Part shown: piece by piece, positions 1 to 64,000 of the stretch | Position numbering within the stretch: position 1 is the first letter of the stretch | Layout: each line of letters opens with the position of its first letter | From: an uncultured Alphaproteobacteria bacterium | GTDB lineage: Bacteria; Pseudomonadota; Alphaproteobacteria; CACIAM-22H2 | Assembly (NCBI GenBank): GCA_963748455.1 | Contig: CAVVJD010000014.1 | Coordinates: forward strand, 445,993-509,992 | Direction of reading: 5' to 3' | Length of the DNA stretch: 64,000 bases | The notes under the pieces: generated by a model | The model's database searches: none | Told to the model about the DNA's origin: nothing | The model's input: only the letters and a program-made list of their open reading frames with translations | Translations under genes and position numbers: made by a program

Positions 1-1087
1 AGCATAGTACTTCTCGATCATCTCCACGCTGGTGCGACAATTCTTTGCGATTTGATAGATGTCAGCCCCTTCCATCAGGCGCAGGCAAATATAGGTGTGG
101 CGTAAGCTGTATGCGGTACGCCGGTTGCCTTCGCGATCGATTTTGAGTTCCTGCTCATCAAGGATCGCGTTGAAGAGCTCGTGATGGCTCTTCGGAAAGA
201 TGAGGTCAGTTGGCTGCGGCTTGTTGCGTTCCTTCAGTCTCTGAAACGGCCGCACGGCGCCCATCGTGCTCTTGCAATATCCGACGCCGCGCTTGCCGCG
301 CACTTCAATTTCCAGAATTGTTTCGCGCGTGGCGTCGTCGCGGACGACGCTCACGTCGCGGTACTGAAGCCTTGCGGCCTCGTCAGGCCGCAGGCCGGTA
401 TTGGCCATAAACAGCACGTAGTCGTGCAACTGCTCGGATTGCCACATCCAGCGTTTCTTGAGCGGCTTGGCCGCCCTTCGGCGGGTCGCCACATAAAGCC
501 GCTTGTATTCTTCCGGCGAAAACCATGCACGGTGCGTAATTTTTCCGGAACGTCGGAAGGGTTCCGACAGATCAGGCAGATATGGAAGCCAACCGTGGCG
601 GTTGGCTGCTCTTAGGACTTGTCGGAGCGTGACGATCTCCTGGTGGATCGTCTGTCGCGCGGGTGGCTTGCCCCAGCGGGCAAGCGCCTTTTCGCGTCGG
701 TGAATACGATACTCCTGCACTAGGCCCGGCGTGATCTCCAAAACCGTCTTTTCACCGAAGAATGGCAGAAGGTGGTTGTCCAACCTGCGGCGGTGATCTT
801 GGACATAAACCGGGCTGCGATGCCCCTCCGTCATGACCTCGTATTCGCGCCAGAACGTCTCGGCAGCAAGGCGGAAGAGTTTTCCGTCTTTGATTTCACC
901 ACGCCGGTGTTTGCCCTTGAGTTCGAGATACCAATCCTCGGCAAATTCCTTGGCGAGCGCGAGGCTCTCTTCCTTCGTGCTGACACGACGATTCTTGCCC
1001 GAAAGAATAAGTGGAACACTGCCAATATCTGCTGTTCTCGCGGCGGTAGACGTGAAGCTTCCCGCCCATCAACTCATGGCTCTGCAT
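1..1087 (-). CDS. int: Tyrosine-type phage/island integrase, 3' end beyond window edge. The N-terminal ~20 codons are in a different frame, so there is an apparent frameshift near 1010.
   Basis: Reverse-strand translation reads continuously from about 1068 to 1: ...FMANTGLRPDEA...RTAYSLRHTYICLRLMEGADIYQIAKNCRTSVEMIEKYYA. This is the classic R..HxxR..Y catalytic C-terminus of tyrosine recombinases. An N-terminal YRRENSRYWQ motif in the adjacent frame (ORF 896..1087) implies a shift. No stop before position 1. Confidence 0.8.
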
Positions 1088-1117
1088 TTAACGTGGACCC
1101 CGCCGGCTCGCCGCTAA

Positions 1118-1236
1118 ACGAGCTGGTTTGTGTAAGTGTTGTGTAAGCGGATTCTAGGGGGTCCCGAGGCGCCAAAATCAAATACAAACTATTGATTTTA
1201 ATAAGAGAATTTTAACGAAAAATTATTTCCTTTTTC
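1118..1236. mobile_element. Element-end/att arm region: direct TGTGTAAG repeats (1121-1148) plus an AT-rich about 90-bp stretch between the integrase start and the tRNA fragment.
   Basis: Local GC drops sharply (aatcaaatacaaactattgattttaataagagaattttaacgaaaaattatttcc). Two copies of TTGTGTAAG sit 11 bp apart immediately upstream of int, a typical position for arm-type recombinase/IHF sites. Confidence 0.45.
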
Positions 1237-1276
1237 GACTTTAAGTCCAGTGCGTCTACCATTCCGCCACGCCCCC
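1237..1276 (-). pseudogene. tRNA-Leu(UAA) 5' fragment (acceptor, D-arm, anticodon loop CTTAAAG) truncated in the 3' anticodon stem. Putative attachment-site remnant of the integrated element.
   Basis: Minus strand reads GGGGGCG-TG-GCGG-AATGGTAGA-CGCA-C-TGGAC-TTAAAGT-C followed by AT-rich non-tRNA sequence. It aligns to bacterial tRNA-Leu 5' halves (GGTGGCGGAATTGGTAGACGC...). No T-arm (GTTCGAATC-like) or CCA-end follows. Confidence 0.6.
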
Positions 1277-1362
1277 GCCCTCGGCCTCACAGTGACGGCG
1301 AAGCTAGACGGCACGCCGCCAGCGCGCAACCTTTGTCGGCCCGGGCAACGGGCGCAAAAAAA

Positions 1363-1400
1363 CCCGGCCGGCGTCGGGACGCCAGCCGGGCTATGTCTCT
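1363..1400 (-). terminator. Rho-independent terminator (minus strand).
   Basis: Minus strand reads agcccggctggcgtcccgacgccggccggg followed by ttttttt: GC-rich hairpin plus T-run. Confidence 0.5.
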
Positions 1401-1649
1401 GCGGAGAGCGGGTCGCAGAGCGGGTCAATTCCCGTGCGGAACGCGGTCGAAATCGGGTCGTCTCAAAACACGCTGCTTTACAATTCCGGTCGGTGCGGGC
1501 CTATCAATGTCTGTTCTATGATCCCAGCATACCCCCGGATCCAGGCCGCCACTGTGACGTCGATCACCGACCGAACACTCTGATTCAGCGCGCTTTTTTG
1601 CGGCGGCTTGGCTAGGATGCGACGGTCCCGTCCTCGACCACTATGAGAC

Positions 1650-2486
1650 TTGCCCGTGGCCCGTACCGATCCCTACAACGCCACACGATACTGGCGCACC
1701 AAGCTGGTCCCCGGTCTGAGCTGCCTGCACGCCGATTTCACCCGCCACGACTACGCCCCGCACATGCACGATGCGATCGTCATCGCGGTGACGGAGGACG
1801 GTGGGGCAGAATTCAAGAGCCGCGGGCGCACCGACGAGGCCCGCAGCGAGCGTCTGCTGGTGTTCAACCCGGCCGAACCGCATTCGGGGCGCATGGCGCG
1901 CAGCCGGCGCTGGCTCTATCGCTCGCTCTATCTCGATGAAGCCGCTATCGCCGCGGTGACGAACGCGCTGGGCCACGACTCAGTCCCCTATTTCCTGTCC
2001 AACTGCTTTGCCGACCGCGACCTGATCGACCAATTCCTGGCGCTGCACCGCGCGCTGGAGATCGGCCAGGATCCGCTGTTGCAAAGCGAGCTGCTGGTCT
2101 CGACCTTCGGCCTGCTGTTCCAGCGTCACGCTAGTGCGGGTGCGAGAATTCCCCCCGCCCCGCGCAGCCGCGCGTTGACTCAGCGCGTGGTCGCCGAGAT
2201 GCGCGCGCGCCATAACGAAGGCCTGACGCTGGAAGAGCTGGGCCGTGGTGTCGGCCTGACGCCGTTCCAGCTCGTCGGGCTGTTCAAGCGGACGACCGGG
2301 CTCACCCCGCACGCCTATCTCACCCAGATCCGGCTGCAGACCGCGAAGGACGCGCTGACAACCGGCGCGCCGATTGCCGAGGTGGCGGTCGATGCCGGCT
2401 TCTACGACCAGGCGGCGCTGACAAACCACTTCAAGCGAGCCTACGGTATCACGCCATTTCAATATGTTAAGGCCCATTGCGGATAA
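1650..2486 (+). CDS. AraC-family transcriptional regulator.
   Basis: C-terminal HTH_18 signature (LTLEELGRGVGLTPFQLVGLFKRTTGLTPHAYLTQIRLQTAKDAL...). N-terminal AraC-type ligand-binding region. Confidence 0.85.
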   Translation: MPVARTDPYNATRYWRTKLVPGLSCLHADFTRHDYAPHMHDAIVIAVTEDGGAEFKSRGRTDEARSERLLVFNPAEPHSGRMARSRRWLYRSLYLDEAAIAAVTNALGHDSVPYFLSNCFADRDLIDQFLALHRALEIGQDPLLQSELLVSTFGLLFQRHASAGARIPPAPRSRALTQRVVAEMRARHNEGLTLEELGRGVGLTPFQLVGLFKRTTGLTPHAYLTQIRLQTAKDALTTGAPIAEVAVDAGFYDQAALTNHFKRAYGITPFQYVKAHCG

Positions 2487-2567
2487 GACGGATCGGCCCG
2501 CAATTTTGACCAATAAGCGACGGTGCCGTGGCGGCGACACTCGGCCCCCATTCCCTCGAGGCCGCAT

Positions 2568-3284
2568 ATGTCGCGCTATTACTGCAATGAGCATCCGGAA
2601 ATCCTGACGCTGACGAGCGAGGTCGTCGAAGCCCGCCCGGGCGCCGTGCGGCTGGCCCAGCACCCGTTCTATCCCGGCGGCGGCGGACAGTTGCCCGATC
2701 GCGGCGTGCTGCGCTGGTCGGGTGGTGAAACGGCACTCACGGGAGTCGAGGTTTTTGCGGGCAAGCAATGGCTGCTGCTGGCCGACCCGATCGAGATCAG
2801 CGGCACGGTCGAGTCCGTGGTCAACGCCGAATTCCGCCGCATGATGCGCGAGCTGCACACAGATCTGCATATCGTGAACGCGCTGGTCTTTCAGGCGTTC
2901 GACGGGGCGCTCGTCACCAGCGCGCAGATGAACGATGACGGCACGGCGCGCGTCGATTTCGATCTGCCCGATGCCGATAACGACCGGCTGCGCGCCCTCG
3001 AGCCCGCGATCAACGACGTGATCCGCCAGGACTTGGCGGTGCGCGACAGCTATATGGCGATGGACGACGCGGTCGAGGAAAAGGGCCTGCTGCGCTCGCG
3101 CTCGGTGGCACCGCCGCCCACCGCCGACGGACAGGTGCGGATCGTCGAGATCGTCGGTCTCGACCGCCAGGCTTGCGGCGGCACGCATGTCGCCTCGACC
3201 GGCCAGTCGCGGCCGGTACGCATCCTCAAAATCGACAACAAGGGCCGGCACAATCGCCGGGTCAAGATCGGGCTCGTCGGCTGA
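2568..3284 (+). CDS. AlaX-like alanyl-tRNA editing domain protein (Ser/Gly-tRNA(Ala) hydrolase family).
   Basis: Zinc-binding editing motifs HTDLHIVN and QACGGTHV are present. The length, about 240 aa, fits AlaX-M. Confidence 0.7.
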   Translation: MSRYYCNEHPEILTLTSEVVEARPGAVRLAQHPFYPGGGGQLPDRGVLRWSGGETALTGVEVFAGKQWLLLADPIEISGTVESVVNAEFRRMMRELHTDLHIVNALVFQAFDGALVTSAQMNDDGTARVDFDLPDADNDRLRALEPAINDVIRQDLAVRDSYMAMDDAVEEKGLLRSRSVAPPPTADGQVRIVEIVGLDRQACGGTHVASTGQSRPVRILKIDNKGRHNRRVKIGLVG

Positions 3285-3289
3285 CGTCC

Positions 3290-4192
3290 TTGCGCCGCAT
3301 TTGGGAGCGGCCGCTGCTGCTGCTGTGGCTGCCCCCGCTGTTCTGGGCGGGCAATCTGGTGTTGGGCCGCGCGCTGAGCACGTCGTTCCCGCCTGTCTCG
3401 CTGGCGGTCGGGCGCTGGCTGGTGGCGCTGATCGCCCTCCTGCCCTTCGTGATCGGTGATGTGCGGCGGCAATGGCCGCAGCTTCGCGCGTCGTGGCGCC
3501 TGATCCTCGCCTGCGGCGCGTTCGGGATTGCGGGCTATAACGCGCTCGCCTACGTGGCGCTGCAGACCACGCCGGCCGCCAGCGTCGCGTTTTTGAATTC
3601 GACCCTGCCGCTGATGGTGCCGGTGGCAGCGGCCTTGCTGGGCGTCGAGCGCATCGCGGCACGCACGATCGCCGGCATCGTCATTTCCTTCGCCGGCGTT
3701 ACCTGGATCGTCGCGCGCGGCGATCTGGGTTCGCTCGCGGGTCTGTCGCTGGCCGGCGGCGAGATGCTGGTGATCGTCGCGGTCGCCAATTACGCGCTCT
3801 ACTCCGTCCTGCTCCGGCGCAAACCCGGCGCCATCGAGCCGCTGGTGTTCCTGGCGGCAACGATGGCGAGCGGGCTCGCCGTGCTGGCTCCGTTCTGCGC
3901 TTATGAGCTTGCGCGCGGCGCGCATATTCCAACCGATGCCGCATCGATCGGAGCGGTTCTCTATATCGGCCTGTTCGCGTCGCTCTTCGCGTTCATCCTA
4001 TGGAACCGCTGCGTGGCGACACTGGGCGCCAGCGTTACCGGCGTCTCATTCCACCTGGTCGCGGTCTTCACGGCACTCCTCGCCTTCGCCGTGCTGGGCG
4101 AAACGGTGCACGCCTTTCACTTGGTCGGGATCGCCTTCATCCTGACGGGATTCTTCATCGCCACAACGCGAAAGCGCACCGCTCCCGCGTGA
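3290..4192 (+). CDS. DMT-superfamily (EamA-like) transporter.
   Basis: Ten predicted TM helices with duplicated EamA-like halves. TTG start at 3290 in frame just after the alaX-like stop. Confidence 0.75.
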   Translation: MRRIWERPLLLLWLPPLFWAGNLVLGRALSTSFPPVSLAVGRWLVALIALLPFVIGDVRRQWPQLRASWRLILACGAFGIAGYNALAYVALQTTPAASVAFLNSTLPLMVPVAAALLGVERIAARTIAGIVISFAGVTWIVARGDLGSLAGLSLAGGEMLVIVAVANYALYSVLLRRKPGAIEPLVFLAATMASGLAVLAPFCAYELARGAHIPTDAASIGAVLYIGLFASLFAFILWNRCVATLGASVTGVSFHLVAVFTALLAFAVLGETVHAFHLVGIAFILTGFFIATTRKRTAPA

Positions 4193-4396
4193 TAAACCTC
4201 GACGCCCGCGGAGCTCTGCCACGCGAGCCCGGCTTCCGCAGCGCTGCGAGATGATGCTAAGTGCCATGGACGGATTCATGCAGTGCATGCAACGCCCAGC
4301 CACAAAAAATCTTGTCGTGTCCATCTTTGGATGTTTCTGCAAGACTTCCCTGGCGTTAAAGAGATCATCGAGGCTGAACTCATTTTGGACAGAAAA

Positions 4397-5473
4397 ATGA
4401 GCCGTTTCTGGAGTCGCCTGACGCACGACCTGAGGCCCTATGTGCCGGGCGAACAGCCCCGCATGGCGGAGCTGGTCAAGCTCAACACCAATGAAAGTCC
4501 ACTTGGTCCTTCCCCACGCGTGTTGGACGCGATCCGCGGCGAGGCGTCCGATACGCTGCGTCTCTATCCGGACCCACAGGCCACCGCGCTGCGGGATGCT
4601 TTGGCCACCTACCACCACGTGCGACCCGAACAGGTGTTCGTCGGCAACGGCTCGGACGAGGTGCTGGCCCACGTCTTCGCCGCTCTGCTGAAGCATGATG
4701 CGCCATTGCTCTTCCCGGACATCACTTACAGTTTCTACCCGGTCTATTGCCGCCTGTTCGGAATCGCCTACGAGACGGTGCCGCTCGATCAGGTCATGCA
4801 GATCCGCGTTGCCGACTATCGCCGGCCGGCCGGCGCACTCATCCTACCCAATCCGAATGCGCCAACAGGGGTTGCGCTGTCACGGAGCGAGATCGTCACC
4901 CTGCTGGAGAACCATCCTGACGCTCCCGTGGTGATCGACGAGGCTTATGTTGATTTCGGCGCCGAGACCGCGATTGCGCTCGTCGCCGCCCACCCGAACC
5001 TTTTGGTCGTTCAAACAATGTCCAAGTCCCGGGCCTTGGCCGGGCTGCGGGTTGGCTATGCAATCGGCGACGCGGACCTGATCGAAGCGCTTACCCGGGT
5101 GAAAGACAGCTTCAACTCCTATCCGCTTGGCCGGCCCGCCCAGGCTGGCGCCATCGCCTCCCTGAAGGACGAAGCCTATTTTCAACAGAGCCGCGTTCGC
5201 GTGATCGAAGGCCGAGAGCGGCTAAACCGCGGACTGGTCCGGCTTGGCTTCGAAGTGCTGCCGTCCGCCGCCAACTTCGTCTTCGCGCGTCATCCGGCGC
5301 AGGAGGGCGCGGCGCTGGCCGCCGCGCTGCGCCAAAGGGCGGTGATCGTCCGCCATTTTCCCGCGCCTCGCATCTCCGACTATCTGCGGATAACCGTGGG
5401 CACAGACGAGCAAATCGATCGGCTATTGTCGGCCCTCTCGGACATCTTGGGCGGCGAGCCTGCAGCTGCCTGA
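4397..5473 (+). CDS. hisC: Histidinol-phosphate aminotransferase.
   Basis: Class II aminotransferase. PLP-lysine context [19 protein letters not shown] and N-terminal [15 protein letters not shown] are typical of HisC. Confidence 0.9.
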
Positions 5474-5496
5474 TTGCGCCGCGCTTTGCTTTAGGA

Positions 5497-6255
5497 TCAA
5501 GGTGCGGGCTCTTCGGTCGGCTTGCCGCCGAAGGAGATCATCAGGGTCTTCAACTCGTCCGCGGCACTCGCCAGCGTCGCGCGCGTGTGGCCGCGCATGA
5601 CGATCGAGGTGCCGACCTGGCCCATGCGGAAATACGGGTACGAGCCGATCTCAAGATCGTTGTATTTGCTTTGCAGCGCGGTCAGGCCCTCGGCGAGCTT
5701 GCCTTCGGGTACTTCGGAGGTGACGGTCCAGGACAGCATCGGCTTGCCGCCCTTGAGGCGGTGCGCGATCCCCTCGAACATGGCGTTCATGATGCGTGGC
5801 ACGCCCGCCATCACGAAGACATTGCCGATCTGGAAGCCCGGCGCCTTGCTGACCGGGTTGTCGATCAGGATGCCGCCCTCGGGCACATTGGCCATGCGCA
5901 GCCGCGCCTCGTTGAGGTCGGCCGGATTGAGGTAGTGGCTCTGCAGGCGCGCGACCGCCTCCGGGTGGCGCAACAGGGGCACGCCGAAGGCCTTGGCGAT
6001 GCATTCGGCGGTGATGTCGTCATGGGTGGGCCCGATGCCGCCGGTGGTGAAGACGTAGTCGAATTTGGCGCGGACCTCGTTGATCGTGGCAATGATCGTC
6101 GCCTCGATGTCGGGAATCACGCGGCCCTCCATCATGCGCACGCCGATGGCATTCAGCTTCTCGGCCAGCCAGGGCAGATTGGCGTCCTTGGTGCGGCCGG
6201 ACAGGATCTCGTTGCCGATGATGATGATACAGGCGGTGACAGGCTTGTCGGTCAT
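5497..6255 (-). CDS. CinA-like / molybdopterin-binding (MoCF-biosynthesis domain) protein.
   Basis: CIIIIGNEILSGRTKDANLPWLAEKL...TTGGIGPTHDDIT is the canonical CinA N-terminal/MoaB-MogA fold signature. Confidence 0.85.
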   Translation of the reverse strand: MTDKPVTACIIIIGNEILSGRTKDANLPWLAEKLNAIGVRMMEGRVIPDIEATIIATINEVRAKFDYVFTTGGIGPTHDDITAECIAKAFGVPLLRHPEAVARLQSHYLNPADLNEARLRMANVPEGGILIDNPVSKAPGFQIGNVFVMAGVPRIMNAMFEGIAHRLKGGKPMLSWTVTSEVPEGKLAEGLTALQSKYNDLEIGSYPYFRMGQVGTSIVMRGHTRATLASAADELKTLMISFGGKPTEEPAP

Positions 6256-6359
6256 GGGGTTCTCGTGCAACCGGGCGGCGGGGCGCTCACCATATCCTGG
6301 TATGCGCCGCGTTCAAGCCGGGCTTTCGCTGGCGGGCCGCATCGGCGACAATCGCGGCC

Positions 6360-7109
6360 ATGAATCGGCCCTCCGCCACACCGCCGCGCAGCTTCACGGC
6401 AGCCGACGTCGCCAAGACCGTGCACCATGCGGCCACGCAGGTGTTGCGTCAGGGGCGTGCGCCGGCGCAGCTCGCCGAGGCGGTGGCGGCGGCCAAGGCG
6501 ACGGCCGAGCGGTTCTGGGGACTGGTCCAGAAATCGGTCGAGCGCGACGGCGCCATCGCGTGTCGCAGCGGCTGCGCCTGGTGCTGTTACCAGGGCGTGG
6601 CCGTCATCCCGATCGAGGCGGTGGCGATCGCGCGACATGTCGAGGCCCGGTTCAGTGCCGCCGAGCGTGGCGCCCTCGACGAGCGCCTGGCGCGCACCCA
6701 GGCGCAGACGGCGGGGCTCAGCGTGCATGAGCGCGCGCGGCTGATGCTGGCCTGCCCGTTCCTGGTCGAGGGACGGTGCAGCATCTACGAGGTGCGGCCG
6801 TTTCGCTGTCGCGGTATTCATTCGCGCGACGCCGATTACTGCAAATGGAAGCTGGAGAATATCGACGAGGCGGTCGCGGACCCCCGCCGCGGCACTCCGG
6901 CCGACCCGCTTTTGCAAGCCCCCGTGCAGATCATGGACGCGGGCCTGGCGGGGCTGGGCGTGGCCGCCCAGGAGGCTGGCCTCGGCGGTGTCGGGCTGGA
7001 GCTGACGGGGGCCATCCAGATCGCACTCGCCACGCCCGATCGGGATCAACGATTTGCCGCCGGCGACGATCTGTTTGCCGCCGCAGCACTACCTGCGAGC
7101 GAATCTTAA
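6360..7109 (+). CDS. YkgJ-family cysteine-cluster (putative Fe-S/zinc) protein.
   Basis: CRSGCAWCCYQG ... ACPFLVEGRCSIYEVRPFRCRG matches the CxxCxxCC...C...C pattern of UPF0153/YkgJ proteins. Confidence 0.6.
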   Translation: MNRPSATPPRSFTAADVAKTVHHAATQVLRQGRAPAQLAEAVAAAKATAERFWGLVQKSVERDGAIACRSGCAWCCYQGVAVIPIEAVAIARHVEARFSAAERGALDERLARTQAQTAGLSVHERARLMLACPFLVEGRCSIYEVRPFRCRGIHSRDADYCKWKLENIDEAVADPRRGTPADPLLQAPVQIMDAGLAGLGVAAQEAGLGGVGLELTGAIQIALATPDRDQRFAAGDDLFAAAALPASES

Positions 7110-7150
7110 ACACTCTGGTAAGAGGTGGCGTGAGAGCCTAAATTTAGACC

Positions 7151-7978
7151 ATGAACGACATGCTCGCCGACCCCTGGGCGGACTCCAACAGCCGCTCCGT
7201 CAAGCTGCACAAAGCCGATGCCTTCGCCGCCATGCGCCGGGCCGGACGGCTCGCGGCCGAAGTGCTCGATTTCATCACGCCGCACGTCAAGCCGGGCGTG
7301 ACGACGGTCGAGCTCGACCGCCTGTGCCATGACTACATCATCGACCGCAAAGCCGTGCCCGCACCGCTGGGCTATCGCGGCTTTCCCAAGTCGATCTGCA
7401 CCTCCGTCAATCACGTCGTCTGTCATGGCATCCCCGGCGACAAGAAACTGGTCGACGGCGACATCATCAATATCGACGTCACCGTCATCCTCGACGGCTG
7501 GCATGGCGACACCAGCCGCATGTATTTCGTGGGCGATGTCGGCGTGCGCGCACGCAAGCTGGTCGACATCACCTACGAGGCGATGATGCGTGGCATCGAG
7601 GTGGTGAAGCCCGGCGCCACGCTGGGCGATATCGGCTACGCCATCCAGAGCTTCGTCGAGGCCAATCGCTTTTCCGTGGTGCGCGATTTCTGCGGCCATG
7701 GCCTGGGCCGCATTTTCCACGATGCGCCTTCGGTGCTCCATTACGGCGATCCGGGCACGGGCATGGCGCTGCGCGAGGGCATGTTCTTCACGGTGGAGCC
7801 GATGGTGAATGCCGGACGCTTTGAAGTGAAGGTGCTCTCCGACGGCTGGACAGCGGTGACCAAGGACCGCTCGCTGTCCGCGCAGTTCGAGCACTCGGTG
7901 GGCGTAACTGCCGATGGCGTCGAGATTTTCACACTGTCGCCGACGGGGTTGCATCGGCCGCCCTATAAGCCGACGTGA
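7151..7978 (+). CDS. map: Methionine aminopeptidase type I.
   Basis: Full-length MetAP-I: metal ligand context DGDIINIDVTV..GWHGD, FCGHGLG, FTVEPM. Confidence 0.95.
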   Translation: MNDMLADPWADSNSRSVKLHKADAFAAMRRAGRLAAEVLDFITPHVKPGVTTVELDRLCHDYIIDRKAVPAPLGYRGFPKSICTSVNHVVCHGIPGDKKLVDGDIINIDVTVILDGWHGDTSRMYFVGDVGVRARKLVDITYEAMMRGIEVVKPGATLGDIGYAIQSFVEANRFSVVRDFCGHGLGRIFHDAPSVLHYGDPGTGMALREGMFFTVEPMVNAGRFEVKVLSDGWTAVTKDRSLSAQFEHSVGVTADGVEIFTLSPTGLHRPPYKPT

Positions 7979-8075
7979 CAGCCAACGCCTCGCGCTGACC
8001 ACTGCCGTCCGGCGGGCTTTGCAAATTTTGAGAAACGTCTAGACTACACGGCCTCACGCGGACCGGAGGCCGACG

Positions 8076-8963
8076 ATGGACGCGAGCGACCTAAGAGTGT
8101 TCGAGGCGGTGGCGCGACTGGGCGGCATGAACCGCGCGGCCGCTGAACTTCACACCGTGCAGTCGAATGTCACGGCGCGGGTGCGCCAACTCGAGGACAA
8201 GCTCGGTGCGCCGCTGTTCGAGCGACACAGCCGCGGCGTCGCCCTCACCGAAGCGGGCCGTCGCCTCCTTCCCTACGCACAACAGATCCAGCTCCTCCTC
8301 GACGACGCGCGCCGCGCCGTCGCCGACAATGGTACGCCGAGCGGCAAGCTCACCATCGGGTCGCTCGAGACGACGGCCGCGATGCGGCTCTCGCCGCTGC
8401 TCTCGCAATACATCGCGATCTATCCGCAGGTCGATCTGGTGCTGCGCACCGGAACGACGTGCGAGCTGATCGACCACGTGCTCGACAATCGCGTCGAGGG
8501 CGCGTTCGTGTGCGGGCCGGTCGACCATCCGGAGCTCGACAGCGAAATCATGTTCCGCGAAGAACTCGTGCTGTCGACCGCGCCGAATTCGGGCGGGCTC
8601 GACGCGCAGGTGGCGGCGGGCGAGATCAAGCTCGTGGTGCTGCGCGCCGGCTGCTCCTACCGCCAGCGGCTGGAGGCTATCCTTGCCGCGCGCGGGGCCC
8701 TGACGACGCGTGTCCAGGAATTCGGCACGCTCGATGCAATCATTGGGTGCGTCGCCGCGGGGCTGGGCGTGACCCTCCTGCCGCGCAGCGTGGTCAGCGC
8801 GCCGTGGCGCGACGGGCGCATTGCCATCCACGATCTGCCCGACGGCGGCGGCAAGGTCGAGACGCTGTTCATCCGCCGGCGCGACCGGTTCGCCTCCAGC
8901 GCGCTCGCGGCGTTCCTCGCCCATGTGCGGCCCACCCCAATGCGGGCGGCGGCCGCTGAATAG
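8076..8963 (+). CDS. LysR-family transcriptional regulator.
   Basis: N-terminal HTH (LRVFEAVARLGGMNRAAAELHTVQSNVTARVRQLEDKLGAPLFER) and LysR substrate-binding domain. Confidence 0.9.
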   Translation: MDASDLRVFEAVARLGGMNRAAAELHTVQSNVTARVRQLEDKLGAPLFERHSRGVALTEAGRRLLPYAQQIQLLLDDARRAVADNGTPSGKLTIGSLETTAAMRLSPLLSQYIAIYPQVDLVLRTGTTCELIDHVLDNRVEGAFVCGPVDHPELDSEIMFREELVLSTAPNSGGLDAQVAAGEIKLVVLRAGCSYRQRLEAILAARGALTTRVQEFGTLDAIIGCVAAGLGVTLLPRSVVSAPWRDGRIAIHDLPDGGGKVETLFIRRRDRFASSALAAFLAHVRPTPMRAAAAE

Positions 8964-9044
8964 ACCAAGCTATCTGCTTTGCAGATAGGCCATATCAAGT
9001 AAAAGCGTTATTCGGCGCTTCGGCCACGCTCTAGTCTCGCGGGA

Positions 9045-10274
9045 TTGACGCCCCCGGAGTCCTGGATGAGCACGCCCGCCCCTGCTGACGCCCCACCGGT
9101 CTGGCGGCCCGTGCTGTCCGGGCTGTGCGCGAGCCTGGTCGGTATCGGCTTGGCGCGCTTCGCCTACACCCCGCTCCTGCCCGCCCTGATTGCGGATGGC
9201 TGGTTCTCGGCCGCCGATGCCGCCTATCTGGGAGCTGCCAATCTCGCCGGCTATCTCGCCGGCGCCGTGCTCGCGCGGCAGATGGCGAGCCTGGCGCCCG
9301 CCCGTCACGTTCTGCGCGCGATGATGCTGCTGGCCGCCGCGAGCCTGCTCGCCTGCGCCTGGCCGCTCTCGTTCCTGTGGTTCTTCGTCTGGCGCTTCGC
9401 GGCCGGGATCTCGGGCGGCGTGCTGATGGTGTTGGCGGCCACCACCATCCTGCCGCATGTGCCGGCGGGAAGGCGCGGCCTCGCCAGCGGCGCCATCTTC
9501 ACCGGGGTCGGGATCGGTATCGCCGCGTCGGGCACGTTGGTGCCGCTGTTGATGCGCATCGGCCTCATGGAAACCTGGCTAGGGCTGGCGGTCCTCACAT
9601 TCGCTCTCACGCTCCTCGCCTGGAGCGGCTGGCCGCGCGGGGCCGCGCGGCCGCAGAGGGCCGAGCCGGCGACGCCGTTGCGCTCAGGCCCGGTGCTCGG
9701 TGCGCTGCTGATCGAATACGCGCTCAACGCCGTCGGGCTGGTGCCGCACATGGTGTTCCTGGTCGATTTCATCGCCCGCGGTTTGGGCCAGGGCCTGGAG
9801 ATCGGCTCCGTGTACTGGGTCTTGTTCGGGCTGGGCGCCAGTGTCGGCCCGCTCAGCGCCGGCATGCTCGCCGACCGCATCGGCTTCCGTATCGCGCTGC
9901 GCGCCGCCTTCGTCATTCAGGCCGTAGCAATAGCGGCCCTTGCGGTGTCGTCGCACGCGGTCAGCCTAGTCGTGTCGAGTTTTATCGTCGGCGCCTTCGC
10001 GCCCGGGATTGTGCCGCTGGTGCTGGGCCGCCTGCATGAGCTGATCGCCGACGTGAAGGGTCGCACCGCTGCCTGGGGCTTCGCGACGACAGCGTTCTCC
10101 GTCGGCCAAGCGGGGGCGGCTTACGGATTTTCATATCTGTTTGCCCACAGCGCCGGAGGTTACGCCCTGCTCTTCGCGCTCGGTGCCGGGGCGCTGTGTG
10201 TGGCCCTGGCGATCGATGTCGCCGCCGGCGCCGTTGTCTCCTCCCTCAAGCCCAGCACGGACCGGCCGTCATGA
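9045..10274 (+). CDS. MFS transporter, YbfB/YjiJ (DUF1228) family.
   Basis: 12 TM helices. The N-terminal LARFAYTPLLPAL motif is typical of the YbfB family. Sits downstream of LysR on the same strand. Confidence 0.75.
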   Translation: MTPPESWMSTPAPADAPPVWRPVLSGLCASLVGIGLARFAYTPLLPALIADGWFSAADAAYLGAANLAGYLAGAVLARQMASLAPARHVLRAMMLLAAASLLACAWPLSFLWFFVWRFAAGISGGVLMVLAATTILPHVPAGRRGLASGAIFTGVGIGIAASGTLVPLLMRIGLMETWLGLAVLTFALTLLAWSGWPRGAARPQRAEPATPLRSGPVLGALLIEYALNAVGLVPHMVFLVDFIARGLGQGLEIGSVYWVLFGLGASVGPLSAGMLADRIGFRIALRAAFVIQAVAIAALAVSSHAVSLVVSSFIVGAFAPGIVPLVLGRLHELIADVKGRTAAWGFATTAFSVGQAGAAYGFSYLFAHSAGGYALLFALGAGALCVALAIDVAAGAVVSSLKPSTDRPS

Positions 10275-10846
10275 AGCTCTACTACAACAAGCCTTCGCCT
10301 TACGCGCGCAAGGTGCTGGTGATCGCGCATGAGAAGCGCGTGTTCGACAAGCTGGAGCGCCACGAGGTCGATCCGTGGAGCGATCCGCCGGAGCTGCTGG
10401 CGGTCAACCCGATCGGCAAATTGCCGGCGCTGATCGCCGATGACGGCACGCTGATCACCGAGAGCACGACGATCGGCGAATATCTCGATGATGTCGGATC
10501 GGGCCCCCGCCTCATCAACACGCCGCGCCGCGACGTGATGGCGCGCGCGGCCCTCGCGCAAGGGCTGATCGATGCGGCGTTCATCAGCGTGATCGAGCGG
10601 CGGCGGCCGGCGGACAAGCAATGGCCGGATTGGATCGCGCGCCAGCGCCGCGCCATCGAGCGCACGCTGCCGCGGCTCAGCGTGGCGACGGGGCGGTTCG
10701 ATTTCGGCGATATCGCGACGGCGTGCGCGCTCGCGTATCTGGATTTTCGGCTGCCGGATGTGGGGTGGCGGGCGGTGCATCCAGCATTGGCGGCGTGGCT
10801 GGATGAGATAAGTTTGCGGCCGTCGATGGTGGCGACGCGGCCGTAG
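10271..10846 (+). CDS. Glutathione S-transferase.
   Basis: MKLYYNKPSPYARKV...NPIGKLPAL thioredoxin-like GST N-domain. ATG overlaps the MFS stop as ATGA. Confidence 0.85.
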   Translation: MKLYYNKPSPYARKVLVIAHEKRVFDKLERHEVDPWSDPPELLAVNPIGKLPALIADDGTLITESTTIGEYLDDVGSGPRLINTPRRDVMARAALAQGLIDAAFISVIERRRPADKQWPDWIARQRRAIERTLPRLSVATGRFDFGDIATACALAYLDFRLPDVGWRAVHPALAAWLDEISLRPSMVATRP

Positions 10847-10857
10847 ACGTTGCCCTG

Positions 10858-11010
10858 CTGCATCACCCCCCACCCTAACCCTCCCCCTCAAGGGGGGAGG
10901 GCATTCCATCGCAAAGGTGGCGTCGGTCTGTCTCAGAAATAGAACAGCCCTAAATCCGCTCACATTCTGATTCCCTCCCCCCTTGAGGGGGAGGGTTAGG
11001 GTGGGGGGTG
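10858..11010. repeat. Hairpin-forming intergenic palindromic element (MITE/REP-like), GGGAGGGTTAGGGTGGGGGG family.
   Basis: CACCCCCCACCCTAACCCTCCCCCTCAAGGGGGGAGGGC ... CCCTCCCCCCTTGAGGGGGAGGGTTAGGGTGGGGGGTG are inverted arms around a 60-bp spacer. Located between convergent genes. Confidence 0.8.
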
Positions 11011-11052
11011 ACACAGGCGCAGTGCCTCAAGCCGAAGCGCGTGCAGCCACCC

Positions 11053-11433
11053 TCACTCCCACACATTCCCCTTCTCCTGCAGATCCGGTCGCTGCGGCTT
11101 CACCACGCAGAACCGATGCCCGCTGGGCGCCTCCAGCACCACCCAGCGCGGGAAATCCTGCACGCGCTTGGCGCCGAGTTTCTCCAGCCGCGCCACTTCC
11201 GCCGCCTGGTCGTCGGTCTCGATGTCGAGATGCACGCGGCTGTCATGGTCGACACGTTGCAGCTGGATCGTGGCTTCGTCCTCGGGCCCGATGAGGGTGA
11301 TGTATTTCCCGGCATCACCGGGCTTGGGCGGCTGGATCTTGTAGCCCAGCGCCTCGCTCCAGAATTTGGCCTGCTTGGGCAAATCATCGGTCCGGCAGTC
11401 GATGATCAGCGTGCCGAGACGGCTCTTGTGCAT
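11053..11433 (-). CDS. VOC-family (glyoxalase/bleomycin-resistance fold) protein.
   Basis: About 125 aa with a glyoxalase-like beta-alpha-beta-beta-beta pattern (GTLIIDCRTDDLPKQAKFWSEALGY...). ATG at 11433 with GGAGAG RBS. Confidence 0.65.
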   Translation of the reverse strand: MHKSRLGTLIIDCRTDDLPKQAKFWSEALGYKIQPPKPGDAGKYITLIGPEDEATIQLQRVDHDSRVHLDIETDDQAAEVARLEKLGAKRVQDFPRWVVLEAPSGHRFCVVKPQRPDLQEKGNVWE

Positions 11434-11555
11434 GTCCCTCTCCTTCCAAAGTCCCGACGCATTAATAGCCAACCGTCTGGGCATCGTCATGTGACAATGA
11501 GGATGCTATGCTCGAACAACCTGCAGGGGAATGTACCAGCGCCGCCACAGCCGAC

Positions 11556-12273
11556 GATGTCCGATCCGAAAAAATCTCCCGATGAGAAAGGCGGGCTCGA
11601 CGAGGCGCCGCATTATCTGGGGCACCGGCAGCGGCTGCGCGAGCGCTTCCGCGCGGCCGGCGGCGCCGGGCTCCCCGATTACGAGCTGATCGAGCTGCTG
11701 CTGTTCGCCGCGATCCCGCGGCGCGACGTCAAGCCGCTGGCGAAGACGCTCGAGAAGAGCTTCGGCGGGTTTGCCGGACTGATTTCAGCGTCGCGCGAGC
11801 GCCTCGAAGCGGCGGGGCTCGGCGACAGCGCCATTGACCTGCTCAAAATCGTGCGCGAGGCGGCGGTGCGGCTGGCGCGGGAGGAAATGACGGAGCAGCC
11901 GGCGATGGGCTCGTTCCAGAAGGTGCTCGATTACTGCCGCACCGACATGGCGCATGCCGGCGTCGAGCATTTCCGCCTGCTCTTCCTCGACCGCAAGAAC
12001 AAGGTGATCGGCGACGAGGTGCAGCAGCGCGGCACGGTCGATCACACGCCGGTCTATCCGCGCGAGGTGGTGAAGCGCGCGCTGGAGCTTGGCGCCTCGG
12101 CCATCATCATGGTGCACAATCACCCGAGCGGAGATCCCTCACCTTCCAAGGCCGATATCGAAATGACGCGCGAGGTGGTGAAAGCGGCAGCCGCGCTCGG
12201 CGTGGCGGTGCATGACCACCTGATCATCGGCAAGCGCGGACACTCCAGCCTCAAGAGCATGGGGCTCTTGTGA
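11556..12273 (+). CDS. radC: RadC-family JAB-domain protein.
   Basis: HNHPSGDPSPSKADIEMTR JAMM motif. N-terminal HhH-like region LPDYELIELLL. Confidence 0.85.
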
Positions 12274-12344
12274 TCCGTCACCGGTTCGGGCTAATTCCCG
12301 GACCCTGCCATGCCGCTTCCCTTCCCGCTTCAGGAGGACGGTCT

Positions 12345-12992
12345 ATGCCCAAGCTTCGCGTTCACGGCTTTTCCATTTCCCTCGACGGCTACGGCGCCGG
12401 CCCCAACCAGAGCCTCGACAACCCGCTCGGCGTCGGCGGTGAGGCGCTGCATGAATGGACCGTTGCCACGTGCACCTTTCAGAAAATGGTCGGCAAAGAC
12501 AGTGGTACAACGGGGACAGATGACGATTTCACAGCGCGTGGGTTTGAAGACATCGGCGCCTGGATCCTGGGCCGCAACATGTTCGGGCCAGTGCGCGGAC
12601 CGTGGCCCGACGAGAGATGGAAAGGCTGGTGGGGCGACAATCCGCCTTATCACGTGCCCGTCTTCGTGCTGACCCATCACGCCAGGGCGCCGATCACCAT
12701 GGAGGGCGGCACCGTTTTCCATTTCGTGACCGACGGCATCCACGCCGCGCTGAAGCGCGCCAGCGAGGCCGCGAAAGGTCAGGATATCCGGCTGGGCGGC
12801 GGGGCTGCGACCATCCAGCAATATCTGCGCGCGGGTCTCATCGACGAGATGCATCTGGCGATCTCGCCGATCCTCCTGGGATCAGGCGAGGCGCTGTTTG
12901 CGGGCATCGACGCCCACACGCTCGGCTATCGATGCATCGAACACGTTGCCACGGCGAGCGCGACGCATGTCGTTCTCGCCATGCGCGGATGA
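12345..12992 (+). CDS. Dihydrofolate-reductase-family (RibD C-terminal domain) protein.
   Basis: MPKLRVHGFSISLDGYGAG... and GGGAATIQQYLRAGLIDEMHLAISPILLGSG are typical of the RibD_C/DHFR-like family. Good RBS AGGAGG. Confidence 0.75.
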   Translation: MPKLRVHGFSISLDGYGAGPNQSLDNPLGVGGEALHEWTVATCTFQKMVGKDSGTTGTDDDFTARGFEDIGAWILGRNMFGPVRGPWPDERWKGWWGDNPPYHVPVFVLTHHARAPITMEGGTVFHFVTDGIHAALKRASEAAKGQDIRLGGGAATIQQYLRAGLIDEMHLAISPILLGSGEALFAGIDAHTLGYRCIEHVATASATHVVLAMRG

Positions 12993-12998
12993 AGGCTC

Positions 12999-14214
12999 TT
13001 CAGCGCGTCGCATTCTTGACAAGAGGGCACTTGCTCTCGGACAGCGGCCATACGGTTTCCTCGGGCGCGATCTTGCGCACGATCTCGAAGTAGTCCCACG
13101 GATACTTGGACTCCGCCGGTTTCTTCACCCGCGCGAGATACATCGTGCGCGTGACACGGCCGTCCTCGCGGATGCGCGCGTTCTCCGAAAAGATGTCATC
13201 GATCGGATCGCGCGCATCGCGGCCGCAACCTTGTCGGCATCGTCGGTGCCGGCCTTGGCGATCGCCTTGAGATAGTGGCGCACCGCGCCATAGACGCCCG
13301 CGTGCAGCATCGAGGGCATGATGCCGGTCTTGGCCATGAACTGCTTCGACCAGGCGCGTGTCGCGTCATTCGTGTCCCAATAGGACGCGGTGGTGAGATA
13401 CGTGCCCTGCGCGGCGCTAAGCCCGAGCGCGTGCACGTCCTGGAGGAAAAAGATCAGCGCCGCGAGGCTTTGTCCGCCTTGCACGAGGCCGAACTCGGCC
13501 GCCTGCTTCATCGCGGTGATGGTGTCGTTGCCCGCATTGGCGATGCCGATCACCTTGGCGCCGGACGATTGCGCCCGGAGCAGGAACGAGGAGAAATCCG
13601 CGGTGTTGAGCGGGTGGCGCGCGGCGCCCAGCACCTGGCCCCCCGCTGCGGTGATGACTTTGGTCGCATCGCTTCTGGAGCTGATGCCCGAACGCATAGT
13701 CCGAGGCGAGGATGAACCACGACGTTCCGCCCGCCTTCACCACTGCCGAGGCCGTCCCGTGCGACACCGCATAGGTGTCGTATGTCCAATGGAAGCCGTA
13801 GGGCGAGCACTGCTCGTTCGTAAGCGCGGTCGTGCCCGCGCCGGAATAGAGCACGATCCGCTTCTGCTCGCGCGCAAGATTCTGGATCGCGAGCGCCACG
13901 CCCGAATTCGGCACGTCGACAATCGCATCGACGCCTTCGACATCGAGCCAGCGCCGCGCGATCGAGAGGCCGACATCGGCCTTGTGCAGATGATCCGCCG
14001 AGATCACCTGCACCGGCTTGCCGAGCACCATGCCGCCGACTTCCTGGATCGCCATCTCGGCCGCGACGACCGATCCCTTGCCGGTGATGTCGGCGGTCAC
14101 GCCCGCAAGGTCGGTCAGGACGCCGATCTTGACGACATCGCCGCTGATCTGGGCCTGTGCCGCGATGGGAAGCATTGCGGCGAACAGGGCCGCGCCGAAC
14201 ATGTTCAGCCTCAT
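12999..14214 (-). pseudogene. Branched-chain amino acid ABC transporter substrate-binding protein (LivK-like), two frameshifts (near 13210 and 13700).
   Basis: Three consecutive minus-strand frames encode the N-terminal (signal + VKIGVLTDLAGV...), middle (IGIANAGNDTITAMKQAAEFGL...) and C-terminal (RIREDGRVTRTMYLARVKKPAESKYPWDYFEIV) parts of one LIV-binding protein. A single missing G in gcgcgcgatcc restores the last junction. Confidence 0.7.
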
Positions 14215-14245
14215 CTCTCGTTTCCTCCGATGTCCGTATCGTTGT

Positions 14246-15193
14246 TCAGCAGTTGTTCGCGTCGAGCCAGGCGAGGATCATCGCGGCGAGGTCGTCGCTG
14301 TTGTCCTCGATCATCATCATGTGGCCATTGCCGTGGACGCCGCGGTCGGGCAGCCACGTGAAATCGGCGCCGAGATAGTTGGCGGTGGCTCCATCGACCG
14401 CGCGTGGATGGCGCGGGTCGTGGTCGCCCGTGACGATCAGCACGCGGTGGCCGCTGAGGTTCTTGGGATCGCGGATCTTCAGTCCACGTCCACCGATATT
14501 GAAGCGCTCGTTCAGGATACGCGCGCTCTCCGGCACGATCGAGCGGCAATAGTTTTCAAACGTATGCCGGGGGAAGCGCGGTGCGTTCGCCCAAAAGCTT
14601 GCCGCGAATTCTGTGCCCAGCCAGACCGGCTTGTCTTCGACGGAATAGACTGGGCAGCCCGCGCCCGCGTCGTCGCGCAGCGCCAGGATGGCGGCCGGAT
14701 CGTCTGGCAGGTCTCTCAACAGGTTCGCCGGCGGGCCGGGCGCGATGCCGATAACCGCTGCCACGAGGTCGGGGCGTTGCTCCGTCATCCACCACGCCAT
14801 CGGGCCGCTCGCCGAATGCGCGAGCAGTACCGCGGGTCCGATCTCCTCAAGAAGAGCGAGGAGCGAGGCGGCGACATCCGCGGCCCCAAGCTTCGGAAAG
14901 TCCGGACGCATGGGCGAGCGGCCATGGCCGGGCCAATCGGGCACAAACACGTCGCGGCCGCTTGCCGCGAAACGCGGCGCCCAGCCAGGCCGAAGGTCCG
15001 GGGTCGCCATATAGCAGGTGCCCGTATGGCCCCCGCCGTGCACCATCACGACCGGCGTCTTGTTCGCGATGTCTCCACGCGCGCGCACATGATCCACATA
15101 GATCGGATGGGCGTCCGTTCCGGAATATAGACACAGTGGCGCATCCTCGGGCGATGCGCGCAGGCGCCCATGCCAAGCCGGCACGGCATCCAT
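14246..15193 (-). CDS. Alpha/beta-hydrolase fold protein.
   Basis: VVMVHGGGHTG ... LLAHSASGPMAW (GxSxG nucleophile elbow) ... catalytic His near the C-terminus. Confidence 0.8.
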   Translation of the reverse strand: MDAVPAWHGRLRASPEDAPLCLYSGTDAHPIYVDHVRARGDIANKTPVVMVHGGGHTGTCYMATPDLRPGWAPRFAASGRDVFVPDWPGHGRSPMRPDFPKLGAADVAASLLALLEEIGPAVLLAHSASGPMAWWMTEQRPDLVAAVIGIAPGPPANLLRDLPDDPAAILALRDDAGAGCPVYSVEDKPVWLGTEFAASFWANAPRFPRHTFENYCRSIVPESARILNERFNIGGRGLKIRDPKNLSGHRVLIVTGDHDPRHPRAVDGATANYLGADFTWLPDRGVHGNGHMMMIEDNSDDLAAMILAWLDANNC

Positions 15194-15286
15194 GCGATCC
15201 TCCCAAACCGACGGTGTTGATCGTTCTTGCGTTGTAGGGGGCGATGCTAAGATGGCGGCCCCAGAGATGCAAGCAGAAAGTCACAT

Positions 15287-15817
15287 ATGAGACTATCTCG
15301 GAAAGCGAAGAAAACCGCGTCCACGCCAGACGCGCGGAAAAGCACGGCGAACGAAGTCGCCGGCGTGCTCAACGGCACGGAGATCAAGATCGCCTACAAG
15401 ATGGGCTATGTGCTGAACTTCTACCGGGAACCGTCGTTCCGAAAGATCGAAATGGAGCTCGGCCTGACACGGCCCGAGATCGTCACGCTGATCTTCCTGA
15501 ATTTCCGCGAGGGCGTGACCGCAAGCGACATCTGCGAGTTCACCGGTCACCTCAAGGCCAATATCAGCCGCGGGATCATTGCGCTGGAAAACAAGAAACT
15601 GTTGCGCCGTGAGGCTGACCCAGCCGACAACCGGCGCCAGCACCTGTTCATCACGCCGGCCGGCCGCGCCCTCTATGCGCAGTACATCCCGGCCTTGCGC
15701 GAGCGCGAGCGCGCAATGCTGGCGTGCCTCACGCGATCCGAGTGCAAGGCGTTCGAGCGCCTGCTCGACAAGCTCGCCGGCCACGTGCCGATCTGGGCGG
15801 CACCCAGCGAGCTGTGA
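15287..15817 (+). CDS. MarR-family transcriptional regulator.
   Basis: Winged-HTH region TRPEIVTLIFLNFREGVTASDICEFTGHLKANISRGIIALENKKLLRRE. Confidence 0.8.
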   Translation: MRLSRKAKKTASTPDARKSTANEVAGVLNGTEIKIAYKMGYVLNFYREPSFRKIEMELGLTRPEIVTLIFLNFREGVTASDICEFTGHLKANISRGIIALENKKLLRREADPADNRRQHLFITPAGRALYAQYIPALRERERAMLACLTRSECKAFERLLDKLAGHVPIWAAPSEL

Positions 15818-15887
15818 CCGCGCCCCGCGTATCGCGTTCCGTCAGCGCGGATATTTGCGCCTTATACGCATGGGAATTGTTGGATGA

Positions 15888-15975
15888 TCAGCCCGTGGCC
15901 GATGCCGATGCGGCGCGCGCCACGAGGAAGGCCGCAATCAGCAGCGGCGCCAGGCACTCGATCGGTGCCACACAC
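15888..15975 (-). pseudogene. Remnant: 3'-terminal about 88 bp (last about 29 codons) of a GAF-domain gene, paralogous to the 3' end of the intact GAF gene at 20461..20961.
   Basis: Encodes ...EECVAPIECLAPLLIAAFLVARAASASATG*, versus ...EEHVAPIERLAPLLIPAFLVARAASSSTRR* in the intact gene. Nucleotide identity is about 80% over the block, with no similarity beyond it. Confidence 0.75.
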
Positions 15976-15991
15976 TCCTCACGCCTCCGCT

Positions 15992-17632
15992 TCACTCCGG
16001 TATCCCGGCTCTGCGCAGCCCCTCTATGTAAAGCTCCAGTTGCTCCGGGTTTTTTACATAGAAGAGGCGCTTGCGCGCGAAGTTGCAGGCGAAATCCGGC
16101 TTGCGCTGCAGCAGGTCGCCGATTGCCACGCGCAAGTCTTCCGAACATTCCAAGTGCCCCAGGGCCGCGACACGGTGGGCGAACGCCCAATAATGCGCAT
16201 TGGGCACCCGCGTGGCTTTCTGGGCCCATTCGCTGGCCAGCTCGAATTCCCGCGCAAAAATGTGCGCAAGCGCTCCATAAGAGTAGAACGCCCAACGCAA
16301 GGGATCATAAGGGCTCAGCTCGATCGCCCTCTGGAAATAGGGGATCGCCTCGCTGATGCGCCCCTCGTAAACCAGCGAGTCGCCGAGACCGCAATAGCTC
16401 GCCGCAAGACACGGGTTCAGCTCGACCGCCGTTTCCAGCTCGGCTAGCGCGTCTCCATATGCCTTCCCGGCAAGCAGCGCGCGCCCGTACATGAACCGGA
16501 TCAATCCATCCTGGTCGTCGAGCTCGACGCCTTTCCTCCCAATCGCAATGGCCTCGGTGAGCCGCTCTTCGTTCGGCTCGGCCTCGAAATAAACCATGCT
16601 CAGGACGATCGCATAGGACAGGTACCCATAAGCCTCAGCCAGATTGGGGTCGAGTTCCATGGCGCGGCGAAACAGCCGCTGCGCTTCCAGATTGTCCGCA
16701 GGAGTTGATTTGTAAAAGTGTTTCGTCCCAAGCCGGAAAAAGTCCCACGCGTGCAGCGCCGGCACAGCTTTTCGCTCGACGCGCTGCCGCTCGGCCGCGC
16801 CAATCTCGGGCTCGATCCGCGCCGCGATCGTGGTTGTGATTTCGTCTTGTACCTGGAAGAGATCCTGCAGATCGCGGTCGTACCGCTCCGCCCAGAGTTG
16901 CCGGCCGCCTTCGGTCTCCACCAGCTGCGCGGTCATGCGCACGCGCTGCCCGATCTTGCGCACACTGCCCTCGACCAGGTACTCGGCGCCGAGCGTCAAG
17001 CCGACGCGGCGCACATCGCCCCCGCCGCCCTTGAAAGCGAAGCTCGAATTGCGGGCGATCACCACCAGGGACCGGTACTTGGACAAAGCGGTAATGATGT
17101 CTTCCGCGATTCCGTCAGAGAAATATTCTTGCTCTGGATCGCCGCTTAAATTGTTGAACGGCAGTACCGCAACGGACGGCCGTCCGCTCCAATTTAGGGG
17201 AGCGCCTGAGTTGACGGCGCCGAGAGCTTTGTCCGCGACGGCGTCGCCCCCCGCTCCGGGAATAGGTTCAGCGGACACTGCTCGAGTTTGTTCTGGCGAG
17301 CGGCCATTTCCATCTGTCTCAACTCCGCTGCGAACCTCGCCCACAAATCGGAAGCCCTTTCGGGCATAGGTCTTGATCAGAGACTGCTGCTCGCCGCTGT
17401 CCCCCACAGCCTTGCGGGCCGCGGTGATCCGACTGGTCAGGGTTGAATCCGATATGATCCGGCCATCCCAGACCGCCGCGATCAGGTCGTCCTTGGTCAC
17501 CACGCGTTCTCGGTTCTGCACCAAAAAGAGCAGCACATCGAACACCTGCGGCTCGAGCGAGATCGGCTCCTCGCCCCGCCGAAGCTCTCGCCTTCGGCCG
17601 TCCAGGACATAGCCACCAAAACAGAGTTGCAA
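15992..17632 (-). CDS. Winged-helix (OmpR/CadC-type) DNA-binding protein fused to a TolB-N-like domain and TPR repeats.
   Basis: N-terminal trans_reg_C-like region (LEPQVFDVLLFLVQNRERVVTKDDLIAAVWDG...KGFRFV), central VAVLPFNNLSGDPEQEYFSDGIAEDIIT domain, C-terminal TPR-like helices. Confidence 0.8.
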   Translation of the reverse strand: MQLCFGGYVLDGRRRELRRGEEPISLEPQVFDVLLFLVQNRERVVTKDDLIAAVWDGRIISDSTLTSRITAARKAVGDSGEQQSLIKTYARKGFRFVGEVRSGVETDGNGRSPEQTRAVSAEPIPGAGGDAVADKALGAVNSGAPLNWSGRPSVAVLPFNNLSGDPEQEYFSDGIAEDIITALSKYRSLVVIARNSSFAFKGGGGDVRRVGLTLGAEYLVEGSVRKIGQRVRMTAQLVETEGGRQLWAERYDRDLQDLFQVQDEITTTIAARIEPEIGAAERQRVERKAVPALHAWDFFRLGTKHFYKSTPADNLEAQRLFRRAMELDPNLAEAYGYLSYAIVLSMVYFEAEPNEERLTEAIAIGRKGVELDDQDGLIRFMYGRALLAGKAYGDALAELETAVELNPCLAASYCGLGDSLVYEGRISEAIPYFQRAIELSPYDPLRWAFYSYGALAHIFAREFELASEWAQKATRVPNAHYWAFAHRVAALGHLECSEDLRVAIGDLLQRKPDFACNFARKRLFYVKNPEQLELYIEGLRRAGIPE

Positions 17633-17894
17633 GCACCCCTCCTCAGGGCCGCAAGGCAGTTCTCGGGCGAAAATCAGGCCCGTCTCGCGAGCAAATCAAG
17701 CGTCTCTTCAGGCTTTCGGCCCGGCGCTGCGGCATCCTGCCTCGGATCGGTCGCGCGTCGCGTGACCGGCTTCACATGACTGGCGCTGAAGGGAGGATAC
17801 CATGTTCGATGCCCACAGTCCGGCCCGCCTCAAGAACACCGTTATCGATGTCGAATTCCATTGTAGGCAGCCAAGGGCGCTCGGCTGCGCGGCG

Positions 17895-18413
17895 ATGTGG
17901 GACGCGCTCAAACCGCTAGCCGCGGCGTTCAGAATCGGGTTGAGCACCTTGGCCCTCGGACTCGCCATTGCGGCCACCACTTCCGCTCCGGAAGCACGGG
18001 CCCAGGCCGCTGATGGGCATACCATTCTGACCGCCGGCGACATCAAATGGTCGCCCGCCCCGCCCTCATTACCTGCGGGGGCGCAGGCGGCCGTGCTGTA
18101 TGGAGACCCGGGCAAAGACGGTCTATTTGCCCTTCGGCTCAGGCTCCCCAAGGGTTACGCCATCGCGCCGCATACGCACCCAAAACCAGAAATCGTCACC
18201 GTAATTTCGGGGACGTTCCGGCTGGGTATGGGGGAGCGTGCCGACGCAAGCAAGGGCCAGCCTCTTACGGCAGGCAGTTTCTTTGCACTTCACCCAGGCA
18301 TGGCGCATTTCGCCTTCGCCGACGAGGATACGGTCATCCAGCTCAACAGCGCCGGGCCGTGGACACTCGTTTACGTCAATCCAAACGACGATCCGCGCAA
18401 GAAGACCCAGTAG
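17895..18413 (+). CDS. Secreted cupin-domain protein.
   Basis: Signal peptide (LAAAFRIGLSTLALGLAIAATTSAPEARA) followed by the cupin motif G..AIAPHTHPKPEIVTVISG. Confidence 0.75.
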   Translation: MWDALKPLAAAFRIGLSTLALGLAIAATTSAPEARAQAADGHTILTAGDIKWSPAPPSLPAGAQAAVLYGDPGKDGLFALRLRLPKGYAIAPHTHPKPEIVTVISGTFRLGMGERADASKGQPLTAGSFFALHPGMAHFAFADEDTVIQLNSAGPWTLVYVNPNDDPRKKTQ

Positions 18414-18504
18414 ACACATCCGCGAAGCTGCCCGTCTGCAGTTCATCGGGTCGAGCGGCGCTGTCCATATCGCCTCAACAAGCAATTCAAACAGGAGAAA
18501 CCAC

Positions 18505-18873
18505 GTGCCTGAATCCTCACGAGAGCTGGTCGTACTTATGACACATGGCGCCGATCATGAACTCTCCTCGGTCGCCTTCACGATCGCGAATGGCGGCATG
18601 ACGGCGGGCCTAAGGGTTTCCGCATTCTTGACCAGCGCCGCGGTCGATCTGGTGCGAAAGCGCGCCATCGACAGCACGGTCGTGCCCCCGCTCGAACCGC
18701 TCGCATCCTTGGTGAAGGACTTTCTCGCGCGCGGCGGCCGCCTGTGGGCATGCACACCTTGCGTGAAGGCCCGCGGCTACGAGCAGAGCGACCTCATCGA
18801 GGGCGTGGAGATCGCCGGGTCCAGCAAAATACACGAGCTGATCAAGGCCGGAGCCGCGACGCTCAGCTTTTGA
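18505..18873 (+). CDS. DsrE/DsrF-like (YchN-fold) sulfur-carrier family protein.
   Basis: About 122 aa. GTG start 6 nt after AGGAG. DsrE-like core with conserved Cys context LWACTPC. Confidence 0.65.
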   Translation: MPESSRELVVLMTHGADHELSSVAFTIANGGMTAGLRVSAFLTSAAVDLVRKRAIDSTVVPPLEPLASLVKDFLARGGRLWACTPCVKARGYEQSDLIEGVEIAGSSKIHELIKAGAATLSF

Positions 18874-18960
18874 CGCTCGAATTGCCGCCTCACGGCTCCA
18901 AAGGCGTGCGGCACTCACGGACGGGAAATCCACCCAGATTCACAATAAGGAGCTCCGACA

Positions 18961-19737
18961 ATGACCACGATCTCGGCTTTCGATCCAAAGGAACTCGAAT
19001 CCAAGGTGAAAGCGATGTACCGCAGCGTCGCCGAGGACCCGCACGGAGAGTTCCACTTCGAGATGGGCCGCGCGATGGCAGAACGTCTCGGCTACGTACC
19101 AGCAGACCTCGACCGCATACCCGCCGAGGCGATCGAGTCATTTGCCGGCGTCGGCTACTACTTTCATCTCGCCGATCTCAAGCCGGGCGAAATGGTCGTC
19201 GATCTCGGTAGCGGATCGGGGATGGACACGTTCATTGCCGCGCTGAAAGTGGGCTCCCGCGGAAAAGTCACCGGCGTCGATATGACGGACGAGCAGCGAG
19301 CAAAGGCAGAGCGGCTGCGGGACCGGGACGGCTTCCTCAATGTGACTTACGTCAAGGGCTATATCGAGGAAGCTCCCCTGCCGGACGGCCTCGCCGACGT
19401 TGTGATCAGCAACGGCGTCATCAATCTCGCCACGGACAAATCGAAAGTGTTCCGCGAAGCCGGGCGGCTGCTGAAATCAGGCGGCCGGTTCGCGATCTCC
19501 GATATCGTGACGGAGGTGCAGCTGCCCGAAAGCATCGTGTGCAATTCAACCCTCTGGGCCGCCTGCATCGGAGGCGCCGCGCAGCAGGACAATTATCGCC
19601 AGATGATCGAGGCGGCCGGACTACGTCTGGTCAAGGTGGAAGACAATCCGCAATATCAGTTCATCTCCGACAACGCCAAGGGCGCGAGCAAAAAGTTCGG
19701 CGTGAAGAGCATCTCGTTGCTGGCCGTCAAACCTTAA
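18961..19737 (+). CDS. ArsM/UbiE-like class I SAM-dependent methyltransferase; ArsM homolog lacking the As(III)-binding cysteines.
   Basis: Strong resemblance to arsenite methyltransferase cores (GEMVVDLGSGSGMD...VDMTDEQ...VISNGVINL...GGRFAISDIV). The ArsM cysteines are replaced (NGVINL instead of NCVINL) and there is no N-terminal CC pair. Confidence 0.7.
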   Translation: MTTISAFDPKELESKVKAMYRSVAEDPHGEFHFEMGRAMAERLGYVPADLDRIPAEAIESFAGVGYYFHLADLKPGEMVVDLGSGSGMDTFIAALKVGSRGKVTGVDMTDEQRAKAERLRDRDGFLNVTYVKGYIEEAPLPDGLADVVISNGVINLATDKSKVFREAGRLLKSGGRFAISDIVTEVQLPESIVCNSTLWAACIGGAAQQDNYRQMIEAAGLRLVKVEDNPQYQFISDNAKGASKKFGVKSISLLAVKP

Positions 19738-19752
19738 AGGATCGAAGGAAAA

Positions 19753-20439
19753 ATGCGCCAGGCGGAGACGACAGACGTCAACTTGATGCGGTTGTCGTCG
19801 GATCGAGGCCGAATGACCCTACCCGGCTTTTTCGAAGGGACTGGCATGCCCGATCCCGGTTGGTGGGAGGCACTTTTTCCCGATCCGGCCCGGGTGATCC
19901 GCGACGTCGGGGTCGCGCCGGGCATGAGGGTTGTGGACCTATGTTCCGGTGACGGCTGGTTCACGTTGCAATTGTCAAAGATTGCGCGAGCGGTAACCGC
20001 CATCGACATAGACGGCAAGATGCTTGAGAGGGCACGCGTCCGGCTGACCGAAATCGGCCTTACCAACTGCGTCTTCGTTGAGGCCAATGCTTACGACGTT
20101 GCCAAGGTCGTGCACGATCGTGTTGACCATGTGTTTCTGGCAAACGCATTCCACGGGGTGCCAGACAAGTCGCGGCTTGCACACGCCGTCCACGACGTTC
20201 TGAAGCCTGGCGGGACGTTTGCCGTCGTGAATTGGCACGCCCGGCCACGCGAGGAAACGACAATTCTAGGCGAACCCAGGGGGCCAGCGACGGAAATGCG
20301 GATGCGACCTGAAGAAACGATCGCAGCTATGCAGTCGAGCGGGCTTACATTTATGAGGCAAATCGAGGTCCCACCCTATCACTACGCGGTGGTGTTCAGG
20401 CGCAGGCATCCTTGCTTGAGAAGTATGGGAATCTTGTGA
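19753..20439 (+). CDS. Class I SAM-dependent methyltransferase.
   Basis: Motif I VVDLCSGDGWF and post-I acidic residue AIDID. Sits 15 nt after the previous methyltransferase gene, so likely co-transcribed. Confidence 0.75.
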   Translation: MRQAETTDVNLMRLSSDRGRMTLPGFFEGTGMPDPGWWEALFPDPARVIRDVGVAPGMRVVDLCSGDGWFTLQLSKIARAVTAIDIDGKMLERARVRLTEIGLTNCVFVEANAYDVAKVVHDRVDHVFLANAFHGVPDKSRLAHAVHDVLKPGGTFAVVNWHARPREETTILGEPRGPATEMRMRPEETIAAMQSSGLTFMRQIEVPPYHYAVVFRRRHPCLRSMGIL

Positions 20440-20460
20440 GCGAAAAATTCTGACGAGGGC

Positions 20461-20961
20461 TCAGCGCCTTGTCGAAGATGACGCGGCGCGAGCAACAAGG
20501 AAAGCCGGAATCAGCAGCGGCGCCAGGCGCTCGATCGGCGCCACATGCTCCTCGCGATAGTGGAATTCCGGGGCGAGCAGGTTCGCGGTGCCGATGACCT
20601 GGCCGTCATAGACCACCGGCACGTTGATGACCGAGCCCAGGCCCATGCTCTCGATCAGCGCGTGGTCGAAGAAGGCCCAGCGGATCGCCGCCTTGTCGCG
20701 GCCGAGGAAGGATTTCTGGCCTTTCATCACATGCTCGCCCCAGGGCGTGGGGCCCATCGGCTTGCGGCCGAAGACCGGATATTCCGCCGGGCGGTTGGAA
20801 TAGATGCGCGCCACTTCCTGGCCGTCGACATAGAGGAGCGTGAAAAGCTCGTGCCCAACGAGCCGCTTGGCCGTGGCGTCGAGGGCGCGGAAGAACGTCT
20901 CGGGCTGACCGGGCTCAGCCAACAGGCGCGACAAGGCGGCAAAGTCTTCAGGCATGGACAC
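20461..20961 (-). CDS. GAF-domain protein.
   Basis: About 165 aa single GAF-like domain. Its last about 29 codons are duplicated (diverged) at 15888..15975. Confidence 0.75.
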   Translation of the reverse strand: MSMPEDFAALSRLLAEPGQPETFFRALDATAKRLVGHELFTLLYVDGQEVARIYSNRPAEYPVFGRKPMGPTPWGEHVMKGQKSFLGRDKAAIRWAFFDHALIESMGLGSVINVPVVYDGQVIGTANLLAPEFHYREEHVAPIERLAPLLIPAFLVARAASSSTRR

Positions 20962-20968
20962 TCTCTTG

Positions 20969-21884
20969 TCAGGAATTGGAGGAAGCGGGCGTCGGTGCTT
21001 TGGGGATGCGCTCCGGCAGGAGACCTTGCGGGCGCAGATGCAGCACCAGGATGAGCGCCAGGCCGATCAGGATCTCGCGCAAGGCGGCGAGTTGCACGGG
21101 CTGGAGGCCGGGCAGCCACTCCGTAGCGAAACGCGTTGCCTCGAGGAAGATCACGACGATGTAAGCCCCGAACACGGCGCCGCTCGGGCGCCCGACGCCG
21201 CCGGCGGTGACCGCGAGGAAGATATAGATCGTGATCAGCGGCTGGAAATGATCGGGTGAGACATAGGACTGGAAATGCGCGTAGAGCGCGCCGGCCAGCG
21301 CCGCAATCGCCGCCGACAGCGCGAAAGCCTGCCATTTGAAGCGCAGCACCGGCTTGCCGGCGAAGGCGGCGAGCTGCTGATCCTCGCGGATCGCCTTCAT
21401 CGCGCGGCCATAGGGGGATCGGTCGAGCCGGCGCAGCAGCAGCCAGACCAGCACGACGATCGCCGTCACCAGAGCGAGATAGAACAGATTGAAGCCCTGC
21501 AGGCCGATCTGCGGCCTTGAAGGGCGCCTTGATGCCGGAGATGCCGTCCGAGCCCTTGGTCAGCCAGCGCTCGTTGAGCGCGATCAGGCGGATCACCTCG
21601 GCAAAGCCGAGGGTCACGATGGCCAGATAATCGTCGCGCAGGCGCAGCGTCGCGAAGGTGACGCAGAGCCCGACGACGGCGCCGACGACGAGGGCCGCGC
21701 CCCAGCCGAGCAGAACCGGCGCGCCCGCACCAGTCGCGATCGCGGAGGCATAGGCGCCGACGGCGAAGAAGCCAGCGAGGCCAAGATTGACCAAGCCCAC
21801 ACCACCCCAAATCAAATTGAGGCTGAGCGCCAGCAGCGCGTAGATGCCGCAGATCGTCAGGGTGAAAATCGCGTAGGACAGCAT
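20969..21884 (-). pseudogene. livM: Branched-chain amino acid ABC permease LivM-like, frameshift near 21500.
   Basis: N-terminal part (MLSYAIFTLTICGIYALLALSLNLIWGGVG...) and C-terminal part (TAIVVLVWLLLRRL...LHLRPQGLLPERIP) are in different frames. The junction reads IKAPFKA|PQIGLQGFNLFYLA after a 1-nt correction. Confidence 0.7.
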
Positions 21885-22747
21885 CAGGCCGCCCGCTCGC
21901 CGAGGATGCCGCGCGGGCGGAAGGTCAGCATGATCAGGATAGCGACGAAGCCGACCGCGGTTCGATAGGTGGCGGGCACGGCGATCAGCGCCAGCTCTTC
22001 CGCCACGCCCAGCGCGAGTGCCCCGACCACAGCGCCGGGGATCGAGCCTAGGCCGCCGAGCACGGCCGCCGCGAAGACCGACAGCAGCACGCGATAGCCG
22101 GTCAGCGGATCGATCGAGGTGTCGAGGCCGATCAGCACGCCGCCGATGCCGGCGAGGCCGGCGCCGAGAAAGACGGTGACGATGGCGATGCGGGCCGGAT
22201 CGATGCCCTTCAGCCGCGCCAAATCGGGATTGTCGGCGACGGCGCGCATCGCCTTGCCGAAGCGGGTGTAGAACAGGAAACGCGAACATCGCGGCCATGA
22301 TCGCGACCGCGAGGCCGAGACTCTGCAATTGCTGCGGCCCGATGCGCAGCTCGCCGAAGCGCAGATCGCGCAGCAGCGGCAAATCGTAACCCTTCATGTC
22401 GTTGCCGAAGACAAAGCGCACGATGTTCTCCAGCACGAGGTTGAGCGCGATCGAGGCGATGGCGACGATCAAGGCCCCGCTCCCGCGCAGCCGGCGCAAC
22501 GCCGTCTCCTCCGCGCCCACGCCGACGAACCCGGCGATTGCAAACGCGACCAGCAAGGCCGGAACGACGGCCAGGCCCAGGCTCGTATTGGCCCACCAGG
22601 CGGCGAAGGCGCCGATGGTGGCGTAGGACGCGATGGCGAAGTTGGGATAGCGCAGCACCGCGAAAATCGCGGTGAAGCCGATGGCCGGGACAGCGATCAG
22701 CGTCCCGGCCATCACGCCGTTGATCAGCGCCTGCAGCAGCAAAGTCA
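21884..22747 (-). pseudogene. livH: Branched-chain amino acid ABC permease LivH-like, frameshift near 22265.
   Basis: N-terminal part (VTLLLQALINGVMAGTLIAVPAIGFTAIFAVL...) and C-terminal part (FGKAMRAVADNPDLARLKGIDP...TFRPRGILGERAA) are in different frames. Stop overlaps the livM ATG. Confidence 0.7.
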
Positions 22748-22767
22748 CGTGCGAGCGATCCCCTTGC

Positions 22768-23980
22768 TCAGGCGATCTTGACGAACGCGATCTTGCCCCC
22801 TTGCACCTGCTCGTAGCGGAACTTGCAATCGCTGATGTCGCCGATGTCGGTGAAATCGCAGGGGCCGCTGGCGCCGTCGTAATCGACCGCCTGCTTGGCG
22901 GCGATCGCCTTGAGCCCGTCGACGGCATTGTCGATCTTGGCGCCGCCCGGCGCCTGGCTCACCTTACGGATATTGTCCTTGATGGCGCTGCCCGAGGCAT
23001 CCCCGGCCACGGCGATCGCCATCAGCACGAGATTGATGTGGTCGTAGATCTGCGTGGTGTAGGGATCGGGCGAGGCCACGCCGATCATCTTGACCAGCCG
23101 GTCATAGGCCTTCGAGCCTTCCGCCGGCGAGGGCGAGATCGTGAAGGTCTTGTCGACGACCTCGGCCGGCACGCTTTCGACCAGCTTCTGGTTGACGGAA
23201 TAGCCGAAGGCGATCTTCGTGCCCGGCGAAGCCGGCGCGGAACAGGTCTTTCAGCATCACGGCCGTGTCCGTGGTGTAGCCGCCGAGCACGACCGTATCG
23301 GGCTTGAAGCGCAGCAGCTCGTCGATCTCGGTGCGGTAGGCCGGCTTCTTGTCGTCGTAGATCAACGACGCGGTCTCGCCGCCGCCCTTCTTCATCGCCT
23401 CGGTGATGTTGTCGAACTGGCTCTTGGCGAACGGTGTTTGCGGCGAGAGGAAGAAGACGCGCTTGGCGCCCTGGGCCAGCGCGAACTCGCCGAATTTGCG
23501 GCCCTGCAGCGTGGTGTTGGGCTGCGTGCGGACGAGATAGCCCTGATGCGGCAGCAAGGTGATCGAATCAGCGCCCGAGACGGTGCAGAGGAAGGTCTTC
23601 GATTCCCAGCACAGCGGTGCGACCGCTGTCGTCACCGACGAGGCCCAGGTGCCGAGAATGGCCGAGACCTTGTCGACGTCGATGAGCTTGCGCGCGGCGC
23701 GCACGCCCGCTTCCGGATTGGTCTGGTCATCCTCGGAGATCAGCTCGACCTTGCGGCCGAGCACGCCGCCGGCCGCGTTGACCTCGTCCACCACGGCCTT
23801 GACCGCCTTCACCATGACCGGGCCATAGGGGCCACCCGAGCCGGTAAGCGGCGTCAGCGTGCCGATTTTGATCGGAGCACCTTGCGCGAGACCGCGCATC
23901 GGCATTGTGGAAACTCCGGCAAGGGCCGCGGCCCCGCCCAGCAGGAGGCGGCGATTGAGTGTCAGGTCGGTCATGGTCAT
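22768..23980 (-). pseudogene. LIV-type ABC transporter substrate-binding protein, frameshift near 23215.
   Basis: Signal peptide plus GAPIKIGTLTPLTGSGGPYG... in one frame; ...KIAFGYSVNQKLVESVPAEVVDKTFTISPSP...FRYEQVQGGKIAFVKIA in another. Removing one G from gccgggcacgaag restores AGTKIAFGY. Confidence 0.7.
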
Positions 23981-24016
23981 CCCCTCTTCGTTGCGTTTTG
24001 CTTGGTCAAGTCGTTG

Positions 24017-24730
24017 TTAGCCGCCCAGGAAGAGCCGGCGGATTTCAGGATCGGCAGCAAGATCGGGGCCAGGCCCCTCGCGGCTGTTGCGGCCGGATAC
24101 GAGTACATAGCCGCGCGCCGAGATTGCGAGTGCCTCGACCGCGTGCTGCTCGACCATCAGGATCGGCAGGCCGCCACGATTGAGGGCCACGATGGCTTCG
24201 AACAGCTCGTCCGCCGCCTTGGGCGAGAGTCCCGCCGTCGGCTCGTCGAGCAGCAGCAAGGCGGGCGCGTTCATCAGCCCCATCGCCATGGCCAGGATCT
24301 GGCGCTGCCCGCCCGACAGCGTGCGCGCGAAGGCGCGGCGCTTCTCGGCCAGCATCGGATAGCGGGCGTAGAGTTCTTCGCTGCGGGCGCGGGCGTTCTT
24401 GGGATCCTGGAAGCCGCTGATCTCGAGGTTCTCGGCGACCATCATCGCACCGAAGACATTGCGCTCCTGCGGCACGAAGCCGATGCCATGGCGCGCGCGG
24501 CCGAGCGCGTCGGCCGCCGTCACATCCGTGCCGTTCAGAACGATGCGGCCCTTCTTGGCGGCGATGAGCCCGGCGATCGCCTTGAGCAGCGTCGACTTGC
24601 CCGCACCATTGGGACCGATGATCGAGACGATCTCGCCCGGCTCGACCCGGATCGACGTGCCCTTGAGGATTTCCTCGGCCGCGCCATAGCCCGCGACGAT
24701 CCCCTCGACGGCCAGCACACCGGCGCTCAA
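24017..24730 (-). CDS. livF: Branched-chain amino acid ABC transporter ATP-binding protein LivF-like.
   Basis: Walker A GPNGAGKST, signature LSGGQRQ, Walker B LLLLDEP. TTG start overlaps the livG stop as TTGA, with GGAGG upstream. Confidence 0.85.
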   Translation of the reverse strand: MSAGVLAVEGIVAGYGAAEEILKGTSIRVEPGEIVSIIGPNGAGKSTLLKAIAGLIAAKKGRIVLNGTDVTAADALGRARHGIGFVPQERNVFGAMMVAENLEISGFQDPKNARARSEELYARYPMLAEKRRAFARTLSGGQRQILAMAMGLMNAPALLLLDEPTAGLSPKAADELFEAIVALNRGGLPILMVEQHAVEALAISARGYVLVSGRNSREGPGPDLAADPEIRRLFLGG

Positions 24731-25491
24731 TGGCGCCTCCCGAGATAGGCTTCCTGCACGCGGGCGTCGGCCGCGACCGTTTCGAACGAGCCCTGCGTCA
24801 GCGTTCGTCCTCCGACCATAACGATGACGGGGTCGCAGAGCCGCCGGATCAGCGCCATGTCGTGCTCGATCAGGCAGATGGTGATGCCGTCGCGGTTGAG
24901 GGCGGTGAGGTGTGCTGCGATTTCGTCGGCCAGGCTCGGATTGACGCCGGCCATCGGCTCGTCGAGCAACAAGATCTTCGGCTCCGCCATCAGGGCGCGG
25001 CCGATCTCGACGAGCTTCTTCTGGCCGCCGGAGAGTGCGGTGACCGGGTTGTCGAGGACGTGGTCGAGCCTGAGCCGGCGCGCGATCGCGTGGGCGCGCT
25101 CGGCCAGCTCCGCTTCGCGTCGGCGGCCGGCACGTGCACCCATAAGCGCTGCCAGCAGCCCCTCGCCCGGCTGCGCGCGGCCGTAGAGCATCAGGTGCTG
25201 GAAGACGCTGAGCTTGGGAAAGCCGCGCGCGAGTTGGAAGCTGCGCACCAATCCGCTCGCGACCAACTTTTCCGGCGGCAGGCCGGTCGTATCGGCCTCG
25301 CCCAGCCGGACGCTGCCGCCATCGGGCCGGAAAAGACCGGAGATCGCGTTGAACAGCGTCGATTTGCCAGCCCCGTTGGGCCCGATCAGCCCGGTCAGGC
25401 GGCCCGCACCGACCACGAGATCGACGCCGCGCAGGACCGGCACGCCATAGAAGCCGAGCGTGAGACCGCTCACCGTCAGGGCCGCACTCAT
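24727..25491 (-). CDS. livG: Branched-chain amino acid ABC transporter ATP-binding protein LivG-like.
   Basis: Walker A GPNGAGKST, LSGGQKK signature, ILLLDEP. ATG overlaps the TetR stop as ATGA. Confidence 0.85.
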   Translation of the reverse strand: MSAALTVSGLTLGFYGVPVLRGVDLVVGAGRLTGLIGPNGAGKSTLFNAISGLFRPDGGSVRLGEADTTGLPPEKLVASGLVRSFQLARGFPKLSVFQHLMLYGRAQPGEGLLAALMGARAGRRREAELAERAHAIARRLRLDHVLDNPVTALSGGQKKLVEIGRALMAEPKILLLDEPMAGVNPSLADEIAAHLTALNRDGITICLIEHDMALIRRLCDPVIVMVGGRTLTQGSFETVAADARVQEAYLGRRH

Positions 25492-26192
25492 CGACGCCGT
25501 CCCGAAGCCGCGCGGCGCTCGCGGTGCGGCGCCTGATCCTCGACATTGGGAAAATGCTGCCGAATTTGCGTCTTCCAGAACCGCAGAAGGGCGGCGAAGT
25601 ATGGCGGATCGTCGCGCAGGACGGTCTGGGCGATCATGCCGCGCACCAGGCACATGGTGGCGTTCATGACGATGCGGGTGTGGTCGGGATCGGCACCCGT
25701 GCGGCTGGCGAGCGCGGTCCAGACGGCGTCGAGGCCGGCATGGAACTCGCGCACCACGGCCACGAGATCGGCCCTGAAATCGGGGTTGTGCCGCGCTTCG
25801 GGCAGATACTCCATCGTGACGTAGAAGAGCCGGTCCGACATCATCGTCCAGATGTAGTCGACGATCTCCTCGCTGGAGCCGCCGCGCGCCATGAAATCCT
25901 CGGCGAAGCGGTGCAAGTCGCGGGTCGTGCGGCCGAGCAGATCGGCCACGGACGCGCTGATGATCGCTTCGCGGCCGGCGAAATGATGGGTCAACGCGCC
26001 GCGCGACACGCCGGCCAGGCGCGCGATCTCCGGCGTGGAGGTGCGAGCCAGCCCGCGATCGTGCAGCAGGTCGATGGTCGCGCGCATCAGCCGCGCGGAA
26101 GTCTCCGCGCTGCGCTCCTTCTGCGATCGCCGCCCAACCGAACTCGCCACGCCCTGCCCCCTCCGCGCGAGGTGGCAGGAACGCTGCGGCAC
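25488..26192 (-). CDS. TetR-family transcriptional regulator, first gene of the liv-like operon.
   Basis: N-terminal TetR HTH (RSAETSARLMRATIDLLHDRGLARTSTPEIARLAGVSRGALTHHF). Confidence 0.8.
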   Translation of the reverse strand: MPQRSCHLARRGQGVASSVGRRSQKERSAETSARLMRATIDLLHDRGLARTSTPEIARLAGVSRGALTHHFAGREAIISASVADLLGRTTRDLHRFAEDFMARGGSSEEIVDYIWTMMSDRLFYVTMEYLPEARHNPDFRADLVAVVREFHAGLDAVWTALASRTGADPDHTRIVMNATMCLVRGMIAQTVLRDDPPYFAALLRFWKTQIRQHFPNVEDQAPHRERRAASGRRR

Positions 26193-26305
26193 AACTTACA
26201 AACAGTCAAGTTTGTTTCTGCTGGATTGTGCGCAAAGGCGCACGTCAGACGACGCACGCCGACTTGTCGGGCAGTGCGCGAAGCCGCCGACCGGCTAAAT
26301 GATGG

Positions 26306-26798
26306 TCATTTCGCCGGCGCGTGGTGATGGCAGGTCACATTGGGGTTCATGTCCGCGAACGCCCCGCGCGGGTTCGGCCGCCAGGCCCACACGTGCAACT
26401 CGTAGAACGGGCCAAGGCCGTAGCGATTGGGGGCGCCGGTGAAGCTGAACAGCTGGCCTTCCAATGCGGCCGGTCCCTTGAACGTGATGTACTCGACCGC
26501 GATCAGCGTCATTTTGCCGTCGGGTTGCGGCTCGTACATGACCGCTTGCGGGCGCTTGATATCAGGGACCTCCTCCTTCAGATACTCCCCGTGGACGTAG
26601 TGGACGCCCATCGCGCCGCCATCGATGCCGCTCGCGCAGGGGATGGGTGCGTAGCCTTCCGCGACCGCGACCTTCACGTCCTCGAAGCGGCTATTCGCGG
26701 CACGCACACGGTCCACCAGCGGGTTGGAGACCGCTATCCGCGACCGTTGCGCAACCGGTCACGAGGAACGACAAGAGAGCCAGACTCCCGGCTCGCGA
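26306..26798 (-). pseudogene. Small lipoprotein of unknown function. The signal peptide and mature part are in different frames, with an apparent frameshift near 26745.
   Basis: ATG at 26798 with GGAGA RBS encodes MKVVSRAGSLALLSFLVTGCATVAD (lipobox LVTGC) and then stops. The 136-aa body (ORF 26306..26716) continues in the +1 frame. Confidence 0.5.
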
Positions 26799-26865
26799 TA
26801 CGACTTTCATTCTGTTCTCCGTTTCATGATCATGTGGCGGCTTGATGCCGTGGACGAGCCCGTCG

Positions 26866-27306
26866 TTATTCGGCTATGGCCTCGCCGGAGCCGCCAAACT
26901 CAGCCGGAAAATCTTTCAGCTTCGGCAGGCCATCGCGCATGCGCAGCACCGTCTCGGCGTAATTGATGTGAACGCCGGGCCTAAACGCGAGCGTCGGGAG
27001 CGTTGCCGCGAACACGTCCACGAGGCCGATCGGCGGGTGATTGGTCATCAGATGCCCGCCGCACTTGCCGCAATATTGACGCTGACTGAACTTTGTCCTC
27101 TGGAAGGTCGCGACGTGCTCGGCGCCCGCGGTGACCCGCACCGTGCCCGGCTTCCACAGGCTGAATGCGTTCACGGGGCCGCCGGACCAGGAACGGCAAG
27201 AGCTGCAATGGCAATAGCCCATCGCCTCCGGCGCGCCGGTGACCTCCACTTTGACGGCGCCGCAAAAGCAGCTTCCTTTGTGAGTCAAGGTCACCCTCCC
27301 CTTCAA
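26866..27306 (-). CDS. GFA-family (glutathione-dependent formaldehyde-activating / CENP-V-like) protein.
   Basis: Cys-rich zinc motif CFCGAV...CHCSSCR...CGKCGGHL characteristic of GFA domains. Confidence 0.85.
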   Translation of the reverse strand: MKGRVTLTHKGSCFCGAVKVEVTGAPEAMGYCHCSSCRSWSGGPVNAFSLWKPGTVRVTAGAEHVATFQRTKFSQRQYCGKCGGHLMTNHPPIGLVDVFAATLPTLAFRPGVHINYAETVLRMRDGLPKLKDFPAEFGGSGEAIAE

Positions 27307-27374
27307 ATGCGATGAACCACCCGAACCCGGCCACGCTAGGCGTGGCGGGTCGCGCGTGCATCGGGAGGTGCTCC

Positions 27375-30039
27375 CTATTTTAGGGACGCGTGTTCCCTAT
27401 CTTGCGCTAGGAGATGCTGCTCGCGGGCGATCCGGGCCGCCTCGCCGCGTGTGGGCGCACCGAGCTTGGCCAGCACGGACGACACATGGTGATCGACGGT
27501 CTTGGGCGAGACGTGCAGGCGCATGCCGATACGGCCGTTGCTGAGCCCATCGGCCAGGCAGCCCAGGATCTCCAATTCGCGCGTTGTCAGCCCGAACGGG
27601 TTCTGGCGCGTGGTGGCTCTGGGCCCCCGCGGAATCCGGCGCATCCCTTCGCCGCGCATCCGCTGGCGCAGCGAAGCGGCCGCGGGCGCCGCGCCAAGTT
27701 TGTCGAAGATTTCCAGGGCGGATAATTGCGCCGATGTGTCGCCATCGGCCAAAGCGCGCGCTTGTTCATACGGACAGCCGAGATTCGCCCAGGCATCCGC
27801 CGCGCACCGCCACTCGCCCTTGATCTGCAGGAGGAAGGGTGCTGCACTCCATTTCGGCACGATGACAGCGTCACCAGCGCGCCAGCGCCAAAATGAAAAT
27901 TCGCCTGTGTGCCATTGATGGTCATGGCGCGTGGCGAGTTCGTATGCGGCCCTCGCCTCCACGATGACGCGCTCGCGATCGCCGGCGAGCCATGCGGCCT
28001 CCGCGCGCGCGGCGCGGACGGGCGCGATGCGCTGCAGCGTGTTCGTCTGCAGCGCCAGTTCAAGGGCTTCATCGAGCGCCGCGGCGGCGGCCGAGATCGC
28101 CGCGCCTGGCACGCACACGCCCCAAGGCGACAAGTGCCATGATTCTGCTGATGGCTGCGACACTGGGTAGTCCGACGAGCGAGGTTGCGATGTCGCTGGC
28201 TTCGCTCCATTGCCCCTGATAGAGCCGCGTCAACGCGAGCCACGCGCGCATGTAATGGTTCGCGTGATCGAGATCGCGATCGGCCGTATAAGCGATGCCC
28301 GCGGCAAGATGGCGATCGGCTTCGGCGAATTGATACTGCTCGCCGTAAGAAGAGCCCAAATTCAAATGAGCGAGGCCGACGAGCGCATCCAGCCCCGCCT
28401 GGTGCGCGAGGGCGAGGCTTCGGTCCAAATGCGGGCGACCTTTTGCGTCGCCGGTCACGAGCATCGCCGACCCGACGACGATTTCCGCTGCGACGAGTGT
28501 GGCATCGTCTTGAAAATGCGTGGCCAGCTCGATCGCCTTGCGGCCCCAACGCACGGCCACCGGGCGATCGCGATCGAGCATCCGCAGATGCGCCTGAATC
28601 CGATAGGCGACGGCCAATTGGCGCGTCGGCGGCATGGATTCCAGCACCTCGATCGCGCGGCGGCTTACATCTTCGGCGGCGGCATTCTGGCCGCTGCGCA
28701 CGAGAGGCCAGGCGAGCTCCGCGAGATTTTCGCCTTCCTTCAGGCGATCGCCCGCCTGCCGCCAGAGTTCGATCGCCTCCCGGCGCGCCCGGCTCGCCTC
28801 AGCGAGTTCATCGACAATGGCGCATTCCTCGGCGTAGGCCTCGTAGAGCTGCGCTCGTTCGGCGGGCGGTCGATCGCCGGCGGCTCCCAAGACGCGGAGG
28901 TACTGCGCGGCCGCCGCCCGGTGAGCGCCAACAGCAGCGGCAGCGCGGGCCGCCTCCGGCCCGTATTCGAGGACGGCCGCGCTGTCGCGTGCACCCTCGG
29001 CGAAATGCGCCAATTGCGCCAGGTCGCCTCGGCCCGCGCCTGCAGTCCGTAACCCCTCAAGCGCCCGGCGGTTGAGCTCGCGATAGCGTCCGGGATCGAG
29101 ATCGGTCAAGATCGCATCGCGAACCAGCTCATGGCGGAACGCGATGATATTGCCGGCGCTCTCAAGCATTCCCCCCTTGATGCATTCGGCGAGGCCCTCG
29201 GCCGTGCCATCGAGAATCCGCTCCAGCGTGGCGTGTTCGAACCGGCTGCCGATCACGGCAGCGGCCTCCAGGACAGCGCGGCCGGCGGGGGCCAGTTTCG
29301 CCGCCCGTGCCAGCACGGCGTCGCGCACCGTCTTGGGAATGCCGCGGCCGGCATTCGACAGGATTTCGGTGAGGAAGAACGGATTGCCAGCGGTCTGGCC
29401 GTGCAGCGCCTTGGGATCGAACGGCCGACCCGCAACCAGGATGCGCACAGCATCGACCGTCAGGCGCGCCAGCTCGATACGGATGGTCGCCCGCGACGTC
29501 GCCAGGTCGCCCAGCAGCAGGCGCAAGGGGTGATGTCCGCCGACCTCATCGTCGCGATAGGTGACAGCGAGAAGAACCCTGGTCTGGGCGATGCGGCGGC
29601 CCAGGAATTTGATGAGATCGAGCGTGGCCTCGTCGGCCCAATGGATATCCTCGATGATCAGAAGCGTGGGCTGGGCGCAGCCGCGCAATTCATCGAGCAT
29701 GGTCGAGAAAATTGCGGCGCGCGGCGTGGCACCCTCGAGCTGCGCGAGCATCCGTCCGCTGGTCTGACGGGCGATGTCGTAGAGCGGCCCGAGCGGCGAC
29801 GGAGTGAACAGTGAATCGCACTGACCTTTGAGGATGCGCAGCGTCTGGCCGCGCAGCGCCATGAAGCGCTCGACAAAGGATGTCTTGCCGATGCCGGCCT
29901 CGCCGCTGATCAGCGCAATACGGCCATGACCGGCCACTGCTTCGTTAAGAGCAGTCGCCAGGATCCGCAGGTCATGGTCGCGTTCGAGCAGGTCCATCGG
30001 CAACCCGGCCAGAGTGTGGGCGCACACGGGTCTGTACAT
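27375..30039 (-). pseudogene. MalT/LuxR-type large ATP-dependent transcriptional regulator (AAA/NB-ARC-like N-terminus, TPR-like middle, LuxR HTH C-terminus), frameshift near 28130 in a GCC-rich tract.
   Basis: 28069..30039 encodes the P-loop (ISGEAGIGKTSF) NTPase and helical repeats. 27375..28163 continues in another frame into the LuxR HTH (LTTRELEILGCLADGLSNGRIGMRLHVSPKTVDHHVSSVLAKLG). Junction is at gatctcggccgccgccgcggcgctc. Confidence 0.75.
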
Positions 30040-30149
30040 AGACCGATAGACATAGGTCCGCTAGTTCTCCGGAAGCGTTATCGGCGTCACACCTCGGCCG
30101 AGATCACGGAAGCGTGAACAACGGGTTATGCCGGCGTCGGCAATTCGGA

Positions 30150-32473
30150 CTATTGCAAGGCCGCCCAAACCTTTGCCGGCGTCAGCGGCATCTGGATCCG
30201 GCTCGCGCGATCGGCCCGGCTGGCGCGGACGAGCGCATCGGCCACGGCGTTGACGACCGCCGGGGTGGCGCCGATCGTGCCGAGCTCGCCCACGCCTTTG
30301 ACACCGAGGGGGTTGTTCAGGCACGGCGTTGATTGATCGAGCACGTGCACGAAGTCACGAATGATGTCGGCGCGCGGCATTGTGTAGTCCATCAGGCTGG
30401 CGGTGATCGCCTGCCCGGACTCACGGTCGTACAGCATCCGCTCGCCGAGCGCCTGGCCGATGCCCTGGACCGCCCCGCCGTCGAGCTGGCCGCGCACGAT
30501 CATCGGATTGACCACGCGGCCGACATCGTTCACCGACACGTAGGAGACGATTTCGACCGTCCCGGTTTCCGGGTCGATTTCGACCTCGCAGATGTGGGCG
30601 CCATTGGGCCAGCTCGGCCCGTTCACCTTGGTTGTCGCATCGATGAAGATGCGTTGCTCCGGTTGACGCCCCGCCAACTCGAAAAGCCCGATGCGGCGGT
30701 CGGTGCCCGCGACCTGGAAGACGCCCTCGGCATATTCGATATCGGCCTCGGCGGCCTCGAGCGCGTCGCCGGCAAGATTGCGGCCGGTCTTGAGCGCCGT
30801 CTCGGAGGCGTGCCGGATGGCCGAGCCTGCCGTGAACAGCGAGCGCGAGCCGGCACTGCCGAAGCCCTGGCCGCGATCCGTGTCACCCATGACAATGCGG
30901 ATCTTGTCGAGCGGCACGCCGAACACATCAACGACAAGCTGCGTATAGGACGTCGCAATCCCCTGCCCCATCGGCATCGTCGCGGCAAAGACCTCGATCT
31001 CGCCGGCACCGGTGACCGCGACGGTGACGCGCTCCTCCAGCGCGTTGCCGCCGGTCCATTCGAGAAACGAGGCGAGGCCGCGGCCGCGCAGCTTGCCGCG
31101 CTGGCGCGAATTGCTTTCACGGGCCGCGAAATCCTGCCACTTCCCCAATTCCAGCGCCTGTTCGAGGATCGAGCCGAACTTCCCGCTGTCGTACACCTGC
31201 CCCATGGCGTTGGTGTAAGGCATCTGCTCCGGCTTGATGAGATTGCGGCGCCGGATCTCGGCCGGATCGAGGCCGAGCTTGCGTGCCGCGGTATCGAACA
31301 GACGCTCGATGATGTAGATCGCTTCGGGCCGGCCGGCGCCGCGATAGGCGCCGGTGGGTGCGGTGTTGGTCAGAACCGCGCGGAGATCGAAGTCAATCGT
31401 GCGGATGTCGTAGATGCTGGTCGAGACCCAAGGGCCGATCATCAACTGGATGATGATCGCCCGCCGTACTGCCATAGGCGCCGACATTGGCAAAGGAGCG
31501 GACGCGATAGGCCAGCACCTTGCCTTCGGCATCGAGGGCGAGTTCGGCGTGGCTCTCGACATCGCGGCCGTGCGTCGCGGCCAGAAATTCGTCGATCCGC
31601 TCGGCCGTCCACTTGACCGGGCGTTTTAGCTGCCGCGCGGCGAACGCCGCGACGATGTCCTCCGGATAGAGGCCGGTCTTCATGCCGAAACCGCCGCCGA
31701 CATCGTCGACAACGACGCGCACTTTCTCCGGCGGGATGCCGAGCACGGCATTGCAGAGCGTATCGCGCGCACCGGACGGCATCTGGCTCGACAGGCGTAG
31801 CGTCAGCCGGTCATCGCCCGAAATCGTAGCTGGCGAGCGTGCTGCGCGGCTCCATCGGGGTCGGCGCCAGGCGCTGGTTGACGAGATCGAGCGAGACAAT
31901 GTGCGCGGCGCTCTTGAACGCGGCATCGGACACCGCGGCGTCGCCGTGCTTCATCTGGGCGGCGATATTGCCGGTGGCGGCCGGCCAGATCAGCGGCGCA
32001 TCGGCGGCGGTCGCTTGCGCCACATCCATCACGACGGGCAGTGGGTCGAATTCGACCTCGATCGCCTCAGCCGCGTCCTTCGCCTGCTCGCGCGTTTCCG
32101 CGACCACCGCGGCGATGGCCTCGCCGACGAAGCGCACGATCTCGTGCGCCAGCGCCGGGCGCAGCGGCGTGGCGCCGGGCGAGCCGTCGGGACGCTTGAA
32201 GATCGGCGCCACCGGTAGCGGCTTGACCCCGGCCTTGACCAGATCGGCGCCGGTGAGGACCGCAACCACCCCGGGCATCGTCAGGGCCGCGGCGACATCA
32301 ACCGAGACCAGACGCGCATGGGCGTGCGGCGAGCGCAGGAAGGCGAGGTAGGTCTGGGCGGGCAGCGAGACATCGTCGGTGAAGCGGCCGGCGCCGGACA
32401 GCAGGCCCTTGTCCTCGATCCGAAGGACCTCGCGGCCGCTGCCAAAACGCCCGATCGTCGAATTGCCCGTCAT
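30150..32473 (-). pseudogene. Xanthine dehydrogenase/aldehyde oxidase-family molybdopterin-binding large subunit (CoxL-like), two frameshifts.
   Basis: Three consecutive ORFs (31811..32617, 31393..31926, 30150..31562) encode the N-terminal, middle and C-terminal parts of one about 770-aa Mo-hydroxylase. Shifts lie within 31811-31926 and 31393-31562. No adjacent small or medium subunit genes. Confidence 0.75.
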
Positions 32474-32712
32474 TAGCTTTTCCTCGATTTGCCAAACAGA
32501 ATCCCAGGACGCGCCCGCAAACCGGTCGCGCCGTGGCGCCCAAACGACCACGGCGCCTTGCCGCTGTCTACCCCCGCCCTTGCCCCGCGTTACATTTGGC
32601 TGCGGAACCGCCTGCAAAAGCGGCAGGACGTCGCCGGGCCGCCCTTGTGAGCGGGCGGGCGTTGGGTTACTCCCAGAGGGTCCGCACTCCTGGTGAAAGG
32701 TGCCGCGCGCCC

Positions 32713-33351
32713 GTGACCCCGAATGTTCCCAAGCACGGCAATGTCCTGCTCACCTTCCCCACGCCCGTCTGCGCGCGGGTGTGGCCCAATGCGGAAAAGG
32801 TCAACGCGGCGCTGCGCGCCCATGTGCTGGCGCTCGAGGCCAAGAGCGGAGGGATAACTCGCACCAATGTCGGCGGCTGGCATTCCGACGACGACCTGTT
32901 TGCGTGGCCGCTGCCGGAGATCGCCACGCTGCGCGAGTGGGCGATCGAATCCGTGCGCGAGGCAACGTCGATGTTGTGCGGGCCGGCGCTGCAAAATCTC
33001 AAGGCCAATGTCGAGCTCGAGGGCTGGGCCAACATCTCGCGCGACGGCAACTACAACAAGATCCACAATCACAGTGAATGGACGTGGTCGGGCGTCTATT
33101 ACGTTGCGACCGGCGAGGCGGATCCGAGCGTGCGCGAGAGCGGCATGATCGAGTTCCTCGACCCGCGCATGGGTGTCGATTCCGTCAAGCTGCCGGGCAA
33201 TCCCTATGGCGCGCAGATGCACATCACACCGCTCCCTGGGATGATGCTCGTCTTCCCGAGCTGGCTGCAGCACTGGGTGCATCCGTTCCGCGGTACGGGC
33301 GAGCGGATTTCACTGGCGTTCAACGTCCGGCTGGCGTTCTCGCCGACGTAA
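32713..33351 (+). CDS. Putative 2OG-Fe(II) oxygenase-like protein of the TIGR02466 conserved-hypothetical family.
   Basis: About 210 aa with a C-terminal His-rich double-stranded beta-helix pattern (IHNHSEWTWSGVYYV...GMIEFLDPR...VFPSWLQHWVHPF). Start uncertain; GTG at 32713 chosen. Confidence 0.5.
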   Translation: MTPNVPKHGNVLLTFPTPVCARVWPNAEKVNAALRAHVLALEAKSGGITRTNVGGWHSDDDLFAWPLPEIATLREWAIESVREATSMLCGPALQNLKANVELEGWANISRDGNYNKIHNHSEWTWSGVYYVATGEADPSVRESGMIEFLDPRMGVDSVKLPGNPYGAQMHITPLPGMMLVFPSWLQHWVHPFRGTGERISLAFNVRLAFSPT

Positions 33352-33715
33352 GCGCCGCGGCGCTGGTGACTTTTTGAGCGCAGTGTGATAGCGTTCTTCC
33401 AACGTCGGTTACGCGAATTCAGGCTGCGCCAGTCAGCCATGCGATCCGACCCAATTTAGCAAATCACTTCTCGATCGCGCCGGACCCTGTCCTCTGTTCG
33501 GCTCGACCATACGGGATCGGCCCTCATGCTGCGTGTGAGGGCGTCGTCCTGGCGGTTCCGTCATGGGCGGCCGCGAGTGCTGTGATTTGCAATTTTGACT
33601 GCAGCGCGACTTGGATTGCACAGCCGGGATTTATTTGACGCCGCTTCGGGCGTATCGCGCCGCGATTTGTCGGACGTGGCTTCGGCGAAGGCTAGCTTCT
33701 GAGCGGGAGGCGATG

Positions 33716-34522
33716 ATGAAAGCCATCCATCACACAAGTTTCCACGCGATCTGCTGCGGCCTGTGCCGCGGCGCGGGTCGGATATTCATAGCGATTCTTC
33801 TGGCCGTGCTCGGATTGGTGTTGAGTGCGGGTAGCGTACGGGCCGGCGCGCTGACCTTCGTGGTCACGCCGCCCCACGCAATGTTGGATGGCGATCCGAT
33901 TCTCGATATCGAAGTTCAACCCGGAGACCGGGTGGAGTATTTCGTGAGCCTCAGCACGATCAATCTCGCCAACGCGAGAGGGGGGCCATTTCCCGGCGTG
34001 CCGTTAATCCCGCTTGTGAATTTTTCGTACAAAGTCATCTACGATCCGGTGGAGCTGGACCTGGACAGGACGTTGGTGACGGGCTTCAAGCTCGATCTCC
34101 TGGATGATCCGGCCACAATGCCGGGCGGCCTTTTTCCCGGCGGCGATGCTCTTCAGGAAAATGTGAAGGGCACGCTGGAAGTAACGCATGTCGGGGGCAA
34201 TTTGGCGGCCGGTAGCGTCCGCCCGCTCGACTTCTTCCCCTTCAAAGTTCTGGCCCCCAACAACGACGGCAATGCGGATTTCAAGTTCACCAACGTGTTG
34301 ATCAATGGCGTGACGCCCGCAGCGCGTGATTTCACATCCGATCTGGAGGACGAGGTGCAGCCACGGCCCGTGCCCGAGCCGTCCACCTTGCTTCTCATCG
34401 GCGGTGCCATCATCGGGCTGTTGGCTGTGCTGCGCTGGGGCGGCGCTGCCCGGACATGGCCTTTGAAACGATTCAAGCCCTCGTCCGTTCGGCTTCTTAC
34501 GAGGCGTCGGTATAGAGGTTGA
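33716..34522 (+). CDS. PEP-CTERM sorting-domain secreted protein.
   Basis: N-terminal signal/TM segment. C-terminus PVPEPSTLLLIGGAIIGLLAVLRWGGAAR is a canonical PEP motif plus TM helix plus basic tail recognised by exosortases. Confidence 0.8.
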   Translation: MKAIHHTSFHAICCGLCRGAGRIFIAILLAVLGLVLSAGSVRAGALTFVVTPPHAMLDGDPILDIEVQPGDRVEYFVSLSTINLANARGGPFPGVPLIPLVNFSYKVIYDPVELDLDRTLVTGFKLDLLDDPATMPGGLFPGGDALQENVKGTLEVTHVGGNLAAGSVRPLDFFPFKVLAPNNDGNADFKFTNVLINGVTPAARDFTSDLEDEVQPRPVPEPSTLLLIGGAIIGLLAVLRWGGAARTWPLKRFKPSSVRLLTRRRYRG

Positions 34523-35201
34523 GCGCCAGCTTGGAGATCATGCGCACCATCGTGACGCTGTTCTGCACGCCCTTGTGCGGCTCGAGCAGGCTCAGGAGCT
34601 CGAAGGCGTGGAAGGAGTTCGTCGCCTGGGCGAGCTTGAGCTGGTTCAGGTAGAACTGGCCCTGCAGATTGGTCACCAGCGAATGGATCAGCAGCAGCCC
34701 GCCATTGGGGTCGATCAACTTCCAGTACTCGTTCTGGAAGGCCATGTAGTTGGGCAAGCCGCCGCAATCGAGCCACACGAAATCGAGGGGCAGCTCCGCC
34801 GCCGGAAGCTGGGCCGCGTAGCCTCGGAAATCGGCGTTGTGCAAACGTAACGGACCGGCAATGCCCAGCGCCTTGGCCTTGGCCTCGCATTTCTGCGCGG
34901 TCGAGTCAGGATGGGCGAAAGTGTCGACGGCGTGCAGCATCGGGCGGTACTCGGTGCGATAGTATTGCGGTAGGTATGTCGTCTGGCCCGTGGCCATCGC
35001 CGTCTTCTCGGCCTCGACCGACCGCATGTTGTCGGCGAGCGCCTTCAGGATGAACAGCGTCGTGTAACCCGCCCCCACCTCCAGCACGCGGCGCGGGCGC
35101 GTGGTGCGCACCAGCGTGTAGAGCAGCGGCCCCACCACTTCCGTCCCCATCGATGGGTGGTAGAGCTCGTTGACCTGGTCGAGAAAATCCTGGCCGAGCA
35201 T
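34497..35201 (-). CDS. Class I SAM-dependent methyltransferase (TylF/MycF/CmcI-like O-methyltransferase fold).
   Basis: RVLEVGAGYTTLFILKAL (motif I) ... DFVWLDCGG (acidic/post-II). ATG at 35201 with AAGGGA RBS. Confidence 0.65.
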   Translation of the reverse strand: MLGQDFLDQVNELYHPSMGTEVVGPLLYTLVRTTRPRRVLEVGAGYTTLFILKALADNMRSVEAEKTAMATGQTTYLPQYYRTEYRPMLHAVDTFAHPDSTAQKCEAKAKALGIAGPLRLHNADFRGYAAQLPAAELPLDFVWLDCGGLPNYMAFQNEYWKLIDPNGGLLLIHSLVTNLQGQFYLNQLKLAQATNSFHAFELLSLLEPHKGVQNSVTMVRMISKLALNLYTDAS

Positions 35202-35280
35202 GCGGTCCCTTTCGTCGCTCTGGTGAGGGGGATATAGCGCATTTTCCCCGATACATCCGTTTTTTGATTGTGATGCACGT

Positions 35281-35410
35281 CCCCTCTCCCCTCTGGGGAG
35301 AGGGTTAGGGTGAGGGGGTGGCGCAGGTGTCAAACACGCACGGGCAGGGCGGTCTCTTCGCCCCCTCACCCGGCTCGGCTTCGCCTCGCCACCCTCTCCC
35401 CCGAGGGGAG
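35281..35410. repeat. Hairpin-forming REP/MITE-like element, GGGAGAGGGTTAGGGTGAGGGGG family.
   Basis: CCCCTCTCCCCTCTGGGGAGAGGGTTAGGGTGAGGGGGTG ... CCCCCTCACCC ... CCACCCTCTCCCCCGAGGGGAGAGGGTT. Same family as 10858-11010 and 39401-39560. Confidence 0.8.
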
Positions 35411-35454
35411 AGGGTTTGATTGCCTCGTTGGCCGAATTGCGCTACGGCGTGACG

Positions 35455-36489
35455 ATGGCGTCGGATCCCGCCACCATCCTGGTCTATCCCGGTGTCGAGA
35501 TCGACGACGCGCTGGGCGAGTGCATCCTCAAGGTGCCGTTCCTGCGCGCCTTGCGCATCGCCTACCCGCACGCGCGCATTTCATGGGTGCACGGGATCGG
35601 GGCGGCTTTCTTCGCCGGCCCCCTGCAGCCGCTGGTCGCCGACCTGATCGACGAGATCATTCCCGGCATCATCCTGCCGCAGCGGCCCTCGCCGCTCGAC
35701 CTGCTGCGCAATCCAATCCCGGCGCGCGACTTCGACCTGATCATCGACACCCAGAAATACATCCAACGCACGCTGATGCTGCGCCATGTGCGGCATAAAC
35801 GCTTCATTACGTCGGCTTGGCGCTACCGGTTCTTCTCCGACGCGCTGCCGCCGCCGGAACTGGTCCTGCCCAAGCACCTGGTCGACAAGCTACTTGGTCT
35901 CGTCGCCGCTTCTGCCGGCCGGGTGATCCGGCCGTCGCCGGTCGCCAAGCTGGCGCCGGAATGGGCGGCCTTGGCGCACAGCCTGCTGCCGCCGGGGCCG
36001 GTCTATGTCGGGATCGCGCCCGGAGCCGGTAACAAGACCCGCGGTAAGGTCTGGCCGCTCGAGCGCTTCGTGGCGCTGGCAAGCGACCAGCACGGCAAGG
36101 GCCGCACGCCGGTCTTCCTGATCGGGCCGGGCGAGGCCGGCTGGATCGAGACGATCCGCGCCGGCGTGCCGGGTGCGGTGCTGCCGGGCTGGGAGAACGG
36201 GCCCCCGCGTGGGCCTGCCGCCGCTCCGGCCGCCACGGTGGCCATGGGGGCGCTGCTCACGGCCGCGATCGCCAATTGCTCGGGCACCGGGCACATGCTG
36301 GCCGCGGGCGGCGCGCCGATGGTCTCGCTGTTCGGCCCGACCGATCCCGAGAAATATGTTCCCTACAGCAAGGACCCGATCATCGTCAGCAGCTTCGCCA
36401 CGACGCGCAAGATCGAGGATGTAGCGCTGAGCGACGTGATCGCCGCCGTCGATCGGCAAATCGCGTCAGGAACCTCGCGCGCGGCCTGA
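35455..36489 (+). CDS. Glycosyltransferase family 9 (heptosyltransferase-like).
   Basis: GT9 architecture: N-terminal ILVYPGVEIDDALGECILKVPFLRALRIAYPHARISWV, C-terminal CSGTGHMLAAGGAPMVSLFGPTDP. Confidence 0.7.
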   Translation: MASDPATILVYPGVEIDDALGECILKVPFLRALRIAYPHARISWVHGIGAAFFAGPLQPLVADLIDEIIPGIILPQRPSPLDLLRNPIPARDFDLIIDTQKYIQRTLMLRHVRHKRFITSAWRYRFFSDALPPPELVLPKHLVDKLLGLVAASAGRVIRPSPVAKLAPEWAALAHSLLPPGPVYVGIAPGAGNKTRGKVWPLERFVALASDQHGKGRTPVFLIGPGEAGWIETIRAGVPGAVLPGWENGPPRGPAAAPAATVAMGALLTAAIANCSGTGHMLAAGGAPMVSLFGPTDPEKYVPYSKDPIIVSSFATTRKIEDVALSDVIAAVDRQIASGTSRAA

Positions 36490-36566
36490 AATAAATTGAA
36501 ATAATCGTCACAAAGTTTCCGTATCGGCGACATAGAGCCGACACGCCGGGCGCCTACAACGGCGTC

Positions 36567-36690
36567 ATGAACATGATCAAACATCTCATCGAACGCGTGC
36601 GCGACCTGATCGAGGAACGCCACGACGTCCGGCTCTTCGAGACCTGGCGCGACGAGCGCCTGGCCTTGCGCCACAGATCGCATGCGTGAC
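36567..36690 (+). CDS. Small ORF (40 aa) of unknown function immediately upstream of the nitrile-hydratase-like cluster.
   Basis: ATG at 36567; MNMIKHLIERVRDLIEERHDVRLFETWRDERLALRHRSHA*. Ends 4 nt into the next ORF. No recognisable family. Confidence 0.25.
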
Positions 36691-36745
36691 GATTAGGGTC
36701 GGCGGCCTTGCCGACCCCGGGCGGGCGGGATTAGCCTCTGATCCC

Positions 36746-37081
36746 ATGTCCCCACCCAAGCCAGCCACGCACGATCTGGGCGGCGTTGAGCCGCACGCCT
36801 CGGCCGCCATCGACCGGCGCGAGCACGCGCTCACGCAATTCGACAAGAATGTCGATGCGCTCATGTACCTGCTGTCGCACCCGTCGCGCCGGCTGATCCG
36901 GGTCGATGAGCTGCGCCGCTCGATCGAATCCCTGAGCCCCGCCGATTACGCCCGCCTCAGCTATTACGAAAAATGGCTGACAGCGATGCACGACCTGCTG
37001 ATCGAAAAGGACGTGCTGGGCGAGGAGGAAATTCTCCTCAAGATCGCCGAGCTGCGCGCCCGCGATGAGGGCGCGGCATGA
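36746..37081 (+). CDS. Nitrile hydratase beta-subunit N-terminal-half homolog (SCNase beta-like).
   Basis: ATHDLGGVEPHASAAID...DKNVDALMYLLSHP...YYEKWLTAMHDLLIEKDVLGEEEI matches the helical N-domain of NHase beta (HDLGG start, YYE.W motif). About 111 aa. Confidence 0.7.
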   Translation: MSPPKPATHDLGGVEPHASAAIDRREHALTQFDKNVDALMYLLSHPSRRLIRVDELRRSIESLSPADYARLSYYEKWLTAMHDLLIEKDVLGEEEILLKIAELRARDEGAA

Positions 37082-37380
37082 AATTCAAGGAAGGCGACAA
37101 GGTGCGGGTCGCCGCACGCTGGCCGGAGACCGGGCTTGCGCGCGTGCATATTCGCACGCCGCATTTCCTGCGCGGGCAGGCCGGTGTGGTCGAGCGCGTG
37201 CTGGGGGAGTTTCCCAATCCCGAGGATCTCGCCTTCGGTAAGCCGGGCCTGCCCAAAGTGCCGCTCTACATGGTCAAGTTCCAGGAGAGCGCTTTGTGGG
37301 CGCGCGGCGGTGGGTTCAGGCCGCAGGACACGTTGACCGCCGACATCTACGAACACTGGCTGGAGCCCGACCATGGCTGA
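37078..37380 (+). CDS. Nitrile hydratase beta-subunit C-terminal (SH3-like barrel) homolog (SCNase alpha-like).
   Basis: MKFKEGDKVRVAA...HIRTPHFLRGQAGVVERVLG...LYMVKFQESALW matches the NHase beta C-domain (FKxGDxVRV ... RxPxYxRGKxGxV ... LYxVxF). Start overlaps the previous stop. Confidence 0.75.
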   Translation: MKFKEGDKVRVAARWPETGLARVHIRTPHFLRGQAGVVERVLGEFPNPEDLAFGKPGLPKVPLYMVKFQESALWARGGGFRPQDTLTADIYEHWLEPDHG

Positions 37381-38023
37381 TCGCCACCATCACCACGACC
37401 ATGTTCATGCCGACCCGCATGCCCATGACGAGATTGTCACGCACGAGCCATCGCGCGAATTCATGCTGATGGAGCGCGCGATCCGCGAGCTCCTGATTGC
37501 CAAGGGCGTGTTCCCGGCCGACGATGTGCGCCGGCAGATCGACCTCACGGATTCGCGCAGCGAGGCCACGGGGGCGAAGCTGGTGGCGCGCGCGTGGGTC
37601 GACCCTGAATTCAAGAAGCGCCTGATCGCCGACCCCAAGGCGGCGGCGACGGAGATGGGGATCGACGTCTCCAACACGCCGGCCCTGGTGGTTTTGGAGA
37701 ACACGCCCAAGCTCCACCACCTGGTCACCTGCACGCTGTGCTCGTGCTACCCCAAGGCGATCCTCGGCATCCCGCCAGCCTGGTACAAAAGCGTCGAATA
37801 CCGGGCGCGCGCGGTGGTCGACCCGCGCGGCGTGCTGAAGGAATTCGGCACCGAGCTGGGCGACGATGTCGAGCTGCGCGTGCTGGATTCGACCGCGGAT
37901 ATGCGCTATCTGGTGCTGCCATTGCGGCCCGACGGCAGCGAGGGCATGAGCGAAACCGCCCTCGCCGGCCTGGTCACACGCGACAGCATGATCGGTGTCA
38001 CCAATCCGCGGCGGCCCAACTGA
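37373..38023 (+). CDS. Nitrile hydratase alpha-subunit / thiocyanate hydrolase gamma-like catalytic subunit, Co-type CTLCSC motif, His-rich N-terminus.
   Basis: VTCTLCSCYPKAILGIPPAWYKSVEYRARAVVDPRGVLKEFG at about nt 37728-37850 is the NHase alpha metal-binding claw (Co-type CTLCSCY). The N-terminus MADRHHHHDHVHADPHAHDE is His-rich. Confidence 0.8.
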   Translation: MADRHHHHDHVHADPHAHDEIVTHEPSREFMLMERAIRELLIAKGVFPADDVRRQIDLTDSRSEATGAKLVARAWVDPEFKKRLIADPKAAATEMGIDVSNTPALVVLENTPKLHHLVTCTLCSCYPKAILGIPPAWYKSVEYRARAVVDPRGVLKEFGTELGDDVELRVLDSTADMRYLVLPLRPDGSEGMSETALAGLVTRDSMIGVTNPRRPN

Positions 38024-38039
38024 AAGAAGCCGACCCACC

Positions 38040-39359
38040 GTGATCCCTCGTTACAGCCGCCCGGAGATGGCCGCCATCTGGGCGCCCGAAAACCGTTTCC
38101 GCATCTGGTTCGAAATCGAAGCCCATGCCTGCGACGCGCAAGCCGCGCTGGGCGTCATCCCGAAAGCGGCCGCGCAGGCCGTGTGGAAGCGCGGCAAGTT
38201 CGAGATCGACCGCATCGACGAAATCGAGCGCGAGACCAAGCACGACGTCATCGCCTTTCTGACCAACCTCGCCGAGCATGTCGGGCCCGAGGCGCGGTTC
38301 GTCCACCAGGGCATGACCTCGTCGGACGTGCTCGACACGTGCCTCGCGGTACAGCTCACCCAGGCCTCGGACATCCTGATCGCCGATGTCGAGCGTGTGC
38401 TGGCGGCGCTGAAGAAGCGCGCGTTCGAGCACAAGCTGACGCCGACCATCGGCCGCAGCCATGGCATCCATGCGGAGCCGGTGACGTTCGGGCTCAAGCT
38501 CGCCGGGTTCTATGCGGAGTTCTCGCGCAATCTCGAACGTCTGTGCACGGCGCGGCGCGAGATCGCGACCTGCGCCATCTCGGGCGCTGTCGGCACGTTC
38601 GCCAATATCGATCCGCGCGTCGAGGAGCACGTCGCCGAGAAGCTCGGCCTCGAAGTCGAGCCGGTGTCGACCCAGGTCATCCCGCGCGACCGCCATGCGG
38701 CGTTCTTTTCAGCACTCGGCGTGGTCGCGGCGTCGATGGAGCGCGTGGCCATCGAGATCCGCCACCTGCAGCGCTCGGAAGTGCGCGAGGCGGAGGAGTA
38801 TTTCAGCCCGGGCCAAAAGGGCTCGTCGGCGATGCCGCACAAGCGCAATCCGGTGCTGTCGGAGAATTTGACCGGCTTGTCACGCATCGTGCGCGCCGCG
38901 GTGGTGCCGGCGCTGGAGAACGTGGCGCTGTGGCATGAGCGCGATATCTCGCATTCGGCGGTCGAGCGCGTGTTCGGGCCCGATGCGACGGTCACGCTCG
39001 ACTTCGCGCTCAACCGGCTCGCCGGCATGCTGGAGAAGCTGGTTGTCTATCCCGAGGCCATGCAAGCCAATCTCGACGACCTCGGCGGCCTTGTGCATTC
39101 GCAGCGCGTTCTTCTGGCTCTTACGCAAGCCGGCATGAGCCGCGAGGACAGCTACAAGACCGTGCAGAAGCACGCCATGGAGACATGGTCGAACGGCGGC
39201 TCCTTCCTCGACCGCCTCAAGGGCGATCAAGCGGTCGCCAAGCTGCTCAAGCCCAAGCAGCTCGAGGCGCTGTTCAACCTCGACTACCATTTCAAGCACG
39301 TCGATACGATTTTCGATCGCGTGTTTGGGAAGACGGCCGCGAAGAAGCGCGGCAAGTAG
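38040..39359 (+). CDS. purB: Adenylosuccinate lyase.
   Basis: Full-length fumarase/ASL family with PurB N-terminus (IPRYSRPEMAAIW) and the SSAMPHKRNP catalytic loop. Confidence 0.9.
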   Translation: MIPRYSRPEMAAIWAPENRFRIWFEIEAHACDAQAALGVIPKAAAQAVWKRGKFEIDRIDEIERETKHDVIAFLTNLAEHVGPEARFVHQGMTSSDVLDTCLAVQLTQASDILIADVERVLAALKKRAFEHKLTPTIGRSHGIHAEPVTFGLKLAGFYAEFSRNLERLCTARREIATCAISGAVGTFANIDPRVEEHVAEKLGLEVEPVSTQVIPRDRHAAFFSALGVVAASMERVAIEIRHLQRSEVREAEEYFSPGQKGSSAMPHKRNPVLSENLTGLSRIVRAAVVPALENVALWHERDISHSAVERVFGPDATVTLDFALNRLAGMLEKLVVYPEAMQANLDDLGGLVHSQRVLLALTQAGMSREDSYKTVQKHAMETWSNGGSFLDRLKGDQAVAKLLKPKQLEALFNLDYHFKHVDTIFDRVFGKTAAKKRGK

Positions 39360-39400
39360 TCTTCGCTGAGCGGAGCATTAAGAAGCGGCGCGATCGCAAG

Positions 39401-39560
39401 TCCCTCTCCGCCCTTCAGGGCGGAGAGGGATTTAGGGTGAGGTGGGTATCGCCGCTGAAAACTTTTTGGCGTCGCTTGCGCGGAGCCACCACCTCACCCT
39501 TCCCATCGCTTCGCGCTGGGGCCCCTTCCCTCTCCCCCGCTTCGCGGCGGAGAGGGAAAA
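39401..39560. repeat. REP/MITE-like palindromic element (GGAGAGGGATTTAGGGTGAGGTGG family).
   Basis: CCCTCTCCGCCCTTCAGGGCGGAGAGGGATTTAGGGTGAGGTGG ... CCACCACCTCACCCTT ... CCCTCTCCCCCGCTTCGCGGCGGAGAGGGAAAAG. Confidence 0.75.
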
Positions 39561-39564
39561 GACG

Positions 39565-40923
39565 TTACGCCGGCAAGCCGGTCTCGAAGCAGTAATACAG
39601 CGTGCGGAAGCCTGAGCGCAGCGCCAGCGCGTCCTTCTTCACGCTCTCCGGGCTTTCGCGGCGCACGATGACGCGGGCGATGAGGTCGGCGATTTGCTCC
39701 ATCTCGCGTTCTTTCATGCCGTAGCGCGTCATCTCGATCGTGCCCATGCGCAGGCCGCCCGGATAGTCCCAATCCTTGGGCGCGTCGGTCGGGATCAGGT
39801 TCTTGTTGACGATGATGTTGGCGCGCTCGAGTGTCTGCGCGCATTCGAGGCCGCGGCCGAATTTGCGCGCATCGGCGATCGCCTGGTGCGTGGTGGTGAA
39901 GCCCTTGTGGCGACCGAGCATCGGCAGGCCGCGCTCGTCAAGCGCCTTGGCCAGCGCCTGGGCGTTCTTGACGATCTGCGCCATGAATTTTTCGCCAAAG
40001 GCGATCGCCTCGGCGGTGGCCAACGCCAACGCGGCGACACGATTGACCTGATGGGTGGCGGCCCAGATCGGGAACACGGCCGTCGTCACCTTCTCCGTGA
40101 TCGTCGGGTCGTCCCAGACGATGATGCCCGATTGCGGGCCCGCGAAGGTCTTGCCGGCGGAACCGGTCATGATATCGGCCCCCTCCTTCAACGGATCCTG
40201 GAACTGCTTGCCGCCGATCAGGCCGAGCTGATGGGCGGCATCAAAGAACAAGCGCCCACCCCACTCGCCGATCGCCGCTTTCATTTCGGCGACCGGCTGC
40301 GGGAACAGGGTCATCGACAGGCCGAGCGCCACCAGCGGCGGACGCACCGCCGGCGCGACCTTGCGAAACGCGTCGATATCGACGACGAGTTCATGCGGGT
40401 CCATCGGGATGTCGACGATCTTGCGGCCCATGGCGCCGGCCGGCCCATCGATGCGGTTGGAGGAATGGCCGCCGACCGGCTGCGCCGCGCTCATGATCAC
40501 GTCGCCCGGCGCCGACAGCGCCGTATAGACCACGGCATTGCCGACCATGCTCGCGCACATGCGGTGGTCGGCGTAGTTGCAGCGGAAGTAGCGCTTCATC
40601 AGCTCGACGCACAGCGCTTCGACTTCATCGATGTGCCGCGTGCCGGCGAACCAGCGATTGACCTTGCCGATATGACCCTCGGCGGCGCGCGTGCCGATTT
40701 CGGCGCCGAGCAGCGCACGCACGCCCGGGCTGGTCGGCGCTTCGGGCGCGAGCAGGTTGATGCAGTCCTGGCCGCGCCATTGCGCGTTGCGCGCGACCGC
40801 GGCCTTGACCGCCTCGCCCATGTCGCGCACCTCGGCACAGGCATCGAGAATGGCGCTGGCCGCGGCCAGCGCGTCGCGGTCGTGAATTTCGATCCGGTTG
40901 TGGGATACGGCCATGGCGGTCAT
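39565..40923 (-). CDS. Serine hydroxymethyltransferase-family PLP enzyme (divergent GlyA-like aldolase).
   Basis: SHMT-fold hallmarks (…NAVVYTALSAPGDVIMSAAQPVGGHSSN…, PLP-lysine region GSAGKTFAGPQSG) on a divergent sequence about 450 aa long. Confidence 0.65.
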   Translation of the reverse strand: MTAMAVSHNRIEIHDRDALAAASAILDACAEVRDMGEAVKAAVARNAQWRGQDCINLLAPEAPTSPGVRALLGAEIGTRAAEGHIGKVNRWFAGTRHIDEVEALCVELMKRYFRCNYADHRMCASMVGNAVVYTALSAPGDVIMSAAQPVGGHSSNRIDGPAGAMGRKIVDIPMDPHELVVDIDAFRKVAPAVRPPLVALGLSMTLFPQPVAEMKAAIGEWGGRLFFDAAHQLGLIGGKQFQDPLKEGADIMTGSAGKTFAGPQSGIIVWDDPTITEKVTTAVFPIWAATHQVNRVAALALATAEAIAFGEKFMAQIVKNAQALAKALDERGLPMLGRHKGFTTTHQAIADARKFGRGLECAQTLERANIIVNKNLIPTDAPKDWDYPGGLRMGTIEMTRYGMKEREMEQIADLIARVIVRRESPESVKKDALALRSGFRTLYYCFETGLPA

Positions 40924-41040
40924 GGAGAGGCTCCTTCTGGCGAATTCCCGCAGAATCTGCCACGTAATCTATGGCAATAGATTTCGTTCTGGCATTCCGT
41001 TATTTTCATACTGGAATGGGCCAGAGAGGAGTTCTTGAAA

Positions 41041-41567
41041 TGAATGAAAAGAACAGGGCGAAGTCGGGCCCACCCGAAGAGGCGGCGCCGGTGGCTCTCG
41101 ACCCAATCGACCGCAAAATTCTCGACATCCTGCAGGAGAACAACCAGGTCACGAACCTGGAGCTCGCCGAGCGGATCGGTCTTTCGCCCCCACCCTGCCT
41201 GCGCCGCGTGCGCCAGTTGCACGAGCGCGGCGTCATTGCCAAAGATGTGGCCATCGTCGATCCGGCCAAGGTCGGCCGCACCATCACCGCATTTGTCGGC
41301 GTCGAGTTGGACCGCCAACGCGAGGACGTGCTGGCGAGCTTCGAGCGCAAGATCCGTGCCGAACCTGAAGTGCAGCAATGCTATTTCGTCTCGGGCGATA
41401 TCGACTACCTGCTGGTTGTCACGTGCGTCGACATGCCGAGCTACAACGCTTTCGCACGGCGCGTGCTGGCCAACGAGCATAACATCAAGCGCTTCCGCAC
41501 CAGCTTCAACCTGTCGCGGATCAAATACGAAACCAAGGTGCCGCTGGGGGCGGCGGCTTCGGACTGA
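41041..41567 (+). CDS. Lrp/AsnC-family transcriptional regulator.
   Basis: LDPIDRKILDILQENNQVTNLELAERIGLSPPPCLRRVRQLHERGVI (HTH_AsnC) plus a RAM domain. Divergent from the SHMT-like gene. Confidence 0.85.
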
Positions 41568-41676
41568 TCGCAAGCAGCGCATTTTTTGCAGGGACGAACT
41601 CTCAAGCCACGCCTAGAATGCGATCTTGGTGAGTCCTCCGAGTGCGCCGAGCCCGGCCGGGATGGGACCTCAACCA

Positions 41677-44600
41677 TGCGCTGCGCCGCCTGTGATGCAG
41701 ACAACCCTGCCGCTGCCAAGTTCTGCGCGGCCTGCGGCGCGAGTTTGGGCGTGCCGTGTCCCCGCTGCGGTCATGGCAACCGCCCGAGCAGCCGCTTCTG
41801 TGTCGAGTGCGGCGGACAATTGACCGGGCCGACGCCGGCTGCCGGATCGTGACATGACGTCGCGCCCGCTCGCGCCGTCGTCCTACACGCCCCCGCATTT
41901 GGCCGAAAAGATCCTCGCGTCTCGCGACGCCGGTCGAGGGCGAGCGAAAGCAGGTCACGGTGCTCTTCGCCGATATCAAGGGCTCGACCGAGCTTATTCA
42001 AGCCTTGGACACCGAGGAGGCCCAACAAGCTTCTCGACGGCGCGGTCAAAGTGATGATGGACGCCGTGCATCGCTACGAAGGGACGGTGAGCCATGCGCT
42101 GGGCGACGGGATCATGGCGCTGTTCGGGGCGCCGATCGCCCACGAAGACCACGCCGTTCGCGCCTGCTATGCCGCGCTGGCGCTCCAGGACGGGATGCGC
42201 CGCTACGCCGAACAGGCGCGGCGGACCCACGGGGCGTTGGTCCAGGCGCGGGTCGGGCTGAACAGCGGCGAGGTGGTCGTGCGGTTGATCAGCGATGATC
42301 TGCACATGGACTACACGGCCATGGGCCCGACCGTCCATCTCGCGTCGCGCGTGGAGCAGCTGGCGCGCGAAGGCACCTGCCTGCTCACCGCCGAAACGCT
42401 CAGATTGGTGGAAGGCTATGTGCAGGTTCGCACGATCGGCGCGGTCGCGATCAAGGGGCTGGATCGCACCGGCCGAGCTGTTCGAGCTGCTGGGCGCCGG
42501 TGCGGCGCGGACGCGCCTGCAAGCTATGGCGGTGCGCGGCCTGACCCGGTTTGTCGGACGTCAGGCCGAGCTGGTCGCCGATCCACCGCGCCCTCGAACG
42601 TGCCCAGCCCGGCCACGGCCAATTGGTGGCCTTGGTGGGGGAGCCGGGCGTCGGCAAGTCGCGCCTGGTCTGGGAGGTCACCCACTCTCACCGCACGCAG
42701 GGCTGGCTGGTGCTGGAGAGCGGCTCCGTCTCCTACGGGAAGGCGACATCCTGGCTGCCGGTGATCGACCTGCTCAAGGCCTATTGCGGGATCGGGCCCC
42801 GCGATGACGCACGCTCCATCCGCGAGAAGCTCACCGGCAAATTGCTCACGCTGGACCGCAAATTGGAGCCGAGACCTGCCGGCCTTTCTGTCTCTGCTCG
42901 ACGTGCCGATCGACGAGGAATCCTGGCAGGCTCTCGATCCGCCTAAGCGCCGGCGGCAGACGCTCGATGCCCTCAAGCGCCTGCTGCTGCGCGAGAGTCG
43001 CGAACAACCGCTCCTGCTGATCTTCGAGGACGTGCACTGGATCGACTCGGAGACGCAGGCCCTGCTCGACGGCCTTGTCGAGGGTCTCCCCACGGCCCGC
43101 ATCCTCCTGCTCGTCAACTATCGGCCGGAATACACGCATGCCTGGGGGAGCAAGACCTACTACACGCAGATCCGGATCGACCCTCTTGGAGAGGACAGCG
43201 CCGAGGCGCTGCTCGATGCGCTGTTGGGGACGGCCCGCCCGGTCGACGATGATGGCAGGGCCGAGGACGCGCAAGAAAGCCCACCGCTGCACGACCTGAA
43301 ACGGCTCCTGATCGAGCGGACCGAGGGCAATCCGTTCTTCCTGGAGGAAAGCGTCCGCACGCTGGTCGAAACCGGCGCACTCGTCGGCGAACGAGGGGCC
43401 TACCGGCTGGCCGCGGAGGTTGCGGGCATTCGTGTGCCGGCGACGGTCCAGGCGGTCTTGGCAGCCCGCATCGACCGGCTCCCCGCAGAGGAGAAGCGGC
43501 TGCTGCAGACAGCGGCGGTGATCGGCAAGGATGTGCCATTTGCCCTGTTGCGGGCGATCACCGTCGAGGCCGCGGACGCAGCGCACGCGCGATCTGTTCA
43601 CGGAGGAAGACCTGAGGGCCGGCCTGGCGCATCTTCAAGCGGCGGAATTCCTCTACGAGGCGAGCCTGTTTCCCGTAGCTGGAATACACATTCAAGCACG
43701 CCCTGACGCATGAGGTGGCCTATGGCAGCCTTCTGCAAGAACGCCGCAAGGCGCTGCACGCGCGCATCGCTCGCCGCGATCGAGACGCTGTATTCCGACC
43801 GCCTGGCCGAGCATGTCGAGCGGCTGGCCCACCACGCCCAGCGTGGCGAGTGCTGGGAGAAGGCGCTGAGCTACTCCCGTCAGGCAGGACTCAAGGCCGT
43901 GGCCCGCTCGGCCAATCGCGAGGCCGTCGTCTTTTTCGAACAGGCCCTCGCCGCCCTTGGGCACCTTCCGGAGACCCGCGACACGCTGGAGCAAACCGTC
44001 GATCTGCGGCTTAACCTTCGACAGGCGCTTCTCCCGCTCGGGGAATTTGAACAGATCCTGGACCACATCCGTAAAGCCGAGACCATTGCCGAGACCCTGA
44101 ACGATCAGCGCCGGCTGGCCCGTACCCTCTGCCTGGATGGCGTATTCATACTGCTTCACGCTCGGCGACAATGAGCGAGCCATAGCGACCGGGCAGCGCG
44201 CCCTCGCAATCGGTCGCGCGCTCGATGACCTCCCGCTCCAAGTCCTCGCGACGTTCTATCTGGCCTATGCGCACTGGCAGCGGGGTGACTATCGCCAAGC
44301 GATCGACGGTCTCAGATGGATCGTGGTCAATCTCCAAGGCGAGTTGATCCGCGAGCGCTTTGGCATGGCCGGCTATCCGTCGGTGCTCGCGCGCGGCTTG
44401 TTGGCTTGGTGCCTGGGCGACACTCGGCGAATTCGCCGAAGGGAGGGCCTATGCGCAGGAGGCGATCAGTCTGGCGGACGCGCTTGACCAACCCTTCAGC
44501 CAGAGCGTCTTGAGAACGTGGCTGGGCCATTTCTATGTCGCTCAGGGTGATCTGCGCACCGCGATCTCTCTGCTCGAGCAATGCTGTGCGCTCGTCGAGC

Positions 44601-45178
44601 GCTGGGACATCCCGCGCCTTGGCGCCATCGCCGCCTCGCTGCTCGGCGTCGCACATGCCCTGAATGGGCTGCCCCACACGAAGGCGTGCCGTTCCTGGAG
44701 ACAGCAGCAGTCCAGCTTAAATCCGAGAAAGGAAGCTCCGAGACCCGCCTGATCATTCCCATATGCGAGGGATATTTGCTGGCCGGCCGGATTGAGGACG
44801 CGATCCGGCTCGCCGACCGCGCCCTCCACGGCTCCCGGACGCGCAAGGAACGCGGATACGAGGCGCAGGCATCTGCGCCTCCTCGGCGACATCGCCGCGC
44901 GCCGCGATCCACCGGACGGCGACGAAGTCCGAATCCCGCTACCGCCAAGCGCAGAAACTGGCCGAGGACTCTTGGCGATGCGGCCGCTCCAGGCCCATTG
45001 CCATCTCGGCCTTGGCAAGCTCTACCGGCGCATGGAAAGAGCGCACGAGGCGCATTTTGAACTTTCCACGGCCGTCGACATGTTGCGGACAATGGAGATG
45101 ACGTTCTGGCTGCCAGAGGCAGAGGCCGAACTGGCGGAGGCGATAGCATCGCCATCGGCGAAGCGAGTCGGATTATAG
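41677..45178 (+). pseudogene. Heavily decayed class III adenylate/guanylate cyclase - AAA ATPase - TPR regulatory protein, about 10 frameshifts.
   Basis: N-terminal zinc-ribbon (CAACDADNPAAAKFCAACGASLGVPCPRCGHGNRPSSRFC), cyclase core (VTVLFADIKGSTEL...GDGIMALFGAP), P-loop (LVGEPGVGKSRL), DUF/AAA_16 region and C-terminal TPR helices. These are spread over at least 10 different overlapping ORFs in three frames. Confidence 0.8.
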
Positions 45179-45227
45179 CCCCCTCCTTCACCGCCGACCT
45201 TCCTACAACGACCACGCCGATACCCGC

Positions 45228-45325
45228 CAACGAGCAAAACATCAAGCGCTTCCGCACCAGCTTCAACTTGGCACGGGTCAAATACGAGACCAAGGTGCCA
45301 CTGGAGGAGAACGCCACGGCCTGAC
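45228..45325 (+). pseudogene. Remnant: diverged 3' end (last about 31 codons) of an Lrp/AsnC-family gene.
   Basis: Encodes ANEQNIKRFRTSFNLARVKYETKVPLEENATA*, versus ANEHNIKRFRTSFNLSRIKYETKVPLGAAASD* at the end of the intact lrp (41470..41567). About 85% nucleotide identity over about 95 bp. Confidence 0.75.
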
Positions 45326-45417
45326 GAGGTACATCCCTGCCGCTTGATCTTCACGGAACCTTTGCGAGAAATCACCGGTTTAGGTTGTAAAACCACCCTT
45401 GCGCAGGAGATAGTGCC

Positions 45418-45786
45418 ATGGCTGTGCGCGACGATCTTCTCAAGCTGGAAAGGCAATTCTGGACCGGCGACGCGGATTTCTATCGCGAGCATCTGGACGA
45501 CAAATGCCTCGTGGCCTTCACGGACATGGCGGGCGTCATGGGCAAGGAGGATATCGCCCAGATGGTGAAGAAGGACCCGCCGCGGTGGAGCGACCTAAAA
45601 TTCGAGGACAAGGGCATGGTCACGCCCGCCGACGGAATCGCTATTCTGAGCTATCAGGCCAGCGGCAAGCGCGGTACCGGCGCGGCGTACAAGGCGGTCG
45701 TCAGCAGCGGCTATGTGAAACGCGATGGCGCGTGGAAGATGGCCTTTCATCAGCAGACGCCGCTTGGAACCGACGCCGGAAAATAG
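45418..45786 (+). CDS. SnoaL-like / NTF2-like (DUF4440-type) small protein.
   Basis: 122 aa. LERQFWTGDADFYREHLDDKCLVAF...DGAWKMAFHQQTP pattern of the NTF2-like superfamily. AGGAGA RBS. Confidence 0.6.
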   Translation: MAVRDDLLKLERQFWTGDADFYREHLDDKCLVAFTDMAGVMGKEDIAQMVKKDPPRWSDLKFEDKGMVTPADGIAILSYQASGKRGTGAAYKAVVSSGYVKRDGAWKMAFHQQTPLGTDAGK

Positions 45787-45962
45787 TCCAAGGGAGCTCA
45801 AGCGTGCATCGGTGGAGGTCGCAGACAGACTATTCTGCAAGCTACGCAATTGTTCCTTGTGCTCGCCGCTGGCGAAGTCCGCCGTTGGATGCGATATAGA
45901 CACTGCTCTACTCTTATAGGTTTTAGTCGCGAGCAGAACCGTCCGGGCGATCCAAGGGATCC

Positions 45963-48455
45963 ATGCGCAAGACTTTCTTCTATGCCGGCGTGTTCCTCAC
46001 ATGCCTGGCGACATTGATGCTGCAGATCATCGAGACGCGCCTGCTCTCGGTGACCGCGCATTATCATCTCGCCTTCTTCTCGATCAGCATGGCAATGTTC
46101 GGCATGACGGCCGGTGCCGTCTGGGTTTACTACAACAGTGCGCGCATCACCGCTGAAACTCTAGCGTCCACCCTGACCAAATTCGGGTCCGCTTTTGCCC
46201 TTGGCACCGTCGCCTCGGTCCTGCTGCAAGTCACGCACGCCCCGGTCCTGGTTCTGTCCGCCACCACGATCCTGACCTGGGCCGAACTCGCCATCGTCAT
46301 GGCGACGCCGTTTTTCTTCTCGGGCGTGGTTGTCAGCATCGCCCTGACGCGCAGTCCCTTCCCCGTAAATCAGATCTACGCCGTCGACCTGATCGGTGCC
46401 TCGCTCGGATGTCTGGGCGTGCTCGCTCTCCTGGATGTCCTCGATGCCGTTTCCAGCATTTTCGCGGTTGCGGCCGTCGGCGCCGCGGCGGCGGGCTGCT
46501 TTGCCGCGTCCGCGGCCCGGCCTGCACGACGCAATTCCCGGCTTCTGGATCGCGTCCTGTTCCGCCCGTGGACGATCTGCGCGGTGCTGATCGCAATGGC
46601 CGTGGCGAATGGCGCCACGATCCGGGGTATCCAGCCGATCGTCGTCAAGAACACGGTCGACCGCCGCGAGAACCTGTCGTTCGAGCAATGGAACTCCTAT
46701 TCCAGAATCATCTCGCGAAAGCCGTATGTCGACGAGCCGCTGCTGTGGGGCCCCTCACCGACAATGCCGGCGGATTTGAAGGTCGAGCAACGCCGCCTCA
46801 ACATCGATGGCGACGCCGCGACGAGCATGTTCCGGTTCAATGGCGATGTCGCCAGCGCCCGGTTCCTGGCCCATGACGTGACAAACCTCGCCTACGCCAT
46901 CCGCAATTCGGGACGCGCCGCGATCATCGGCGTCGGCGGCGGCCGCGACATGTTGTCGGCCTGGATGTTCGGCTTTCGCGACATCACGGGCGTCGAGCTC
47001 AATCCCATATTCATCGATCTCCTTACGACTCATCCGAATTTTCGGAACTTCGCCGGCCTCGCGTCGCTGCCGGGTTTGCGTTTCATCGTTGACGAGGCTC
47101 GCAGCTGGTTCGCGCGATCGACCGACAGTTTCGATCTCATCCAGATGAGCATGATCGATACGTTCGCGGCGACCGGTGCCGGCGCGTTCTCGCTCTCCGA
47201 GAACGGGCTTTATACGATCGAAGGATGGCAGCATTTCCTGAACCGTCTTGCGCCGAACGGCGTGTTCACGGTCAGCCGATGGTATTCCGCAGGTGAGGTC
47301 AATGAGACCGGCCGGATGATCAGCCTCGCGGTCCGCACGCTGTTGGACAACGGCGTGCACGACCCGTCACGCCACATCTTTCTCGGCGCGACCGGAAATC
47401 TTGCGACGCTGGTGCTGTCACGCACCCCACTCACCGCTGCCGAGATTGCAGCATTGCACAAGACTTCGAGCGATCGGGAGTTTCAGATCCTGCTCAGTCC
47501 CGGACGTCCGGCAGCGTCGCCGCTTCTGGCGTCCATCACCGCCGCGAAGAGTCCTGCGGAACTCGCGCGCGCGACGTCGGGGTATCTCCTCGATCTCAGT
47601 CCACCCACCGACGACCGCCCGTTCTTTTTCAATCAACTGCCGCTGACACGGGCCCACATGGCTCTCAACGTGCAGAGTTTCGAGAAGCCCGGCGTTCTGA
47701 GCGGCAACATCATCGCGTCGGCGACGCTGCTGCTGATCGTCGTCCTGGCGTCGATCCTGGTGCTGGCGACGATCGTGATCCCGATGCGGCCGGCGATCCG
47801 GCAATCCGATGCGCGCCTGATCGCCGCCGGCACGGTTTATTTCGTCCTGATCGGCCTCGGCTTCATGTTTGTCGAGATCGGGTTGTTGCAGCGGCTCTCG
47901 GTCTTTCTCGGCCACCCGATCTATTCGCTCAGCATCGTGCTGTTCAGCATCATTCTCTTTACCGGCCTCGGCAGCTTCGCCTCCGCGCGCCTTGCCCTTG
48001 ACCAGTCCGGCCGGTTTGCGGCCTGGGCGATCGGGCTCGCGGCCTATGTCTTTGTCCTGCCGATCATGCTGCCGGCGTTCATCGAGTCCTTCGCGGGGGC
48101 CGACACATTTCAGCGCGCGATCGTCGCTATCGGCCTGATCGCGCCCGGTGCCATCCTGATGGGGTTCGGCTTTCCCGCGGGCATGCGTCTGGTCATGCAG
48201 ATCGATGCCCGCCCCGCGCCATGGTTCTGGGGCATGAACGGGGCCGCGGGCGTGCTGGGCTCGGCCATCGCGGTCGCCATCAGCATCTCATTCGGAATCG
48301 ATACGACGCTTCGCCTGGGTGCGTTGTGCTACCTGGGGCTGCATCCCCGCCGCCTATCTGCTCGTCGGCGAGCGCCGGGCACAGATCGAAGCCGCCATCC
48401 TGCCGCCATCGGTGACGGCTACCGATTGACCACCATGCGATTGTCCGAGGCGTAG
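45963..48455 (+). CDS. Membrane-embedded spermidine/spermine-synthase-like fusion protein (N-terminal multi-TM, central aminopropyltransferase-like SAM fold, C-terminal multi-TM). Possible frameshift in the last about 35 codons.
   Basis: About 7 N-terminal TM helices. SAM-fold motifs AIIGVGGGRDM and DLIQMSMIDTFAATGAG. About 7 C-terminal TM helices. An alternative frame near 48345 gives a hydrophobic tail ...GLIPAAYLLVGERRAQIEAAILPPSVTATD*. Confidence 0.7.
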   Translation: MRKTFFYAGVFLTCLATLMLQIIETRLLSVTAHYHLAFFSISMAMFGMTAGAVWVYYNSARITAETLASTLTKFGSAFALGTVASVLLQVTHAPVLVLSATTILTWAELAIVMATPFFFSGVVVSIALTRSPFPVNQIYAVDLIGASLGCLGVLALLDVLDAVSSIFAVAAVGAAAAGCFAASAARPARRNSRLLDRVLFRPWTICAVLIAMAVANGATIRGIQPIVVKNTVDRRENLSFEQWNSYSRIISRKPYVDEPLLWGPSPTMPADLKVEQRRLNIDGDAATSMFRFNGDVASARFLAHDVTNLAYAIRNSGRAAIIGVGGGRDMLSAWMFGFRDITGVELNPIFIDLLTTHPNFRNFAGLASLPGLRFIVDEARSWFARSTDSFDLIQMSMIDTFAATGAGAFSLSENGLYTIEGWQHFLNRLAPNGVFTVSRWYSAGEVNETGRMISLAVRTLLDNGVHDPSRHIFLGATGNLATLVLSRTPLTAAEIAALHKTSSDREFQILLSPGRPAASPLLASITAAKSPAELARATSGYLLDLSPPTDDRPFFFNQLPLTRAHMALNVQSFEKPGVLSGNIIASATLLLIVVLASILVLATIVIPMRPAIRQSDARLIAAGTVYFVLIGLGFMFVEIGLLQRLSVFLGHPIYSLSIVLFSIILFTGLGSFASARLALDQSGRFAAWAIGLAAYVFVLPIMLPAFIESFAGADTFQRAIVAIGLIAPGAILMGFGFPAGMRLVMQIDARPAPWFWGMNGAAGVLGSAIAVAISISFGIDTTLRLGALCYLGLHPRRLSARRRAPGTDRSRHPAAIGDGYRLTTMRLSEA

Positions 48456-48545
48456 CGATTCAGGCCGCGATCGAAGACGAAAATCGCCAGCGCGCCATAG
48501 ACCAGCGCCGCGGCCATCACGGCCATCGCCTTGAATACGACCCAA
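48419..48545 (-). pseudogene. Remnant: diverged 3' end (last about 35-40 codons) of an ABC-2 permease gene, paralogous to the 3' end of 50509..52092.
   Basis: Encodes ...AMAVMAAALVYGALAIFVFDRGLNRYASDNRMVVNR*, versus ...FAAVIAAACIYGALAVFIFERGLRHYASGNRMVVNR*. About 78% nucleotide identity over about 125 bp, none beyond. Confidence 0.75.
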
Positions 48546-48618
48546 GGTGCCGCTGGCGGCGAGTGCCGCGGGCTGACAGGCCAAAGATCGTAAAGGGAGT
48601 CACACCGAGTCTTCGCCA

Positions 48619-49262
48619 TCAATAGGCAAGGCGACCATAGAGCTCCTCGAACGGAACCATCACGTGCTGTTGATAGGCGCGACGATCCTGGAGGCGCTGA
48701 TACCAGGCCTTCACGTTGGGAACCGACGGGCGCTCAATCTCAAGATTGAAATAGCGATAGAGACAGGTTCCGGCCGGAATGTCGGCCAGCGTCAGGGCGT
48801 TGCCGAGGAGGAAATCGCGCCCCGCGAGCTGACGATCGAGCAATGTGAAATGCCGCGCGCAGAGATCGATCTTCTTGCGCACTGCCGCCGTGTCGCGCTG
48901 CCGCGCCGGGGTGCAATAGAAGCCCCAGAAAACGCCCATCAGGAAATCGGGCTGCAGCGTGGTGTGCGCCCAATCCATCCAGCGATCCGATTGCGAGCGT
49001 TCGGCCGGCGCATCCTGCCAAAATGCGCCCCGCCTATAGTGAGCCGCCAGATATCGCAAGATTGCGTGCGATTCCCAGACGACCGTGCCGTGATCGTCGA
49101 TCACCGGCACCTTGCCGTGCGGGTTCATGGCGCGAAATTCGGCGCGTCCAGGCCACCGAAGGAACCGCCGGCCTCGATATGCCGGTGCTCGAGCCCAAGC
49201 TCGTCGACCATCCACATGACCTTCTGCACATTGAATGAGCTGCGCCGCCCCCAGATCGTCAG
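48619..49262 (-). pseudogene. Glutathione S-transferase, frameshift near 49140.
   Basis: N-terminus MLTIWGRRSSFNVQKVMWMVDELGLEHRHIEAGGSFGGLDAPNF is in one frame. The continuation MNPHGKVPVIDDHGTVVWESHAILRYLA... (ORF 48619..49353) is in another. Confidence 0.7.
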
Positions 49263-49294
49263 CATTCAATACCCCTCTCGCATGCACGCGTCGG

Positions 49295-49891
49295 TCAGCA
49301 GGTCGGAAAACCGAGATGCGCGCGGAGCCGGTTCTTGACATGCACCGCATCACGCGGCGGCAACGAGCGCGGCGGATTCTCCGCCTTTATCTTCAGGACA
49401 AAGAGTCGCGGACCCACGGCGGGCTGGCGCAGAACATCGCAAAGCGCGTCGACCTCCGCGAGGGTGCGGACAATGCCGGCCTCGGCGAAACCGCAAGACG
49501 CGGCGACAGCGGCGAAATCGAGGCCCTTCGCCGTGTGGCTTGCCTGCATTCCGGTTTCACCGAAATGCTCGTTGTCGAGGATGATCAGAGCAAGGTTCTT
49601 TGGCTTTGCAGCCGAAATCGTGGCCAGGCTGCCGAAGGCCATGAGCTGCTCCCCGTCGCCGGTGATGACCATGACGCGGCGCTTGGGCTGAGCCTGCGCA
49701 AGGCCAAGCCCGACGAGTGCGGCCGCGCCCATGGCACCCCATAGGTAGTAATTGTCGTCACGATCACCGGCGGCATGGACATCGTAGCTTGGCGATCCAA
49801 GACCGGTGACAACCAGAGCCTGATCGCGGCCGGCCAAGAGCGTGCGGACAGCATCGCGACGATCCATCGTAATCGGGGCTTGAACGTTCAT
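49295..49891 (-). CDS. comE: Sulfopyruvate/phosphonopyruvate decarboxylase-like TPP enzyme, beta subunit (ComE-like).
   Basis: TPP-binding motif GDGEQLMAFGSLATI...ILDNEHFGETG (GDG-X24-NN-like). Confidence 0.7.
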   Translation of the reverse strand: MNVQAPITMDRRDAVRTLLAGRDQALVVTGLGSPSYDVHAAGDRDDNYYLWGAMGAAALVGLGLAQAQPKRRVMVITGDGEQLMAFGSLATISAAKPKNLALIILDNEHFGETGMQASHTAKGLDFAAVAASCGFAEAGIVRTLAEVDALCDVLRQPAVGPRLFVLKIKAENPPRSLPPRDAVHVKNRLRAHLGFPTC

Positions 49892-49895
49892 GATG

Positions 49896-50477
49896 TCACC
49901 ACTTCTTCTCGCCAAGCAGGCGCTGGCCGATCAGCACCGCGATCTGCTGCTCCGCCTCGTAAGCCTGCGTTGCCGCCGACGCGACGGTTGCGATCAAATC
50001 CTCTGCCGTCTCGGCACGCATCACCCGCAGGCCGATCGCTTCGAGCGACGGCTGTGTCGCCCGGCTCATCGGCATCTGCCAGGGATTGAACTCCGCCCAC
50101 TCCCCGCGCATCGTGACCAGGATCAGCAAGGGGAACCGCGCCAGCACCGGCAGCGATAGCATATTGATGCAGTTGCCCACACCGCTCGACTGCATGAGCA
50201 GCACGCTGCGCTGCCCGCCGAGCCAGGCGCCCGCCGCAATCGCCACGCCCTCCTCCTCCGTCGTCAGCACGTTCGAAACGACGTCGAGATCCGCCAGGAA
50301 CAGATTGATCAGGGCCGAATGGCCTGCGTCCGGGACATAGGCCATGTGCTGAACGCGCGCGGCCTTCAGCAGCCTATAAAGCTCGGTCGGCCATTCACTC
50401 GTGGTTTCGGCTCCGGCATGAGCCACGGGATGCTGGTCGGCACCGGCCACGGTCACCCTCCTCTGGGTCGATTGCAC
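49896..50477 (-). CDS. comD: Sulfopyruvate/phosphonopyruvate decarboxylase-like TPP enzyme, alpha subunit (ComD-like).
   Basis: TPP pyrimidine-binding domain (YVPDAGHSALINLF...TTEEEGVAIAAGAWLGGQRSVLLMQSSGVGN). Sits 4 nt upstream of the beta subunit. Confidence 0.7.
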   Translation of the reverse strand: MQSTQRRVTVAGADQHPVAHAGAETTSEWPTELYRLLKAARVQHMAYVPDAGHSALINLFLADLDVVSNVLTTEEEGVAIAAGAWLGGQRSVLLMQSSGVGNCINMLSLPVLARFPLLILVTMRGEWAEFNPWQMPMSRATQPSLEAIGLRVMRAETAEDLIATVASAATQAYEAEQQIAVLIGQRLLGEKKW

Positions 50478-50508
50478 TGCCTCAACGACTATAACAGATC
50501 AGTCCGTT

Positions 50509-52092
50509 CTATCGATTGACGACCATCCGGTTGCCTGATGCGTAGTGGCGCAGTCCACGCTCGAAGATGAAGACCGCAAGCGCGCCATAGATGCAAGCTG
50601 CCGCAATCACAGCAGCGAACTTGCCAGGATCAGACTCGCGTATGGCCTCAACGGGCACCTGTGAGATGAACGCGACCGGCAACAGCGTGAACAGCAGGAT
50701 GCGCATGCCGGCCCCGAAGACGTGCTGGGGATAGACCGAGATCATCAGCACGACATTGACCAGCTCCTCGCCCAGGCGCACGGCGCGCGGCCACCAGAAG
50801 ACCAGGCACTGGCCCATCACGAAGGTGGCCAGCATCACGATGCCGCCAGCGGTGGCGAGCGCGATCAGCAGCGGCAGATCGGCAACGCTGCGCCCGCCCA
50901 GCACCAGCCACATCACGGGCGCACTGGCGAGATCGCCGAAGCCCGATGGGATCGAGCGCGACAGCAGCAGGCTGGGCAGCGGATGACGTGGCCGGCCGAG
51001 ATGGACATCGAGCCCGCCATCGGCGATGGCGCGGCCCATGTCGCGGAAGCCGCCGGCCATCGTCACGCTCAGGCCGAACGCCCAGGCCGCCATGCCGTAG
51101 AGCAGCGCGACATCCTGCTGCTGCCAGCCGGCCAACTCGCGAAAGCGCGCGAAATAGATCATCCAGATGATGAAGAAGACGAGGTTGTTGGCGAACATCA
51201 GGACGACGGAAACCAGCGCCTCGCCGCGCCGCGCGAAACCGGCCTTGATGTTGGTTGCCAACAGGGCGCCGAGATAGGTCAGCATGGCTGAGACTTCGTC
51301 GCGCACGAAACGGCGTGTCGCCGCGGCCGCAAGCAACGCCACGGCGATACCGACGATCGCCAGCCAGAAGACCTGCCAGGCGAAGACGCGCGCAATCGCG
51401 TGCGCGCTTGAGTCAAAGACCAGGCTCGCCGGGTGGAACATGATGGCGGCGAATGGCGACACCTCGCCGATGGCGCGGATGGCCGGCGGATAGAGGGTGA
51501 GCGGGATCAGCAGCCCGCCGAAGATGAACGCCAGCTTCTGCCAGACCCAGAAGAACGGTGCGGGCGTGCTGAGCCAGGCGGTCAGCAAGCCGGTGCCGAG
51601 CTGGAGCAGCAGCATGAGCACGGCGCCGACCGCCACGGTCAGCACCAGGACCGGCACCGTCACGAGGGCAAACGGCACCGTTCCCGTCGCCAGCGCGGTG
51701 ACGAGCGCGCCGATGGCACCCAGGGTCAGCAGGCGATAGGCGCCGCCGCCCAGCCACTCGGCGAAGACCGCCAGCGCATAGGGCAGCGGGCGCGTGAGGG
51801 AAGCTTCGACGGCGCCGGAGCGGATCTCGTCTTCCACTTCGCGGAAGGCGTGGCCGCCGATGAACACCACCCATTCCGTCACCATCACGTACCAGGCGAT
51901 GCTGGCTGCGTCGTAACCGGGCAGATCGACCAGACCCAGCGGTGTTGCCGCCCAGACCGCGACGAAGACGAGGACGGGCACAACGAACAGCAAAGCCCGC
52001 GCCGCCATGCCGACGCGATCGGCAGCGGCCTCGCGCCAGCCCAAGCGCGCGAAGGCGCCGAGAGCGGCGACGATGCGCGCGACTTCGCTCAT
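50509..52092 (-). CDS. ABC-2-type exporter permease (two fused ABC-2 membrane domains).
   Basis: 527 aa, about 12 TM helices, with duplicated ABC-2 family architecture. Translationally coupled (overlap) with the upstream ATPase. Confidence 0.75.
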   Translation of the reverse strand: MSEVARIVAALGAFARLGWREAAADRVGMAARALLFVVPVLVFVAVWAATPLGLVDLPGYDAASIAWYVMVTEWVVFIGGHAFREVEDEIRSGAVEASLTRPLPYALAVFAEWLGGGAYRLLTLGAIGALVTALATGTVPFALVTVPVLVLTVAVGAVLMLLLQLGTGLLTAWLSTPAPFFWVWQKLAFIFGGLLIPLTLYPPAIRAIGEVSPFAAIMFHPASLVFDSSAHAIARVFAWQVFWLAIVGIAVALLAAAATRRFVRDEVSAMLTYLGALLATNIKAGFARRGEALVSVVLMFANNLVFFIIWMIYFARFRELAGWQQQDVALLYGMAAWAFGLSVTMAGGFRDMGRAIADGGLDVHLGRPRHPLPSLLLSRSIPSGFGDLASAPVMWLVLGGRSVADLPLLIALATAGGIVMLATFVMGQCLVFWWPRAVRLGEELVNVVLMISVYPQHVFGAGMRILLFTLLPVAFISQVPVEAIRESDPGKFAAVIAAACIYGALAVFIFERGLRHYASGNRMVVNR

Positions 52093-53066
52093 GACGGCAC
52101 CGCGGCGGTGCGATAGATCGCGCGGATGATGTCGTCGAGCGGCGGGTTCTCGATGGCGAGATCGCGCACGGCGAAGCGGTCCAGTGCTGCGGCCACGACG
52201 CGCTCGACCGGCGTCACGTCCAGATCGACGGCGAAACTGACGCGATGCGGTTCGCGGCTGGCGACGGTGACGCCAGCAAGGTCGAGGACGGGCTGCTCTT
52301 CCTCGGTCATCAGCGTCAGCACGCGCTGGCGCAGATGTTGCGCGCGCAAGGCCGCCAAGGGCTGATCCATCAGCAGGCTGCCGCGGTCAATGACGATGGC
52401 ACGCTCGCAGATGCGCTCGATGTCGCCGGTGTCGTGCGAAGTGAGCAGGATGGTCGTGCCCTCCTCCGCCGACAGCGCCATCAGGTGATCGCGCAGGCTC
52501 GCCTTGGCCGACACGTCGAGGCCGATGGTCGGCTCGTCGAGCAGAAGGATCGGCGGCGCGTGCAGCAGCGACGCCGCAATCTCGCAGCGCAGGCGCTGGC
52601 CCAGCGAGAGCTGCGCCACCGGCCGGTCGAGCAGATCCGCAATCGCGAACTTGGCGGCGAGCAGTTCCAACCGCGAAGCGGCGGCCGCGCGATCGAGGCC
52701 GTAGATGCGCGCGATCAGGCGCAGGCTGTCGCGCACCGGCAGATGATACCAAAGCTGCGAGCGCTGCCCGAACAGGATGCCGATGTGGTGCGCGAGAGCG
52801 CGGCGCTGGCGCCACGGCACCAGACCCGCCACCTCGGCATGGCCCGAACTGGGTGTCAGGATGCCGGTCAGCATCTTGAGGGTGGTCGATTTGCCCGCAC
52901 CGTTGGGCCCGATGAAGGCCACGCGCTCGCCTGCCCGAATGGCGAAGGAAATGCCGCGCACCGCGGCGACCTCGGTCGGCGGCGATGAGCGGAAAAGCCC
53001 GCGAAGCCCCCGACGGCCGCGCAGCCGGAAGCTCTTGCTCAGGTTTTCGACCTTGATTGCAGCCAT
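52089..53066 (-). CDS. ABC transporter ATP-binding protein (ABC-2 / DrrA-like exporter ATPase).
   Basis: Walker A GPNGAGKST, signature LSLGQRLR, Walker B ILLLDEP, H-loop TSHD. Confidence 0.85.
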   Translation of the reverse strand: MAAIKVENLSKSFRLRGRRGLRGLFRSSPPTEVAAVRGISFAIRAGERVAFIGPNGAGKSTTLKMLTGILTPSSGHAEVAGLVPWRQRRALAHHIGILFGQRSQLWYHLPVRDSLRLIARIYGLDRAAAASRLELLAAKFAIADLLDRPVAQLSLGQRLRCEIAASLLHAPPILLLDEPTIGLDVSAKASLRDHLMALSAEEGTTILLTSHDTGDIERICERAIVIDRGSLLMDQPLAALRAQHLRQRVLTLMTEEEQPVLDLAGVTVASREPHRVSFAVDLDVTPVERVVAAALDRFAVRDLAIENPPLDDIIRAIYRTAAVPS

Positions 53067-53283
53067 AGCCCTGCCCCCAAATGCCAAGGGCCCCGAACCG
53101 TCGCCGGTCGGGGCCCCTGGGATCGCACACGATGTCGGACCTGCTCTCAGCCCACGACGTCTCCCAGGAGCCCGCGCGAAGCGGCTGCCATAAGCGTGAC
53201 GGCGTAAAGCGGATTGCGGCGCGACATGGCGTTATGCGTAACCGAAGTTGCGGGGCGCTGTCAATTGCAGGGCGTCGTACGGG

Positions 53284-53520
53284 CTACAAGATGCAATCGT
53301 AGATCGCGTCGCGGTCGCCCGAATTGGAATTGCTCGCATTGCGAAAGCGGGCGCGACGATTATATCGGGCGCACTCGTCCGCCGCCTTGCGCGCGGCCGC
53401 GTCTTCCTGACCGTCGAAATAACGCACCGTCACCACGTCCACGGTGCTGCTCCGCACGTCAGGCTCGCGCTGGCATGCCGCCAGAAGGACGAGCGCACTC
53501 AGGGCCAAAAATTTTTTCAT
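53284..53520 (-). CDS. Small lipoprotein of unknown function.
   Basis: MKKFLALSALVLLAACQ has the lipobox LLAAC. 78 aa. Confidence 0.5.
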   Translation of the reverse strand: MKKFLALSALVLLAACQREPDVRSSTVDVVTVRYFDGQEDAAARKAADECARYNRRARFRNASNSNSGDRDAIYDCIL

Positions 53521-53685
53521 GATTTGCGTTCTCCCATGCGAGGGCAAAAGCGGGCGTGGGCCCGCTTTATGATCTGCACAGTGGAACGTCGGGAGGACAA
53601 ACCGGTTCCGCGACCCGAATCAGCTCCGACGTGTACGGAGCAATTGCGTCTCCGGCGGTCCGATATATAAAGTTGTGCAACCGCG

Positions 53686-54033
53686 TTGGCCTACGCGACG
53701 ATCGCGCAGACGCGCCTGACGTTGTGGGGCGACGCGTCGCTGTCGATCGGCGCGCTGGTTGCCCTGGCCGTGCTGGCGATCGGGATTTTCCTGGTGCACG
53801 GCACCGCGTTCGGACGCACGGTGTATGCGATCGGCGGCACACTACTCACCGGCGGTGTCGGCTATGTCGCCCGCACGCTATTCGGGGTGCTTATCCTGGG
53901 CACCATCCAGACGCTGATCAATTTCGACGGGTCGCTCAGCTCGTGGTGGACGCGGATTGTCATCGGCGCCTTGCTGTTCGCCTTCTGCCTGTTACAACGG
54001 GTGTTCGAGGCCGGGCGCGGCCGCGCGCCATAA
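53686..54033 (+). pseudogene. Remnant: C-terminal about 100 aa of a sugar (ribose/xylose-type) ABC transporter permease.
   Basis: TVYAIGGTLLTGGVGYVARTLFGVLILGTIQTLINFDGSLSSWWTRIVIGALLFAFCLLQR resembles the conserved C-terminus of RbsC/XylH-type permeases (…AIGGN…A…SGI…). No N-terminal 200 aa present. Confidence 0.5.
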
Positions 54034-54083
54034 GGGCGCGGGGCGCCCCTGGCCTCGTCGAGCCCGCAGCAACAAAAGGGGTC

Positions 54084-54407
54084 TCACCCCTGCTTCATGA
54101 GCTGTTCTTTGGCGAGCGTCAGCAGGCGGTCCATTTCCTTGCGGATATCGCCCGCGGAAATCGCCACTTTCTTGGCCGTCAGGTCGGCGAGCACCTTCTC
54201 GGCGACATCCTCATCGCCCGGGCGGTTGAAATCCGCCGACACGACTTCCTTGGCATAATCCGCCGCCGCTTGGCCGGTGAGGCCCATCTTAGCGGCCGCC
54301 CATTCGCCGAGCAGGCGGTTGCGCCGCGCCGTCACCTTGAACTGCAGCTCGTTGTCGCGCTTGTATTTAGCTTCGAAAGCTTTCTCGCGTTCGTCAAAAG
54401 TCGTCAT
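54084..54407 (-). CDS. F1Fo-ATPase inhibitor zeta subunit (DUF1476).
   Basis: MTTFDEREKAFEAKYKRDNELQFKVTARRNRLLGEWAAAKMGLTG...SADFNRPGDEDV closely parallels the Paracoccus zeta subunit (MTTFDDRERAHEAKF...ARRNRLLGEWAA). Confidence 0.8.
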   Translation of the reverse strand: MTTFDEREKAFEAKYKRDNELQFKVTARRNRLLGEWAAAKMGLTGQAAADYAKEVVSADFNRPGDEDVAEKVLADLTAKKVAISAGDIRKEMDRLLTLAKEQLMKQG

Positions 54408-54547
54408 TCGGTCGCATTCTCCTCAGCAGTCGGCGCATGGCAGATGTGCTGCCGCGCTGCTTATATAGTCCCTCCGGAATAAAGTACAAAGGCTCGCCGA
54501 ACCGTCCCTCCCCCCCGTTTCAGCCCCCGACAAGCAAGCCGCCGTCC

Positions 54548-55304
54548 ATGTGCACTGTCATCGTCCTGCGCCGTCCCGACCATGCTTGGCCCCTGCTGTT
54601 TGCGGCCAATCGCGATGAAATGGCCGACCGACCGTGGAAGCCGCCGGGACGGCATTGGCCCGATCGCAAGGAGGTGACCGGCGGTCAGGACGAGCTCGCG
54701 GGCGGATCATGGCTGGGGCTCAACGACGATGGCGTCCTGGTGGGGGTGCTGAACCGGCCCGGAACACTGGGGCCGATCCCGGGCCTGCGCTCGCGTGGCG
54801 AGCTGGTGCTGGAAGCGCTGGATCATGCCGATGCGATTGCCGCCGTCGCGGCGATGCGCGACCTCGATTCTCGCGCCTATCGGGCCTTCAACCTTGTTAT
54901 TGCCGATAACCGCGATGCCTTCTGGATCCGTTCCTTGGGCCGCGCCGGCCCGATCCGCCCGACCGTCGCCGAAATCCCGACCGGGTTGTCGATGATCACG
55001 GCCCATGACCGCGACGACCCGGAATCCCGCCCGGATCCGCTTCCATCGCCCCCGTTTTGCCGCTGCCAAGACCCCCGACCCCGACAAGGGCGACTGGGCC
55101 GCCTGGGAGAAGCTGATGGCCAGCCGCGAGAGCGAGCCTGGGGCCGGCCCGCACGGGGCCATGACGATCGTCACGGAGACCGGCTTCGTCACCACCAACT
55201 CGTCGCTGATCGCCCTTCCGAGCCCCGGCAGCGGCCGCAAGCCGCTCTGGCGCTTCGGCAGCGGCCACCCGGATTCGATCCGCTATGAGCCGGTAAGTCT
55301 TTGA
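54548..55304 (+). pseudogene. NRDE-family (DUF833/TANGO2-like) protein, frameshift near 55025.
   Basis: MCTVIVLRRPDHAWPLLFAANRDE... has the NRDE motif in the frame of 54437..55288. The C-terminal part (RIRFHRPRFAAAKTPDPDKGDWAAWEKLMAS...) is in frame 55005..55304. Confidence 0.65.
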
Positions 55305-55459
55305 TCTGACAAATATCGGCCGCTGGATTGCAGGACCGGACCTGAACCGGTATATAGGCGGGAAAATCGGAGTGGTTCTCATGCGCGCCTCGCCGGGGCG
55401 TGCCCGCTTCCCTTTGCGGCTCCTCCCTGCCGCGCCTCCCCCAGTCCCGGTGAATTGAC

Positions 55460-56224
55460 ATGGCCCGTCGCAGACAGATTTACGAAGGCAAGGCCAAGAT
55501 CCTGTATGAGGGCCCGGAGCCGGGCACGCTCGTCCAGTACTTCAAGGACGACGCCAGCGCCTTCAACAACCAGAAAAAAGGCGTCATCACCGGCAAGGGT
55601 GTGCTCAACAACCGCATCTCCGAATATCTGATGATGCGCCTCGAGGAAGTGGGCGTGCCCACGCACTTCGTGCGCCGGCTCAACATGCGCGAGCAACTCG
55701 TGCGTGAAGTTGAGATTATTCCGATCGAAGTCGTGGTCCGGAACGTCGCCGCCGGCAGCTTCTCGCAGCGCTTCGGCGTGCAGGAGGGCCAAGCGCTGCC
55801 CCGCTCCATCGTCGAGTATTATTACAAGAACGACGCGCTGGGCGACCCGATGATCTCGGAAGAGCACATCACCGCCTTCGGCTGGGCCTCGACGCAGGAC
55901 CTCGACGACATCATGGCGCTAGCGCTGCGCATCAACGATTTCCTGTCCGGGCTGTTCTTCGGCGTCGGCCTCAGGCTCGTCGATTTCAAGGTCGAGTTCG
56001 GGCGGCTGTGGAACGACGAGGAGATGCGCATCATCCTCGCCGACGAGATCAGCCCGGATTCGTGCCGGCTGTGGGACCTCAAGACCAACGAGAAGCTCGA
56101 CAAGGACCGCTTCCGCCGCGACCTCGGCAATGTCGAGGAAGCCTATCGCGAAGTGGCGCGGCGGCTTGGTATTCTGCCCGAGGGCGGCCCGCAGGACCTG
56201 AAGGGCCCGGCGACGCTACAATAG
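55460..56224 (+). CDS. purC: Phosphoribosylaminoimidazole-succinocarboxamide synthase.
   Basis: Full-length SAICAR synthetase ([12 protein letters not shown]...[10 protein letters not shown]). Confidence 0.95.
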
Positions 56225-56249
56225 TTCACTGACCAAACGAGAGACACGG

Positions 56250-56492
56250 ATGAAGGCGCGCGTTCACGTCACCCTCAAGTCAGGCGTTCTCGACCCCCAG
56301 GGCCAGGCGATCGGCCACGCACTGGCCAATCTCGGCTTCACCGGCGTGGGCGATGTGCGCCAGGGCAAGTTCATCGAGATCGATCTCAAGGAGCAGGACC
56401 GCAACGCCGCGCAGGCGGCGGTCAAGCAGATGTGCGAGAAGCTGCTCGCCAATACGGTAATCGAGAATTACGCGATCGAGCTGAAAGAGTAG
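56250..56492 (+). CDS. purS: Phosphoribosylformylglycinamidine synthase subunit PurS.
   Basis: 80 aa. VHVTLKSGVLDPQGQAIGHALANLGF...VRQGKFIEIDL matches the PurS family. Confidence 0.9.
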   Translation: MKARVHVTLKSGVLDPQGQAIGHALANLGFTGVGDVRQGKFIEIDLKEQDRNAAQAAVKQMCEKLLANTVIENYAIELKE

Positions 56493-56504
56493 CTCTCGCG
56501 CAAG

Positions 56505-56551
56505 CAGCCTCACCCTTCGACAAGCTCAGGGTGAGGCTTTTTTCTTGAGTT
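56505..56551 (+). terminator. Rho-independent terminator of purC-purS, formed by a REP-type palindrome (CCTCACCC...GGGTGAGG) followed by a T-run.
   Basis: cagcctcacccttcgacaagctcagggtgaggcttttttctt: stem CCTCACCCT/AGGGTGAGG then TTTTTTCTT. Confidence 0.65.
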
Positions 56552-56585
56552 CCTCATCCTGAGCTTGTCGAAGGATGAGGGCGTT
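56552..56585. repeat. REP-type palindrome, CCTCATCCTGAGCTTGTCGAAGGATGAGG family.
   Basis: cctcatcctgagcttgtcgaaggatgagg. A second copy of the same family sits at about 63075-63120 (catccctcgcttgtccaaggatgagg). Confidence 0.7.
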
Positions 56586-56588
56586 GCG

Positions 56589-56954
56589 TCACTCGACCAC
56601 GACGATCTTCGCTTCCATCTCCTCGTGGCCCTCGCCGCAGAAGACGTCGCAGGTCACTTCAAAGCTGCCTTCCTTGTCCGGCGTCACGCGCAGGCGCACG
56701 GTTTCTCCTGGCAAGGCCTCCACGCGCCAGCCAAGGGCCGGCACCTTGAAGCCATGACTGCGATCGAGCGTCGTCAGCTCGATGATCACCGCCTCCCCTT
56801 TCTTGAGGGTGATTTCCGCGGGCTCGAACTCGAACTTCTTGGCGGTGATGTGGACCACCTTGTCCGCGCGCGCGACACCGCGATCGCCGACGCCGAAGGC
56901 CACGCCAATCGCCAGCGCCGGCGCTAGGACAAGCATCGCAAAGCGACGGCTCAT
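56589..56954 (-). CDS. Secreted cupredoxin-fold (putative copper-binding) protein.
   Basis: Signal peptide, then a type-1 copper-like ligand pattern (H...C..F.C..GH..M: SHGFKV...TCDVFCGEGHEEM). Confidence 0.7.
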   Translation of the reverse strand: MSRRFAMLVLAPALAIGVAFGVGDRGVARADKVVHITAKKFEFEPAEITLKKGEAVIIELTTLDRSHGFKVPALGWRVEALPGETVRLRVTPDKEGSFEVTCDVFCGEGHEEMEAKIVVVE

Positions 56955-57040
56955 ACGGGTCCAAGCGGCGTTTCCGCGACGGCGAGGTCATCCGAGCCGG
57001 CCTTGGCGCCGACGCGCCGCCAGCCCAGCCCCTTGTTGGG

Positions 57041-57850
57041 CTATGCGGGATCCCAGGCCACGGGGGGCGTGCGCTTGGGCTGCGAGCCGGGAGACGGCTG
57101 CGGGAAGATCAGCGACAGCGCCGCGTGATGGGCGATGTGGCCCGTCTTGTGGTGATGCTCCTGGTGGATGTGGCCGTAAAACACCGTCACGTGCTCGAAG
57201 GGCATCAACAACACGACCGCCGCGGCGCCGTCTTTCGTCGCCCAATCCCATTGCGGATAGAGATCGAAGAGCGGCCGGTGGGCGAGCACCACGATCGGCG
57301 TTTCCCGATCCAGCTGCGCGAGGTCGGATTTGAGCCAGGCCAGTTGCTCGTCGCCGATCGCCGCGGCCGGATCGGAAACGTTGTCGAGCGCAATGAAGTG
57401 AATGCCCTTGTGGTCGAAGGTGTAGTGGGTCTTGCCGAAGAACTCCTGGTAGGCAACGCCGCCGTCGAGCGCCGCATCGTGCTCGCCCGGCATGAAGCGC
57501 AGCGTCTTCACCTTGAGCTCGGCGACGATGGCGCGAAATTCGGCCATGCGCTTGCGCCGCTCGGCGGCATCGTCGGTGGTGTGCGTCAGATCGCCGGTGA
57601 AAACGATGAAATCCGGTTGCTGCGCCAGGCCGTTCACCGCCGCGACCGCCTTTTTGAGCGTGTTGGCGGCATCGGGGTTGGGCGGGCCCCTGAAGCCCCA
57701 ATGCGTGTCGGTGAGCTGAAGGAAGAAAAAATCCTGCGTTGCCGTCTTGGCCTGCGCGAAACGGTGCGGCCCGGCGAGGCCGGAGGCGAAGGCCACCCCA
57801 CCCAGCCCGGCCAGCCTGGCGAAGTCGCGGCGATCGATCTTGAGGGTCAT
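57041..57850 (-). CDS. Tat-secreted metallophosphoesterase (calcineurin-like).
   Basis: Twin-arginine signal DRRDFARLAGLGGVA. Metallophosphatase motifs LTDTHW, VFTGDLTH, LAHRPL..., YGHIHQEHH. Confidence 0.8.
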   Translation of the reverse strand: MTLKIDRRDFARLAGLGGVAFASGLAGPHRFAQAKTATQDFFFLQLTDTHWGFRGPPNPDAANTLKKAVAAVNGLAQQPDFIVFTGDLTHTTDDAAERRKRMAEFRAIVAELKVKTLRFMPGEHDAALDGGVAYQEFFGKTHYTFDHKGIHFIALDNVSDPAAAIGDEQLAWLKSDLAQLDRETPIVVLAHRPLFDLYPQWDWATKDGAAAVVLLMPFEHVTVFYGHIHQEHHHKTGHIAHHAALSLIFPQPSPGSQPKRTPPVAWDPA

Positions 57851-58052
57851 CGTGATCTCCCTTGGCGTGCATGAACTCGCACCGGCCAAGACCCAAGGCC
57901 GGCCGCTTTTATTCACGCGCGGCCATGAGATTTTTCCGGGAATAAAAACAAAGGTTCGGCGGTATTGTGCAGTCAGGACCCGCGAGCGCGGACCGTCCAG
58001 CGCGAAGGACACGCCTTTGGGCGACAACGACAGAACCCGGCGGTTCGAGGCG

Positions 58053-58577
58053 ATGGCACTGCCGCATCTCGATGCGGCCTATAACCTGGCGCGCTGGCTG
58101 ACGCGCGCCGACCAGGATGCGCGCGACGTGGTGCAGGATGCTTATTTGCGGGCGTTTCAGTTCTTCGACGGGTTCAAGGGCGGCGACGGCCGCGCCTGGC
58201 TGCTGACGATTGTGCGCAACACGGCCTTCAACTGGCTCAAGCGCAACCGCAAGAGCGCGATCGAGACGGTGTTCGACGAAGCCATGCATGGCGGCGCTAG
58301 CGTGAGCGCGATCGGTCCCGCACCGGCGGCCAATCCGGAGACACTGCTGTTGCAGCGCGCGGATTCAGAGGCGATCGATCGCGCCATCGCTGACCTGCCT
58401 TTGCCGTTTCGCGAGGCGATCGTTCTGCGCGAATTGGAGGAGCTCTCGTACGCCGAGATTGCCGAGATTGCCGGCGTGCCGATCGGAACCGTGATGTCGC
58501 GCCTGGCGCGCGCGCGCGAGTTGTTGCGCCGCGCCCTGACCGACGGGTCCAACCGGGAGCGCCGCCATGGCGGATGA
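58053..58577 (+). CDS. ECF (sigma-70 group IV) RNA polymerase sigma factor, start uncertain.
   Basis: Region 2 (ARDVVQDAYLRAFQFF) and region 4 (LSYAEIAEIAGVPIGTVMSRLARARELLR). Confidence 0.8.
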   Translation: MALPHLDAAYNLARWLTRADQDARDVVQDAYLRAFQFFDGFKGGDGRAWLLTIVRNTAFNWLKRNRKSAIETVFDEAMHGGASVSAIGPAPAANPETLLLQRADSEAIDRAIADLPLPFREAIVLRELEELSYAEIAEIAGVPIGTVMSRLARARELLRRALTDGSNRERRHGG

Positions 58578-59262
58578 AGACACGACCGGCGCCGACGCCA
58601 TCCTGAGCGCTGCAATCCGCGGCAAGGCGACCTATCACCCCGCACCGCCGGCCCTGAGTGGAAGCGTGCGCGCGGCCATTGCCGATGCCGACGCCAACGA
58701 TGCGGCGTCACCACCGCCGTCGGCTGGCCGCGCATCGTCGCCGGTTTGGCGGCCAGTGGCGCTGGCCGCGTCGTTCGCCTTCGTGACGCTGCTGAGCTGG
58801 AATGTGTGGACCGGAACGATGATGCCGGGGCGCAGCGCCGGCCAGGCACCGGAGATCGTGGCCGCCCATGTGCGCTCGCTAATGGCCAATCACCTGACCG
58901 ATGTGTCGTCGTCGGACCAGCACACGGTCAAGCCGTGGTTCAACGGCAGGCTCGACATCTCGCCGCCGGTCCGCGACCTGACGGCGCAGGGCTTCGCGCT
59001 GGTGGGCGGGCGCCTCGACTATCTCGATCAGCGGCCGGTGGCGGCGCTGGTCTATCGCCATCGCCAGCACATCATCAATCTGTTCGTCTGGCCAACGGGG
59101 AGCGAAACCAGCCCCACACCCACGGCCGCGATGACGCGGCAGGGCTATAACCTGCTCCACTGGCATGACAACGGATTGGCGTACTGGGCCGTTTCGGATC
59201 TGGCCGCCGTGGATCTGAACGAGTTCGAGCGCCTTGTCCGCACGCACTCAAAAGCGCCGTGA
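58567..59262 (+). CDS. Anti-sigma factor (single-pass, RskA/ChrR-like).
   Basis: Start overlaps the sigma gene end. N-terminal cytoplasmic segment, TM helix (VALAASFAFVTLLSWNVW), periplasmic domain. Confidence 0.7.
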   Translation: MADEDTTGADAILSAAIRGKATYHPAPPALSGSVRAAIADADANDAASPPPSAGRASSPVWRPVALAASFAFVTLLSWNVWTGTMMPGRSAGQAPEIVAAHVRSLMANHLTDVSSSDQHTVKPWFNGRLDISPPVRDLTAQGFALVGGRLDYLDQRPVAALVYRHRQHIINLFVWPTGSETSPTPTAAMTRQGYNLLHWHDNGLAYWAVSDLAAVDLNEFERLVRTHSKAP

Positions 59263-59275
59263 GCGCACGCCCGGC

Positions 59276-61678
59276 TCAACTGCCATCGAGCACGGCGCGG
59301 ATTTTGCGGGCCATGTCGGCCATACGATAGGGCTTGTTGAGCAATTGCACGCCGGGATCGAGCCGGCCGTGATGGACCACCACGTTCTCCGTATAGCCCG
59401 ATGTGAACAGCACCTTGATGCCGGGGCGCAATCTCTTGACCTCCTCGGCGACTTGCCGGCCGTTCATTCCGCCCGGCATGACGACATCGGTGAACAGCAG
59501 ATCGATATGCTTGTTCTCGTTGAGCTCGGCCAGCGCCGATGGCCCATCGGGCACGGCGATCACGGTGTAGCCGAGACGGGCCAGCTGCGCGCCGACATGG
59601 CTGCGCACCAGCTCCTCGTCCTCGACCAGCAAGATCGTCTCGGTCCCGGTCGCCGCGACCTTGGCTTCCTCGGGCGCCAGCGCTTCCTGCTCGGTGCCGG
59701 TCCCGCGCGGCAGATAGAGGCGGACGATCGAGCCGTGGCCGAGCTCGCTGTAGATATTCACGTGTCCGCCCGATTGCTTGACGAAACCGTAGACCATGCT
59801 GAGCCCGAGACCCGTACCTTTGCCGAGGGCCTTGGTCGTGAAGAACGGCTCGAAGGCGCGCGCGATGACTTCCGGCGTCATGCCGGTTCCGGTATCCGCC
59901 ACGGCGACCATGACGTACTGACCCGGACGCACGTCGCCGCGGCTGTCGGCGTAGTTCTGATCGACATAGGCGTTGCCAGTCTCGATCGTCAATTTACCGC
60001 CCTGGGCCATGGCATCGCGACCATTGATCGCAAGATTCAAGATCGCGCTTTCGAGCTGGCTTGGATCGATGAAGGTCCGCCACAGGCCCGCGGCACGAAC
60101 AAGCTCGATCTCGATCTCCTCACCGAGCGCGCGGCGCAGCAACTGGTCCATATTGGCCAGCAGAACGTTGACGTCGACGAGGCGCGGCCGCAGCGCCTGG
60201 CGGCGCGAGAACGCGAGGAGATGGCGCGTCAGATCGGCGCCGCGCTCCCCAGCCGTGCCGATCAACGCCGCCAGGCGGCGCTGGCTCTCGTCGGGTAGTT
60301 GCTCCGTCAGGGCGTCGGCGTTGCCGATGATGATGGTCAAAAGATTGTTGAAGTCGTGGGCGATCCCGCCGGTGAGCTGGCCGATCGCGTCCATCTTTTG
60401 CGACTGACGCAGCCGCTCCTCGGCCTCACGCTGCTCGGTTATGTCGCGTGCCGTGCCGCGGTAGCCGATAAATCGCCCCTCCGCATCAAAGATCGGTTGG
60501 CCATTGACGCTGAGATGACAAATGCGACCGCTTGAATCGGGACGCTTGTACTCGAAATTGCGGAACGGCTCGTGGCGCTCGAGCGTCGCCATATGGTCGC
60601 GCCACTTCTCCGGCTCTGTTTCCAAATCTATTGCCACATCGGTGCGACGCTGACCGGGGACGGGCGCCGGGCGGTCGATGCCAAACGCCGTGATCTGGTC
60701 GGAGATGTAGGTGAAGACATGATCGGCGTCGCTTTCCCAGAACCAATCGGAGGAGCTTTCGGCGTAGTCGCGGAACTTTTTCTCACTCTGACGCAAGGCC
60801 TCTTCGGCACGCCGGCGCGCTACGATATCGTTCTCAAGCTCGGCATTGGTCTCGCGCAAATCGTCGTAGGCGCGCTGCAAGCTGGCAAACAGGTCGTTGA
60901 AGGCCACGACGACCTTGTCGAGCTCATCTTGTGTCTTGGGCGGCCGGCGCTGCAGGGTGAGTGCCGGTGGCCGCCGGGCCAGATCGTAACCGCCGACGAA
61001 CCCGGCGATGGCCGTCAGGTGACGCGTCACGAGCCAGTGAACGATGTAGAGGATGAACAGCGACACCAGAAAGGTCTTTGCGGCCTGGTTCAGCAAGATG
61101 ATCGACGCCCGGTTCAGCAACTCCTCGTAGACCTCGGTCAGCGTGGCGACGACGGAGAAGACGCCGATCGACTGCTTGCGCCCCTGGATCGTGCGGACCA
61201 GCGGAAATTCGCGGGTGATGGCCGAATGCGTTGAGCGATCGCCCGCGACGAGGATGAGTGGGCTCTGGCTTGCGGTGGTCTCGTGAACGGCGGCGCTGCG
61301 AATAGCCGGCAGACGGAGAATTCCGTTCAGCTGGATCTCCAGCTGGTTCTTATCCAAGTTCCATAGGCTCTCGCTGAGGCTGCCGAGATAGCTGCGCTCG
61401 ATCTCCGAGAGCCGGGTCTCGATGTGCCGGACCTCGCGGTTGTAGTCGAGATAAAGCTGGAGTGCCGTCAGGATCAGCGTCACGACCGAGCTGAACAGAA
61501 GGACACTTCCCAGCAGACGCAGACCGATACCGCCGCGCAACCGCGACAGCATCGGCCAGCGCATGTCATCCGCGGCAGCCTGAATTTCGCCACGGCGAGC
61601 GCCGCTCAACGCCGCCGCATGCAGCCTGCCCCCGGCCGGATGGGGCGACGCCGCCTCGTCATGTCGCGACGACTCCAT
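59276..61678 (-). CDS. Hybrid sensor histidine kinase (TM/sensor region, PAS, HisKA, HATPase_c, C-terminal receiver).
   Basis: H-box [14 protein letters not shown] boxes ([27 protein letters not shown]), receiver [11 protein letters not shown]...[15 protein letters not shown]...K. Intact 800-aa ORF. Confidence 0.9.
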
Positions 61679-61912
61679 ACAATGCCCCCTCAGACGTTGG
61701 CTCGCGCCCGCCTCTCGGGGCGCTGGGCAGAATTCGGCGAGGATGTCGACAGTAAGGCTGTGTCGGTCGCGGCGGACGATTGTTGTTCGGGTTTGCGTCC
61801 GCTCGGCGCCGTGCTGATCAATATCTTAGAGCCGGCAAGCGGCACCGCCAAGACCGCATCGACGCCCGCGCGTATTCGCCGACCGTCCCGTCGAAATCCC
61901 GGGCAGGCCCCA

Positions 61913-62859
61913 TCAATCGTTGTGGTGACTCAGTCTCAGACGGATGTCGGGATCATTCACGTTGGCGGCGCTCACGACCAGGAAGTCGACCATGATCTGC
62001 GCGGGAATTTGCCGGCCGGACTGGGCCTGAACGGCCCGCTGGACCGCTTGATAGCCCATCTGGTAGGCGTCCTGCACGACCATCAGGTAGAGATCTCCGC
62101 GGCGCAGATCGTCCTCGAAACTGGGCCGGTAGTCGAAGCTCAGCAGGAGCGGCCGCTTCGCCGGCGCCCAGTCCTGCAAAACTCGCATCGCGCTGATGCC
62201 GATCTTGCCTGTCGGCGTGAAGACGGCGTCCAGGGCGCCTTGATGCGGCGCCAGGATGACGGCGGCAATCGCCTGCGCCTCGCGCAAATCGTGACCGACA
62301 TAGCTATCGACAACGACGTTGAGGCCCAACTCCTTGGCCGTGTCGATGAACCCCGCCTCGCGCGCCGAGGTCGAGACGACATACGGCGCCAGGCGCAGTA
62401 CGCCGACCTTCGCGCCCTTCGGCAAGCGCCCTTGCAAGGACAGGGCGGCCGCACGTCCGCCGCCGTAATTGTCGGTCGCAATCGTCGAGAGGGATTTGAA
62501 AGCGTCGCTTGAGCCGATCGACGAAGATCACCGGCACCGGAAATTCGATCGGCGTCGGGACACCGACAACCGGCATCGGCGCCAGGATCAGCGCCTTCGC
62601 CCCGGCCGACAACATGATACTGGACCATCTTGAGCTGCAGATTCTGCTCGACGCTGGTCGGATTGTCGTCGACGGGGCTGCGGATCAGGACATGGACGCC
62701 GAGATCATTGGCGGCCTGGACAATGCCCTTCTCCATCACATTCCAGAAGGGCCCGCGCGTTCCCGCCAGGACGGCACCGATATCCTGGGCGTGGGCGACG
62801 TGCGGCGATAGAGAAACTATTGTCAGAAACAGCGACAGCAGAATGAGCCTTGCGCGCAT
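61913..62859 (-). pseudogene. Periplasmic binding protein (sugar-binding/LuxP-like PBP domain), two frameshifts.
   Basis: Signal peptide plus N-domain in 62140..62859. Middle segment is in 62304..62615 and C-terminal domain in 61913..62437, so shifts lie within 62437-62615 and 62304-62437. Adjacent to the hybrid kinase. Confidence 0.65.
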
Positions 62860-63126
62860 GGCGCGGCCTTTCCGCTTGCGCGATCACCGGCGCGCTCGCG
62901 CAAACCAATGGTCGATCGCCAGGGGCATGGAGCAAACTGAGCGCGACGGCACGATAGCCCCCGAGCATCCAATGCTCATCGCAGCATAAGCCGGACGTCG
63001 AGACTGAACAAGATAGCGGCGCATTGGCATGCTGCCGGCGTGTTCGCCTCGCCCTTCGACAATCTTAAGATGAGGTAGGTGAAGACATCTTCATCCCTCG
63101 CTTGTCCAAGGATGAGGATGTCGCGC

Positions 63127-63912
63127 TCAGCCGATGCCGTACTTGGTGATGACTTCGGCCAGATCGTCGCTGAGCTTGTCGCCGGTGCGGATGGTCGGCA
63201 GGCCGGCGGGCAGGCCCTGCTTCACCAACTCCGATTCAGTGAAGCTGGTGAGGATCGCCATCGGGATCTTGTTGGTGGACGCCATCGCCGCGAGAGCGCG
63301 CGCGAGGTCGATGCCCGAGAGCTCGGCCATCGTCGCCGAGGCGATGATCAGATTGGGCTTCATGCGGATCGCCAGCGTGAACGCCTCGGTCGGCGACTGA
63401 GTCAGCACGGTGCGGATTCCGCAGGCGGCGAGATCGCGCGCGACCAGGCGGCCGGCGACGCGCGAGGACGTCACCAACAACGCCTCGACGTTGCGCAGTT
63501 CAATGTCGTTCGGATTGAAGGTGCGCGGCATCGGCAGCGCGCGCAGGACTTTGGCGGTGGTCGCCTCATCGGCCGGCGCCTTGCGGCCGATCGCGTCGTT
63601 CATCGCATCGAGATGCGCGCGGATATCCATGAGCGAGAGTTCGACGCGATGGGCGTCGAGATCGTCGAGATAATTCTCGAGACGGTGCGCCACCATCGAA
63701 ACCAGCGGGAAACCGGAGGCCTCGCCCATACCTTTCAGCGTGTGCGCATCGCGGCGCAACTGCGGCAACGCCGCTTCGAGTCGCGCGCCACCTTCGAGGC
63801 ACTTCTGAACGACCGTATCCATGCCTTCGAGCCGCTCGGCCAAATCCTCGCGAAAGGACTGACGGAGATTCTCAAGCGGGTCGTCCCCGTGCGGCTTCGT
63901 ATGCTCGTTCAT
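63127..63912 (-). CDS. Hpt-domain protein fused to a receiver-like (CheY-fold) domain.
   Basis: N-terminal Hpt motif (LRRDAHTLKGMGEASGF). C-terminal alpha/beta receiver-like segment (PNLIIASATMAEL...). Confidence 0.6.
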   Translation of the reverse strand: MNEHTKPHGDDPLENLRQSFREDLAERLEGMDTVVQKCLEGGARLEAALPQLRRDAHTLKGMGEASGFPLVSMVAHRLENYLDDLDAHRVELSLMDIRAHLDAMNDAIGRKAPADEATTAKVLRALPMPRTFNPNDIELRNVEALLVTSSRVAGRLVARDLAACGIRTVLTQSPTEAFTLAIRMKPNLIIASATMAELSGIDLARALAAMASTNKIPMAILTSFTESELVKQGLPAGLPTIRTGDKLSDDLAEVITKYGIG

Positions 63913-64000
63913 GAGCGTGTCCTATCAATAGGTTACAGCTTATTCCTGAGCCAAATTCTGGCTTTATGCCCCGGTCGTACCATAGGTGGGCCAGCCTAAA

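Follow-up and report, generated by a model that had tools for sequence, protein, structure and literature searches.

The 64-kb stretch of DNA analysed here (the window), from an uncultured alphaproteobacterium, begins at positions 1-1290 with what is very probably one end, on the integrase side, of a genomic island that belongs to a large and widespread family (junction attL, B-O-P'). As judged by comparison with an uninterrupted copy of the same chromosomal site, the host tRNA-Leu(UAA) gene at this locus is truly split and dead, and it is not rebuilt at the junction. The functional copy of tRNA-Leu(UAA) is probably borne by the island itself and probably contains an intron, and as such would escape the usual programs for finding tRNA genes.

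The host part of the junction and the empty site

All parts of the junction are read on the minus strand. The host part consists of positions 1-40 of a tRNA-Leu(UAA) gene, located at 1237..1276 (1276->1237, GGGGGCGTGGCGGAATGGTAGACGCACTGGACTTAAAGTC). This stub comprises the acceptor strand, the D-arm, the 5' strand of the anticodon stem and the loop with the anticodon UAA, followed by 2 additional nucleotides, and is devoid of the variable arm, the T-arm and the 3' acceptor strand. Its end at 1237..1245, i.e. the anticodon loop CTTAAAG plus TC, is the remnant of the recombination core and forms the joint between host and element, as defined by the alignment with the intact gene of the empty site described below. 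The tRNA fragment is preceded by a host flank of about 75 nt (1277..1348, minus strand), which is conserved in the empty site and likely includes the promoter region of the tRNA gene; a candidate promoter, TTGCGC-N17-TAGCTT, was recognised there by eye only. Further upstream, at 1351..1392 on the minus strand and outside the island, lies an intrinsic terminator of the upstream chromosomal transcript (the terminator proper at 1392->1361), which marks conserved host DNA. The GC content is 50-60% on the integrase side, as compared to 62-70% in the chromosomal flank.

The empty site (L111) was reached by searching for proteins similar to the AraC regulator encoded nearby and then looking up their contigs; a search of the genome collection with the same AraC protein returned only distant homologues, none of them with a tRNA nearby. 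L111 exhibits the same gene order as the window (AraC-AlaX-EamA-CinA), its AraC is 82% identical to that of the window, and at the place corresponding to the stub it possesses an intact tRNA-Leu(taa) gene, with PALP and M24-peptidase genes to the left of it. Positions 1276->1240 of the window are identical to the first 37 nt of this tRNA-Leu (37/37), the 5' flank can also be aligned, and the identity ends in the anticodon loop, where the window reads CTTAAA-G-TC-GAAAA and L111 reads CTTAAA-A-TC-CAGTG. The 37-nt match, the aligned flank and the break within the loop together indicate that the tRNA fragment is real and host-owned, and that the foreign DNA starts inside the loop. The preliminary description of this region, which had reported a tRNA-Leu 5' half broken off in the anticodon stem, is thus confirmed with small corrections of the coordinates.

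ARAGORN called no tRNA gene across the whole 64-kb window, i.e. no intact tRNA-Leu spanning the locus, which, together with the end of the stub 2 nt past the loop, bears out the earlier statement that the tRNA is not reconstituted at the junction. Rfam searches at the gathering score detected neither a tRNA nor a group I intron in the window. The Rfam tRNA model in the 3'-truncated mode recognised positions 1-39 of the stub (22.0 bits, E=0.005) when the stretch was cut at 1237, and scored 18.7 bits with a shorter cut. In the full sequence context, the tRNA model found no match.

The integrase gene and its arm

The integrase gene occupies 1..1087 on the minus strand, with the ATG at 1087; 361 of its approximately 394 codons are in the window, and the last 33 lie past position 1, in agreement with the earlier remark that the gene runs off the edge. 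A frameshift, previously placed near 1010, was located by comparison of the reading frames with those of relatives near 1003-1007 (site 1001..1009, minus strand). It is a +1 shift caused by a single additional T, with ACT TAT TCT TTC GGG in place of the expected ACT TAT CTT TCG GGC (T Y L S G). At this point the protein of the window continues as YWQCSTY/SFGQES, while relatives have YWQCSTYLGGKNRRVSTKE, which in the window is continued in the next frame; the uninterrupted reading of relatives across the shift point is YWQCSTYL(G/S)GKNRRVSTKE. The shift separates the N-terminal arm-binding segment from the remainder of the integrase. The gene call provided with the source sequence (P0035, 311 aa, 100% identical) starts 3' of the shift; this protein also supplies the 33 residues missing from the window. 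The frameshift is real in the sequence as deposited, and may reflect a sequencing error. If it is genuine, the integrase is probably inactive and the island probably fixed in place. The decay of the island suggested in the preliminary description is accordingly possible.

The integrase has at least 7509 homologues with 65-79% identity, found in Micavibrio, Rhodospirillales, Methylocystis, Planctomycetes and many metagenomes. Its closest relative (P0001) matches the "integrase" family PHROG_1 over residues 7-366 with E=5.2e-32. Pfam searches with the protein from the window yielded only two weak matches below the gathering score, to PF14659 (E=1.6e-4) and to PF00589 (E=3.9e-4; 20.7 bits as compared to the gathering cut-off of 27.1). 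No NCBIfam model corresponds to the integrase, and a PDB sequence search returned no match. On these profile comparisons, the family is a divergent branch of the tyrosine integrase superfamily. Inspection by eye revealed that the motifs ANTGLR, YSLRHT and EKYYA are present and invariant in relatives, and that the two catalytic His positions look substituted across the whole family. The protein had been described as a tyrosine integrase with a canonical RHR-Y signature; the assignment as an integrase holds, but the term "canonical" is doubtful.

Between the tRNA stub and the integrase gene (1236->1088) extends the element-derived P' arm, assigned to 1148..1236 on the minus strand together with two direct CTTACACAA repeats that follow it. 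The AT-rich DNA and the pair of direct repeats mentioned in the preliminary description are indeed present, the former at about 1171-1236 and the latter at 1128..1147 (1147->1139 and 1136->1128, minus strand, 11 bp apart). On the plus strand the repeats at 1128-1136 and 1139-1147 read TTGTGTAAG. They are probably the arm-type binding sites of the integrase in the P' arm. The arm also contains two sigma-70-like promoter matches oriented towards the integrase, and a weak match to the IHF consensus (AATCAATAGTTTG, 1197->1185). An IHF site was rejected as a trait of the family, since no more than 5 of the 70 arms of relatives contain the strict consensus.

Conservation of the junction among relatives

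We collected 87 loci, 7 of them by exact-protein look-up (L022-L028) and 80 from metagenome contigs (L029-L108). These were picked by similarity to one integrase and are related, in some cases nearly identical, hence the counts given below do not represent independent events. In 58 of the 87 sampled loci, from many hosts, the truncated 5' half of a tRNA-Leu is followed by an AT-rich arm with a TTACACA pair and then by an integrase. Wherever enough 5' sequence is available the layout is constant, with the tRNA-Leu 5' half, of anticodon UAA or CAA, stopping just past the loop. The arm from the loop to the integrase measures 150-177 nt in relatives and 176 nt in the window (from the loop to the conserved MGG), and a (C/A)TTACACA pair lies 80-110 nt past the loop in the arms of 70 distinct relatives; such a pair is also present on the far-end (P) arm in L061, L062 and L024. 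The acceptor stems of the host halves vary between loci, which indicates independent hosts. The junction is a trait of the family and not an accident. The empty site and the occurrence of the same breakpoint in about 60 relatives support two further claims of the preliminary description, namely that the region is the end of an integrated element and that its integrase targets the anticodon loop.

Complete islands and canonical sisters

Two complete islands of approximately 6.2 kb (L100 and L061/L062) reveal the fate of the missing part of the target. In both, the tRNA's 3' half is located at the far end; the acceptor strand of this half pairs with that of the upstream 5' half (TCCGGGC/GCCCGGA and CGTCCGC/GCGGACG, respectively). 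The element DNA ahead of the far 3' half shares with the target only GGA(C/T)TTAAAA(TC), i.e. about 10-13 bp, and comparison of both junctions in L100 and L061 confines the crossover to TTAAAA of the loop. Neither junction of these islands constitutes a tRNA. Because only about 10-13 bp are common to both sites, the tRNA is truly split, with the 5' half at the integrase end and the 3' half at the far end. In one of its options, the preliminary description had invoked a 3' half borne by the element; the complete islands instead display a 3' half that belongs to the host, and the attP never carried one.

The cargo of the 6.2-kb islands comprises Fic, DUF6088, an AAA_14/DUF4143 ATPase and a PD-(D/E)XK nuclease, and that of larger relatives AbiE, GmrSD, type IIG restriction-modification and Abi_C, i.e. 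genes of the defence or toxin-antitoxin type. No phage genes were found in the complete small islands, and a scan of IMG/VR viral contigs identified no member of the family, the single match being partial and only 29% identical.

Two sisters from Micavibrio (L024 and L039) follow the canonical scheme: an intact tRNA-Leu adjoins the integrase, and there is no extra tRNA in either locus. In L024 a 56-nt repeat, extending from the loop to the 3' end of the tRNA, is found 10.2 kb away.

A replacement tRNA-Leu gene with a group I intron

In most relatives, a complete tRNA-Leu gene with the same orientation as the integrase is located approximately 20-250 bp 3' of it. Where the island targets UAA, a group I intron of 200-250 nt separates U34 from A35 in this gene. 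The Rfam model RF00028 exceeds its gathering score in the loci of 11 relatives (50.7-66.6 bits), the exon borders are CTT/A...G/AAAATC in about 25 parsed loci, and ARAGORN in the intron mode reports the genes of relatives as tRNA-Leu(taa); the introns are putatively self-splicing. The element tRNA has one and the same acceptor stem (GCGGGCG/CGCCCGC) in different hosts, and this stem fails to pair with the neighbouring 5' half of the host gene, which indicates that the replacement gene belongs to the island and travels with the integrase. We also considered a "mini-element", in which the mobile unit would consist of the arm and the integrase, and the downstream tRNA would be the rebuilt host gene. 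It was rejected, because the 3' acceptor strand of the downstream tRNA pairs with its own 5' exon and not with the host half, and because its acceptor is constant across hosts.

Analysis of the loci with a truncated target and readable downstream sequence, which are related and in part near-duplicates, reveals a different pattern for the two anticodons. Among the truncated UAA targets, an intron-containing replacement tRNA-Leu is present in 30 of 31 loci, at a distance of at most 700 nt from the integrase in 27 and of 1-3 kb in 3; L081 has no replacement. The truncated CAA targets are accompanied by an intronless tRNA-Leu(CAA) in 12 loci and by no replacement in another 12, with three single cases: a distant tRNA-Leu(CAA) in L085, an intron-containing CAA gene with C at -1 in L107, and an intron-containing UAA gene in L091. 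The 2 loci with an intact (canonical) target have no replacement. In 8 loci of the CAA clade in which no tRNA was called, Rfam found no other class of intron; the possibility that such an intron hides the tRNA there was rejected, since on reading the gene proved to be absent or a mere remnant. In L079 the replacement gene is reduced to a 3' remnant. Bacteria can do without tRNA-Leu(CAA) if their tRNA-Leu(UAA) reads UUG, whereas a sole tRNA-Leu(UAA) is needed for reading UUA. The dispensability of tRNA-Leu(CAA) would account for the frequent loss of the replacement in the CAA clade, as opposed to its near-constant retention in the UAA clade.

Among the sampled integrases closest to that of the window (72-80% identity) with readable downstream sequence, ten of ten have the intron type of replacement; an eleventh, L038, has an intronless tRNA-Leu(CAA). 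By extrapolation from these relatives, it is highly likely that the island of the window carries a replacement gene approximately 150-450 bp past the left edge. As an intron-bearing gene is not called by standard tRNA finders, this fits the first impression that there is no functional tRNA-Leu nearby.

Alternative explanations of the stub

The best of the alternatives, which we nevertheless regard as unlikely, is that the window contains an island of this family without a replacement tRNA-Leu, never gained or lost in decay, and that the host uses a second tRNA-Leu(UAA) or tolerates the loss. Islands of this kind exist: L081 with a UAA target and 12 CAA-targeting relatives have no replacement, L079 retains only the 3' remnant, and the frameshifted integrase of the window may belong to a decaying island. 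Against these stand 30 of 31 UAA-targeting relatives, as well as all ten of the nearest integrases with readable downstream sequence, in which the gene is present; moreover, on general grounds, the dependence of UUA on a sole tRNA-Leu(UAA) should make selection retain the replacement even in a decaying island.

Still less probable is an arrangement in which the far end of the element bears a tRNA 5' half together with a copy of the promoter, such that the tRNA is rebuilt distally and the stub in the window is a displaced duplicate. L085 provides a precedent, with a full tRNA-Leu(CAA) 3.5 kb past the integrase, for which the 5' half has been duplicated along with about 50 nt of upstream flank. 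However, this is a single case from a CAA-targeting clade distant from the integrase of the window, and in the complete islands of the UAA type (L100, L061) the far end has the 3' half alone.

The preliminary description had left two options, namely that the integration inactivated this copy of tRNA-Leu, or that a later rearrangement removed a 3' half supplied by the element. The empty site and the junctions of the family decide in favour of the former. The latter, i.e. a canonical island whose attP-supplied tRNA 3' half was deleted secondarily, could draw on the relatives L024 and L039 with their intact tRNA beside the integrase, but it is very improbable: the breakpoint, the length of the arm (176 nt as compared to 150-177 nt) and the arm repeats are those of dozens of junctions that do not rebuild the tRNA, and a secondary deletion would not reproduce such conserved geometry. 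Finally, a fortuitous tRNA-like sequence or an artefact of the assembly beside an unrelated integrase, to which the modest covariance-model score and the lack of a match in the full context might point, can be dismissed given the 37/37 identity to a syntenic real tRNA-Leu, the conserved flank and the recurrence of the composite across the family.

Proposed mechanism

Our preferred reading, i.e. an island that splits the host gene and brings its own substitute, suggests the following course of events. The tyrosine integrase of the family would recombine within the anticodon loop of tRNA-Leu genes, using an attP that has only about 10-13 bp (GGA-CTTAAAA-TC) in common with the target; as a consequence of this short core, integration would cut the host tRNA-Leu(UAA) gene into halves without rebuilding it. 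The 5' half would remain beside the integrase (1276->1237), and the 3' half would be moved to the far end of the island, outside the window, where the core is expected to be joined to this host 3' half (approximately ATCCAGTGGCTTCACAGCCGTGCGGGTTCAAGTCCCGCCGCCCCTACCA). The P' arm (1236->1088) carries two putative arm-type CTTACACAA sites, an arrangement that resembles lambda-like systems. The broken tRNA gene would be made good by the complete tRNA-Leu gene of the island, just 3' of the integrase and on the same strand. In islands of the UAA type, this gene contains the group I intron between U34 and A35, inside the recognition sequence of the integrase. For the window, the predicted replacement gene past the edge would have the form GCGGGCG...GGACTT / group I intron of 200-250 nt / AAAATCC...CGCCCGCACCA.

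Comparison with known systems

The closest known principle is the tRNA-dependent lysogeny of actinobacteriophages, namely Fionnbharth and Cluster K4/L phages (Guerrero-Bustamante & Hatfull 2024, PMC10865867). These phages resemble the islands in the use of a tyrosine integrase with arm-type sites, in targeting an anticodon loop with a core of about 10 bp, and in that the tRNA is not rebuilt. The same study describes the integrase of Boilgate, which is 78% identical but recombines at a long core, with the tRNA rebuilt as a result (PMC10865867), a relationship paralleled by that of L024 from Micavibrio to the rest of the island family. In contrast to the phages, the carriers are small non-phage islands with cargo of the Fic, AbiE, restriction-modification, GmrSD and nuclease type, they reside in Proteobacteria and further Gram-negative phyla, they enter tRNA-Leu and not tRNA-Lys, and their replacement tRNA directly follows the integrase and is interrupted at the recombination site by a group I intron.

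The classification of tRNA-targeting integrases known as Williams 2002 reportedly recognises an anticodon-loop class, in which the crossover takes place in the 7-nt loop flanked by the stem. The family described here agrees with this class in the crossover within the loop, and the integrase of the window adjoins the tRNA on the same strand. Canonical islands, according to the description of the Islander database, restore the gene with their own copy of the 3' part of the tRNA (PMC4383910). In the present family only L024 and L039 do so, while the window has a stub. The displaced fragment that marks the other end of Islander-type islands has a counterpart in the host 3' half, which does mark the far end in L100 and L061.

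The group I intron of tRNA-Leu(UAA) has been catalogued as Leu.3Ug and, in Proteobacteria, also as Leu.3Cg (Williams 2020, 10.1101/2020.01.27.920355). The element genes of relatives have the intron at the same site, CUU/a...g/AAAA, and L107 represents the C(-1) variant in a CAA gene; the catalogue makes no link to an integrase or island, and the window itself contains no intron. Full-text searches of the literature yielded no publication in which an island with an integrase is connected to a tRNA-Leu containing an intron, although absence from the collection searched is no proof of novelty. Both the non-phage island as carrier and the intron-bearing replacement tRNA appear to be new.

These comparisons have a practical side. 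Genomic islands are usually located, and assumed to be harmless, by virtue of the rebuilt tRNA, and the present family breaks this rule outside the actinobacteriophages. Programs that seek a regenerated tRNA and a displaced fragment would therefore miss or misplace such islands. The family also ties a classical self-splicing intron, that of tRNA-Leu(UAA) between U34 and A35, to a recombinase that targets the same nucleotides. This offers a testable route for the horizontal spread of an intron-bearing gene, and a possible function of the intron, masking of the attachment site.

The intron as a possible mask of the attachment site

It is conceivable, if rather doubtful, that the intron is no passenger: since it sits in the crossover sequence, the replacement gene would have no attB at the DNA level. 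If so, the mask would prevent the integrase of the island, or that of an incoming sister island, from destroying the replacement gene or deleting the integrase, and the spliced RNA would still be a normal tRNA. The islands would then be a vehicle that spreads intron-containing tRNA-Leu between phyla and is able to replace the native gene permanently. The retention of the intron in 30 of 31 islands of the UAA type is circumstantially consistent with masking. The core of the intronless element tRNAs differs from that of the target in all 15 loci where both are readable; this, too, is circumstantial and does not amount to a test of masking, since the anticodon stem differs from one bacterium to another in any case and the loci share a common descent. 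In L108 an island is inserted in a CAA gene of the element type, so any protection by masking is not absolute.

A further relative of the chromosomal site, L110, whose AraC is 83% identical to that of the window, possesses an intron-containing tRNA-Leu(UAA) gene at the same chromosomal place, without an integrase. This fits a history in which islands have replaced the native gene; other histories are possible. The same site is thus found in three states, i.e. with an intron-containing gene in L110, a plain gene in L111 and a stub in the window.

Variation at the tRNA-Leu(UAA) locus of the window

Comparison with two relatives matched through the neighboring AraC gene reveals three states of a single chromosomal position: an intron-containing tRNA-Leu(UAA) gene in L110, a plain gene in the empty site L111, and the split 5' half (the tRNA stub) in the window. 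The L110 gene (L110:7930-8240, minus strand) carries a group I intron (RF00028, 53.8 bits), and the accompanying AraC is 83% identical to that of the window. The tRNA-proximal flank in L110 is different, the locus has no integrase, and no host-type 3' half was found within 8 kb.

The intergenic DNA that separates AraC from the stub (window 1349-1640) is strongly conserved with both L110 and L111. It includes, on the minus strand, a hairpin (window ~1400-1421) followed by an intrinsic terminator (window 1392->1361). Matches of this stretch to Rfam sRNA families were all sub-threshold; it may encode a small RNA whose transcription runs in the direction of tRNA-Leu.

Two sigma-70-like promoter matches (window 1209-1249, minus strand) lie in the AT-rich arm and are directed into the integrase, and the likely promoter region of the host tRNA, upstream of them on the same strand, is intact. 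Together, these could drive read-through into the integrase, which in the relatives could reach the replacement tRNA as well.

Element tRNA genes in the CAA-targeting clade

Among the sampled loci of relatives of the integrase, those targeting tRNA-Leu(CAA) differ in the tRNA-Leu gene associated with the island. In L107, an element-borne tRNA-Leu(CAA) with a group I intron (L107:2978-3291) adjoins the integrase that split the host tRNA-Leu(CAA); the base preceding the intron is C rather than U (CTC|A...), and the intron is of the Leu.3Cg type, as reported for Proteobacteria. In L079, only the 3' part of the element tRNA-Leu (variable arm, T-arm and CGCCCGCACCA) is retained after the integrase (L079:11260-11330); such a remnant resembles an intermediate stage of replacement-gene loss within this clade. 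L085 has a complete tRNA-Leu(CAA) 3.5 kb past the integrase; the 5' half of this gene, together with ~50 nt of the flank upstream of it, is a second copy of sequence at the integrase-proximal junction (L085:14650-14880 and L085:9795-9870). This is an island variant in which a captured 5' half has been used to rebuild the gene at the distal end.

Junctions and flanking elements

Seven loci (L029, L035, L066, L070, L075, L083 and L094) have attP-like junctions within the 250 nt upstream of the integrase, in which a TTACACA pair is followed by the core (the anticodon-loop crossover sequence) and the P' arm, with no full tRNA 5' half; this arrangement suggests tandem islands or circular forms. An extra intron fragment is present in L083 (L083:5584-5730). 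Directly past the intron-containing tRNA-Leu, on the opposite strand, ARAGORN called a "tRNA-Stop (tta)" in L078 (L078:1763-1847, complement) and L083 (L083:11719-11803, complement), which may represent a second tRNA-Leu(UAA)-like sequence read in antisense. Conserved GC-rich hairpins with GGAACC centers (CCAGGATGGAACCATCCTGG, GGGGCCGGAACCGGCCCC, GGCCCGGAACCGGGCC) are common to L071, L074, L079, L081, L085-L090 and L040, and are located in the first 150 nt past the integrase or the element tRNA.

Follow-up and report, generated by a model that had tools for sequence, protein, structure and literature searches.

Single-base insertions that break genes in an alphaproteobacterial contig are probably errors in the sequence record rather than gene decay

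Are the many frameshifted genes in this stretch of DNA pseudogenes of the organism, or are they faults in the sequence that was recorded for it? Fourteen of the ~63 genes in the window (the whole 64,000-nucleotide stretch analyzed here) are broken by small frame shifts, which is far more than in an ordinary free-living genome; taken at face value, a fifth of the window's genes would be pseudogenes, and the locus would tell of a decaying genomic island or of reductive evolution. We placed the shifts by frameshift-aware protein-to-DNA alignment to intact orthologs, and by nucleotide alignment to metagenome contigs of 90-95% identity. Compared with the intact orthologs, the 14 genes contain 32 frame-breaking events (30 insertions and 2 deletions), nearly all of which consist of one additional base of no particular identity. 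Every shift that had been proposed from the sequence alone was recovered and confirmed against intact orthologs, at the stated position or no more than a few bases from it; two events are concealed in the 3′ tails of seemingly open genes (the RibD_C-family gene and the 830-aa gene described below). The original prediction had also suggested a comparison with relatives, with intact frames at every site as the outcome that would speak against it, and this is what we observed wherever the sites could be tested: no site is disrupted in the orthologs that the soil-metagenome contigs (90-95% identical) carry.

The tyrosine integrase (1-1087, reverse strand) runs off the left edge of the window and has a +1 event at about 1007, between ‘QCSTY’ and ‘LSGKN’; its alignment with a Rhizobium plasmid integrase covers residues 1-361 of the latter, with this one event and no stops. 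The RibD_C-family gene (12270-12992, forward strand) has a +1 event at about 12957, missed in the original prediction, that alters its last ~18 residues, and the ortholog's tail (VRRMSFSPSADESPSA) is matched in the +1 frame only (ARRMSFSPCADEGSSA). The first LIV-type substrate-binding protein (13015-14216, reverse strand) has two events, since a base is added at 13674 and a C is lost at 13206 (CCC to CC), and the roughly 155 codons between them are out of frame; contig L167 (93.4% identical) carries an intact 401-aa ortholog, and the comparison gives a dN/dS of 0.17 and no stops. One extra base each was located at about 21511 in the livM-like permease (20981-21900, reverse strand), where three orthologs concur on the shift, at about 22278-22282 in the livH-like permease (21890-22760, reverse strand), and at about 23214-23228 in the second LIV-type substrate-binding protein (22774-23985, reverse strand), the last two being supported by orthologs as well. 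In each of these LIV genes one Pfam domain bridges the proposed junctions: for example, Peripla_BP_6 covers both junctions of the first binding protein, and positions 3-269 of the 269 in BPD_transp_2 are matched across the junction in livM. The same is true of the CoxL, glutathione S-transferase, and ribose-type binding protein genes.

The small lipoprotein (26305-26810, reverse strand; one extra base at 26728) and the AAA_16/GerE (“MalT-like”) regulator (27378-30000, reverse strand; one extra base at 28094) both have intact orthologs in L166, of 167 and 873 aa; the lipoprotein shares 97.6% amino acid identity with its ortholog (dN/dS 0.10), and the regulator has a dN/dS of 0.14 and no stops. 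The large subunit of the CoxL-type molybdenum hydroxylase (30150-32475, reverse strand) has extra bases at 31459 and 31821, both junctions being covered by MoCoBD_1, and is 98.1% identical at the amino acid level (dN/dS 0.046) to an intact ortholog of 773 aa (P0121 / L166). In the 830-aa membrane/spermidine-synthase-like gene (45963-48455, forward strand), a shift in the tail had been listed as possible, and it is real: there is an extra C (+1) at about 48342, 28 codons upstream of the natural stop, eight homologs continue ‘...CYLxL IPAxxLL’ in the +1 frame only, and alignments in the open frame stop at query residue ~792. The glutathione S-transferase (48628-49265, reverse strand) has one missing base at about 49140, within the region covered by GST_N, and its alignment with a Burkholderia GST covers residues 1-213 of that protein, with a single -1 event and without stops. 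An extra C at 55028 (CC to CCC) breaks the NRDE/TANGO2-family gene (54437-55195, forward strand), of which L001 has an intact 251-aa ortholog (98.4% amino acid identity, dN/dS 0.058). Finally, the ribose-type periplasmic binding protein (61922-62838, reverse strand) has extra bases at about 62511 and 62617; positions 1-257 of the 258 in Peripla_BP_4 are matched across both junctions, and alignment with a Paraburkholderia homolog shows two +1 events, a signal peptide, and no stops.

Half of the events fall in one gene of 1161 codons, which encodes zinc-ribbon, class III cyclase, AAA_16, and TPR domains (41676-45178, forward strand). The original prediction recognized it as a multi-shift gene with about 10 shifts; compared with the intact gene in the relative L004, there are 16 insertion events adding 17 nt, at 41845, 41933, 42029, 42465, 42581, 42870, 43586, 43680, 43771, 44131, 44422, 44670, 44678, 44871, 44925, and 44969-70. 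This is 16-fold above the background density (16 events vs. ~1 expected; P ~3e-14). The gene keeps its ATG start and TAG stop, shares 90.3% nucleotide identity with L004 over 3.78 kb, and shows no deletion and no stop codon over the full-length alignment; its dN/dS is 0.17. Using L005 as the outgroup, we assigned 41 synonymous and 17 non-synonymous codon changes to the window branch, and 89 and 39 to the branch of the intact L004 gene, so the non-synonymous:synonymous ratios are 0.41 and 0.44, respectively, and the changes on the window branch follow the pattern of purifying selection. The cyclase lies within a repeat-bracketed segment (41469-45324, forward strand), in which a 99-nt direct repeat of the lrp 3′ end is found at 41469-41567 and 45226-45324 (85% identical); this segment coincides with the insertion-dense stretch, and L004 shares the lrp-cyclase junction. 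The many shifts in this gene had been taken as a sign of at least some real decay. Because all 16 events are insertions, and because the gene is full length, free of stops, and has a low dN/dS and an ordinary ratio of synonymous to non-synonymous changes, it is instead the strongest evidence against decay.

The events that lie outside the cyclase are distributed as expected for uniform random placement: 16 events over 54.5 kb of coding DNA strike 13 genes (13.7 expected at random), and the probability that three or more genes are struck twice is 0.31. The proposed concentration of frameshifts in accessory genes thus lacks statistical support outside the cyclase, since a 7.5 kb set of housekeeping genes would also be clean by chance with P ~0.09. 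Most of the housekeeping genes named as clean are indeed so: NCBIfam models cover hisC, map, purB, and radC end to end, and purC, purS, and the kinase match their orthologs without shifts; the exception is the gene described as an 830-aa membrane fusion, with its +1 event near the 3′ end.

Other signs of decay were also sought in the broken genes. Shift-aware alignments of the 14 genes revealed no in-frame stops, and no nonsense mutation, IS insertion, or frame-breaking deletion of more than 1 nt was found in them; wherever a complete ortholog was available, the alignments run from the first residue to the last or near it, with starts and stops kept. The dN/dS values of the broken genes (0.05-0.17) are comparable to those of intact neighbours (0.00-0.16), so neither a raised dN/dS nor, in the cyclase, an excess of non-synonymous changes on the window branch, as expected under relaxed selection, is seen. 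In-frame length differences between broken genes and their orthologs do occur.

The direction of the events and the identity of the inserted bases bear on every explanation. Natural bacterial pseudogenes and mutation-accumulation lines have an insertion:deletion ratio of 0.76-0.94 (PMC6054270), that is, deletions at least as frequent as insertions, whereas at least 30 insertions among 32 events would arise with a probability of ~5e-8 under the natural ratio (for the cyclase alone, 16 out of 16, P = 1.5e-5). The 23 resolved inserted bases comprise 8 A, 5 G, 5 C, and 5 T, in a window of 65% G+C; 16 of them match neither neighbour, five make a run of 2, and two make a run of 3, while a uniformly random base is expected to match a neighbour 44% of the time. 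No motif common to the insertion sites was found among the site contexts. Since 16 of the 23 bases match neither neighbour, slippage and homopolymer miscalls both fail as an explanation, and the statement that several junctions sit in homopolymers holds for a minority of sites only. Classical homopolymer-length miscalls (454, Ion Torrent, or older nanopore chemistry) are a very unlikely source, largely refuted by these contexts: a few sites do lie in short runs (CC to CCC at 55028 in the NRDE gene, TT to TTT at 31821 in CoxL, and CCC to CC at 13206 in the first binding protein), but such miscalls would give both over-calls and under-calls rather than a split of 30:2, and the longer G/C runs, in a sequence of 65% G+C, show no event. 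The dominance of +1 events, and nothing more, would favour biological recoding, in which programmed +1 ribosomal frameshifting or transcriptional slippage would let the cell tolerate the extra bases. We regard this as having next to no chance of being correct: the sites are not homopolymeric and have no shared slippery motif or stop codon, all orthologs are unshifted, and 16 such sites in one gene would be unprecedented.

A genuine and very recent pseudogenisation, in which the strain itself carries the shifts and 14 genes, mostly accessory, were just inactivated, has in its favour that the shifts are in the sequence and the relatives are intact, the named housekeeping genes are clean, and real gene relics exist in the neighbourhood; a binding-protein gene is truncated by a deletion in L001, so at least that gene is dispensable. 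It is nonetheless very unlikely, since the excess of insertions contradicts the universal deletion bias, the inserted bases are untemplated with the four bases used equally, the 14 genes lack all the other inactivating lesions listed above, the cyclase accumulated 16 insertions without a deletion or a non-synonymous excess, and the enrichment in accessory genes is not significant. A mixture, in which the cyclase is a true pseudogene of greater age, carried on an inserted segment, while the single shifts dispersed elsewhere are assembly errors, would account for the 16-fold density and for the direct repeats of the lrp 3′ end on either side, which resemble the flanks of acquired DNA; but the cyclase events share the odd spectrum of the rest (all insertions, mostly non-duplicative), the gene has no stop codon or deletion, its two branches have similar ratios of change, and in L004 an identical lrp-cyclase junction leads into an intact gene, which makes this reading very improbable. 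Even less probable are real insertions from a lineage-specific process that adds untemplated single nucleotides, for which repeated double-strand breaks and Ku/LigD end-joining with terminal-transferase additions would be a candidate; a dozen genes would have been struck very recently, and the repeat-bracketed cyclase segment 16 times.

Judging from the sequence and its orthologs, the frameshifts are probably errors in the sequence record, of a non-biological and insertion-biased kind, and not evolution in the organism. Single bases of arbitrary identity would have been added to the record, and a base lost twice, at a background rate of ~0.3 per kb that rises to ~5 per kb over the 3.1 kb between 41845 and 44970 inside the 3.5-kb cyclase gene; the genes underneath would be intact and under normal purifying selection, and full-length orthologs are recovered once the extra bases are deleted. 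The spectrum of events, the lack of decay, and the random placement outside the cyclase are observations, whereas the sequencing platform and the cause of the hot spot are inferred. The most likely source would be noisy reads or low coverage yielding a consensus biased towards insertions, as could happen in a long-read genome or metagenome-assembled genome with little or no polishing; the cyclase, on a repeat-bracketed and probably strain-variable segment, would have been covered less deeply or polished less well. An identical signature would result from any other non-biological corruption of the sequence. A hot spot within a single gene is not predicted by purely random errors without such an added assumption of a low-coverage or variable segment, and the non-homopolymer, four-base-equal insertion spectrum matches no single platform's textbook residual-error profile documentable here. 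The two deletions could be genuine; a CCC run is the site of one of them. Of the two readings in the original prediction, the one invoking assembly errors thus named the right kind of cause, but not the homopolymer mechanism, since most inserted bases differ from both neighbours; the reading of real decay does not hold.

There are precedents for such errors: in long-read assemblies, indels are known to fragment ORFs, which then look like pseudogenes, and ORF-length-ratio tests and frameshift-correction tools address this problem (PMC8445201, PMC12007338, PMC9262707). The window resembles long-read or low-coverage assemblies with consensus errors from noisy reads in that the lesions are indels only, nonsense codons and signs of decay are missing, the orthologs are unbroken, taking out single bases reopens the ORFs, the events outside the cyclase show no significant preference for a class of genes, and the overall rates (~2.5e-4 to 5e-3 per base) fall in the range of unpolished consensus. 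It differs from usual assembly errors in that nearly all events are insertions, which are linked neither to homopolymers nor to methylation motifs and draw on the four bases equally, and in that one gene-sized segment has a 16-fold higher density. Programmed +1 frameshifting and slippage-rescued genes likewise have one additional base in a frame that is conserved elsewhere; but in prfB and in the poly-A slippage of insect endosymbionts the orthologs share the sites, which lie in defined contexts (slippery or homopolymeric), whereas the sites here are unique to the window sequence and share no motif. The leaf-nodule Burkholderia symbionts, with pseudogenes under relaxed selection, also have many genes frameshifted relative to functional orthologs, some with several independent indels (PMC6054270). 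However, in natural pseudogene sets deletions outnumber insertions (396:300) and can be larger, nonsense codons occur, and non-synonymous change is elevated (PMC6054270); the broken genes of the window show none of this.

The evidence points to intact genes and a faulty record, and the genome should be polished or frame-corrected before annotation or comparison; until then, pseudogene counts, selection analyses, and pathway calls (e.g., LIV transport, the CO-dehydrogenase-type hydroxylase, and cyclase signalling) are unsafe. Used in combination, the insertion:deletion ratio, the identity of inserted bases, and branch-specific dN/dS offer an inexpensive way to tell false from real pseudogenes without reads. 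Some decay in the neighbourhood is real, as seen in the permease fragment at 53680-53985 and in the truncated binding-protein gene of L001.

We identified 32 frameshift events in 14 of the ~63 genes in the window. When polarised against intact orthologs, they comprise 30 insertions (29 of 1 nt and one of 2 nt) and only two one-base deletions, located in a LIV-type substrate-binding gene (binding protein 1; 13015-14216, reverse strand) at 13206 and in the GST gene at about 49140. Insertions and deletions number 300 and 396 in curated bacterial pseudogenes, and 16 and 17 in a mutation-accumulation experiment with Burkholderia (PMC6054270); under these ratios, the probability of at least 30 insertions among 32 events is about 5e-8. 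The pattern is most likely the product of a faulty consensus, rather than of mutation and selection.

Because the high G+C content produces many spurious open reading frames (ORFs) in the ORF listing, we trained a codon-usage model on the clear genes and decoded the window as a Viterbi path with seven states. The path contains many same-strand frame switches; some of these separate neighbouring genes, and the remainder correspond to the frameshifts listed in the original prediction, every one of which was confirmed by ortholog and nucleotide alignments. Pfam scans of the joined fragments found a single domain continuous over the junctions in both LIV-type binding proteins, livM, livH, CoxL, GST, and the ribose-type binding protein (61922-62838, reverse strand). 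To align orthologs to the loci we wrote a frameshift-aware protein-to-DNA aligner, which called no event in any of 14 intact genes used as controls; nucleotide alignment was added wherever a 90-95% identical contig existed. Extra events upstream of the true starts in stop-to-stop ORF alignments (e.g., at 23985, 22751, and 26845) were artefacts and were dropped. Seven switches on the path (2568/3281, 9108/10263, 36764/37075, 49300/49899, 50644/52098, 56592/57099, and 58044/58561) are not frameshifts: part of them were checked individually, and the others were judged from their translations to be neighbouring or naturally split genes.

Two events are concealed in the tails of apparently open ORFs, so there may be further ones in genes for which no close ortholog was at hand. 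The spermidine-synthase-like membrane gene (830 aa; 45963-48455, forward strand) has a +1 shift near 48342, since the "...CYLxL-IPAxxLL" continuation of eight homologs is found only in the +1 frame. The original prediction had called this shift possible and had also counted the same ORF among the cleanly read genes; the former holds and the latter does not, although hisC, map, purB, purC, purS, radC, and the hybrid (CHASE5) kinase are indeed clean. Similarly, the RibD_C gene (12270-12992, forward strand) has an additional +1 shift in its tail, at about 12957.

The window has a G+C content of 59-69% throughout and resembles chromosomal DNA from a free-living alphaproteobacterium. Gene by gene, its closest named relatives are Inquilinus, Bosea, and Bradyrhizobium (75-89% protein identity). 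Soil-metagenome contigs match it at 90-95% DNA identity, among them L001 (purC-kinase region), L004 (the cyclase gene), L166 (CoxL, MalT-like regulator, GFA, and lipoprotein), and L167 (MarR, hydrolase, and binding protein 1). A genome-contig scan for synteny around the MalT-like gene returned only relatives of at most 77% identity (Inquilinus, Bosea, and a Hypericibacter MAG), with little synteny. The integrase gene (1-1650 region) is cut off by the left end of the window. Scans for tRNA genes and Rfam families found none anywhere in the window, which thus shows neither an attachment site nor an island boundary.

Nucleotide alignment fixed the positions of 23 inserted nucleotides. These are A (8), G (5), C (5), and T (5), although the window is 65% G+C, and 16 of the 23 differ from both flanking bases (for a base drawn uniformly at random, the chance of matching a neighbour is 44%). 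This spectrum and the mismatch to the flanks thus fit neither slippage duplications nor homopolymer miscalls. Several junctions had been described as lying in G/C homopolymers or (GCC)n tracts; short runs do occur, but only at a minority of sites. No motif is common to the insertion sites, and none of ten methylation or restriction motifs (including GATC, GANTC, and CCGG) is significantly enriched after correction; GATC, at 3 of 22 sites, has P = 0.05 uncorrected for the ten motifs. A consensus that keeps both alleles, sought by eye, is not distinctive in the cyclase gene: a substitution lies within 2 nt at 7 of 15 sites, with ~5 expected at 10% divergence.

Other length differences were also observed. 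In-frame differences from close relatives are +30 nt at 50412 in the TPP_N (ComD-like) gene, -18 nt at 60665 in the kinase gene, +9 nt at the end of binding protein 1 (13015), and +15 nt near the RibD_C end (12932); unlike the one-base events, these are ordinary natural indels. Intergenic insertions relative to L166 and L167 are found at 30009 (1 nt), 30126 (1 nt), 27296 (3 nt), 14246 (1 nt), and 15819 (2 nt), and 1-nt intergenic deletions at 15196 (versus L167) and 41572 (versus L004). Part of these insertions may come from the same error process, which is not separable from natural intergenic variation.

Once the extra bases are taken out, the broken genes all align with their orthologs from the N-terminal residue to the C-terminal end or close to it, wherever a complete ortholog was available; they keep their start and stop codons and contain no in-frame stops. 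Their dN/dS values against close relatives are 0.046 (CoxL), 0.058 (the NRDE/TANGO2-family gene; 54437-55195, forward strand), 0.10 (lipoprotein), 0.14 (MalT-like regulator), 0.17 (binding protein 1), and 0.17 (cyclase), compared with 0.00-0.16 for intact neighbours. The absence of stops, the low dN/dS, and the 30:2 excess of insertions speak against the decay of accessory genes that had been proposed.

The cyclase gene (zinc ribbon, class III cyclase, AAA_16, and TPR; 41676-45178, forward strand) is multiply shifted, as predicted, with 16 insertion events (17 nt) instead of about 10. When its substitutions are polarised with another ortholog, L005, as the outgroup, synonymous and non-synonymous codon changes number 41 and 17 on the window branch and 89 and 39 on the intact L004 branch. 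Drift long enough for 16 indels should leave a large non-synonymous excess, some stops, and some deletions, none of which is present; this gene, previously taken to argue for some real decay, is therefore the strongest argument against it. A 99-nt direct repeat of the 3′ end of an lrp/asnC-type regulator gene flanks it (41469-41567 and 45226-45324, 85% identical, both copies ending in a stop codon), which places it on a discrete segment. The arrangement suggests that the cyclase gene was inserted long ago into the 3′ end of lrp, and the upstream lrp-cyclase junction is common to L004.

The coding DNA other than the cyclase, 54.5 kb in all, carries 16 events (0.29 per kb). With length-weighted random placement of events over genes, 13.7 genes are expected to be hit and 13 are; at least three genes are hit twice, as in 31% of random placements; and hisC, map, purB, purC, purS, radC, and the kinase (7.5 kb) are all clean, as in 9%. 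The concentration in accessory genes that had been reported is thus not significant, and the intact housekeeping set is no evidence of selection. The sole exception to random placement is the cyclase (16 events versus about 1 expected, P about 3e-14).

We are fairly confident that the frameshifts are not biological. The extra bases stand at arbitrary places in otherwise well-conserved genes, as a faulty consensus would leave them, and long-read assemblies are known to carry ORF-breaking indels that create false pseudogenes (PMC8445201, PMC12007338, PMC9262707). A consensus that was left unpolished or had thin coverage would match the per-base event rates found here (about 2.5e-4 generally, and about 5e-3 in the cyclase); the repeat-bracketed cyclase segment may have been less well covered or polished, for example if only part of a mixed population carried it. 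The equal-base, non-homopolymer spectrum is no textbook platform profile, and other non-biological corruption would look alike.

The small remaining probability is shared by real recent inactivation of the genes, a mixed case, and homopolymer-type error. The last was the error mechanism originally proposed; error as such stands in modified form, but the homopolymer mechanism does not agree with the 16 of 23 inserted bases that match neither flank. Programmed recoding is essentially excluded, since the sites show no motif and no conservation. A faulty consensus makes the finding a matter of data quality, of low biological interest.

Several features nearby, namely a permease fragment, a truncation in L001, window-specific insertions relative to L001, and an ABC-2 fusion, are genuine biology unrelated to the frameshift pattern. 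The fragment (53680-53985) is a true relic, an orphan C-terminus (~100 aa) from a YjfF/ribose-type ABC permease gene, and lies mostly inside window-specific DNA (about 53717-54044) missing from L001. In the region that aligns with 61922-63030, L001 (9053-9328) has a deletion of about 830 bp, and nothing of the periplasmic binding-protein gene remains there except its last 91 codons; thus, this gene beside the CHASE5 hybrid kinase has truly decayed in that relative, and in the window it is full length except for two extra bases. Two ABC-2 permease genes (50509-52092) are fused in frame near 51290 (TCA GCC ATG) into one 527-aa ORF, and their L001 counterparts are separate (a TAG stop, then ACC ATG). 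The window carries 2.8 kb of DNA between purS and the kinase (56499-59275), with a cupredoxin-like gene, a metallophosphoesterase, and an ECF sigma/anti-sigma pair, that L001 and two other relatives (L002 and L003) lack; in these, purS adjoins the kinase. A nitrile-hydratase-like cluster (36686-38023) resembles the three-subunit arrangement of thiocyanate hydrolase: its beta subunit is encoded by two adjacent ORFs (36686-37081 and 37078-37380), a natural split with no frameshift, and its alpha-like gene starts with a histidine-rich stretch (about 37378-37450).

Follow-up and report, generated by a model that had tools for sequence, protein, structure and literature searches.

In three places of the window, the 64,000-nt stretch of contig CAVVJD010000014.1 from an uncultured alphaproteobacterium analysed here, an intact gene is followed by a block of accessory genes and then by a diverged copy of the gene's own 3' end. 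The three genes encode a GAF-domain protein, an Lrp regulator and an ABC-2 permease. This arrangement raises the question of whether a mobile element integrates into the ends of protein genes in this lineage, as the preliminary description had suggested, or whether the repeated ends were left behind by another process.

Duplicated gene ends in the window

Self-BLAST of the 64 kb recovered all three of the intact-gene/3'-remnant pairs, and no other direct repeat in the window is longer. The GAF pair aligned without gaps over 96 nt (81% identity, E 3.5e-19), and the lrp pair over 99 nt (85% identity), with a BLAST core of 82 nt at 90% identity (E 3.7e-25). The ABC-2 pair aligned over about 105 nt (50509-50613 vs 48419-48523, 74% identity), with a core of 83 nt at 78% identity (E 3.9e-12), and homology to the related contig L164 extends this remnant to 48535. 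Stretches of exact identity within the remnants span 12-30 nt. Thus, the pairs described from the sequence alone all align at the nucleotide level, essentially where they had been placed; only two edges moved slightly, that of the GAF remnant from 15975 to 15983 and that of the ABC-2 remnant from 48545 to 48535. In each pair the remnant lies on the strand of the intact gene with the stop codons in register, similarity is lost abruptly at the 5' edge of every repeat, and each block begins at the stop codon of the intact gene. The gene contents given for the blocks agree with Pfam, and the cyclase gene is decayed as described (Table 1).

In addition, we found a fourth fragment that had been overlooked, a second and shorter piece of the lrp tail adjoining the truncated edge of the ABC-2 remnant; a 16-base pattern of the lrp tail gave three matches, with none expected. 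What had been described as one ABC-2 permease gene corresponds to two genes in relatives, joined here through a 1-nt insertion. The lrp gene most likely starts at 41041 and encodes 175 aa, in line with its length of 174-175 aa in relatives. Screening 140 related loci (2.2 Mb) revealed no duplication of a locus's own GAF or lrp tail.

Table 1. Features at the GAF and lrp-ABC-2 loci of the window
Feature	Position	Strand	Remarks
Cassette 2 (frameshifted periplasmic-binding-protein (PBP) gene, alpha/beta hydrolase, MarR)	12993..15887		Not in L081
GAF 3' remnant	15888..15983	-	96 nt, 81% identical to intact tail; stop in register; non-functional
Cassette 1 (CadC/TPR regulator, cupin, DsrE-like, two methyltransferases)	15984..20460		Pfam; L081 homology
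Intact GAF-domain gene	20461..20961	-	Pfam GAF_2; last in conserved liv ABC-transporter unit; repeat copy is tail 20461-20556
Intact lrp/asnC regulator	41041..41567	+	Pfam; divergent from SHMT-like gene; repeat copy is tail 41469-41567
Decayed double-zinc-ribbon/cyclase/AAA_16/TPR gene	41568..45225	+	3 in-frame stops, at least 2 frameshifts
lrp 3' remnant 1	45226..45324	+	99 nt, 85% identical to intact tail
DUF4440 gene and p830 (830-aa membrane spermidine-synthase-like)	45325..48418	+	L164-type cassette
ABC-2 permease 3' remnant	48419..48535	-	About 117 nt; 90% identical to L164 functional tail
lrp 3' remnant 2	48534..48577	+	44 nt including stop
GST and comE/comD-like TPP decarboxylase subunits	48578..50508	-	Pfam; P0121/L166-type cassette
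Intact ABC-2 permease	50509..52092	-	Two ABC2_membrane_6 genes, fused; repeat copy is tail 50509-50625, L166-like

The remnants themselves are without function. That of GAF carries H to C, R to C and P to A changes where the 70 listed homologs are conserved or near-conserved, and lrp remnant 1 has Q for the H of the NEHNI motif, which is H in the 80 listed homologs. Counted by codon position 1/2/3, intact tail and remnant differ at 6/2/10 sites for GAF and at 3/3/11 for ABC-2, and this third-position bias implies that both versions of each tail diverged as working genes, before the events that brought them together. The functional ABC-2 tail of L164 shares 90% identity with the window's remnant but only 71% with its intact tail, while the intact tail, itself 74% identical to the remnant, resembles that of L166, suggesting that the two tail types were pre-existing alleles. 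The L164 tail and the codon bias thus bear out one part of the preliminary description, namely that a replaced 3' end is followed downstream by the older one; they do not extend to a new mode of integration.

Gene arrangements in metagenomic relatives

GAF, lrp and ABC-2 each terminate a conserved gene unit, beyond which lies strain-variable DNA. The liv-GAF synteny was found in about 50 of ~80 related GAF loci with variable DNA 3' of GAF, and L083 and about 80 further GAF loci carry different DNA downstream of the gene. The SHMT-lrp pair is likewise kept in about 40 related loci, and the DNA downstream of it varies.

Several relatives show alternative arrangements between lrp and ABC-2. In L167 the two genes are directly convergent with about 290 nt between them, representing the empty site. 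In L164, an lrp tail, DUF4440 and p830 converge on a full-length ABC-2: positions 1-3294 match the window at 45233-48535 (89.8% identity), the homology stops precisely at the joint between the ABC-2 remnant and the lrp tail (48535), and it resumes at the intact ABC-2 gene (50510), again at 89.8%. L164 lacks the GST-comED insertion at this site. The window resembles it both in the contiguity of lrp remnant 1 with the DUF4440-p830 cassette and in the convergent, collinear overlap (37 nt) of the ABC-2 remnant with the end of p830. The gene order is lrp-p830-GST-ABC2 in L165 and lrp-p830-DUF4440-GST-comE-comD-ABC2 in L166, where positions 12904-17871 (GST-comE-comD-ABC2-ATPase) are collinear with 48614-53609 of the window (83.8% identity) and spacers of only 25 and 49 nt leave no room for a remnant. 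Nor is there room for remnants in the P0121 contig, in which a full lrp gene abuts GST-comE-comD and holds the position that lrp remnant 2 occupies next to GST in the window. L166 and L165 carry the same blocks without remnants, the very observation that the preliminary description had named as speaking against its reading.

In the window, the GST/comDE block terminates on its far side in a piece of lrp, which adjoins the ABC-2 remnant with nothing in between, indicating that this block is a chunk of a related chromosome reaching from inside ABC-2 to inside lrp. Taken as a whole, the alternative arrangements in relatives imply that at each locus of the window two alternative cassettes follow one another and are joined non-homologously inside copies of the flanking genes, and given the gene-by-gene differences in cassette make-up the blocks do not behave as fixed units. 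None of the relatives' contigs fetched contains the junctions, the collection searched has no contig with the window's own p830 protein, and a search for donor genomes of the lrp-cyclase and GAF-MarR adjacencies yielded none.

At the GAF locus, the informative relative is L081. Its cassette 1 adjoins GAF and is 95.3% identical to that of the window; homology stops precisely at 15983/15984 and picks up again in RibD_C, at only 87.9% as against 95.3% in the block. RibD_C lies about 60 nt past the methyltransferase block in L081, and the PBP-hydrolase-MarR cassette is not there. The block thus occurs here without the 96-nt remnant, but a possible 23-nt trace of a GAF tail lies 14 nt beyond the same block end. 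If the joints in L081 and the window were independent, the block end would look more defined than random breakage would give. From the L081 comparison, the DNA inserted at the GAF locus may be the MarR side and not the bracketed block; the arrangement fits best with a resident methyltransferase block and with arrival of the PBP-hydrolase-MarR cassette and the GAF tail from the RibD_C side.

Origin of the remnants

All four joints lie 44-117 nt from a stop codon, and the microhomology at them is 0-2 nt. The first connects GAF(-96) to a point 9 nt past the CadC stop, the second connects ABC2(-117) to lrp(-44) non-homologously with about 2 nt of microhomology, and the third connects lrp(-99) to a point 47 nt past the cyclase stop.

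We consider it probable that illegitimate recombination left the remnants behind as scars at two hypervariable sites between conserved gene units, liv-GAF/RibD_C and SHMT-lrp/ABC2-ATPase. Related strains hold different gene cassettes at both sites. In the window's lineage, DNA from such a strain would have recombined homologously within one conserved flank, while its other end would have been joined non-homologously inside a copy of the conserved flanking gene, 44-117 nt from its stop codon. Because of the position of that joint, the incoming cassette would have been added beside the resident one and not swapped for it, and the dead 3' tip of the flanking gene would have stayed between the two. 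At least three such events would be needed (the GAF/CadC, ABC2/lrp and lrp/cyclase joints), and candidate routes for them are homology-facilitated illegitimate recombination (HFIR), single-crossover integration of a circularised fragment, and homolog-templated break repair followed by end joining. The narrow span of the joints (44-117 nt) is not predicted by illegitimate recombination and may reflect detection bias and the stability of short, diverged repeats. The density of three events within 37 kb is high and counts against this explanation.

The preliminary description had instead taken the blocks for integrase-less modules or decayed islands, moved by a trans-acting site-specific recombinase and providing the target gene with a new 3' end, as happens at tRNA/tmRNA genes. 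The order of head, new tail, cargo and old tail with a sharp repeat edge is indeed the classic attL/attR signature, the exact identities in the remnants could in principle serve as cores, the possible second GAF-tail trace in L081 lies no more than 14 nt from the same block end, and three cases occur within 37 kb of one genome. However, the blocks are free of integrase genes, as had been described, and a Pfam scan found no recombinase either in them or among the roughly 50 ORFs of the window; the blocks have no terminal inverted or direct repeats, and the joints have no core motif in common, a point that the preliminary description had proposed to check. Moreover, the blocks end inside chromosomal neighbours (the GST block in lrp, the p830 cassette in ABC-2), vary in composition by gene, and have their gene sets remnant-free in L166, L165, L164 and the P0121 contig, that is, as ordinary neighbourhoods. 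This explanation is therefore quite unlikely, and an undescribed integration mode is unsupported. It is unlikely, too, that two strain haplotypes of the metagenomic population were concatenated in assembly into a false haplotypic duplication. Each locus resembles two known haplotypes in tandem, isolated 1-nt insertions relative to relatives (frameshifted livK, livH, livM and PBP gene, and the ABC2a/b fusion) are possible consensus errors, and neither the p830 protein nor the junctions were recovered in the contigs covered by the searches. Yet 0-2 nt shared at the joints offer no basis for overlap or k-mer assemblers, three independent mis-joins that each keep a complete functional gene copy in register are improbable, and the remnants' extra substitutions at conserved residues fit real, decaying relics.

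Alternatively, a single genome could have duplicated the stretch between lrp(-44) and ABC2(-117) in tandem, with an equivalent duplication at GAF, after which the two copies diverged and each lost genes that the other kept. Such a duplication would yield exactly the ABC2-tail/lrp-tail junction, and the window halves sum to the L166 gene set (p830 and DUF4440; GST-comE-comD). Nevertheless, it appears very improbable, as the L164-like and L166-like ABC-2 tail types predate the event, the third-position differences indicate purifying selection on both copies, and the overlap of p830 with the ABC-2 remnant matches the gene order of L164, where GST-comED is not inserted. Least credible of all is an origin of the remnants from neighbouring paralogs of which only the final piece escaped deletion. 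ABC2_membrane_6 permeases do occur paired as paralogs, and some relatives have liv operon paralogs, but the remnants align to orthologous 3' ends with stops in register at 74-85% nucleotide identity; that of ABC-2 matches the orthologous L164 tail at 90%, lrp remnant 1 is collinear with the lrp tail, spacer and DUF4440 of L164, and tandem paralogs of GAF or lrp occur at these positions in no relative examined.

Comparison with known systems

Tyrosine recombinases insert genomic islands at the 3' ends of tRNA, tmRNA or protein genes. As in the window, a direct repeat of the gene 3' end brackets the insert and the supplied end keeps the gene intact; in contrast, neither an integrase nor defined element ends are found here, the insert runs at its far end into part of a neighbouring core gene, and the same genes are repeat-free in relatives. 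In minimal mobile elements, or replacement-type flexible genomic islets, of Neisseria, strains differ in the whole-gene cassette that they carry at one site between two conserved genes, and the cassettes are exchanged by homologous recombination in the flanks (PMC3787668, PMC1797815), which resembles the lrp-ABC2 site with its differing cassettes in L164, L165, L166, L167 and the P0121 contig. However, the clean model predicts scarless replacement, whereas the window has two stacked cassettes with flank-gene fragments between them.

C-terminal displacement follows the same logic: Jackson et al. 2009 (PMC2935791) account in this way for the displaced 3' tips at rhs, and Kirchberger et al. 2017 (PMC5361080) for those at the T6SS loci of Vibrio cholerae. 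In rhs/CDI/T6SS systems, as in the window, an intact gene with an acquired 3' end and cargo is followed by a displaced older tip, repeated events lead to tip arrays (the window lrp has two tips), and homologous recombination with circular intermediates or HFIR has been proposed without a dedicated recombinase. Unlike them, the window's GAF protein, Lrp regulator and ABC-2 permease have no conserved-core/variable-toxin design and no immunity gene, and their tips, of only 44-117 nt, are under no obvious selection to be kept.

HFIR combines homologous recombination at one end with an illegitimate joint of 3-10 bp microhomology; the majority of the products recovered in E. coli had 109-950 bp of the homologous locus duplicated through a single crossover with a circular molecule, and experiments have demonstrated HFIR and single-crossover integration of circularised fragments in Streptococcus pneumoniae, Acinetobacter baylyi, Pseudomonas stutzeri and E. 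coli (PMC3240628). As with HFIR, one junction in the window lies in register within a conserved gene, guided by homology, and the other is non-homologous with hardly any microhomology or none; the insert is the donor's ordinary chromosomal neighbourhood, and the homologous locus is duplicated, which in HFIR products can extend over about 100-950 bp. The window differs in that its joints show 0-2 nt of microhomology instead of the usual 3-10 bp and apparently no deletion of resident DNA, and in that HFIR was observed directly, whereas here we infer the process from scars in a natural genome. The duplicated gene ends are thus real, but they are probably scars of sloppy recombination that stacked the gene sets of related strains, and not the footprints of a new integrating element.

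Displaced gene ends in the window

As the preliminary description had proposed, the window carries three pairs in which an intact gene is accompanied by a dead copy (remnant) of its own 3' end. A repeat search, run on 14-54 kb first and then on the whole 64-kb window, returned the tail pairs of an lrp gene, a GAF gene and an ABC-2 permease gene as the three longest direct repeats of the window. The corresponding self-BLAST E-values were 3.7e-25 (lrp), 3.5e-19 (GAF) and 3.9e-12 (ABC-2), those for lrp and ABC-2 referring to BLAST cores of 82 and 83 nt, respectively. In gapped alignments, the stop codons of intact tail and remnant were in register in all three pairs, and no similarity was detected past the 5' edge of any of these repeats, in agreement with the abrupt ending noted originally. 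Pfam assigned the tail-bearing genes to GAF_2, AsnC/Lrp and ABC2_membrane_6 and also upheld the gene contents described for the blocks: a CadC/TPR regulator, a cupin, a DsrE-like gene and two methyltransferases on the GAF side; a zinc-ribbon/cyclase/AAA_16/TPR gene on the lrp side, indeed decayed, with 3 in-frame stops and at least 2 frameshifts; and a GST with two TPP-enzyme subunits (comD/E-like) on the ABC-2 side.

Duplicated 3' gene ends in the window (tail pairs from the repeat search)
Feature	Intact tail	Remnant	Strand	Length	Identity	Remark
lrp tail pair	41469-41567	45226-45324		99 nt	85%
GAF tail pair	20461-20556	15888-15983		96 nt	81%
ABC-2 tail pair	50509-50613	48419-48523		~105 nt	74%
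lrp remnant 2		48534-48577	+	44 nt, including stop		Third copy of the lrp 3' end; repeat family D8

The lrp gene is thus followed by two successive tips, and a 16-base lrp-tail pattern matched three times in the window against 0 expected. The second tip adjoins the ABC-2 remnant (minus strand, 48419-48535) at its truncated 5' side, so that ABC-2 and lrp tips on opposite strands are fused base of tip to base of tip, an arrangement that a module integrating into ABC-2 alone would not give. The k-mers spanning the three junctions are GCGGAGGCGTGAGGAGTG, GATACCCGCCAACGAGCAA and CGCCTTGAATACGACCCAAGG.

Between intact tail and remnant, the differences at codon positions 1/2/3 number 6/2/10 for GAF and 3/3/11 for ABC-2. 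This predominance of third-position differences indicates that the two tail versions diverged while purifying selection still acted on them as functional alleles. In addition, residues conserved in the respective families are replaced in the remnants (in GAF H->C, R->C and P->A; in lrp H->Q within NEHNI), which fits relic decay after separation. The last ~140 nt of the ABC-2 gene (window 50509-50650 and its equivalents in the related loci L164-L166) showed 47-80% identity in every pairwise comparison, versus 87-100% elsewhere in the gene, so that the tail is a polymorphism linked to the downstream cassette and moves with it. The intact ABC-2 gene was also tested for a sharp breakpoint of divergence at -116, which was rejected, because this stretch is hypervariable in all pairs and the drop alone marks no breakpoint.

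Contents of the same sites in relatives

When species-representative genomes were scanned with lrp, the closest relatives reached 75-79% at the amino acid level, and the widely conserved divergent SHMT-lrp pair was the sole syntenic part, with unrelated DNA downstream. Closer metagenomic relatives were obtained by protein searches followed by contig look-ups, and among them the lrp-ABC2 site has five different contents, the empty one included. The empty site is found in L167, where SHMT-lrp is followed by ~290 nt and a convergent ABC-2 gene. L165 carries SHMT-lrp-p830 (p830 encodes an 830-aa membrane spermidine-synthase-like protein) and convergent GST-ABC2-ATPase; L166 carries SHMT-lrp-p830-DUF4440 and convergent GST-comE-comD-ABC2-ATPase; and in the P0121 contig, SHMT-lrp directly adjoins GST-comE-comD. 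This contig, as well as P0122 and P0002 (all from 3300078620), was compared by gene order only. Finally, L164 (~90% nucleotide identity) carries lrp tail-DUF4440-p830, which runs convergently into a full ABC-2 gene and overlaps it; the ATPase gene follows.

For this locus, the comparison with L164 is decisive. Its positions 1-3294 align with window 45233-48535, ending exactly at the joint of ABC-2 remnant and lrp tail, while positions 3179-5578 align with the intact ABC-2 side (window 50510-52910), both at 89.8% identity. The functional ABC-2 tail of L164 is 90% identical to the window remnant and 71% identical to the intact tail of the window, which is instead L166-like, its first 27 nt being identical to L166. 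L166 itself is collinear with window 48614-53609, and remnants would not fit into its spacers, which measure 25 and 49 nt. These comparisons indicate that the window contains an L164-type cassette with both flanking gene tips beside a P0121/L166-type cassette with an lrp tip. The decayed cyclase gene sits upstream of both stacked cassettes.

Several further observations concern these loci. The 830-aa protein (window 45963-48455; L169:3244-5688) had no Pfam match, and an exact protein look-up with the window copy returned no exact match on record; its homologs are labelled in some sources as 'membrane-bound spermidine synthase' or SAM-dependent methyltransferase. In one MAG (L169) the homolog lies at an unrelated locus, with a response regulator on one side and coaD-gyrA on the other, and the order of p830 and DUF4440 differs between L164 and the window on one side and L166 on the other. 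One inserted nucleotide close to the 3' end of the L166 lrp gene (L166:9286-9951; AAGAGTGCC vs AAGGTGCC) lengthens the called ORF to 221 aa. Just past lrp, L167 and L168 contain GC-rich palindromes similar to an inverted repeat at window 10858-11016 (47-nt arms, 94% complementary, 65 nt apart, rich in CCCTCCCC/GGGGAGGG), which resembles a REP- or MITE-like intergenic palindrome; the L167 lrp-ABC2 spacer also holds a ~190-nt element with terminal inverted repeats (CTGATTCCCGCGG...). The L164 contig begins exactly 30 nt before a variant base in the lrp tail (L164:1-31; TTC->TGC, F->C at a conserved Lrp residue). Logan assembly uses k=31, and a k=31 graph would break at this point given a second lrp-tail sequence in the sample; thus this lrp tip may be a remnant in the L164 genome too, accompanied there by an intact lrp gene.

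At the GAF locus, ~50 of ~80 related loci share a conserved unit made up of the liv transporter genes and a following GAF gene, and the DNA downstream of GAF is different in nearly all of the ~80. In L081, the methyltransferase/CadC block adjoins GAF with 95.3% nucleotide identity to the window, and homology stops exactly at window 15983/15984, 9 nt past the CadC stop. Beyond the block end, L081 has ~60 nt and then RibD_C, which lies 3 kb further off in the window and is 87.9% identical; window 12993-15983, with a frameshifted PBP gene, a hydrolase, MarR and the GAF remnant, is missing from L081. The 60-nt spacer between the CadC block and RibD_C (L081:6747-6806) contains a 23-nt match to the GAF-remnant end, CATCGGCATCAGCCGAGCGCTGA, with the stop in register (shuffle p ~0.001), which could represent a further GAF tip, of lesser length, carried by a relative. 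The CadC-side block end common to the window and L081 lies within 14 nt of this possible trace. The simplest reading is that the window holds two alternative GAF-RibD_C cassettes in a stack. Of the two directions, the likelier is that the incoming fragment was anchored in RibD_C and ended inside the donor's GAF, given the identity step from 95% to 88% and the joint just beyond the RibD_C-side homology.

In L098, comE/comD homologs (L098:11448-12610; 77% and 71% amino acid identity to those of the window) lie just downstream of GAF and not beside ABC-2, indicating that the same accessory genes fill different variable sites in different genomes. Isolated indels relative to L081, L083 and L164 were also observed at window 21509, 22281, ~23222, ~13737 and ~51286-51291, none in a homopolymer; where resolved, each is an insertion of 1 nt. 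The indels put livM, livH, livK and the PBP gene (13125-14200) out of frame, and one insertion changes the ABC2a stop from TAG to TCAG, fusing ABC2a and ABC2b into a single 527-aa ORF; they represent either real pseudogenisation of transport genes or consensus errors.

Proposed formation of the scars

The preliminary description had read the pattern as elements that integrate into gene 3' ends, perhaps by an undescribed mode, replacing the 3' end and displacing the older one. The replacement and displacement of gene ends proved structurally right, but neither an integrative element, with its recombinase, core and defined ends, nor a new mode of integration is supported. No integrase, transposase or resolvase was found by Pfam in any block gene, as had been stated, nor among the ~50 window ORFs scanned. 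The three joints share no common motif (pairwise scores 8-12), and no terminal inverted or direct repeats at block ends stood convincingly above shuffles, the direct-repeat score of 21 for the p830 cassette slightly exceeding the 95% null of 19 and falling below the null maximum of 26. A search for terminators at the remnants gave no more than chance-level results. Element ends with the same boundaries did not recur in L164, L165, L166 or the P0121 contig, in which these genes simply adjoin one another and are bounded differently; only the CadC-side block end recurs, in L081. The block ends fall inside neighbouring core genes, that of the GST block inside an lrp fragment and that of the p830 cassette inside an ABC-2 fragment. 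In addition, relatives such as L166 carry the same genes without remnants. Site-specific integration, which at gene 3' ends comes with an integrase, recurring ends and an att-like core, is therefore disfavoured.

In-situ tandem duplication, to which the junction of ABC-2 and lrp tails first pointed, is rejected, as the two cassettes are unrelated, L164 and L166 already have both tail types as functional alleles, and third codon positions are over-represented among the differences. That the remnants are leftovers of deleted paralogs is excluded by their in-register alignment to the ortholog and by the collinearity with L164. An assembly chimera is unlikely, since the joints lack shared sequence usable by an assembler and the remnants show relic-type decay.

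We propose instead that each structure arose by a single exchange guided by homology in a conserved flank, combined with one joint formed without homology. The block DNA is collinear with the neighbourhoods of the anchor gene in relatives: L081 (GAF and block), L166/P0121 (GST-comE-comD by ABC2/lrp) and L164 (lrp tail-DUF4440-p830-ABC2). A homology-guided exchange combined with a non-homologous second junction is the definition of homology-facilitated illegitimate recombination (HFIR); the molecular route, the entry of the DNA into the cell and the donor partner are what we infer. The donor arrangements, lrp-cyclase and GAF-MarR/hydrolase adjacency, did not occur among 169 loci. The joints have 0-2 nt of microhomology, ~2 nt (AA) between ABC-2 (-117 from its stop) and lrp (-44) and at most 1 nt between CadC (+9) and GAF (-96), which is shorter than the 3-10 bp usual in HFIR experiments (PMC3240628). 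In E. coli, such substrates more often gave a product in which 109-950 bp of the homologous locus were duplicated, through one crossover with a circularised molecule (PMC3240628).

Displaced 3' tips downstream of an intact gene with a newer 3' end are likewise found in rhs/CDI/T6SS arrays: at rhs loci as 'C-terminal displacement', for which circular intermediates were proposed (PMC2935791), and at V. cholerae T6SS effector loci as 'sequential displacement', for which HFIR was proposed (PMC5361080). However, those arrays combine a conserved core, a variable toxic tip and an immunity gene, whereas Pfam detected no toxin or immunity domains in the GAF-, lrp- and ABC-2-locus genes. The lrp-ABC2 site and the DNA downstream of GAF also resemble minimal mobile elements or replacement flexible islets, in which different cassettes occupy the same conserved flanks in different strains.

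The distance from joint to stop codon is 44-117 nt in all four cases, and three events fall inside 37 kb, versus none of 140 related loci (2.2 Mb) with a self-repeat overlapping the anchor gene's own GAF or lrp tail. The narrow range of distances from the stop codons may result from ascertainment and the greater stability of short, diverged repeats. A so far unrecognised lineage process, recombinase-independent or trans-acting, with a preference for joining chromosomal fragments that enter the cell to sites ~50-120 nt inside conserved gene 3' ends, appears very improbable, and keeps a small residual weight owing to this event density and the CadC-side end shared with L081. Such a process may involve break-prone convergent-gene ends with Ku/LigD end joining, or the processing of GTA-delivered fragments. 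If true, cassette stacking with 3'-tip scars would be systematic, lineage-specific gene gain and not a few accidents.

Implications for gene gain

The scars are a new example of known illegitimate recombination and 3'-tip displacement at cassette-exchange sites, and no new class of mobile element is revealed. Dead 3' tips should not automatically be read as att sites of integrative elements, and for annotation, gene-end duplications alone are insufficient for calling islands. The window records cleanly, in a natural genome, how cassettes 'swapping' between conserved genes can go wrong and end up 'stacking'. The genes concerned are ordinary ones with housekeeping and regulatory roles in an uncultured soil-type alphaproteobacterium, and the short 3' tips left dead beside them can serve as marks of earlier illegitimate joints and help to order gene gains.

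Follow-up and report, generated by a model that had tools for sequence, protein, structure and literature searches.

A truncated GAF gene 3' end as a probable recombination scar beside a portable methyltransferase module in an alphaproteobacterial genome

A 96 nt fragment of a GAF-domain gene, found in a 64,000 nt stretch of DNA from an uncultured alphaproteobacterium (hereafter the window), is probably a recombination scar of an ordinary and known kind. It would be the old end of the intact GAF gene nearby, displaced when a module entered through one homologous exchange in the GAF tail and one illegitimate joint. The fragment would then be an inert relic, the original GAF tail of this lineage, and the roughly 4.5 kb mobile module would have been spliced in at the end of a liv-type transporter/GAF operon. 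The features of the locus are as follows.

15287-15817, plus strand: MarR regulator flanking the remnant (Pfam MarR_2), 70 nt from the remnant stop
15888-15983, minus strand: GAF 3'-end remnant, a pseudogene fragment comprising the last 31 codons and stop, with no upstream part
15983-15991, minus strand: stub of native module sequence that follows CadC, AGCGGAGGC, recognised by comparison with other module copies
15992-17632, minus strand: CadC-like winged-helix and TPR regulator, 546 aa, first module gene (Pfam Trans_reg_C and TPR families)
17802-18413, plus strand: secreted cupin/DUF4437 protein, 203 aa (Pfam DUF4437 and Cupin families)
18505-18873, plus strand: DsrE-family protein, 122 aa (Pfam DsrE, E 7.5e-15)
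18961-19737, plus strand: ArsM-like SAM methyltransferase, 258 aa (Pfam Methyltransf_31)
19753-20439, plus strand: second SAM methyltransferase, 228 aa (Pfam Methyltransf_25/11)
20440-20460, no strand: 21 nt spacer between the convergent stops of the second methyltransferase and GAF, identical in contigs L078 and L079
20461-20556, minus strand: tail of the intact GAF gene, the second repeat copy
20461-20961, minus strand: intact gene for a GAF-domain protein, 164-166 aa according to which start codon is used (Pfam GAF_2)

The duplicated GAF 3' end

Alignment of the two regions identified an ungapped direct repeat of 96 nt (15888-15983 against 20461-20556), with 78 of the 96 positions identical (81.3%) and a start-to-start spacing of 4573 nt. 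Both copies are read in frame from the minus strand and finish with a stop codon; the similarity begins exactly at this stop and ceases at codon 135/136 of the 166-codon GAF gene. The peptides encoded are REECVAPIECLAPLLIAAFLVARAASASATG for the remnant and REEHVAPIERLAPLLIPAFLVARAASSSTRR for the intact terminus, each followed by a stop. The first-pass annotation, which had proposed a truncated copy of the GAF 3' end 4.5 kb from the intact gene and quoted both peptides correctly, is hence borne out by the alignment; its estimate of about 80% identity stands at 81%, while the repeat is slightly longer than the approximately 88 bp it gave.

The local alignment score of the repeat is 51, against a mean of 9.7 (sd 1.4, maximum 16) for about 1500 random 300 nt pieces of the same window, and the repeat is the top direct-repeat family within 12000-21500. 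Furthermore, the remnant matches the 3' ends of GAF genes in about 30 Bosea-like genomes, every alignment beginning exactly at 15983, and it is therefore truly homologous to them. The score and these matches together rule out a low-complexity artefact, the outcome named at first pass as the one that would overturn the observation. Nor is the remnant an artefact of assembly, since the MarR-remnant-CadC junction is also present in two independent ENA metagenome assemblies, L080 and L081.

The intact gene matches GAF_2 (PF13185) with 43.2 bits against a cutoff of 28.6 (residues 25-149, E 5.9e-11) and has 455 homologues with E <= 1e-30. It is the last gene of a Liv-type ABC transporter operon, and the LivM-GAF linkage is kept in most of 77 related loci. 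Synteny with Bosea spp. spans 26220 to 20483; beyond position 20483, neither blastn nor tblastx detected any downstream synteny with Bosea genomes.

The remnant, by contrast with the intact gene, is a non-functional 3' fragment. It lacks a start codon, is truncated exactly at the edge of the intervening block and has replaced a family-invariant His with Cys, a conserved Arg with Cys and a conserved Pro with Ala, the change at the invariant position having run from His through Arg to Cys. Seven nucleotides separate the window remnant from the L080 remnant, and five or six of the seven changes since their split are non-synonymous, hitting invariant residues, whereas eight of 12 differences between functional GAF copies are synonymous. 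Judging from these substitutions, the remnant is evidently evolving free of constraint or purifying selection.

The intervening module is portable

Pfam and NCBIfam scans confirmed the content ascribed to the block (15992-20439) from its letters, namely a CadC/TPR regulator and a cupin-DsrE-ArsM-like-methyltransferase operon. The NCBIfam CadC match of the regulator covers the N-terminal region only, and the ArsM-like protein scores 221 bits against the NCBIfam arsenite methyltransferase subfamily, below the cutoff of 263. The G+C content of the block is 58-64%, compared with 64-69% in its flanks, and the block is absent downstream of GAF in the 77 related genome loci, including Bosea-like genomes with the same liv-GAF operon.

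Copies of the module at 85-93% nucleotide identity were found in L097 (Bradyrhizobium sp. 157), L098, L099-L102 and L103, where they sit between unrelated genes in at least four unrelated genomic contexts; homologues of the CadC-like regulator with 86-97% identity likewise occur in other contexts. A 122 aa gene was called at the DsrE position in L078, L097, L098 and L099; the cupin gene has left a 50 nt trace in L099 and L100 and is absent from L097; and homology to the L099/L100 copy ends at 20403, inside the 3' end of the second methyltransferase. The copies in at least four other contexts have no GAF-like sequence at either end, and an integrase was never found with the module there. The CadC-cupin-DsrE-methyltransferase module is, then, portable, and travels elsewhere without a GAF fragment. 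In a plasmid search with the block, similarity was confined to the level of genes (65-71%), and the block itself was on none of the plasmids.

Transposons and IS elements are characterised by a transposase, by inverted repeats at their termini and by a short target duplication (2-14 bp). The present locus does not fit an insertion of this type: the duplication is 96 nt long and diverged, the block ends have no inverted repeats, and no integrase, resolvase or transposase domain was detected by Pfam or NCBIfam in the five block genes or in neighbouring scanned ORFs between about 3 and 33 kb.

An illegitimate joint and an apparently hybrid tail

The two ends of the block differ in character. At the CadC side, the module's native sequence past the CadC stop is AGC(G/A)GAGGC(T/A)CCCTCGGATCGAC; the same nine nucleotides that form the stub in the window run on as (T/A)CCCTCGGATCGA(C) in L078, L098, L099, L102 and L103, and the blastn matches of all five end at 15983. 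In the window and L080 this sequence is cut after 9 nt, the stub running directly into GAF codon 136. Comparison with these five other module copies shows that the ninth base after the CadC stop was fused to codon 136 of GAF. The joint lies at 15983/15984, with a single C, at 15983, common to both partners, amounting to 1 nt of microhomology.

At the other end, pairwise difference maps give the intact GAF gene a tail of chimeric appearance. The first 53 nt of this tail (20556-20504) are remnant-like, nucleotides 54-66 contain four synonymous differences unique to the intact-tail copy, and the last 26 nt (20486-20461) are identical to the sister contig L078, differing from the remnant at about one third of positions. 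The adjoining spacer falls in the same tract, approximately 19984-20487, in which mismatches between the window and L078 number only about one per 100 nt, before jumping to 13 and then settling at about six per 100 nt. When the reconstructed ancestral remnant was compared with the intact tail, three differences fell among the first 52 positions and 11 among the remaining 44, a split with a Fisher p of about 0.01 for a cut chosen post hoc and few informative sites (14 differences in 96 nt). The clustering of these differences, together with the jump in mismatches to L078, may reflect a crossover inside the repeat; such a pattern could also be produced by gene conversion between the copies or by the first 53 nt being more strongly constrained.

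The flank of the remnant and the sister contig

The MarR gene next to the remnant belongs to a separate portable trio (13125-15817) of substrate-binding protein, alpha/beta hydrolase and MarR, which is found in other contexts without GAF. The idea that the remnant arrived with this 3 kb segment was dropped: the trio is absent from L078, which nevertheless keeps a 23 nt GAF tail, 8 nt from the stop of RibD_C. In L078 the same module lies beside GAF with a different junction, CadC plus 23 nt being joined to the 23 nt GAF tail, whereas in the window and L080 CadC plus 9 nt is joined to the 96 nt GAF tail. The 31 nt concerned in L078 match the remnant tail with a score of 15, reached by none of 1000 shuffles; that they represent the module's own downstream sequence was rejected, the match to L098 being weaker (score 10, reached by 22 of 1000 shuffles). 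The differing junction implies that the module was acquired twice independently or, alternatively, that two deletions followed later.

An unoccupied site, with intact GAF directly before MarR or RibD_C and no module, was found neither in the 77 genome loci nor in 11 metagenome loci with MarR relatives or other fetched contexts, although close relatives are thinly sampled and represented by short metagenome contigs only, making this a failure to find such a site rather than proof of its absence. As no relative provides the empty site, the direction of events is inferred and not shown.

Proposed origin of the scar

Entry by displacement would have required donor DNA from a relative whose own GAF gene was already followed, after 21 nt, by the module, an arrangement (GAF and module without remnant) that was not itself observed. 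With the module so close to the donor GAF gene, the incoming DNA would have carried a diverged copy of the GAF tail. A homologous exchange inside the last 100 nt or so of GAF, as the chimeric tail suggests, would have left the resident gene intact with a hybrid end, and the second, illegitimate joint would have connected base 9 after the CadC stop with GAF codon 136. The displaced tail would since have drifted neutrally, and it is without present function.

Two variants of this route may be envisaged. In one, a re-circularised fragment would have integrated through a Campbell-type single crossover, with only about 96 nt of GAF homology; such an event would necessarily duplicate the homologous stretch and place the crossover inside it. 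In the other, a linear fragment would have entered by homology-facilitated illegitimate recombination (HFIR). Both fit the structure of the locus, the Campbell-type crossover being slightly favoured.

Alternative explanations

Three other accounts are each improbable. One is that the module is an integrase-free mobile cassette with a defined end, which entered the liv-GAF tail at least twice independently, the tail being a preferred landing site for small circular intermediates, which would pick up part of their target on entry. In three or more different contexts the module sequence ends at ...CCCTCGGATCGAC, and the differing joints in the window and L080 on one side and L078 on the other would, on this account, reflect the two or more entries; it is nonetheless given little credence.

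A decayed paralogue is also doubtful. It would have one of two GAF genes around the block, or one member of a tandem pair, deleted down to its last 96 nt, and would account for the copies being 19% diverged, more than the 5-7% between sister contigs, and for differences in the conserved part that are mostly synonymous, as for two once-functional genes. Yet no second GAF gene lies next to the module in any fetched locus, nor is there one in the remainder of the window; the tail of the remnant falls within the narrow subclade (ARAAS.S...) that also includes the resident gene, and its first 53 nt are almost identical to that gene; and the remnant breaks off at the very base that marks the edge of the module, which in other contexts is portable.

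Similarly, there is a slim chance that the repeat originated in situ, with a break-repair or template-switch insertion copying 96 nt of the resident gene and all differences arising later. No diverged donor allele would be needed, and the first 53 nt are indeed still nearly identical. Against this stand the strong clustering of differences in the last 44 nt and the identity of the intact copy's last 26 nt to L078, despite their divergence from the remnant. Moreover, 25% divergence in half of the repeat would make an in situ event far older than the other data suggest, given that the window and L080 remnants are only 7 nt apart.

Less likely again is a site-specific integrative element, in which a tyrosine or serine recombinase targeted the GAF 3' end, supplied a surrogate gene end and left the 96 nt copies as attL and attR. 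Such elements include e14 and phage 21 in icd of Escherichia coli and islands in tRNA and tmRNA genes, which carry a surrogate 3' end of the target gene; these are known to bring their own integrase and to use one constant core site. The layout of the locus is typical of them, with a direct repeat of a gene 3' end bracketing acquired DNA and the target kept intact with a partly foreign tail. In addition, the L080 remnant and the intact tail of the window share a 35 nt identical stretch that could be a core, and a recurrent module end at ...GGATCGAC is seen in several contexts. However, the block and the scanned ORFs around it offer no recombinase, the module occurs elsewhere without any piece of the target, and a site-specific enzyme would not give two different junctions in the window/L080 and L078.

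Finally, it is hardly credible that the remnant has a function, for instance in coding for a small peptide, as a regulatory RNA, or as a terminator or insulator that separates MarR from the convergent CadC gene: while it is kept in three sampled genomes and a gene caller ran an ORF through it, that ORF runs into CadC in a different frame and lacks a Pfam match, the Rfam, promoter and terminator scans returned no Rfam match and no promoter-like or terminator-like site in the remnant, its substitutions are mostly non-synonymous ones at invariant residues, and L078 has cut it down to 23 nt.

Comparison with known systems

Displacement of the tail by a homologous exchange and an illegitimate joint has experimental counterparts. 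In E. coli, integration of partly degraded, re-circularised DNA by a single crossover led to duplications of 109-950 bp at the end of lacZ (PMC3240628). HFIR, defined by one homologous and one illegitimate end, has been described in Acinetobacter baylyi, Streptococcus pneumoniae and Pseudomonas stutzeri, and conjugation in E. coli has served to test it (PMC3240628); its joints usually have 3-10 nt of microhomology, although this is not obligatory, three of four HFIR joints in the E. coli study being without homology (PMC3240628). As in these systems, a homologous exchange in an anchor gene and a non-homologous joint would have brought foreign DNA beside the anchor, and as in the single-crossover variant, part of the anchor is duplicated, 96 bp of the GAF end here corresponding to the lacZ segments there. 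By contrast with HFIR, the insert is 4.5 kb, rather than the approximately 1 kb typical of experiments, and the joint has 1 nt of microhomology; the event is also natural, old and reconstructed from sequence only.

HFIR has been proposed as the mechanism by which type VI secretion effector-immunity modules are displaced in Vibrio cholerae, and likewise for the orphan 3' arrays of Rhs/CDI toxin loci (PMC5361080). There, too, a horizontally acquired module lies beside a conserved upstream anchor, with the old 3' end shifted downstream as an orphan. The displaced parts in those systems, however, include immunity genes that stay useful, whereas the relic described here is a 96 nt GAF tail of no evident use, in a locus unrelated to toxins.

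Implications

The value of the remnant lies in its being a dated, base-resolved footprint of the spread of a metal- or sulfur-related module among soil Hyphomicrobiales without a dedicated recombinase. It would illustrate a route that takes a single homologous exchange in a diverged stretch of about 100 nt and one illegitimate joint, of which natural cases with both joints identifiable are uncommon. There are also two consequences for annotation: the ORF extended through the remnant by gene callers is spurious, and the C-terminus of the intact GAF protein is apparently a hybrid.

Duplication of the GAF gene terminus

The 96 nt at 15888-15983 align without gaps to 20461-20556, the 3' end of the intact GAF gene, with 78 identities (81%). 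In a repeat search, no direct repeat in 12000-21500 was larger than this one, whose copies have a 4573-nt spacing. The pair has a local alignment score of 51; approximately 1500 random 300-nt segments drawn from the window scored 9.7 on average (sd 1.4) and 16 at most. The two copies share strand (minus) and frame, and each starts at a TGA stop codon. The first-pass annotation had described a remnant of the GAF 3' end near the intact gene, separated from it by a CadC/TPR regulator and a cupin-DsrE-ArsM-like-methyltransferase operon; the remnant is real, the peptides quoted for the two termini are correct on translation of both copies, and the interpretation of remnant and intervening block is supported.

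Between the two copies lies a block of five protein-coding genes. To its left are MarR, alpha/beta hydrolase, Peripla_BP_6 binding protein and RibD_C genes, and to its right is a Liv-type ABC transporter operon, of which GAF is the last gene:

15287-15817: MarR gene, left of the block
15888-15983, minus strand: GAF remnant
15992-17632, minus strand: winged-helix (Trans_reg_C) and TPR regulator (CadC) of 546 aa, identified by domain profiles
17802-18413: cupin/DUF4437 protein
18505-18873: DsrE protein
18961-19737: ArsM-like methyltransferase (NCBIfam NF008823, 221 bits, below the 263-bit cutoff)
19753-20439: second SAM methyltransferase
20461-20961, minus strand: intact GAF gene of 164-166 codons (Pfam GAF_2, above cutoff)

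The remnant has no GAF sequence upstream of it; 8 bases on is the stop codon of the CadC gene, which looks convergent relative to the remnant but is co-oriented with it. No integrase or transposase domains were found among the ORFs scanned between approximately 3 and 33 kb.

Conservation of the remnant in related genomes

The remnant is genuine GAF sequence: it aligns to approximately 30 Bosea-like genomes with 72-81% identity, every alignment starting exactly at 15983, and nucleotide synteny between the window and Bosea runs from 26220 to 20483, where it ends. The LivM-GAF pair is kept in most of 77 loci from the Hyphomicrobiales and beyond, in none of which are the block genes, MarR or RibD_C found within 10 kb of GAF. 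Two contigs from separate ENA assemblies, L080 and L081, encode a MarR protein 96% identical to that of the window and are collinear with 12717-16193 at 93.5% identity. As they share the window's MarR-remnant-CadC junction, the remnant is not an assembly artefact, and it predates the split of these lineages. Their version, REERVAPIERLAPLLIPAFLVARAASASVTR*, matches the intact tail at 82 of 96 positions, as against 78 of 96 for the window's remnant.

In a further metagenomic relative, L078 (JGI 3300051851), GAF is 94% identical to that of the window, and identity of 95.3% over window positions 22729-15983 means that the same module adjoins GAF there. Window positions 12978-15982 are missing from this contig, and the module is followed by RibD_C; identity to the window is only 88% in that gene, whereas the module and liv region reach 95%. 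RibD_C also ends in five codons that are wholly different in the two (window 12978-12992; L078 6792-6806), so the variable region begins, on its left, inside the end of this gene. The neighbouring trio of binding protein, hydrolase and MarR genes (13125-15817), not present here in L078, is conserved in several unrelated neighbourhoods (contigs L083, L085 and L086-L092), where the genes that come after it include one for a MIP channel and one for a 413-aa unknown. This trio is portable in its own right, and may either have been gained by insertion in the window lineage or have been lost from L078.

A portable module

The block, too, is a portable module. In several unrelated contexts, the same DsrE and methyltransferase genes adjoin a CadC homologue of 86-94% identity, with the cupin and second methyltransferase present in some copies and absent from others. 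The carriers are L097 (Bradyrhizobium sp. 157), L098, L103 and L099-L102, the last four having 91-93% nucleotide identity to the window; in none of L097-L103 is the module bordered on either side by GAF-like sequence. The G+C content of the block, 58-64%, is lower than the 64-69% of its flanks, and no plasmid carrying the block was found in PLSDB.

The window, L078 and L098 carry an intact cupin gene. In L102 a shorter 169-aa gene is called, in L099-L101 (L099 7636-7685; L100 4391-4440) deletion has left a 50-nt trace, and Bradyrhizobium sp. 157 (L097 9695-10001) lacks the gene. Homology between the window's module and those of L099 and L100 stops within the 3'-terminal part of the second methyltransferase gene, at 20403/20404 (L099 ~5653). 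As this corresponds to residue 217 of 228, the C-terminal tails of the two proteins are unrelated, and one of the tails reads into former flanking DNA.

Two junctions between module and GAF tail

The sequence 3' of the CadC stop codon, AGC(G/A)GAGGC(T/A)CCCTCGGATCGA(C), is common to L078, L098, L099, L102 and L103, with the contexts differing only beyond it; the module sequence after the stop, AGC(A/G)GAGGC(T/A)CCCTCGGATCGAC, is found at L078 6738-6760, L098 5001-5022, L099 9495-9517, L102 3192-3214 and L103 1645-1667. The point at which the flanks diverge is the same in L078 and L103, immediately after GATCGAC; L098 has approximately 9 further nt in common with L099 and L102, which share the same context as each other, before its flanks diverge. 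The module end is a recurrent one, with no recombinase gene close by.

In the window and L080, only the first 9 nt after the CadC stop remain, and GAF codon 136 follows directly, so that the illegitimate joint falls at 15983/15984, with a single C common to both partners. L078 instead retains the native 23 nt, followed by CATCGGCATCAGCCGAGCGCTGA, which is an ungapped match (19 of 23 positions) to the final 23 nt of the remnant in the window, a score reached by none of 1000 shuffles, and ends 8 nt from the RibD_C stop. Reading this short tail as L098-like downstream sequence gave a weaker match, with a score reached by 22 of 1000 shuffles, and was rejected. With 9 nt retained after CadC in one case and 23 nt in the other, these are two different junctions, neither derivable from the other by one deletion; the module may have been acquired twice, or a longer common ancestor may have undergone two later deletions.

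A probable homologous exchange within the GAF tail

With repeat positions counted from the truncation point (1) to the stop codon (96), nt 1-53 of the window's intact tail are almost the same as in the remnants, with 3 differences from the parsimony ancestor of both remnants as against 8 from the intact tail of L078. Over nt 75-96, the tail is the same as in L078 and has 7 differences from the remnants. Within nt 54-66 (window 20491-20503), four synonymous third-position differences in 13 nt are found only in the window's intact tail, being absent from L078, L079 and all remnants, a pattern suggestive of a small patch contributed by a third allele. The split in differences across the repeat, 3/52 against 11/44, gives a Fisher p of ~0.01 with a cut point chosen after seeing the data. 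Independently of this split, the profile of mismatches between the window and L078 is approximately 1 per 100 nt over 19984-20487, 13 per 100 nt over the next 100 nt and then approximately 6 through the liv genes. Both patterns, on few informative sites, would place a recombination breakpoint within the duplicated stretch.

Were the integrating DNA a small circle with only repeat-length homology, a Campbell-type single crossover would require a breakpoint within the repeat, whereas homology-facilitated illegitimate recombination (HFIR) of linear DNA would permit one but not predict it; any choice between circle and linear fragment would again draw on few informative sites. In E. coli conjugation, most recombinants were of the single-crossover kind, with 109-950 bp of the lacZ end duplicated (PMC3240628). 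No unoccupied site was found among the 77 related genome loci and 11 metagenome loci, nor a donor arrangement of GAF and module lacking the remnant among the loci compared.

Neutral decay of the remnant and comparison with known systems

The His of the YREEHVAP motif, almost invariant among 60 homologues, is replaced by Arg in the L080 remnant and by Cys in that of the window, which also has Cys for a conserved Arg and Ala for the Pro of (I/V)PAFL. Between the window and L080 remnants, 5-6 of 7 differences are non-synonymous, whereas 8 of 12 are synonymous between the two functional tails. The remnant contains no Rfam match and no promoter-like or terminator-like site; a 135-codon ORF that spans it lacks any Pfam match and overlaps CadC in a different frame.

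Integrase-bearing elements such as e14 in icd carry surrogate 3' ends, to which the window structure bears only a superficial likeness: an integrase-class element was rejected, there being no recombinase among the ORFs scanned, a junction that varies and no target fragment moving with the module. A transposon origin was likewise rejected on the unsuitable length of the duplication and the lack of terminal inverted repeats and, among the ORFs scanned, of a transposase. The structure is like the scars of homology-anchored insertion left by HFIR or single-crossover duplication (PMC3240628), and like the T6SS effector, Rhs and CDI loci in which old 3' ends are displaced downstream (PMC5361080). 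The element amounts to a commonplace recombination scar, known in kind, non-functional and of low general interest, in which both joints can be seen unusually cleanly.

Other features of the window

Several genes are split into two frames (13125-14214, 20969-21883, 21884-22750, 22768-23980 and 30150-32617). Comparison with L080 and L078 reveals 1-nt indels in the binding protein (13204 and 13672), LivM (21509) and LivH (22281). The genes for a second binding protein (22768-23980) and for the large subunit of a molybdenum hydroxylase (30150-32617) are likewise in pieces. These splits represent either assembly indel errors or pseudogenisation of GAF's transporter. A RadC-domain gene (11008-12273) contains a perfect 16-nt direct repeat, at 12059-12074 and 12167-12182, 108 nt apart.
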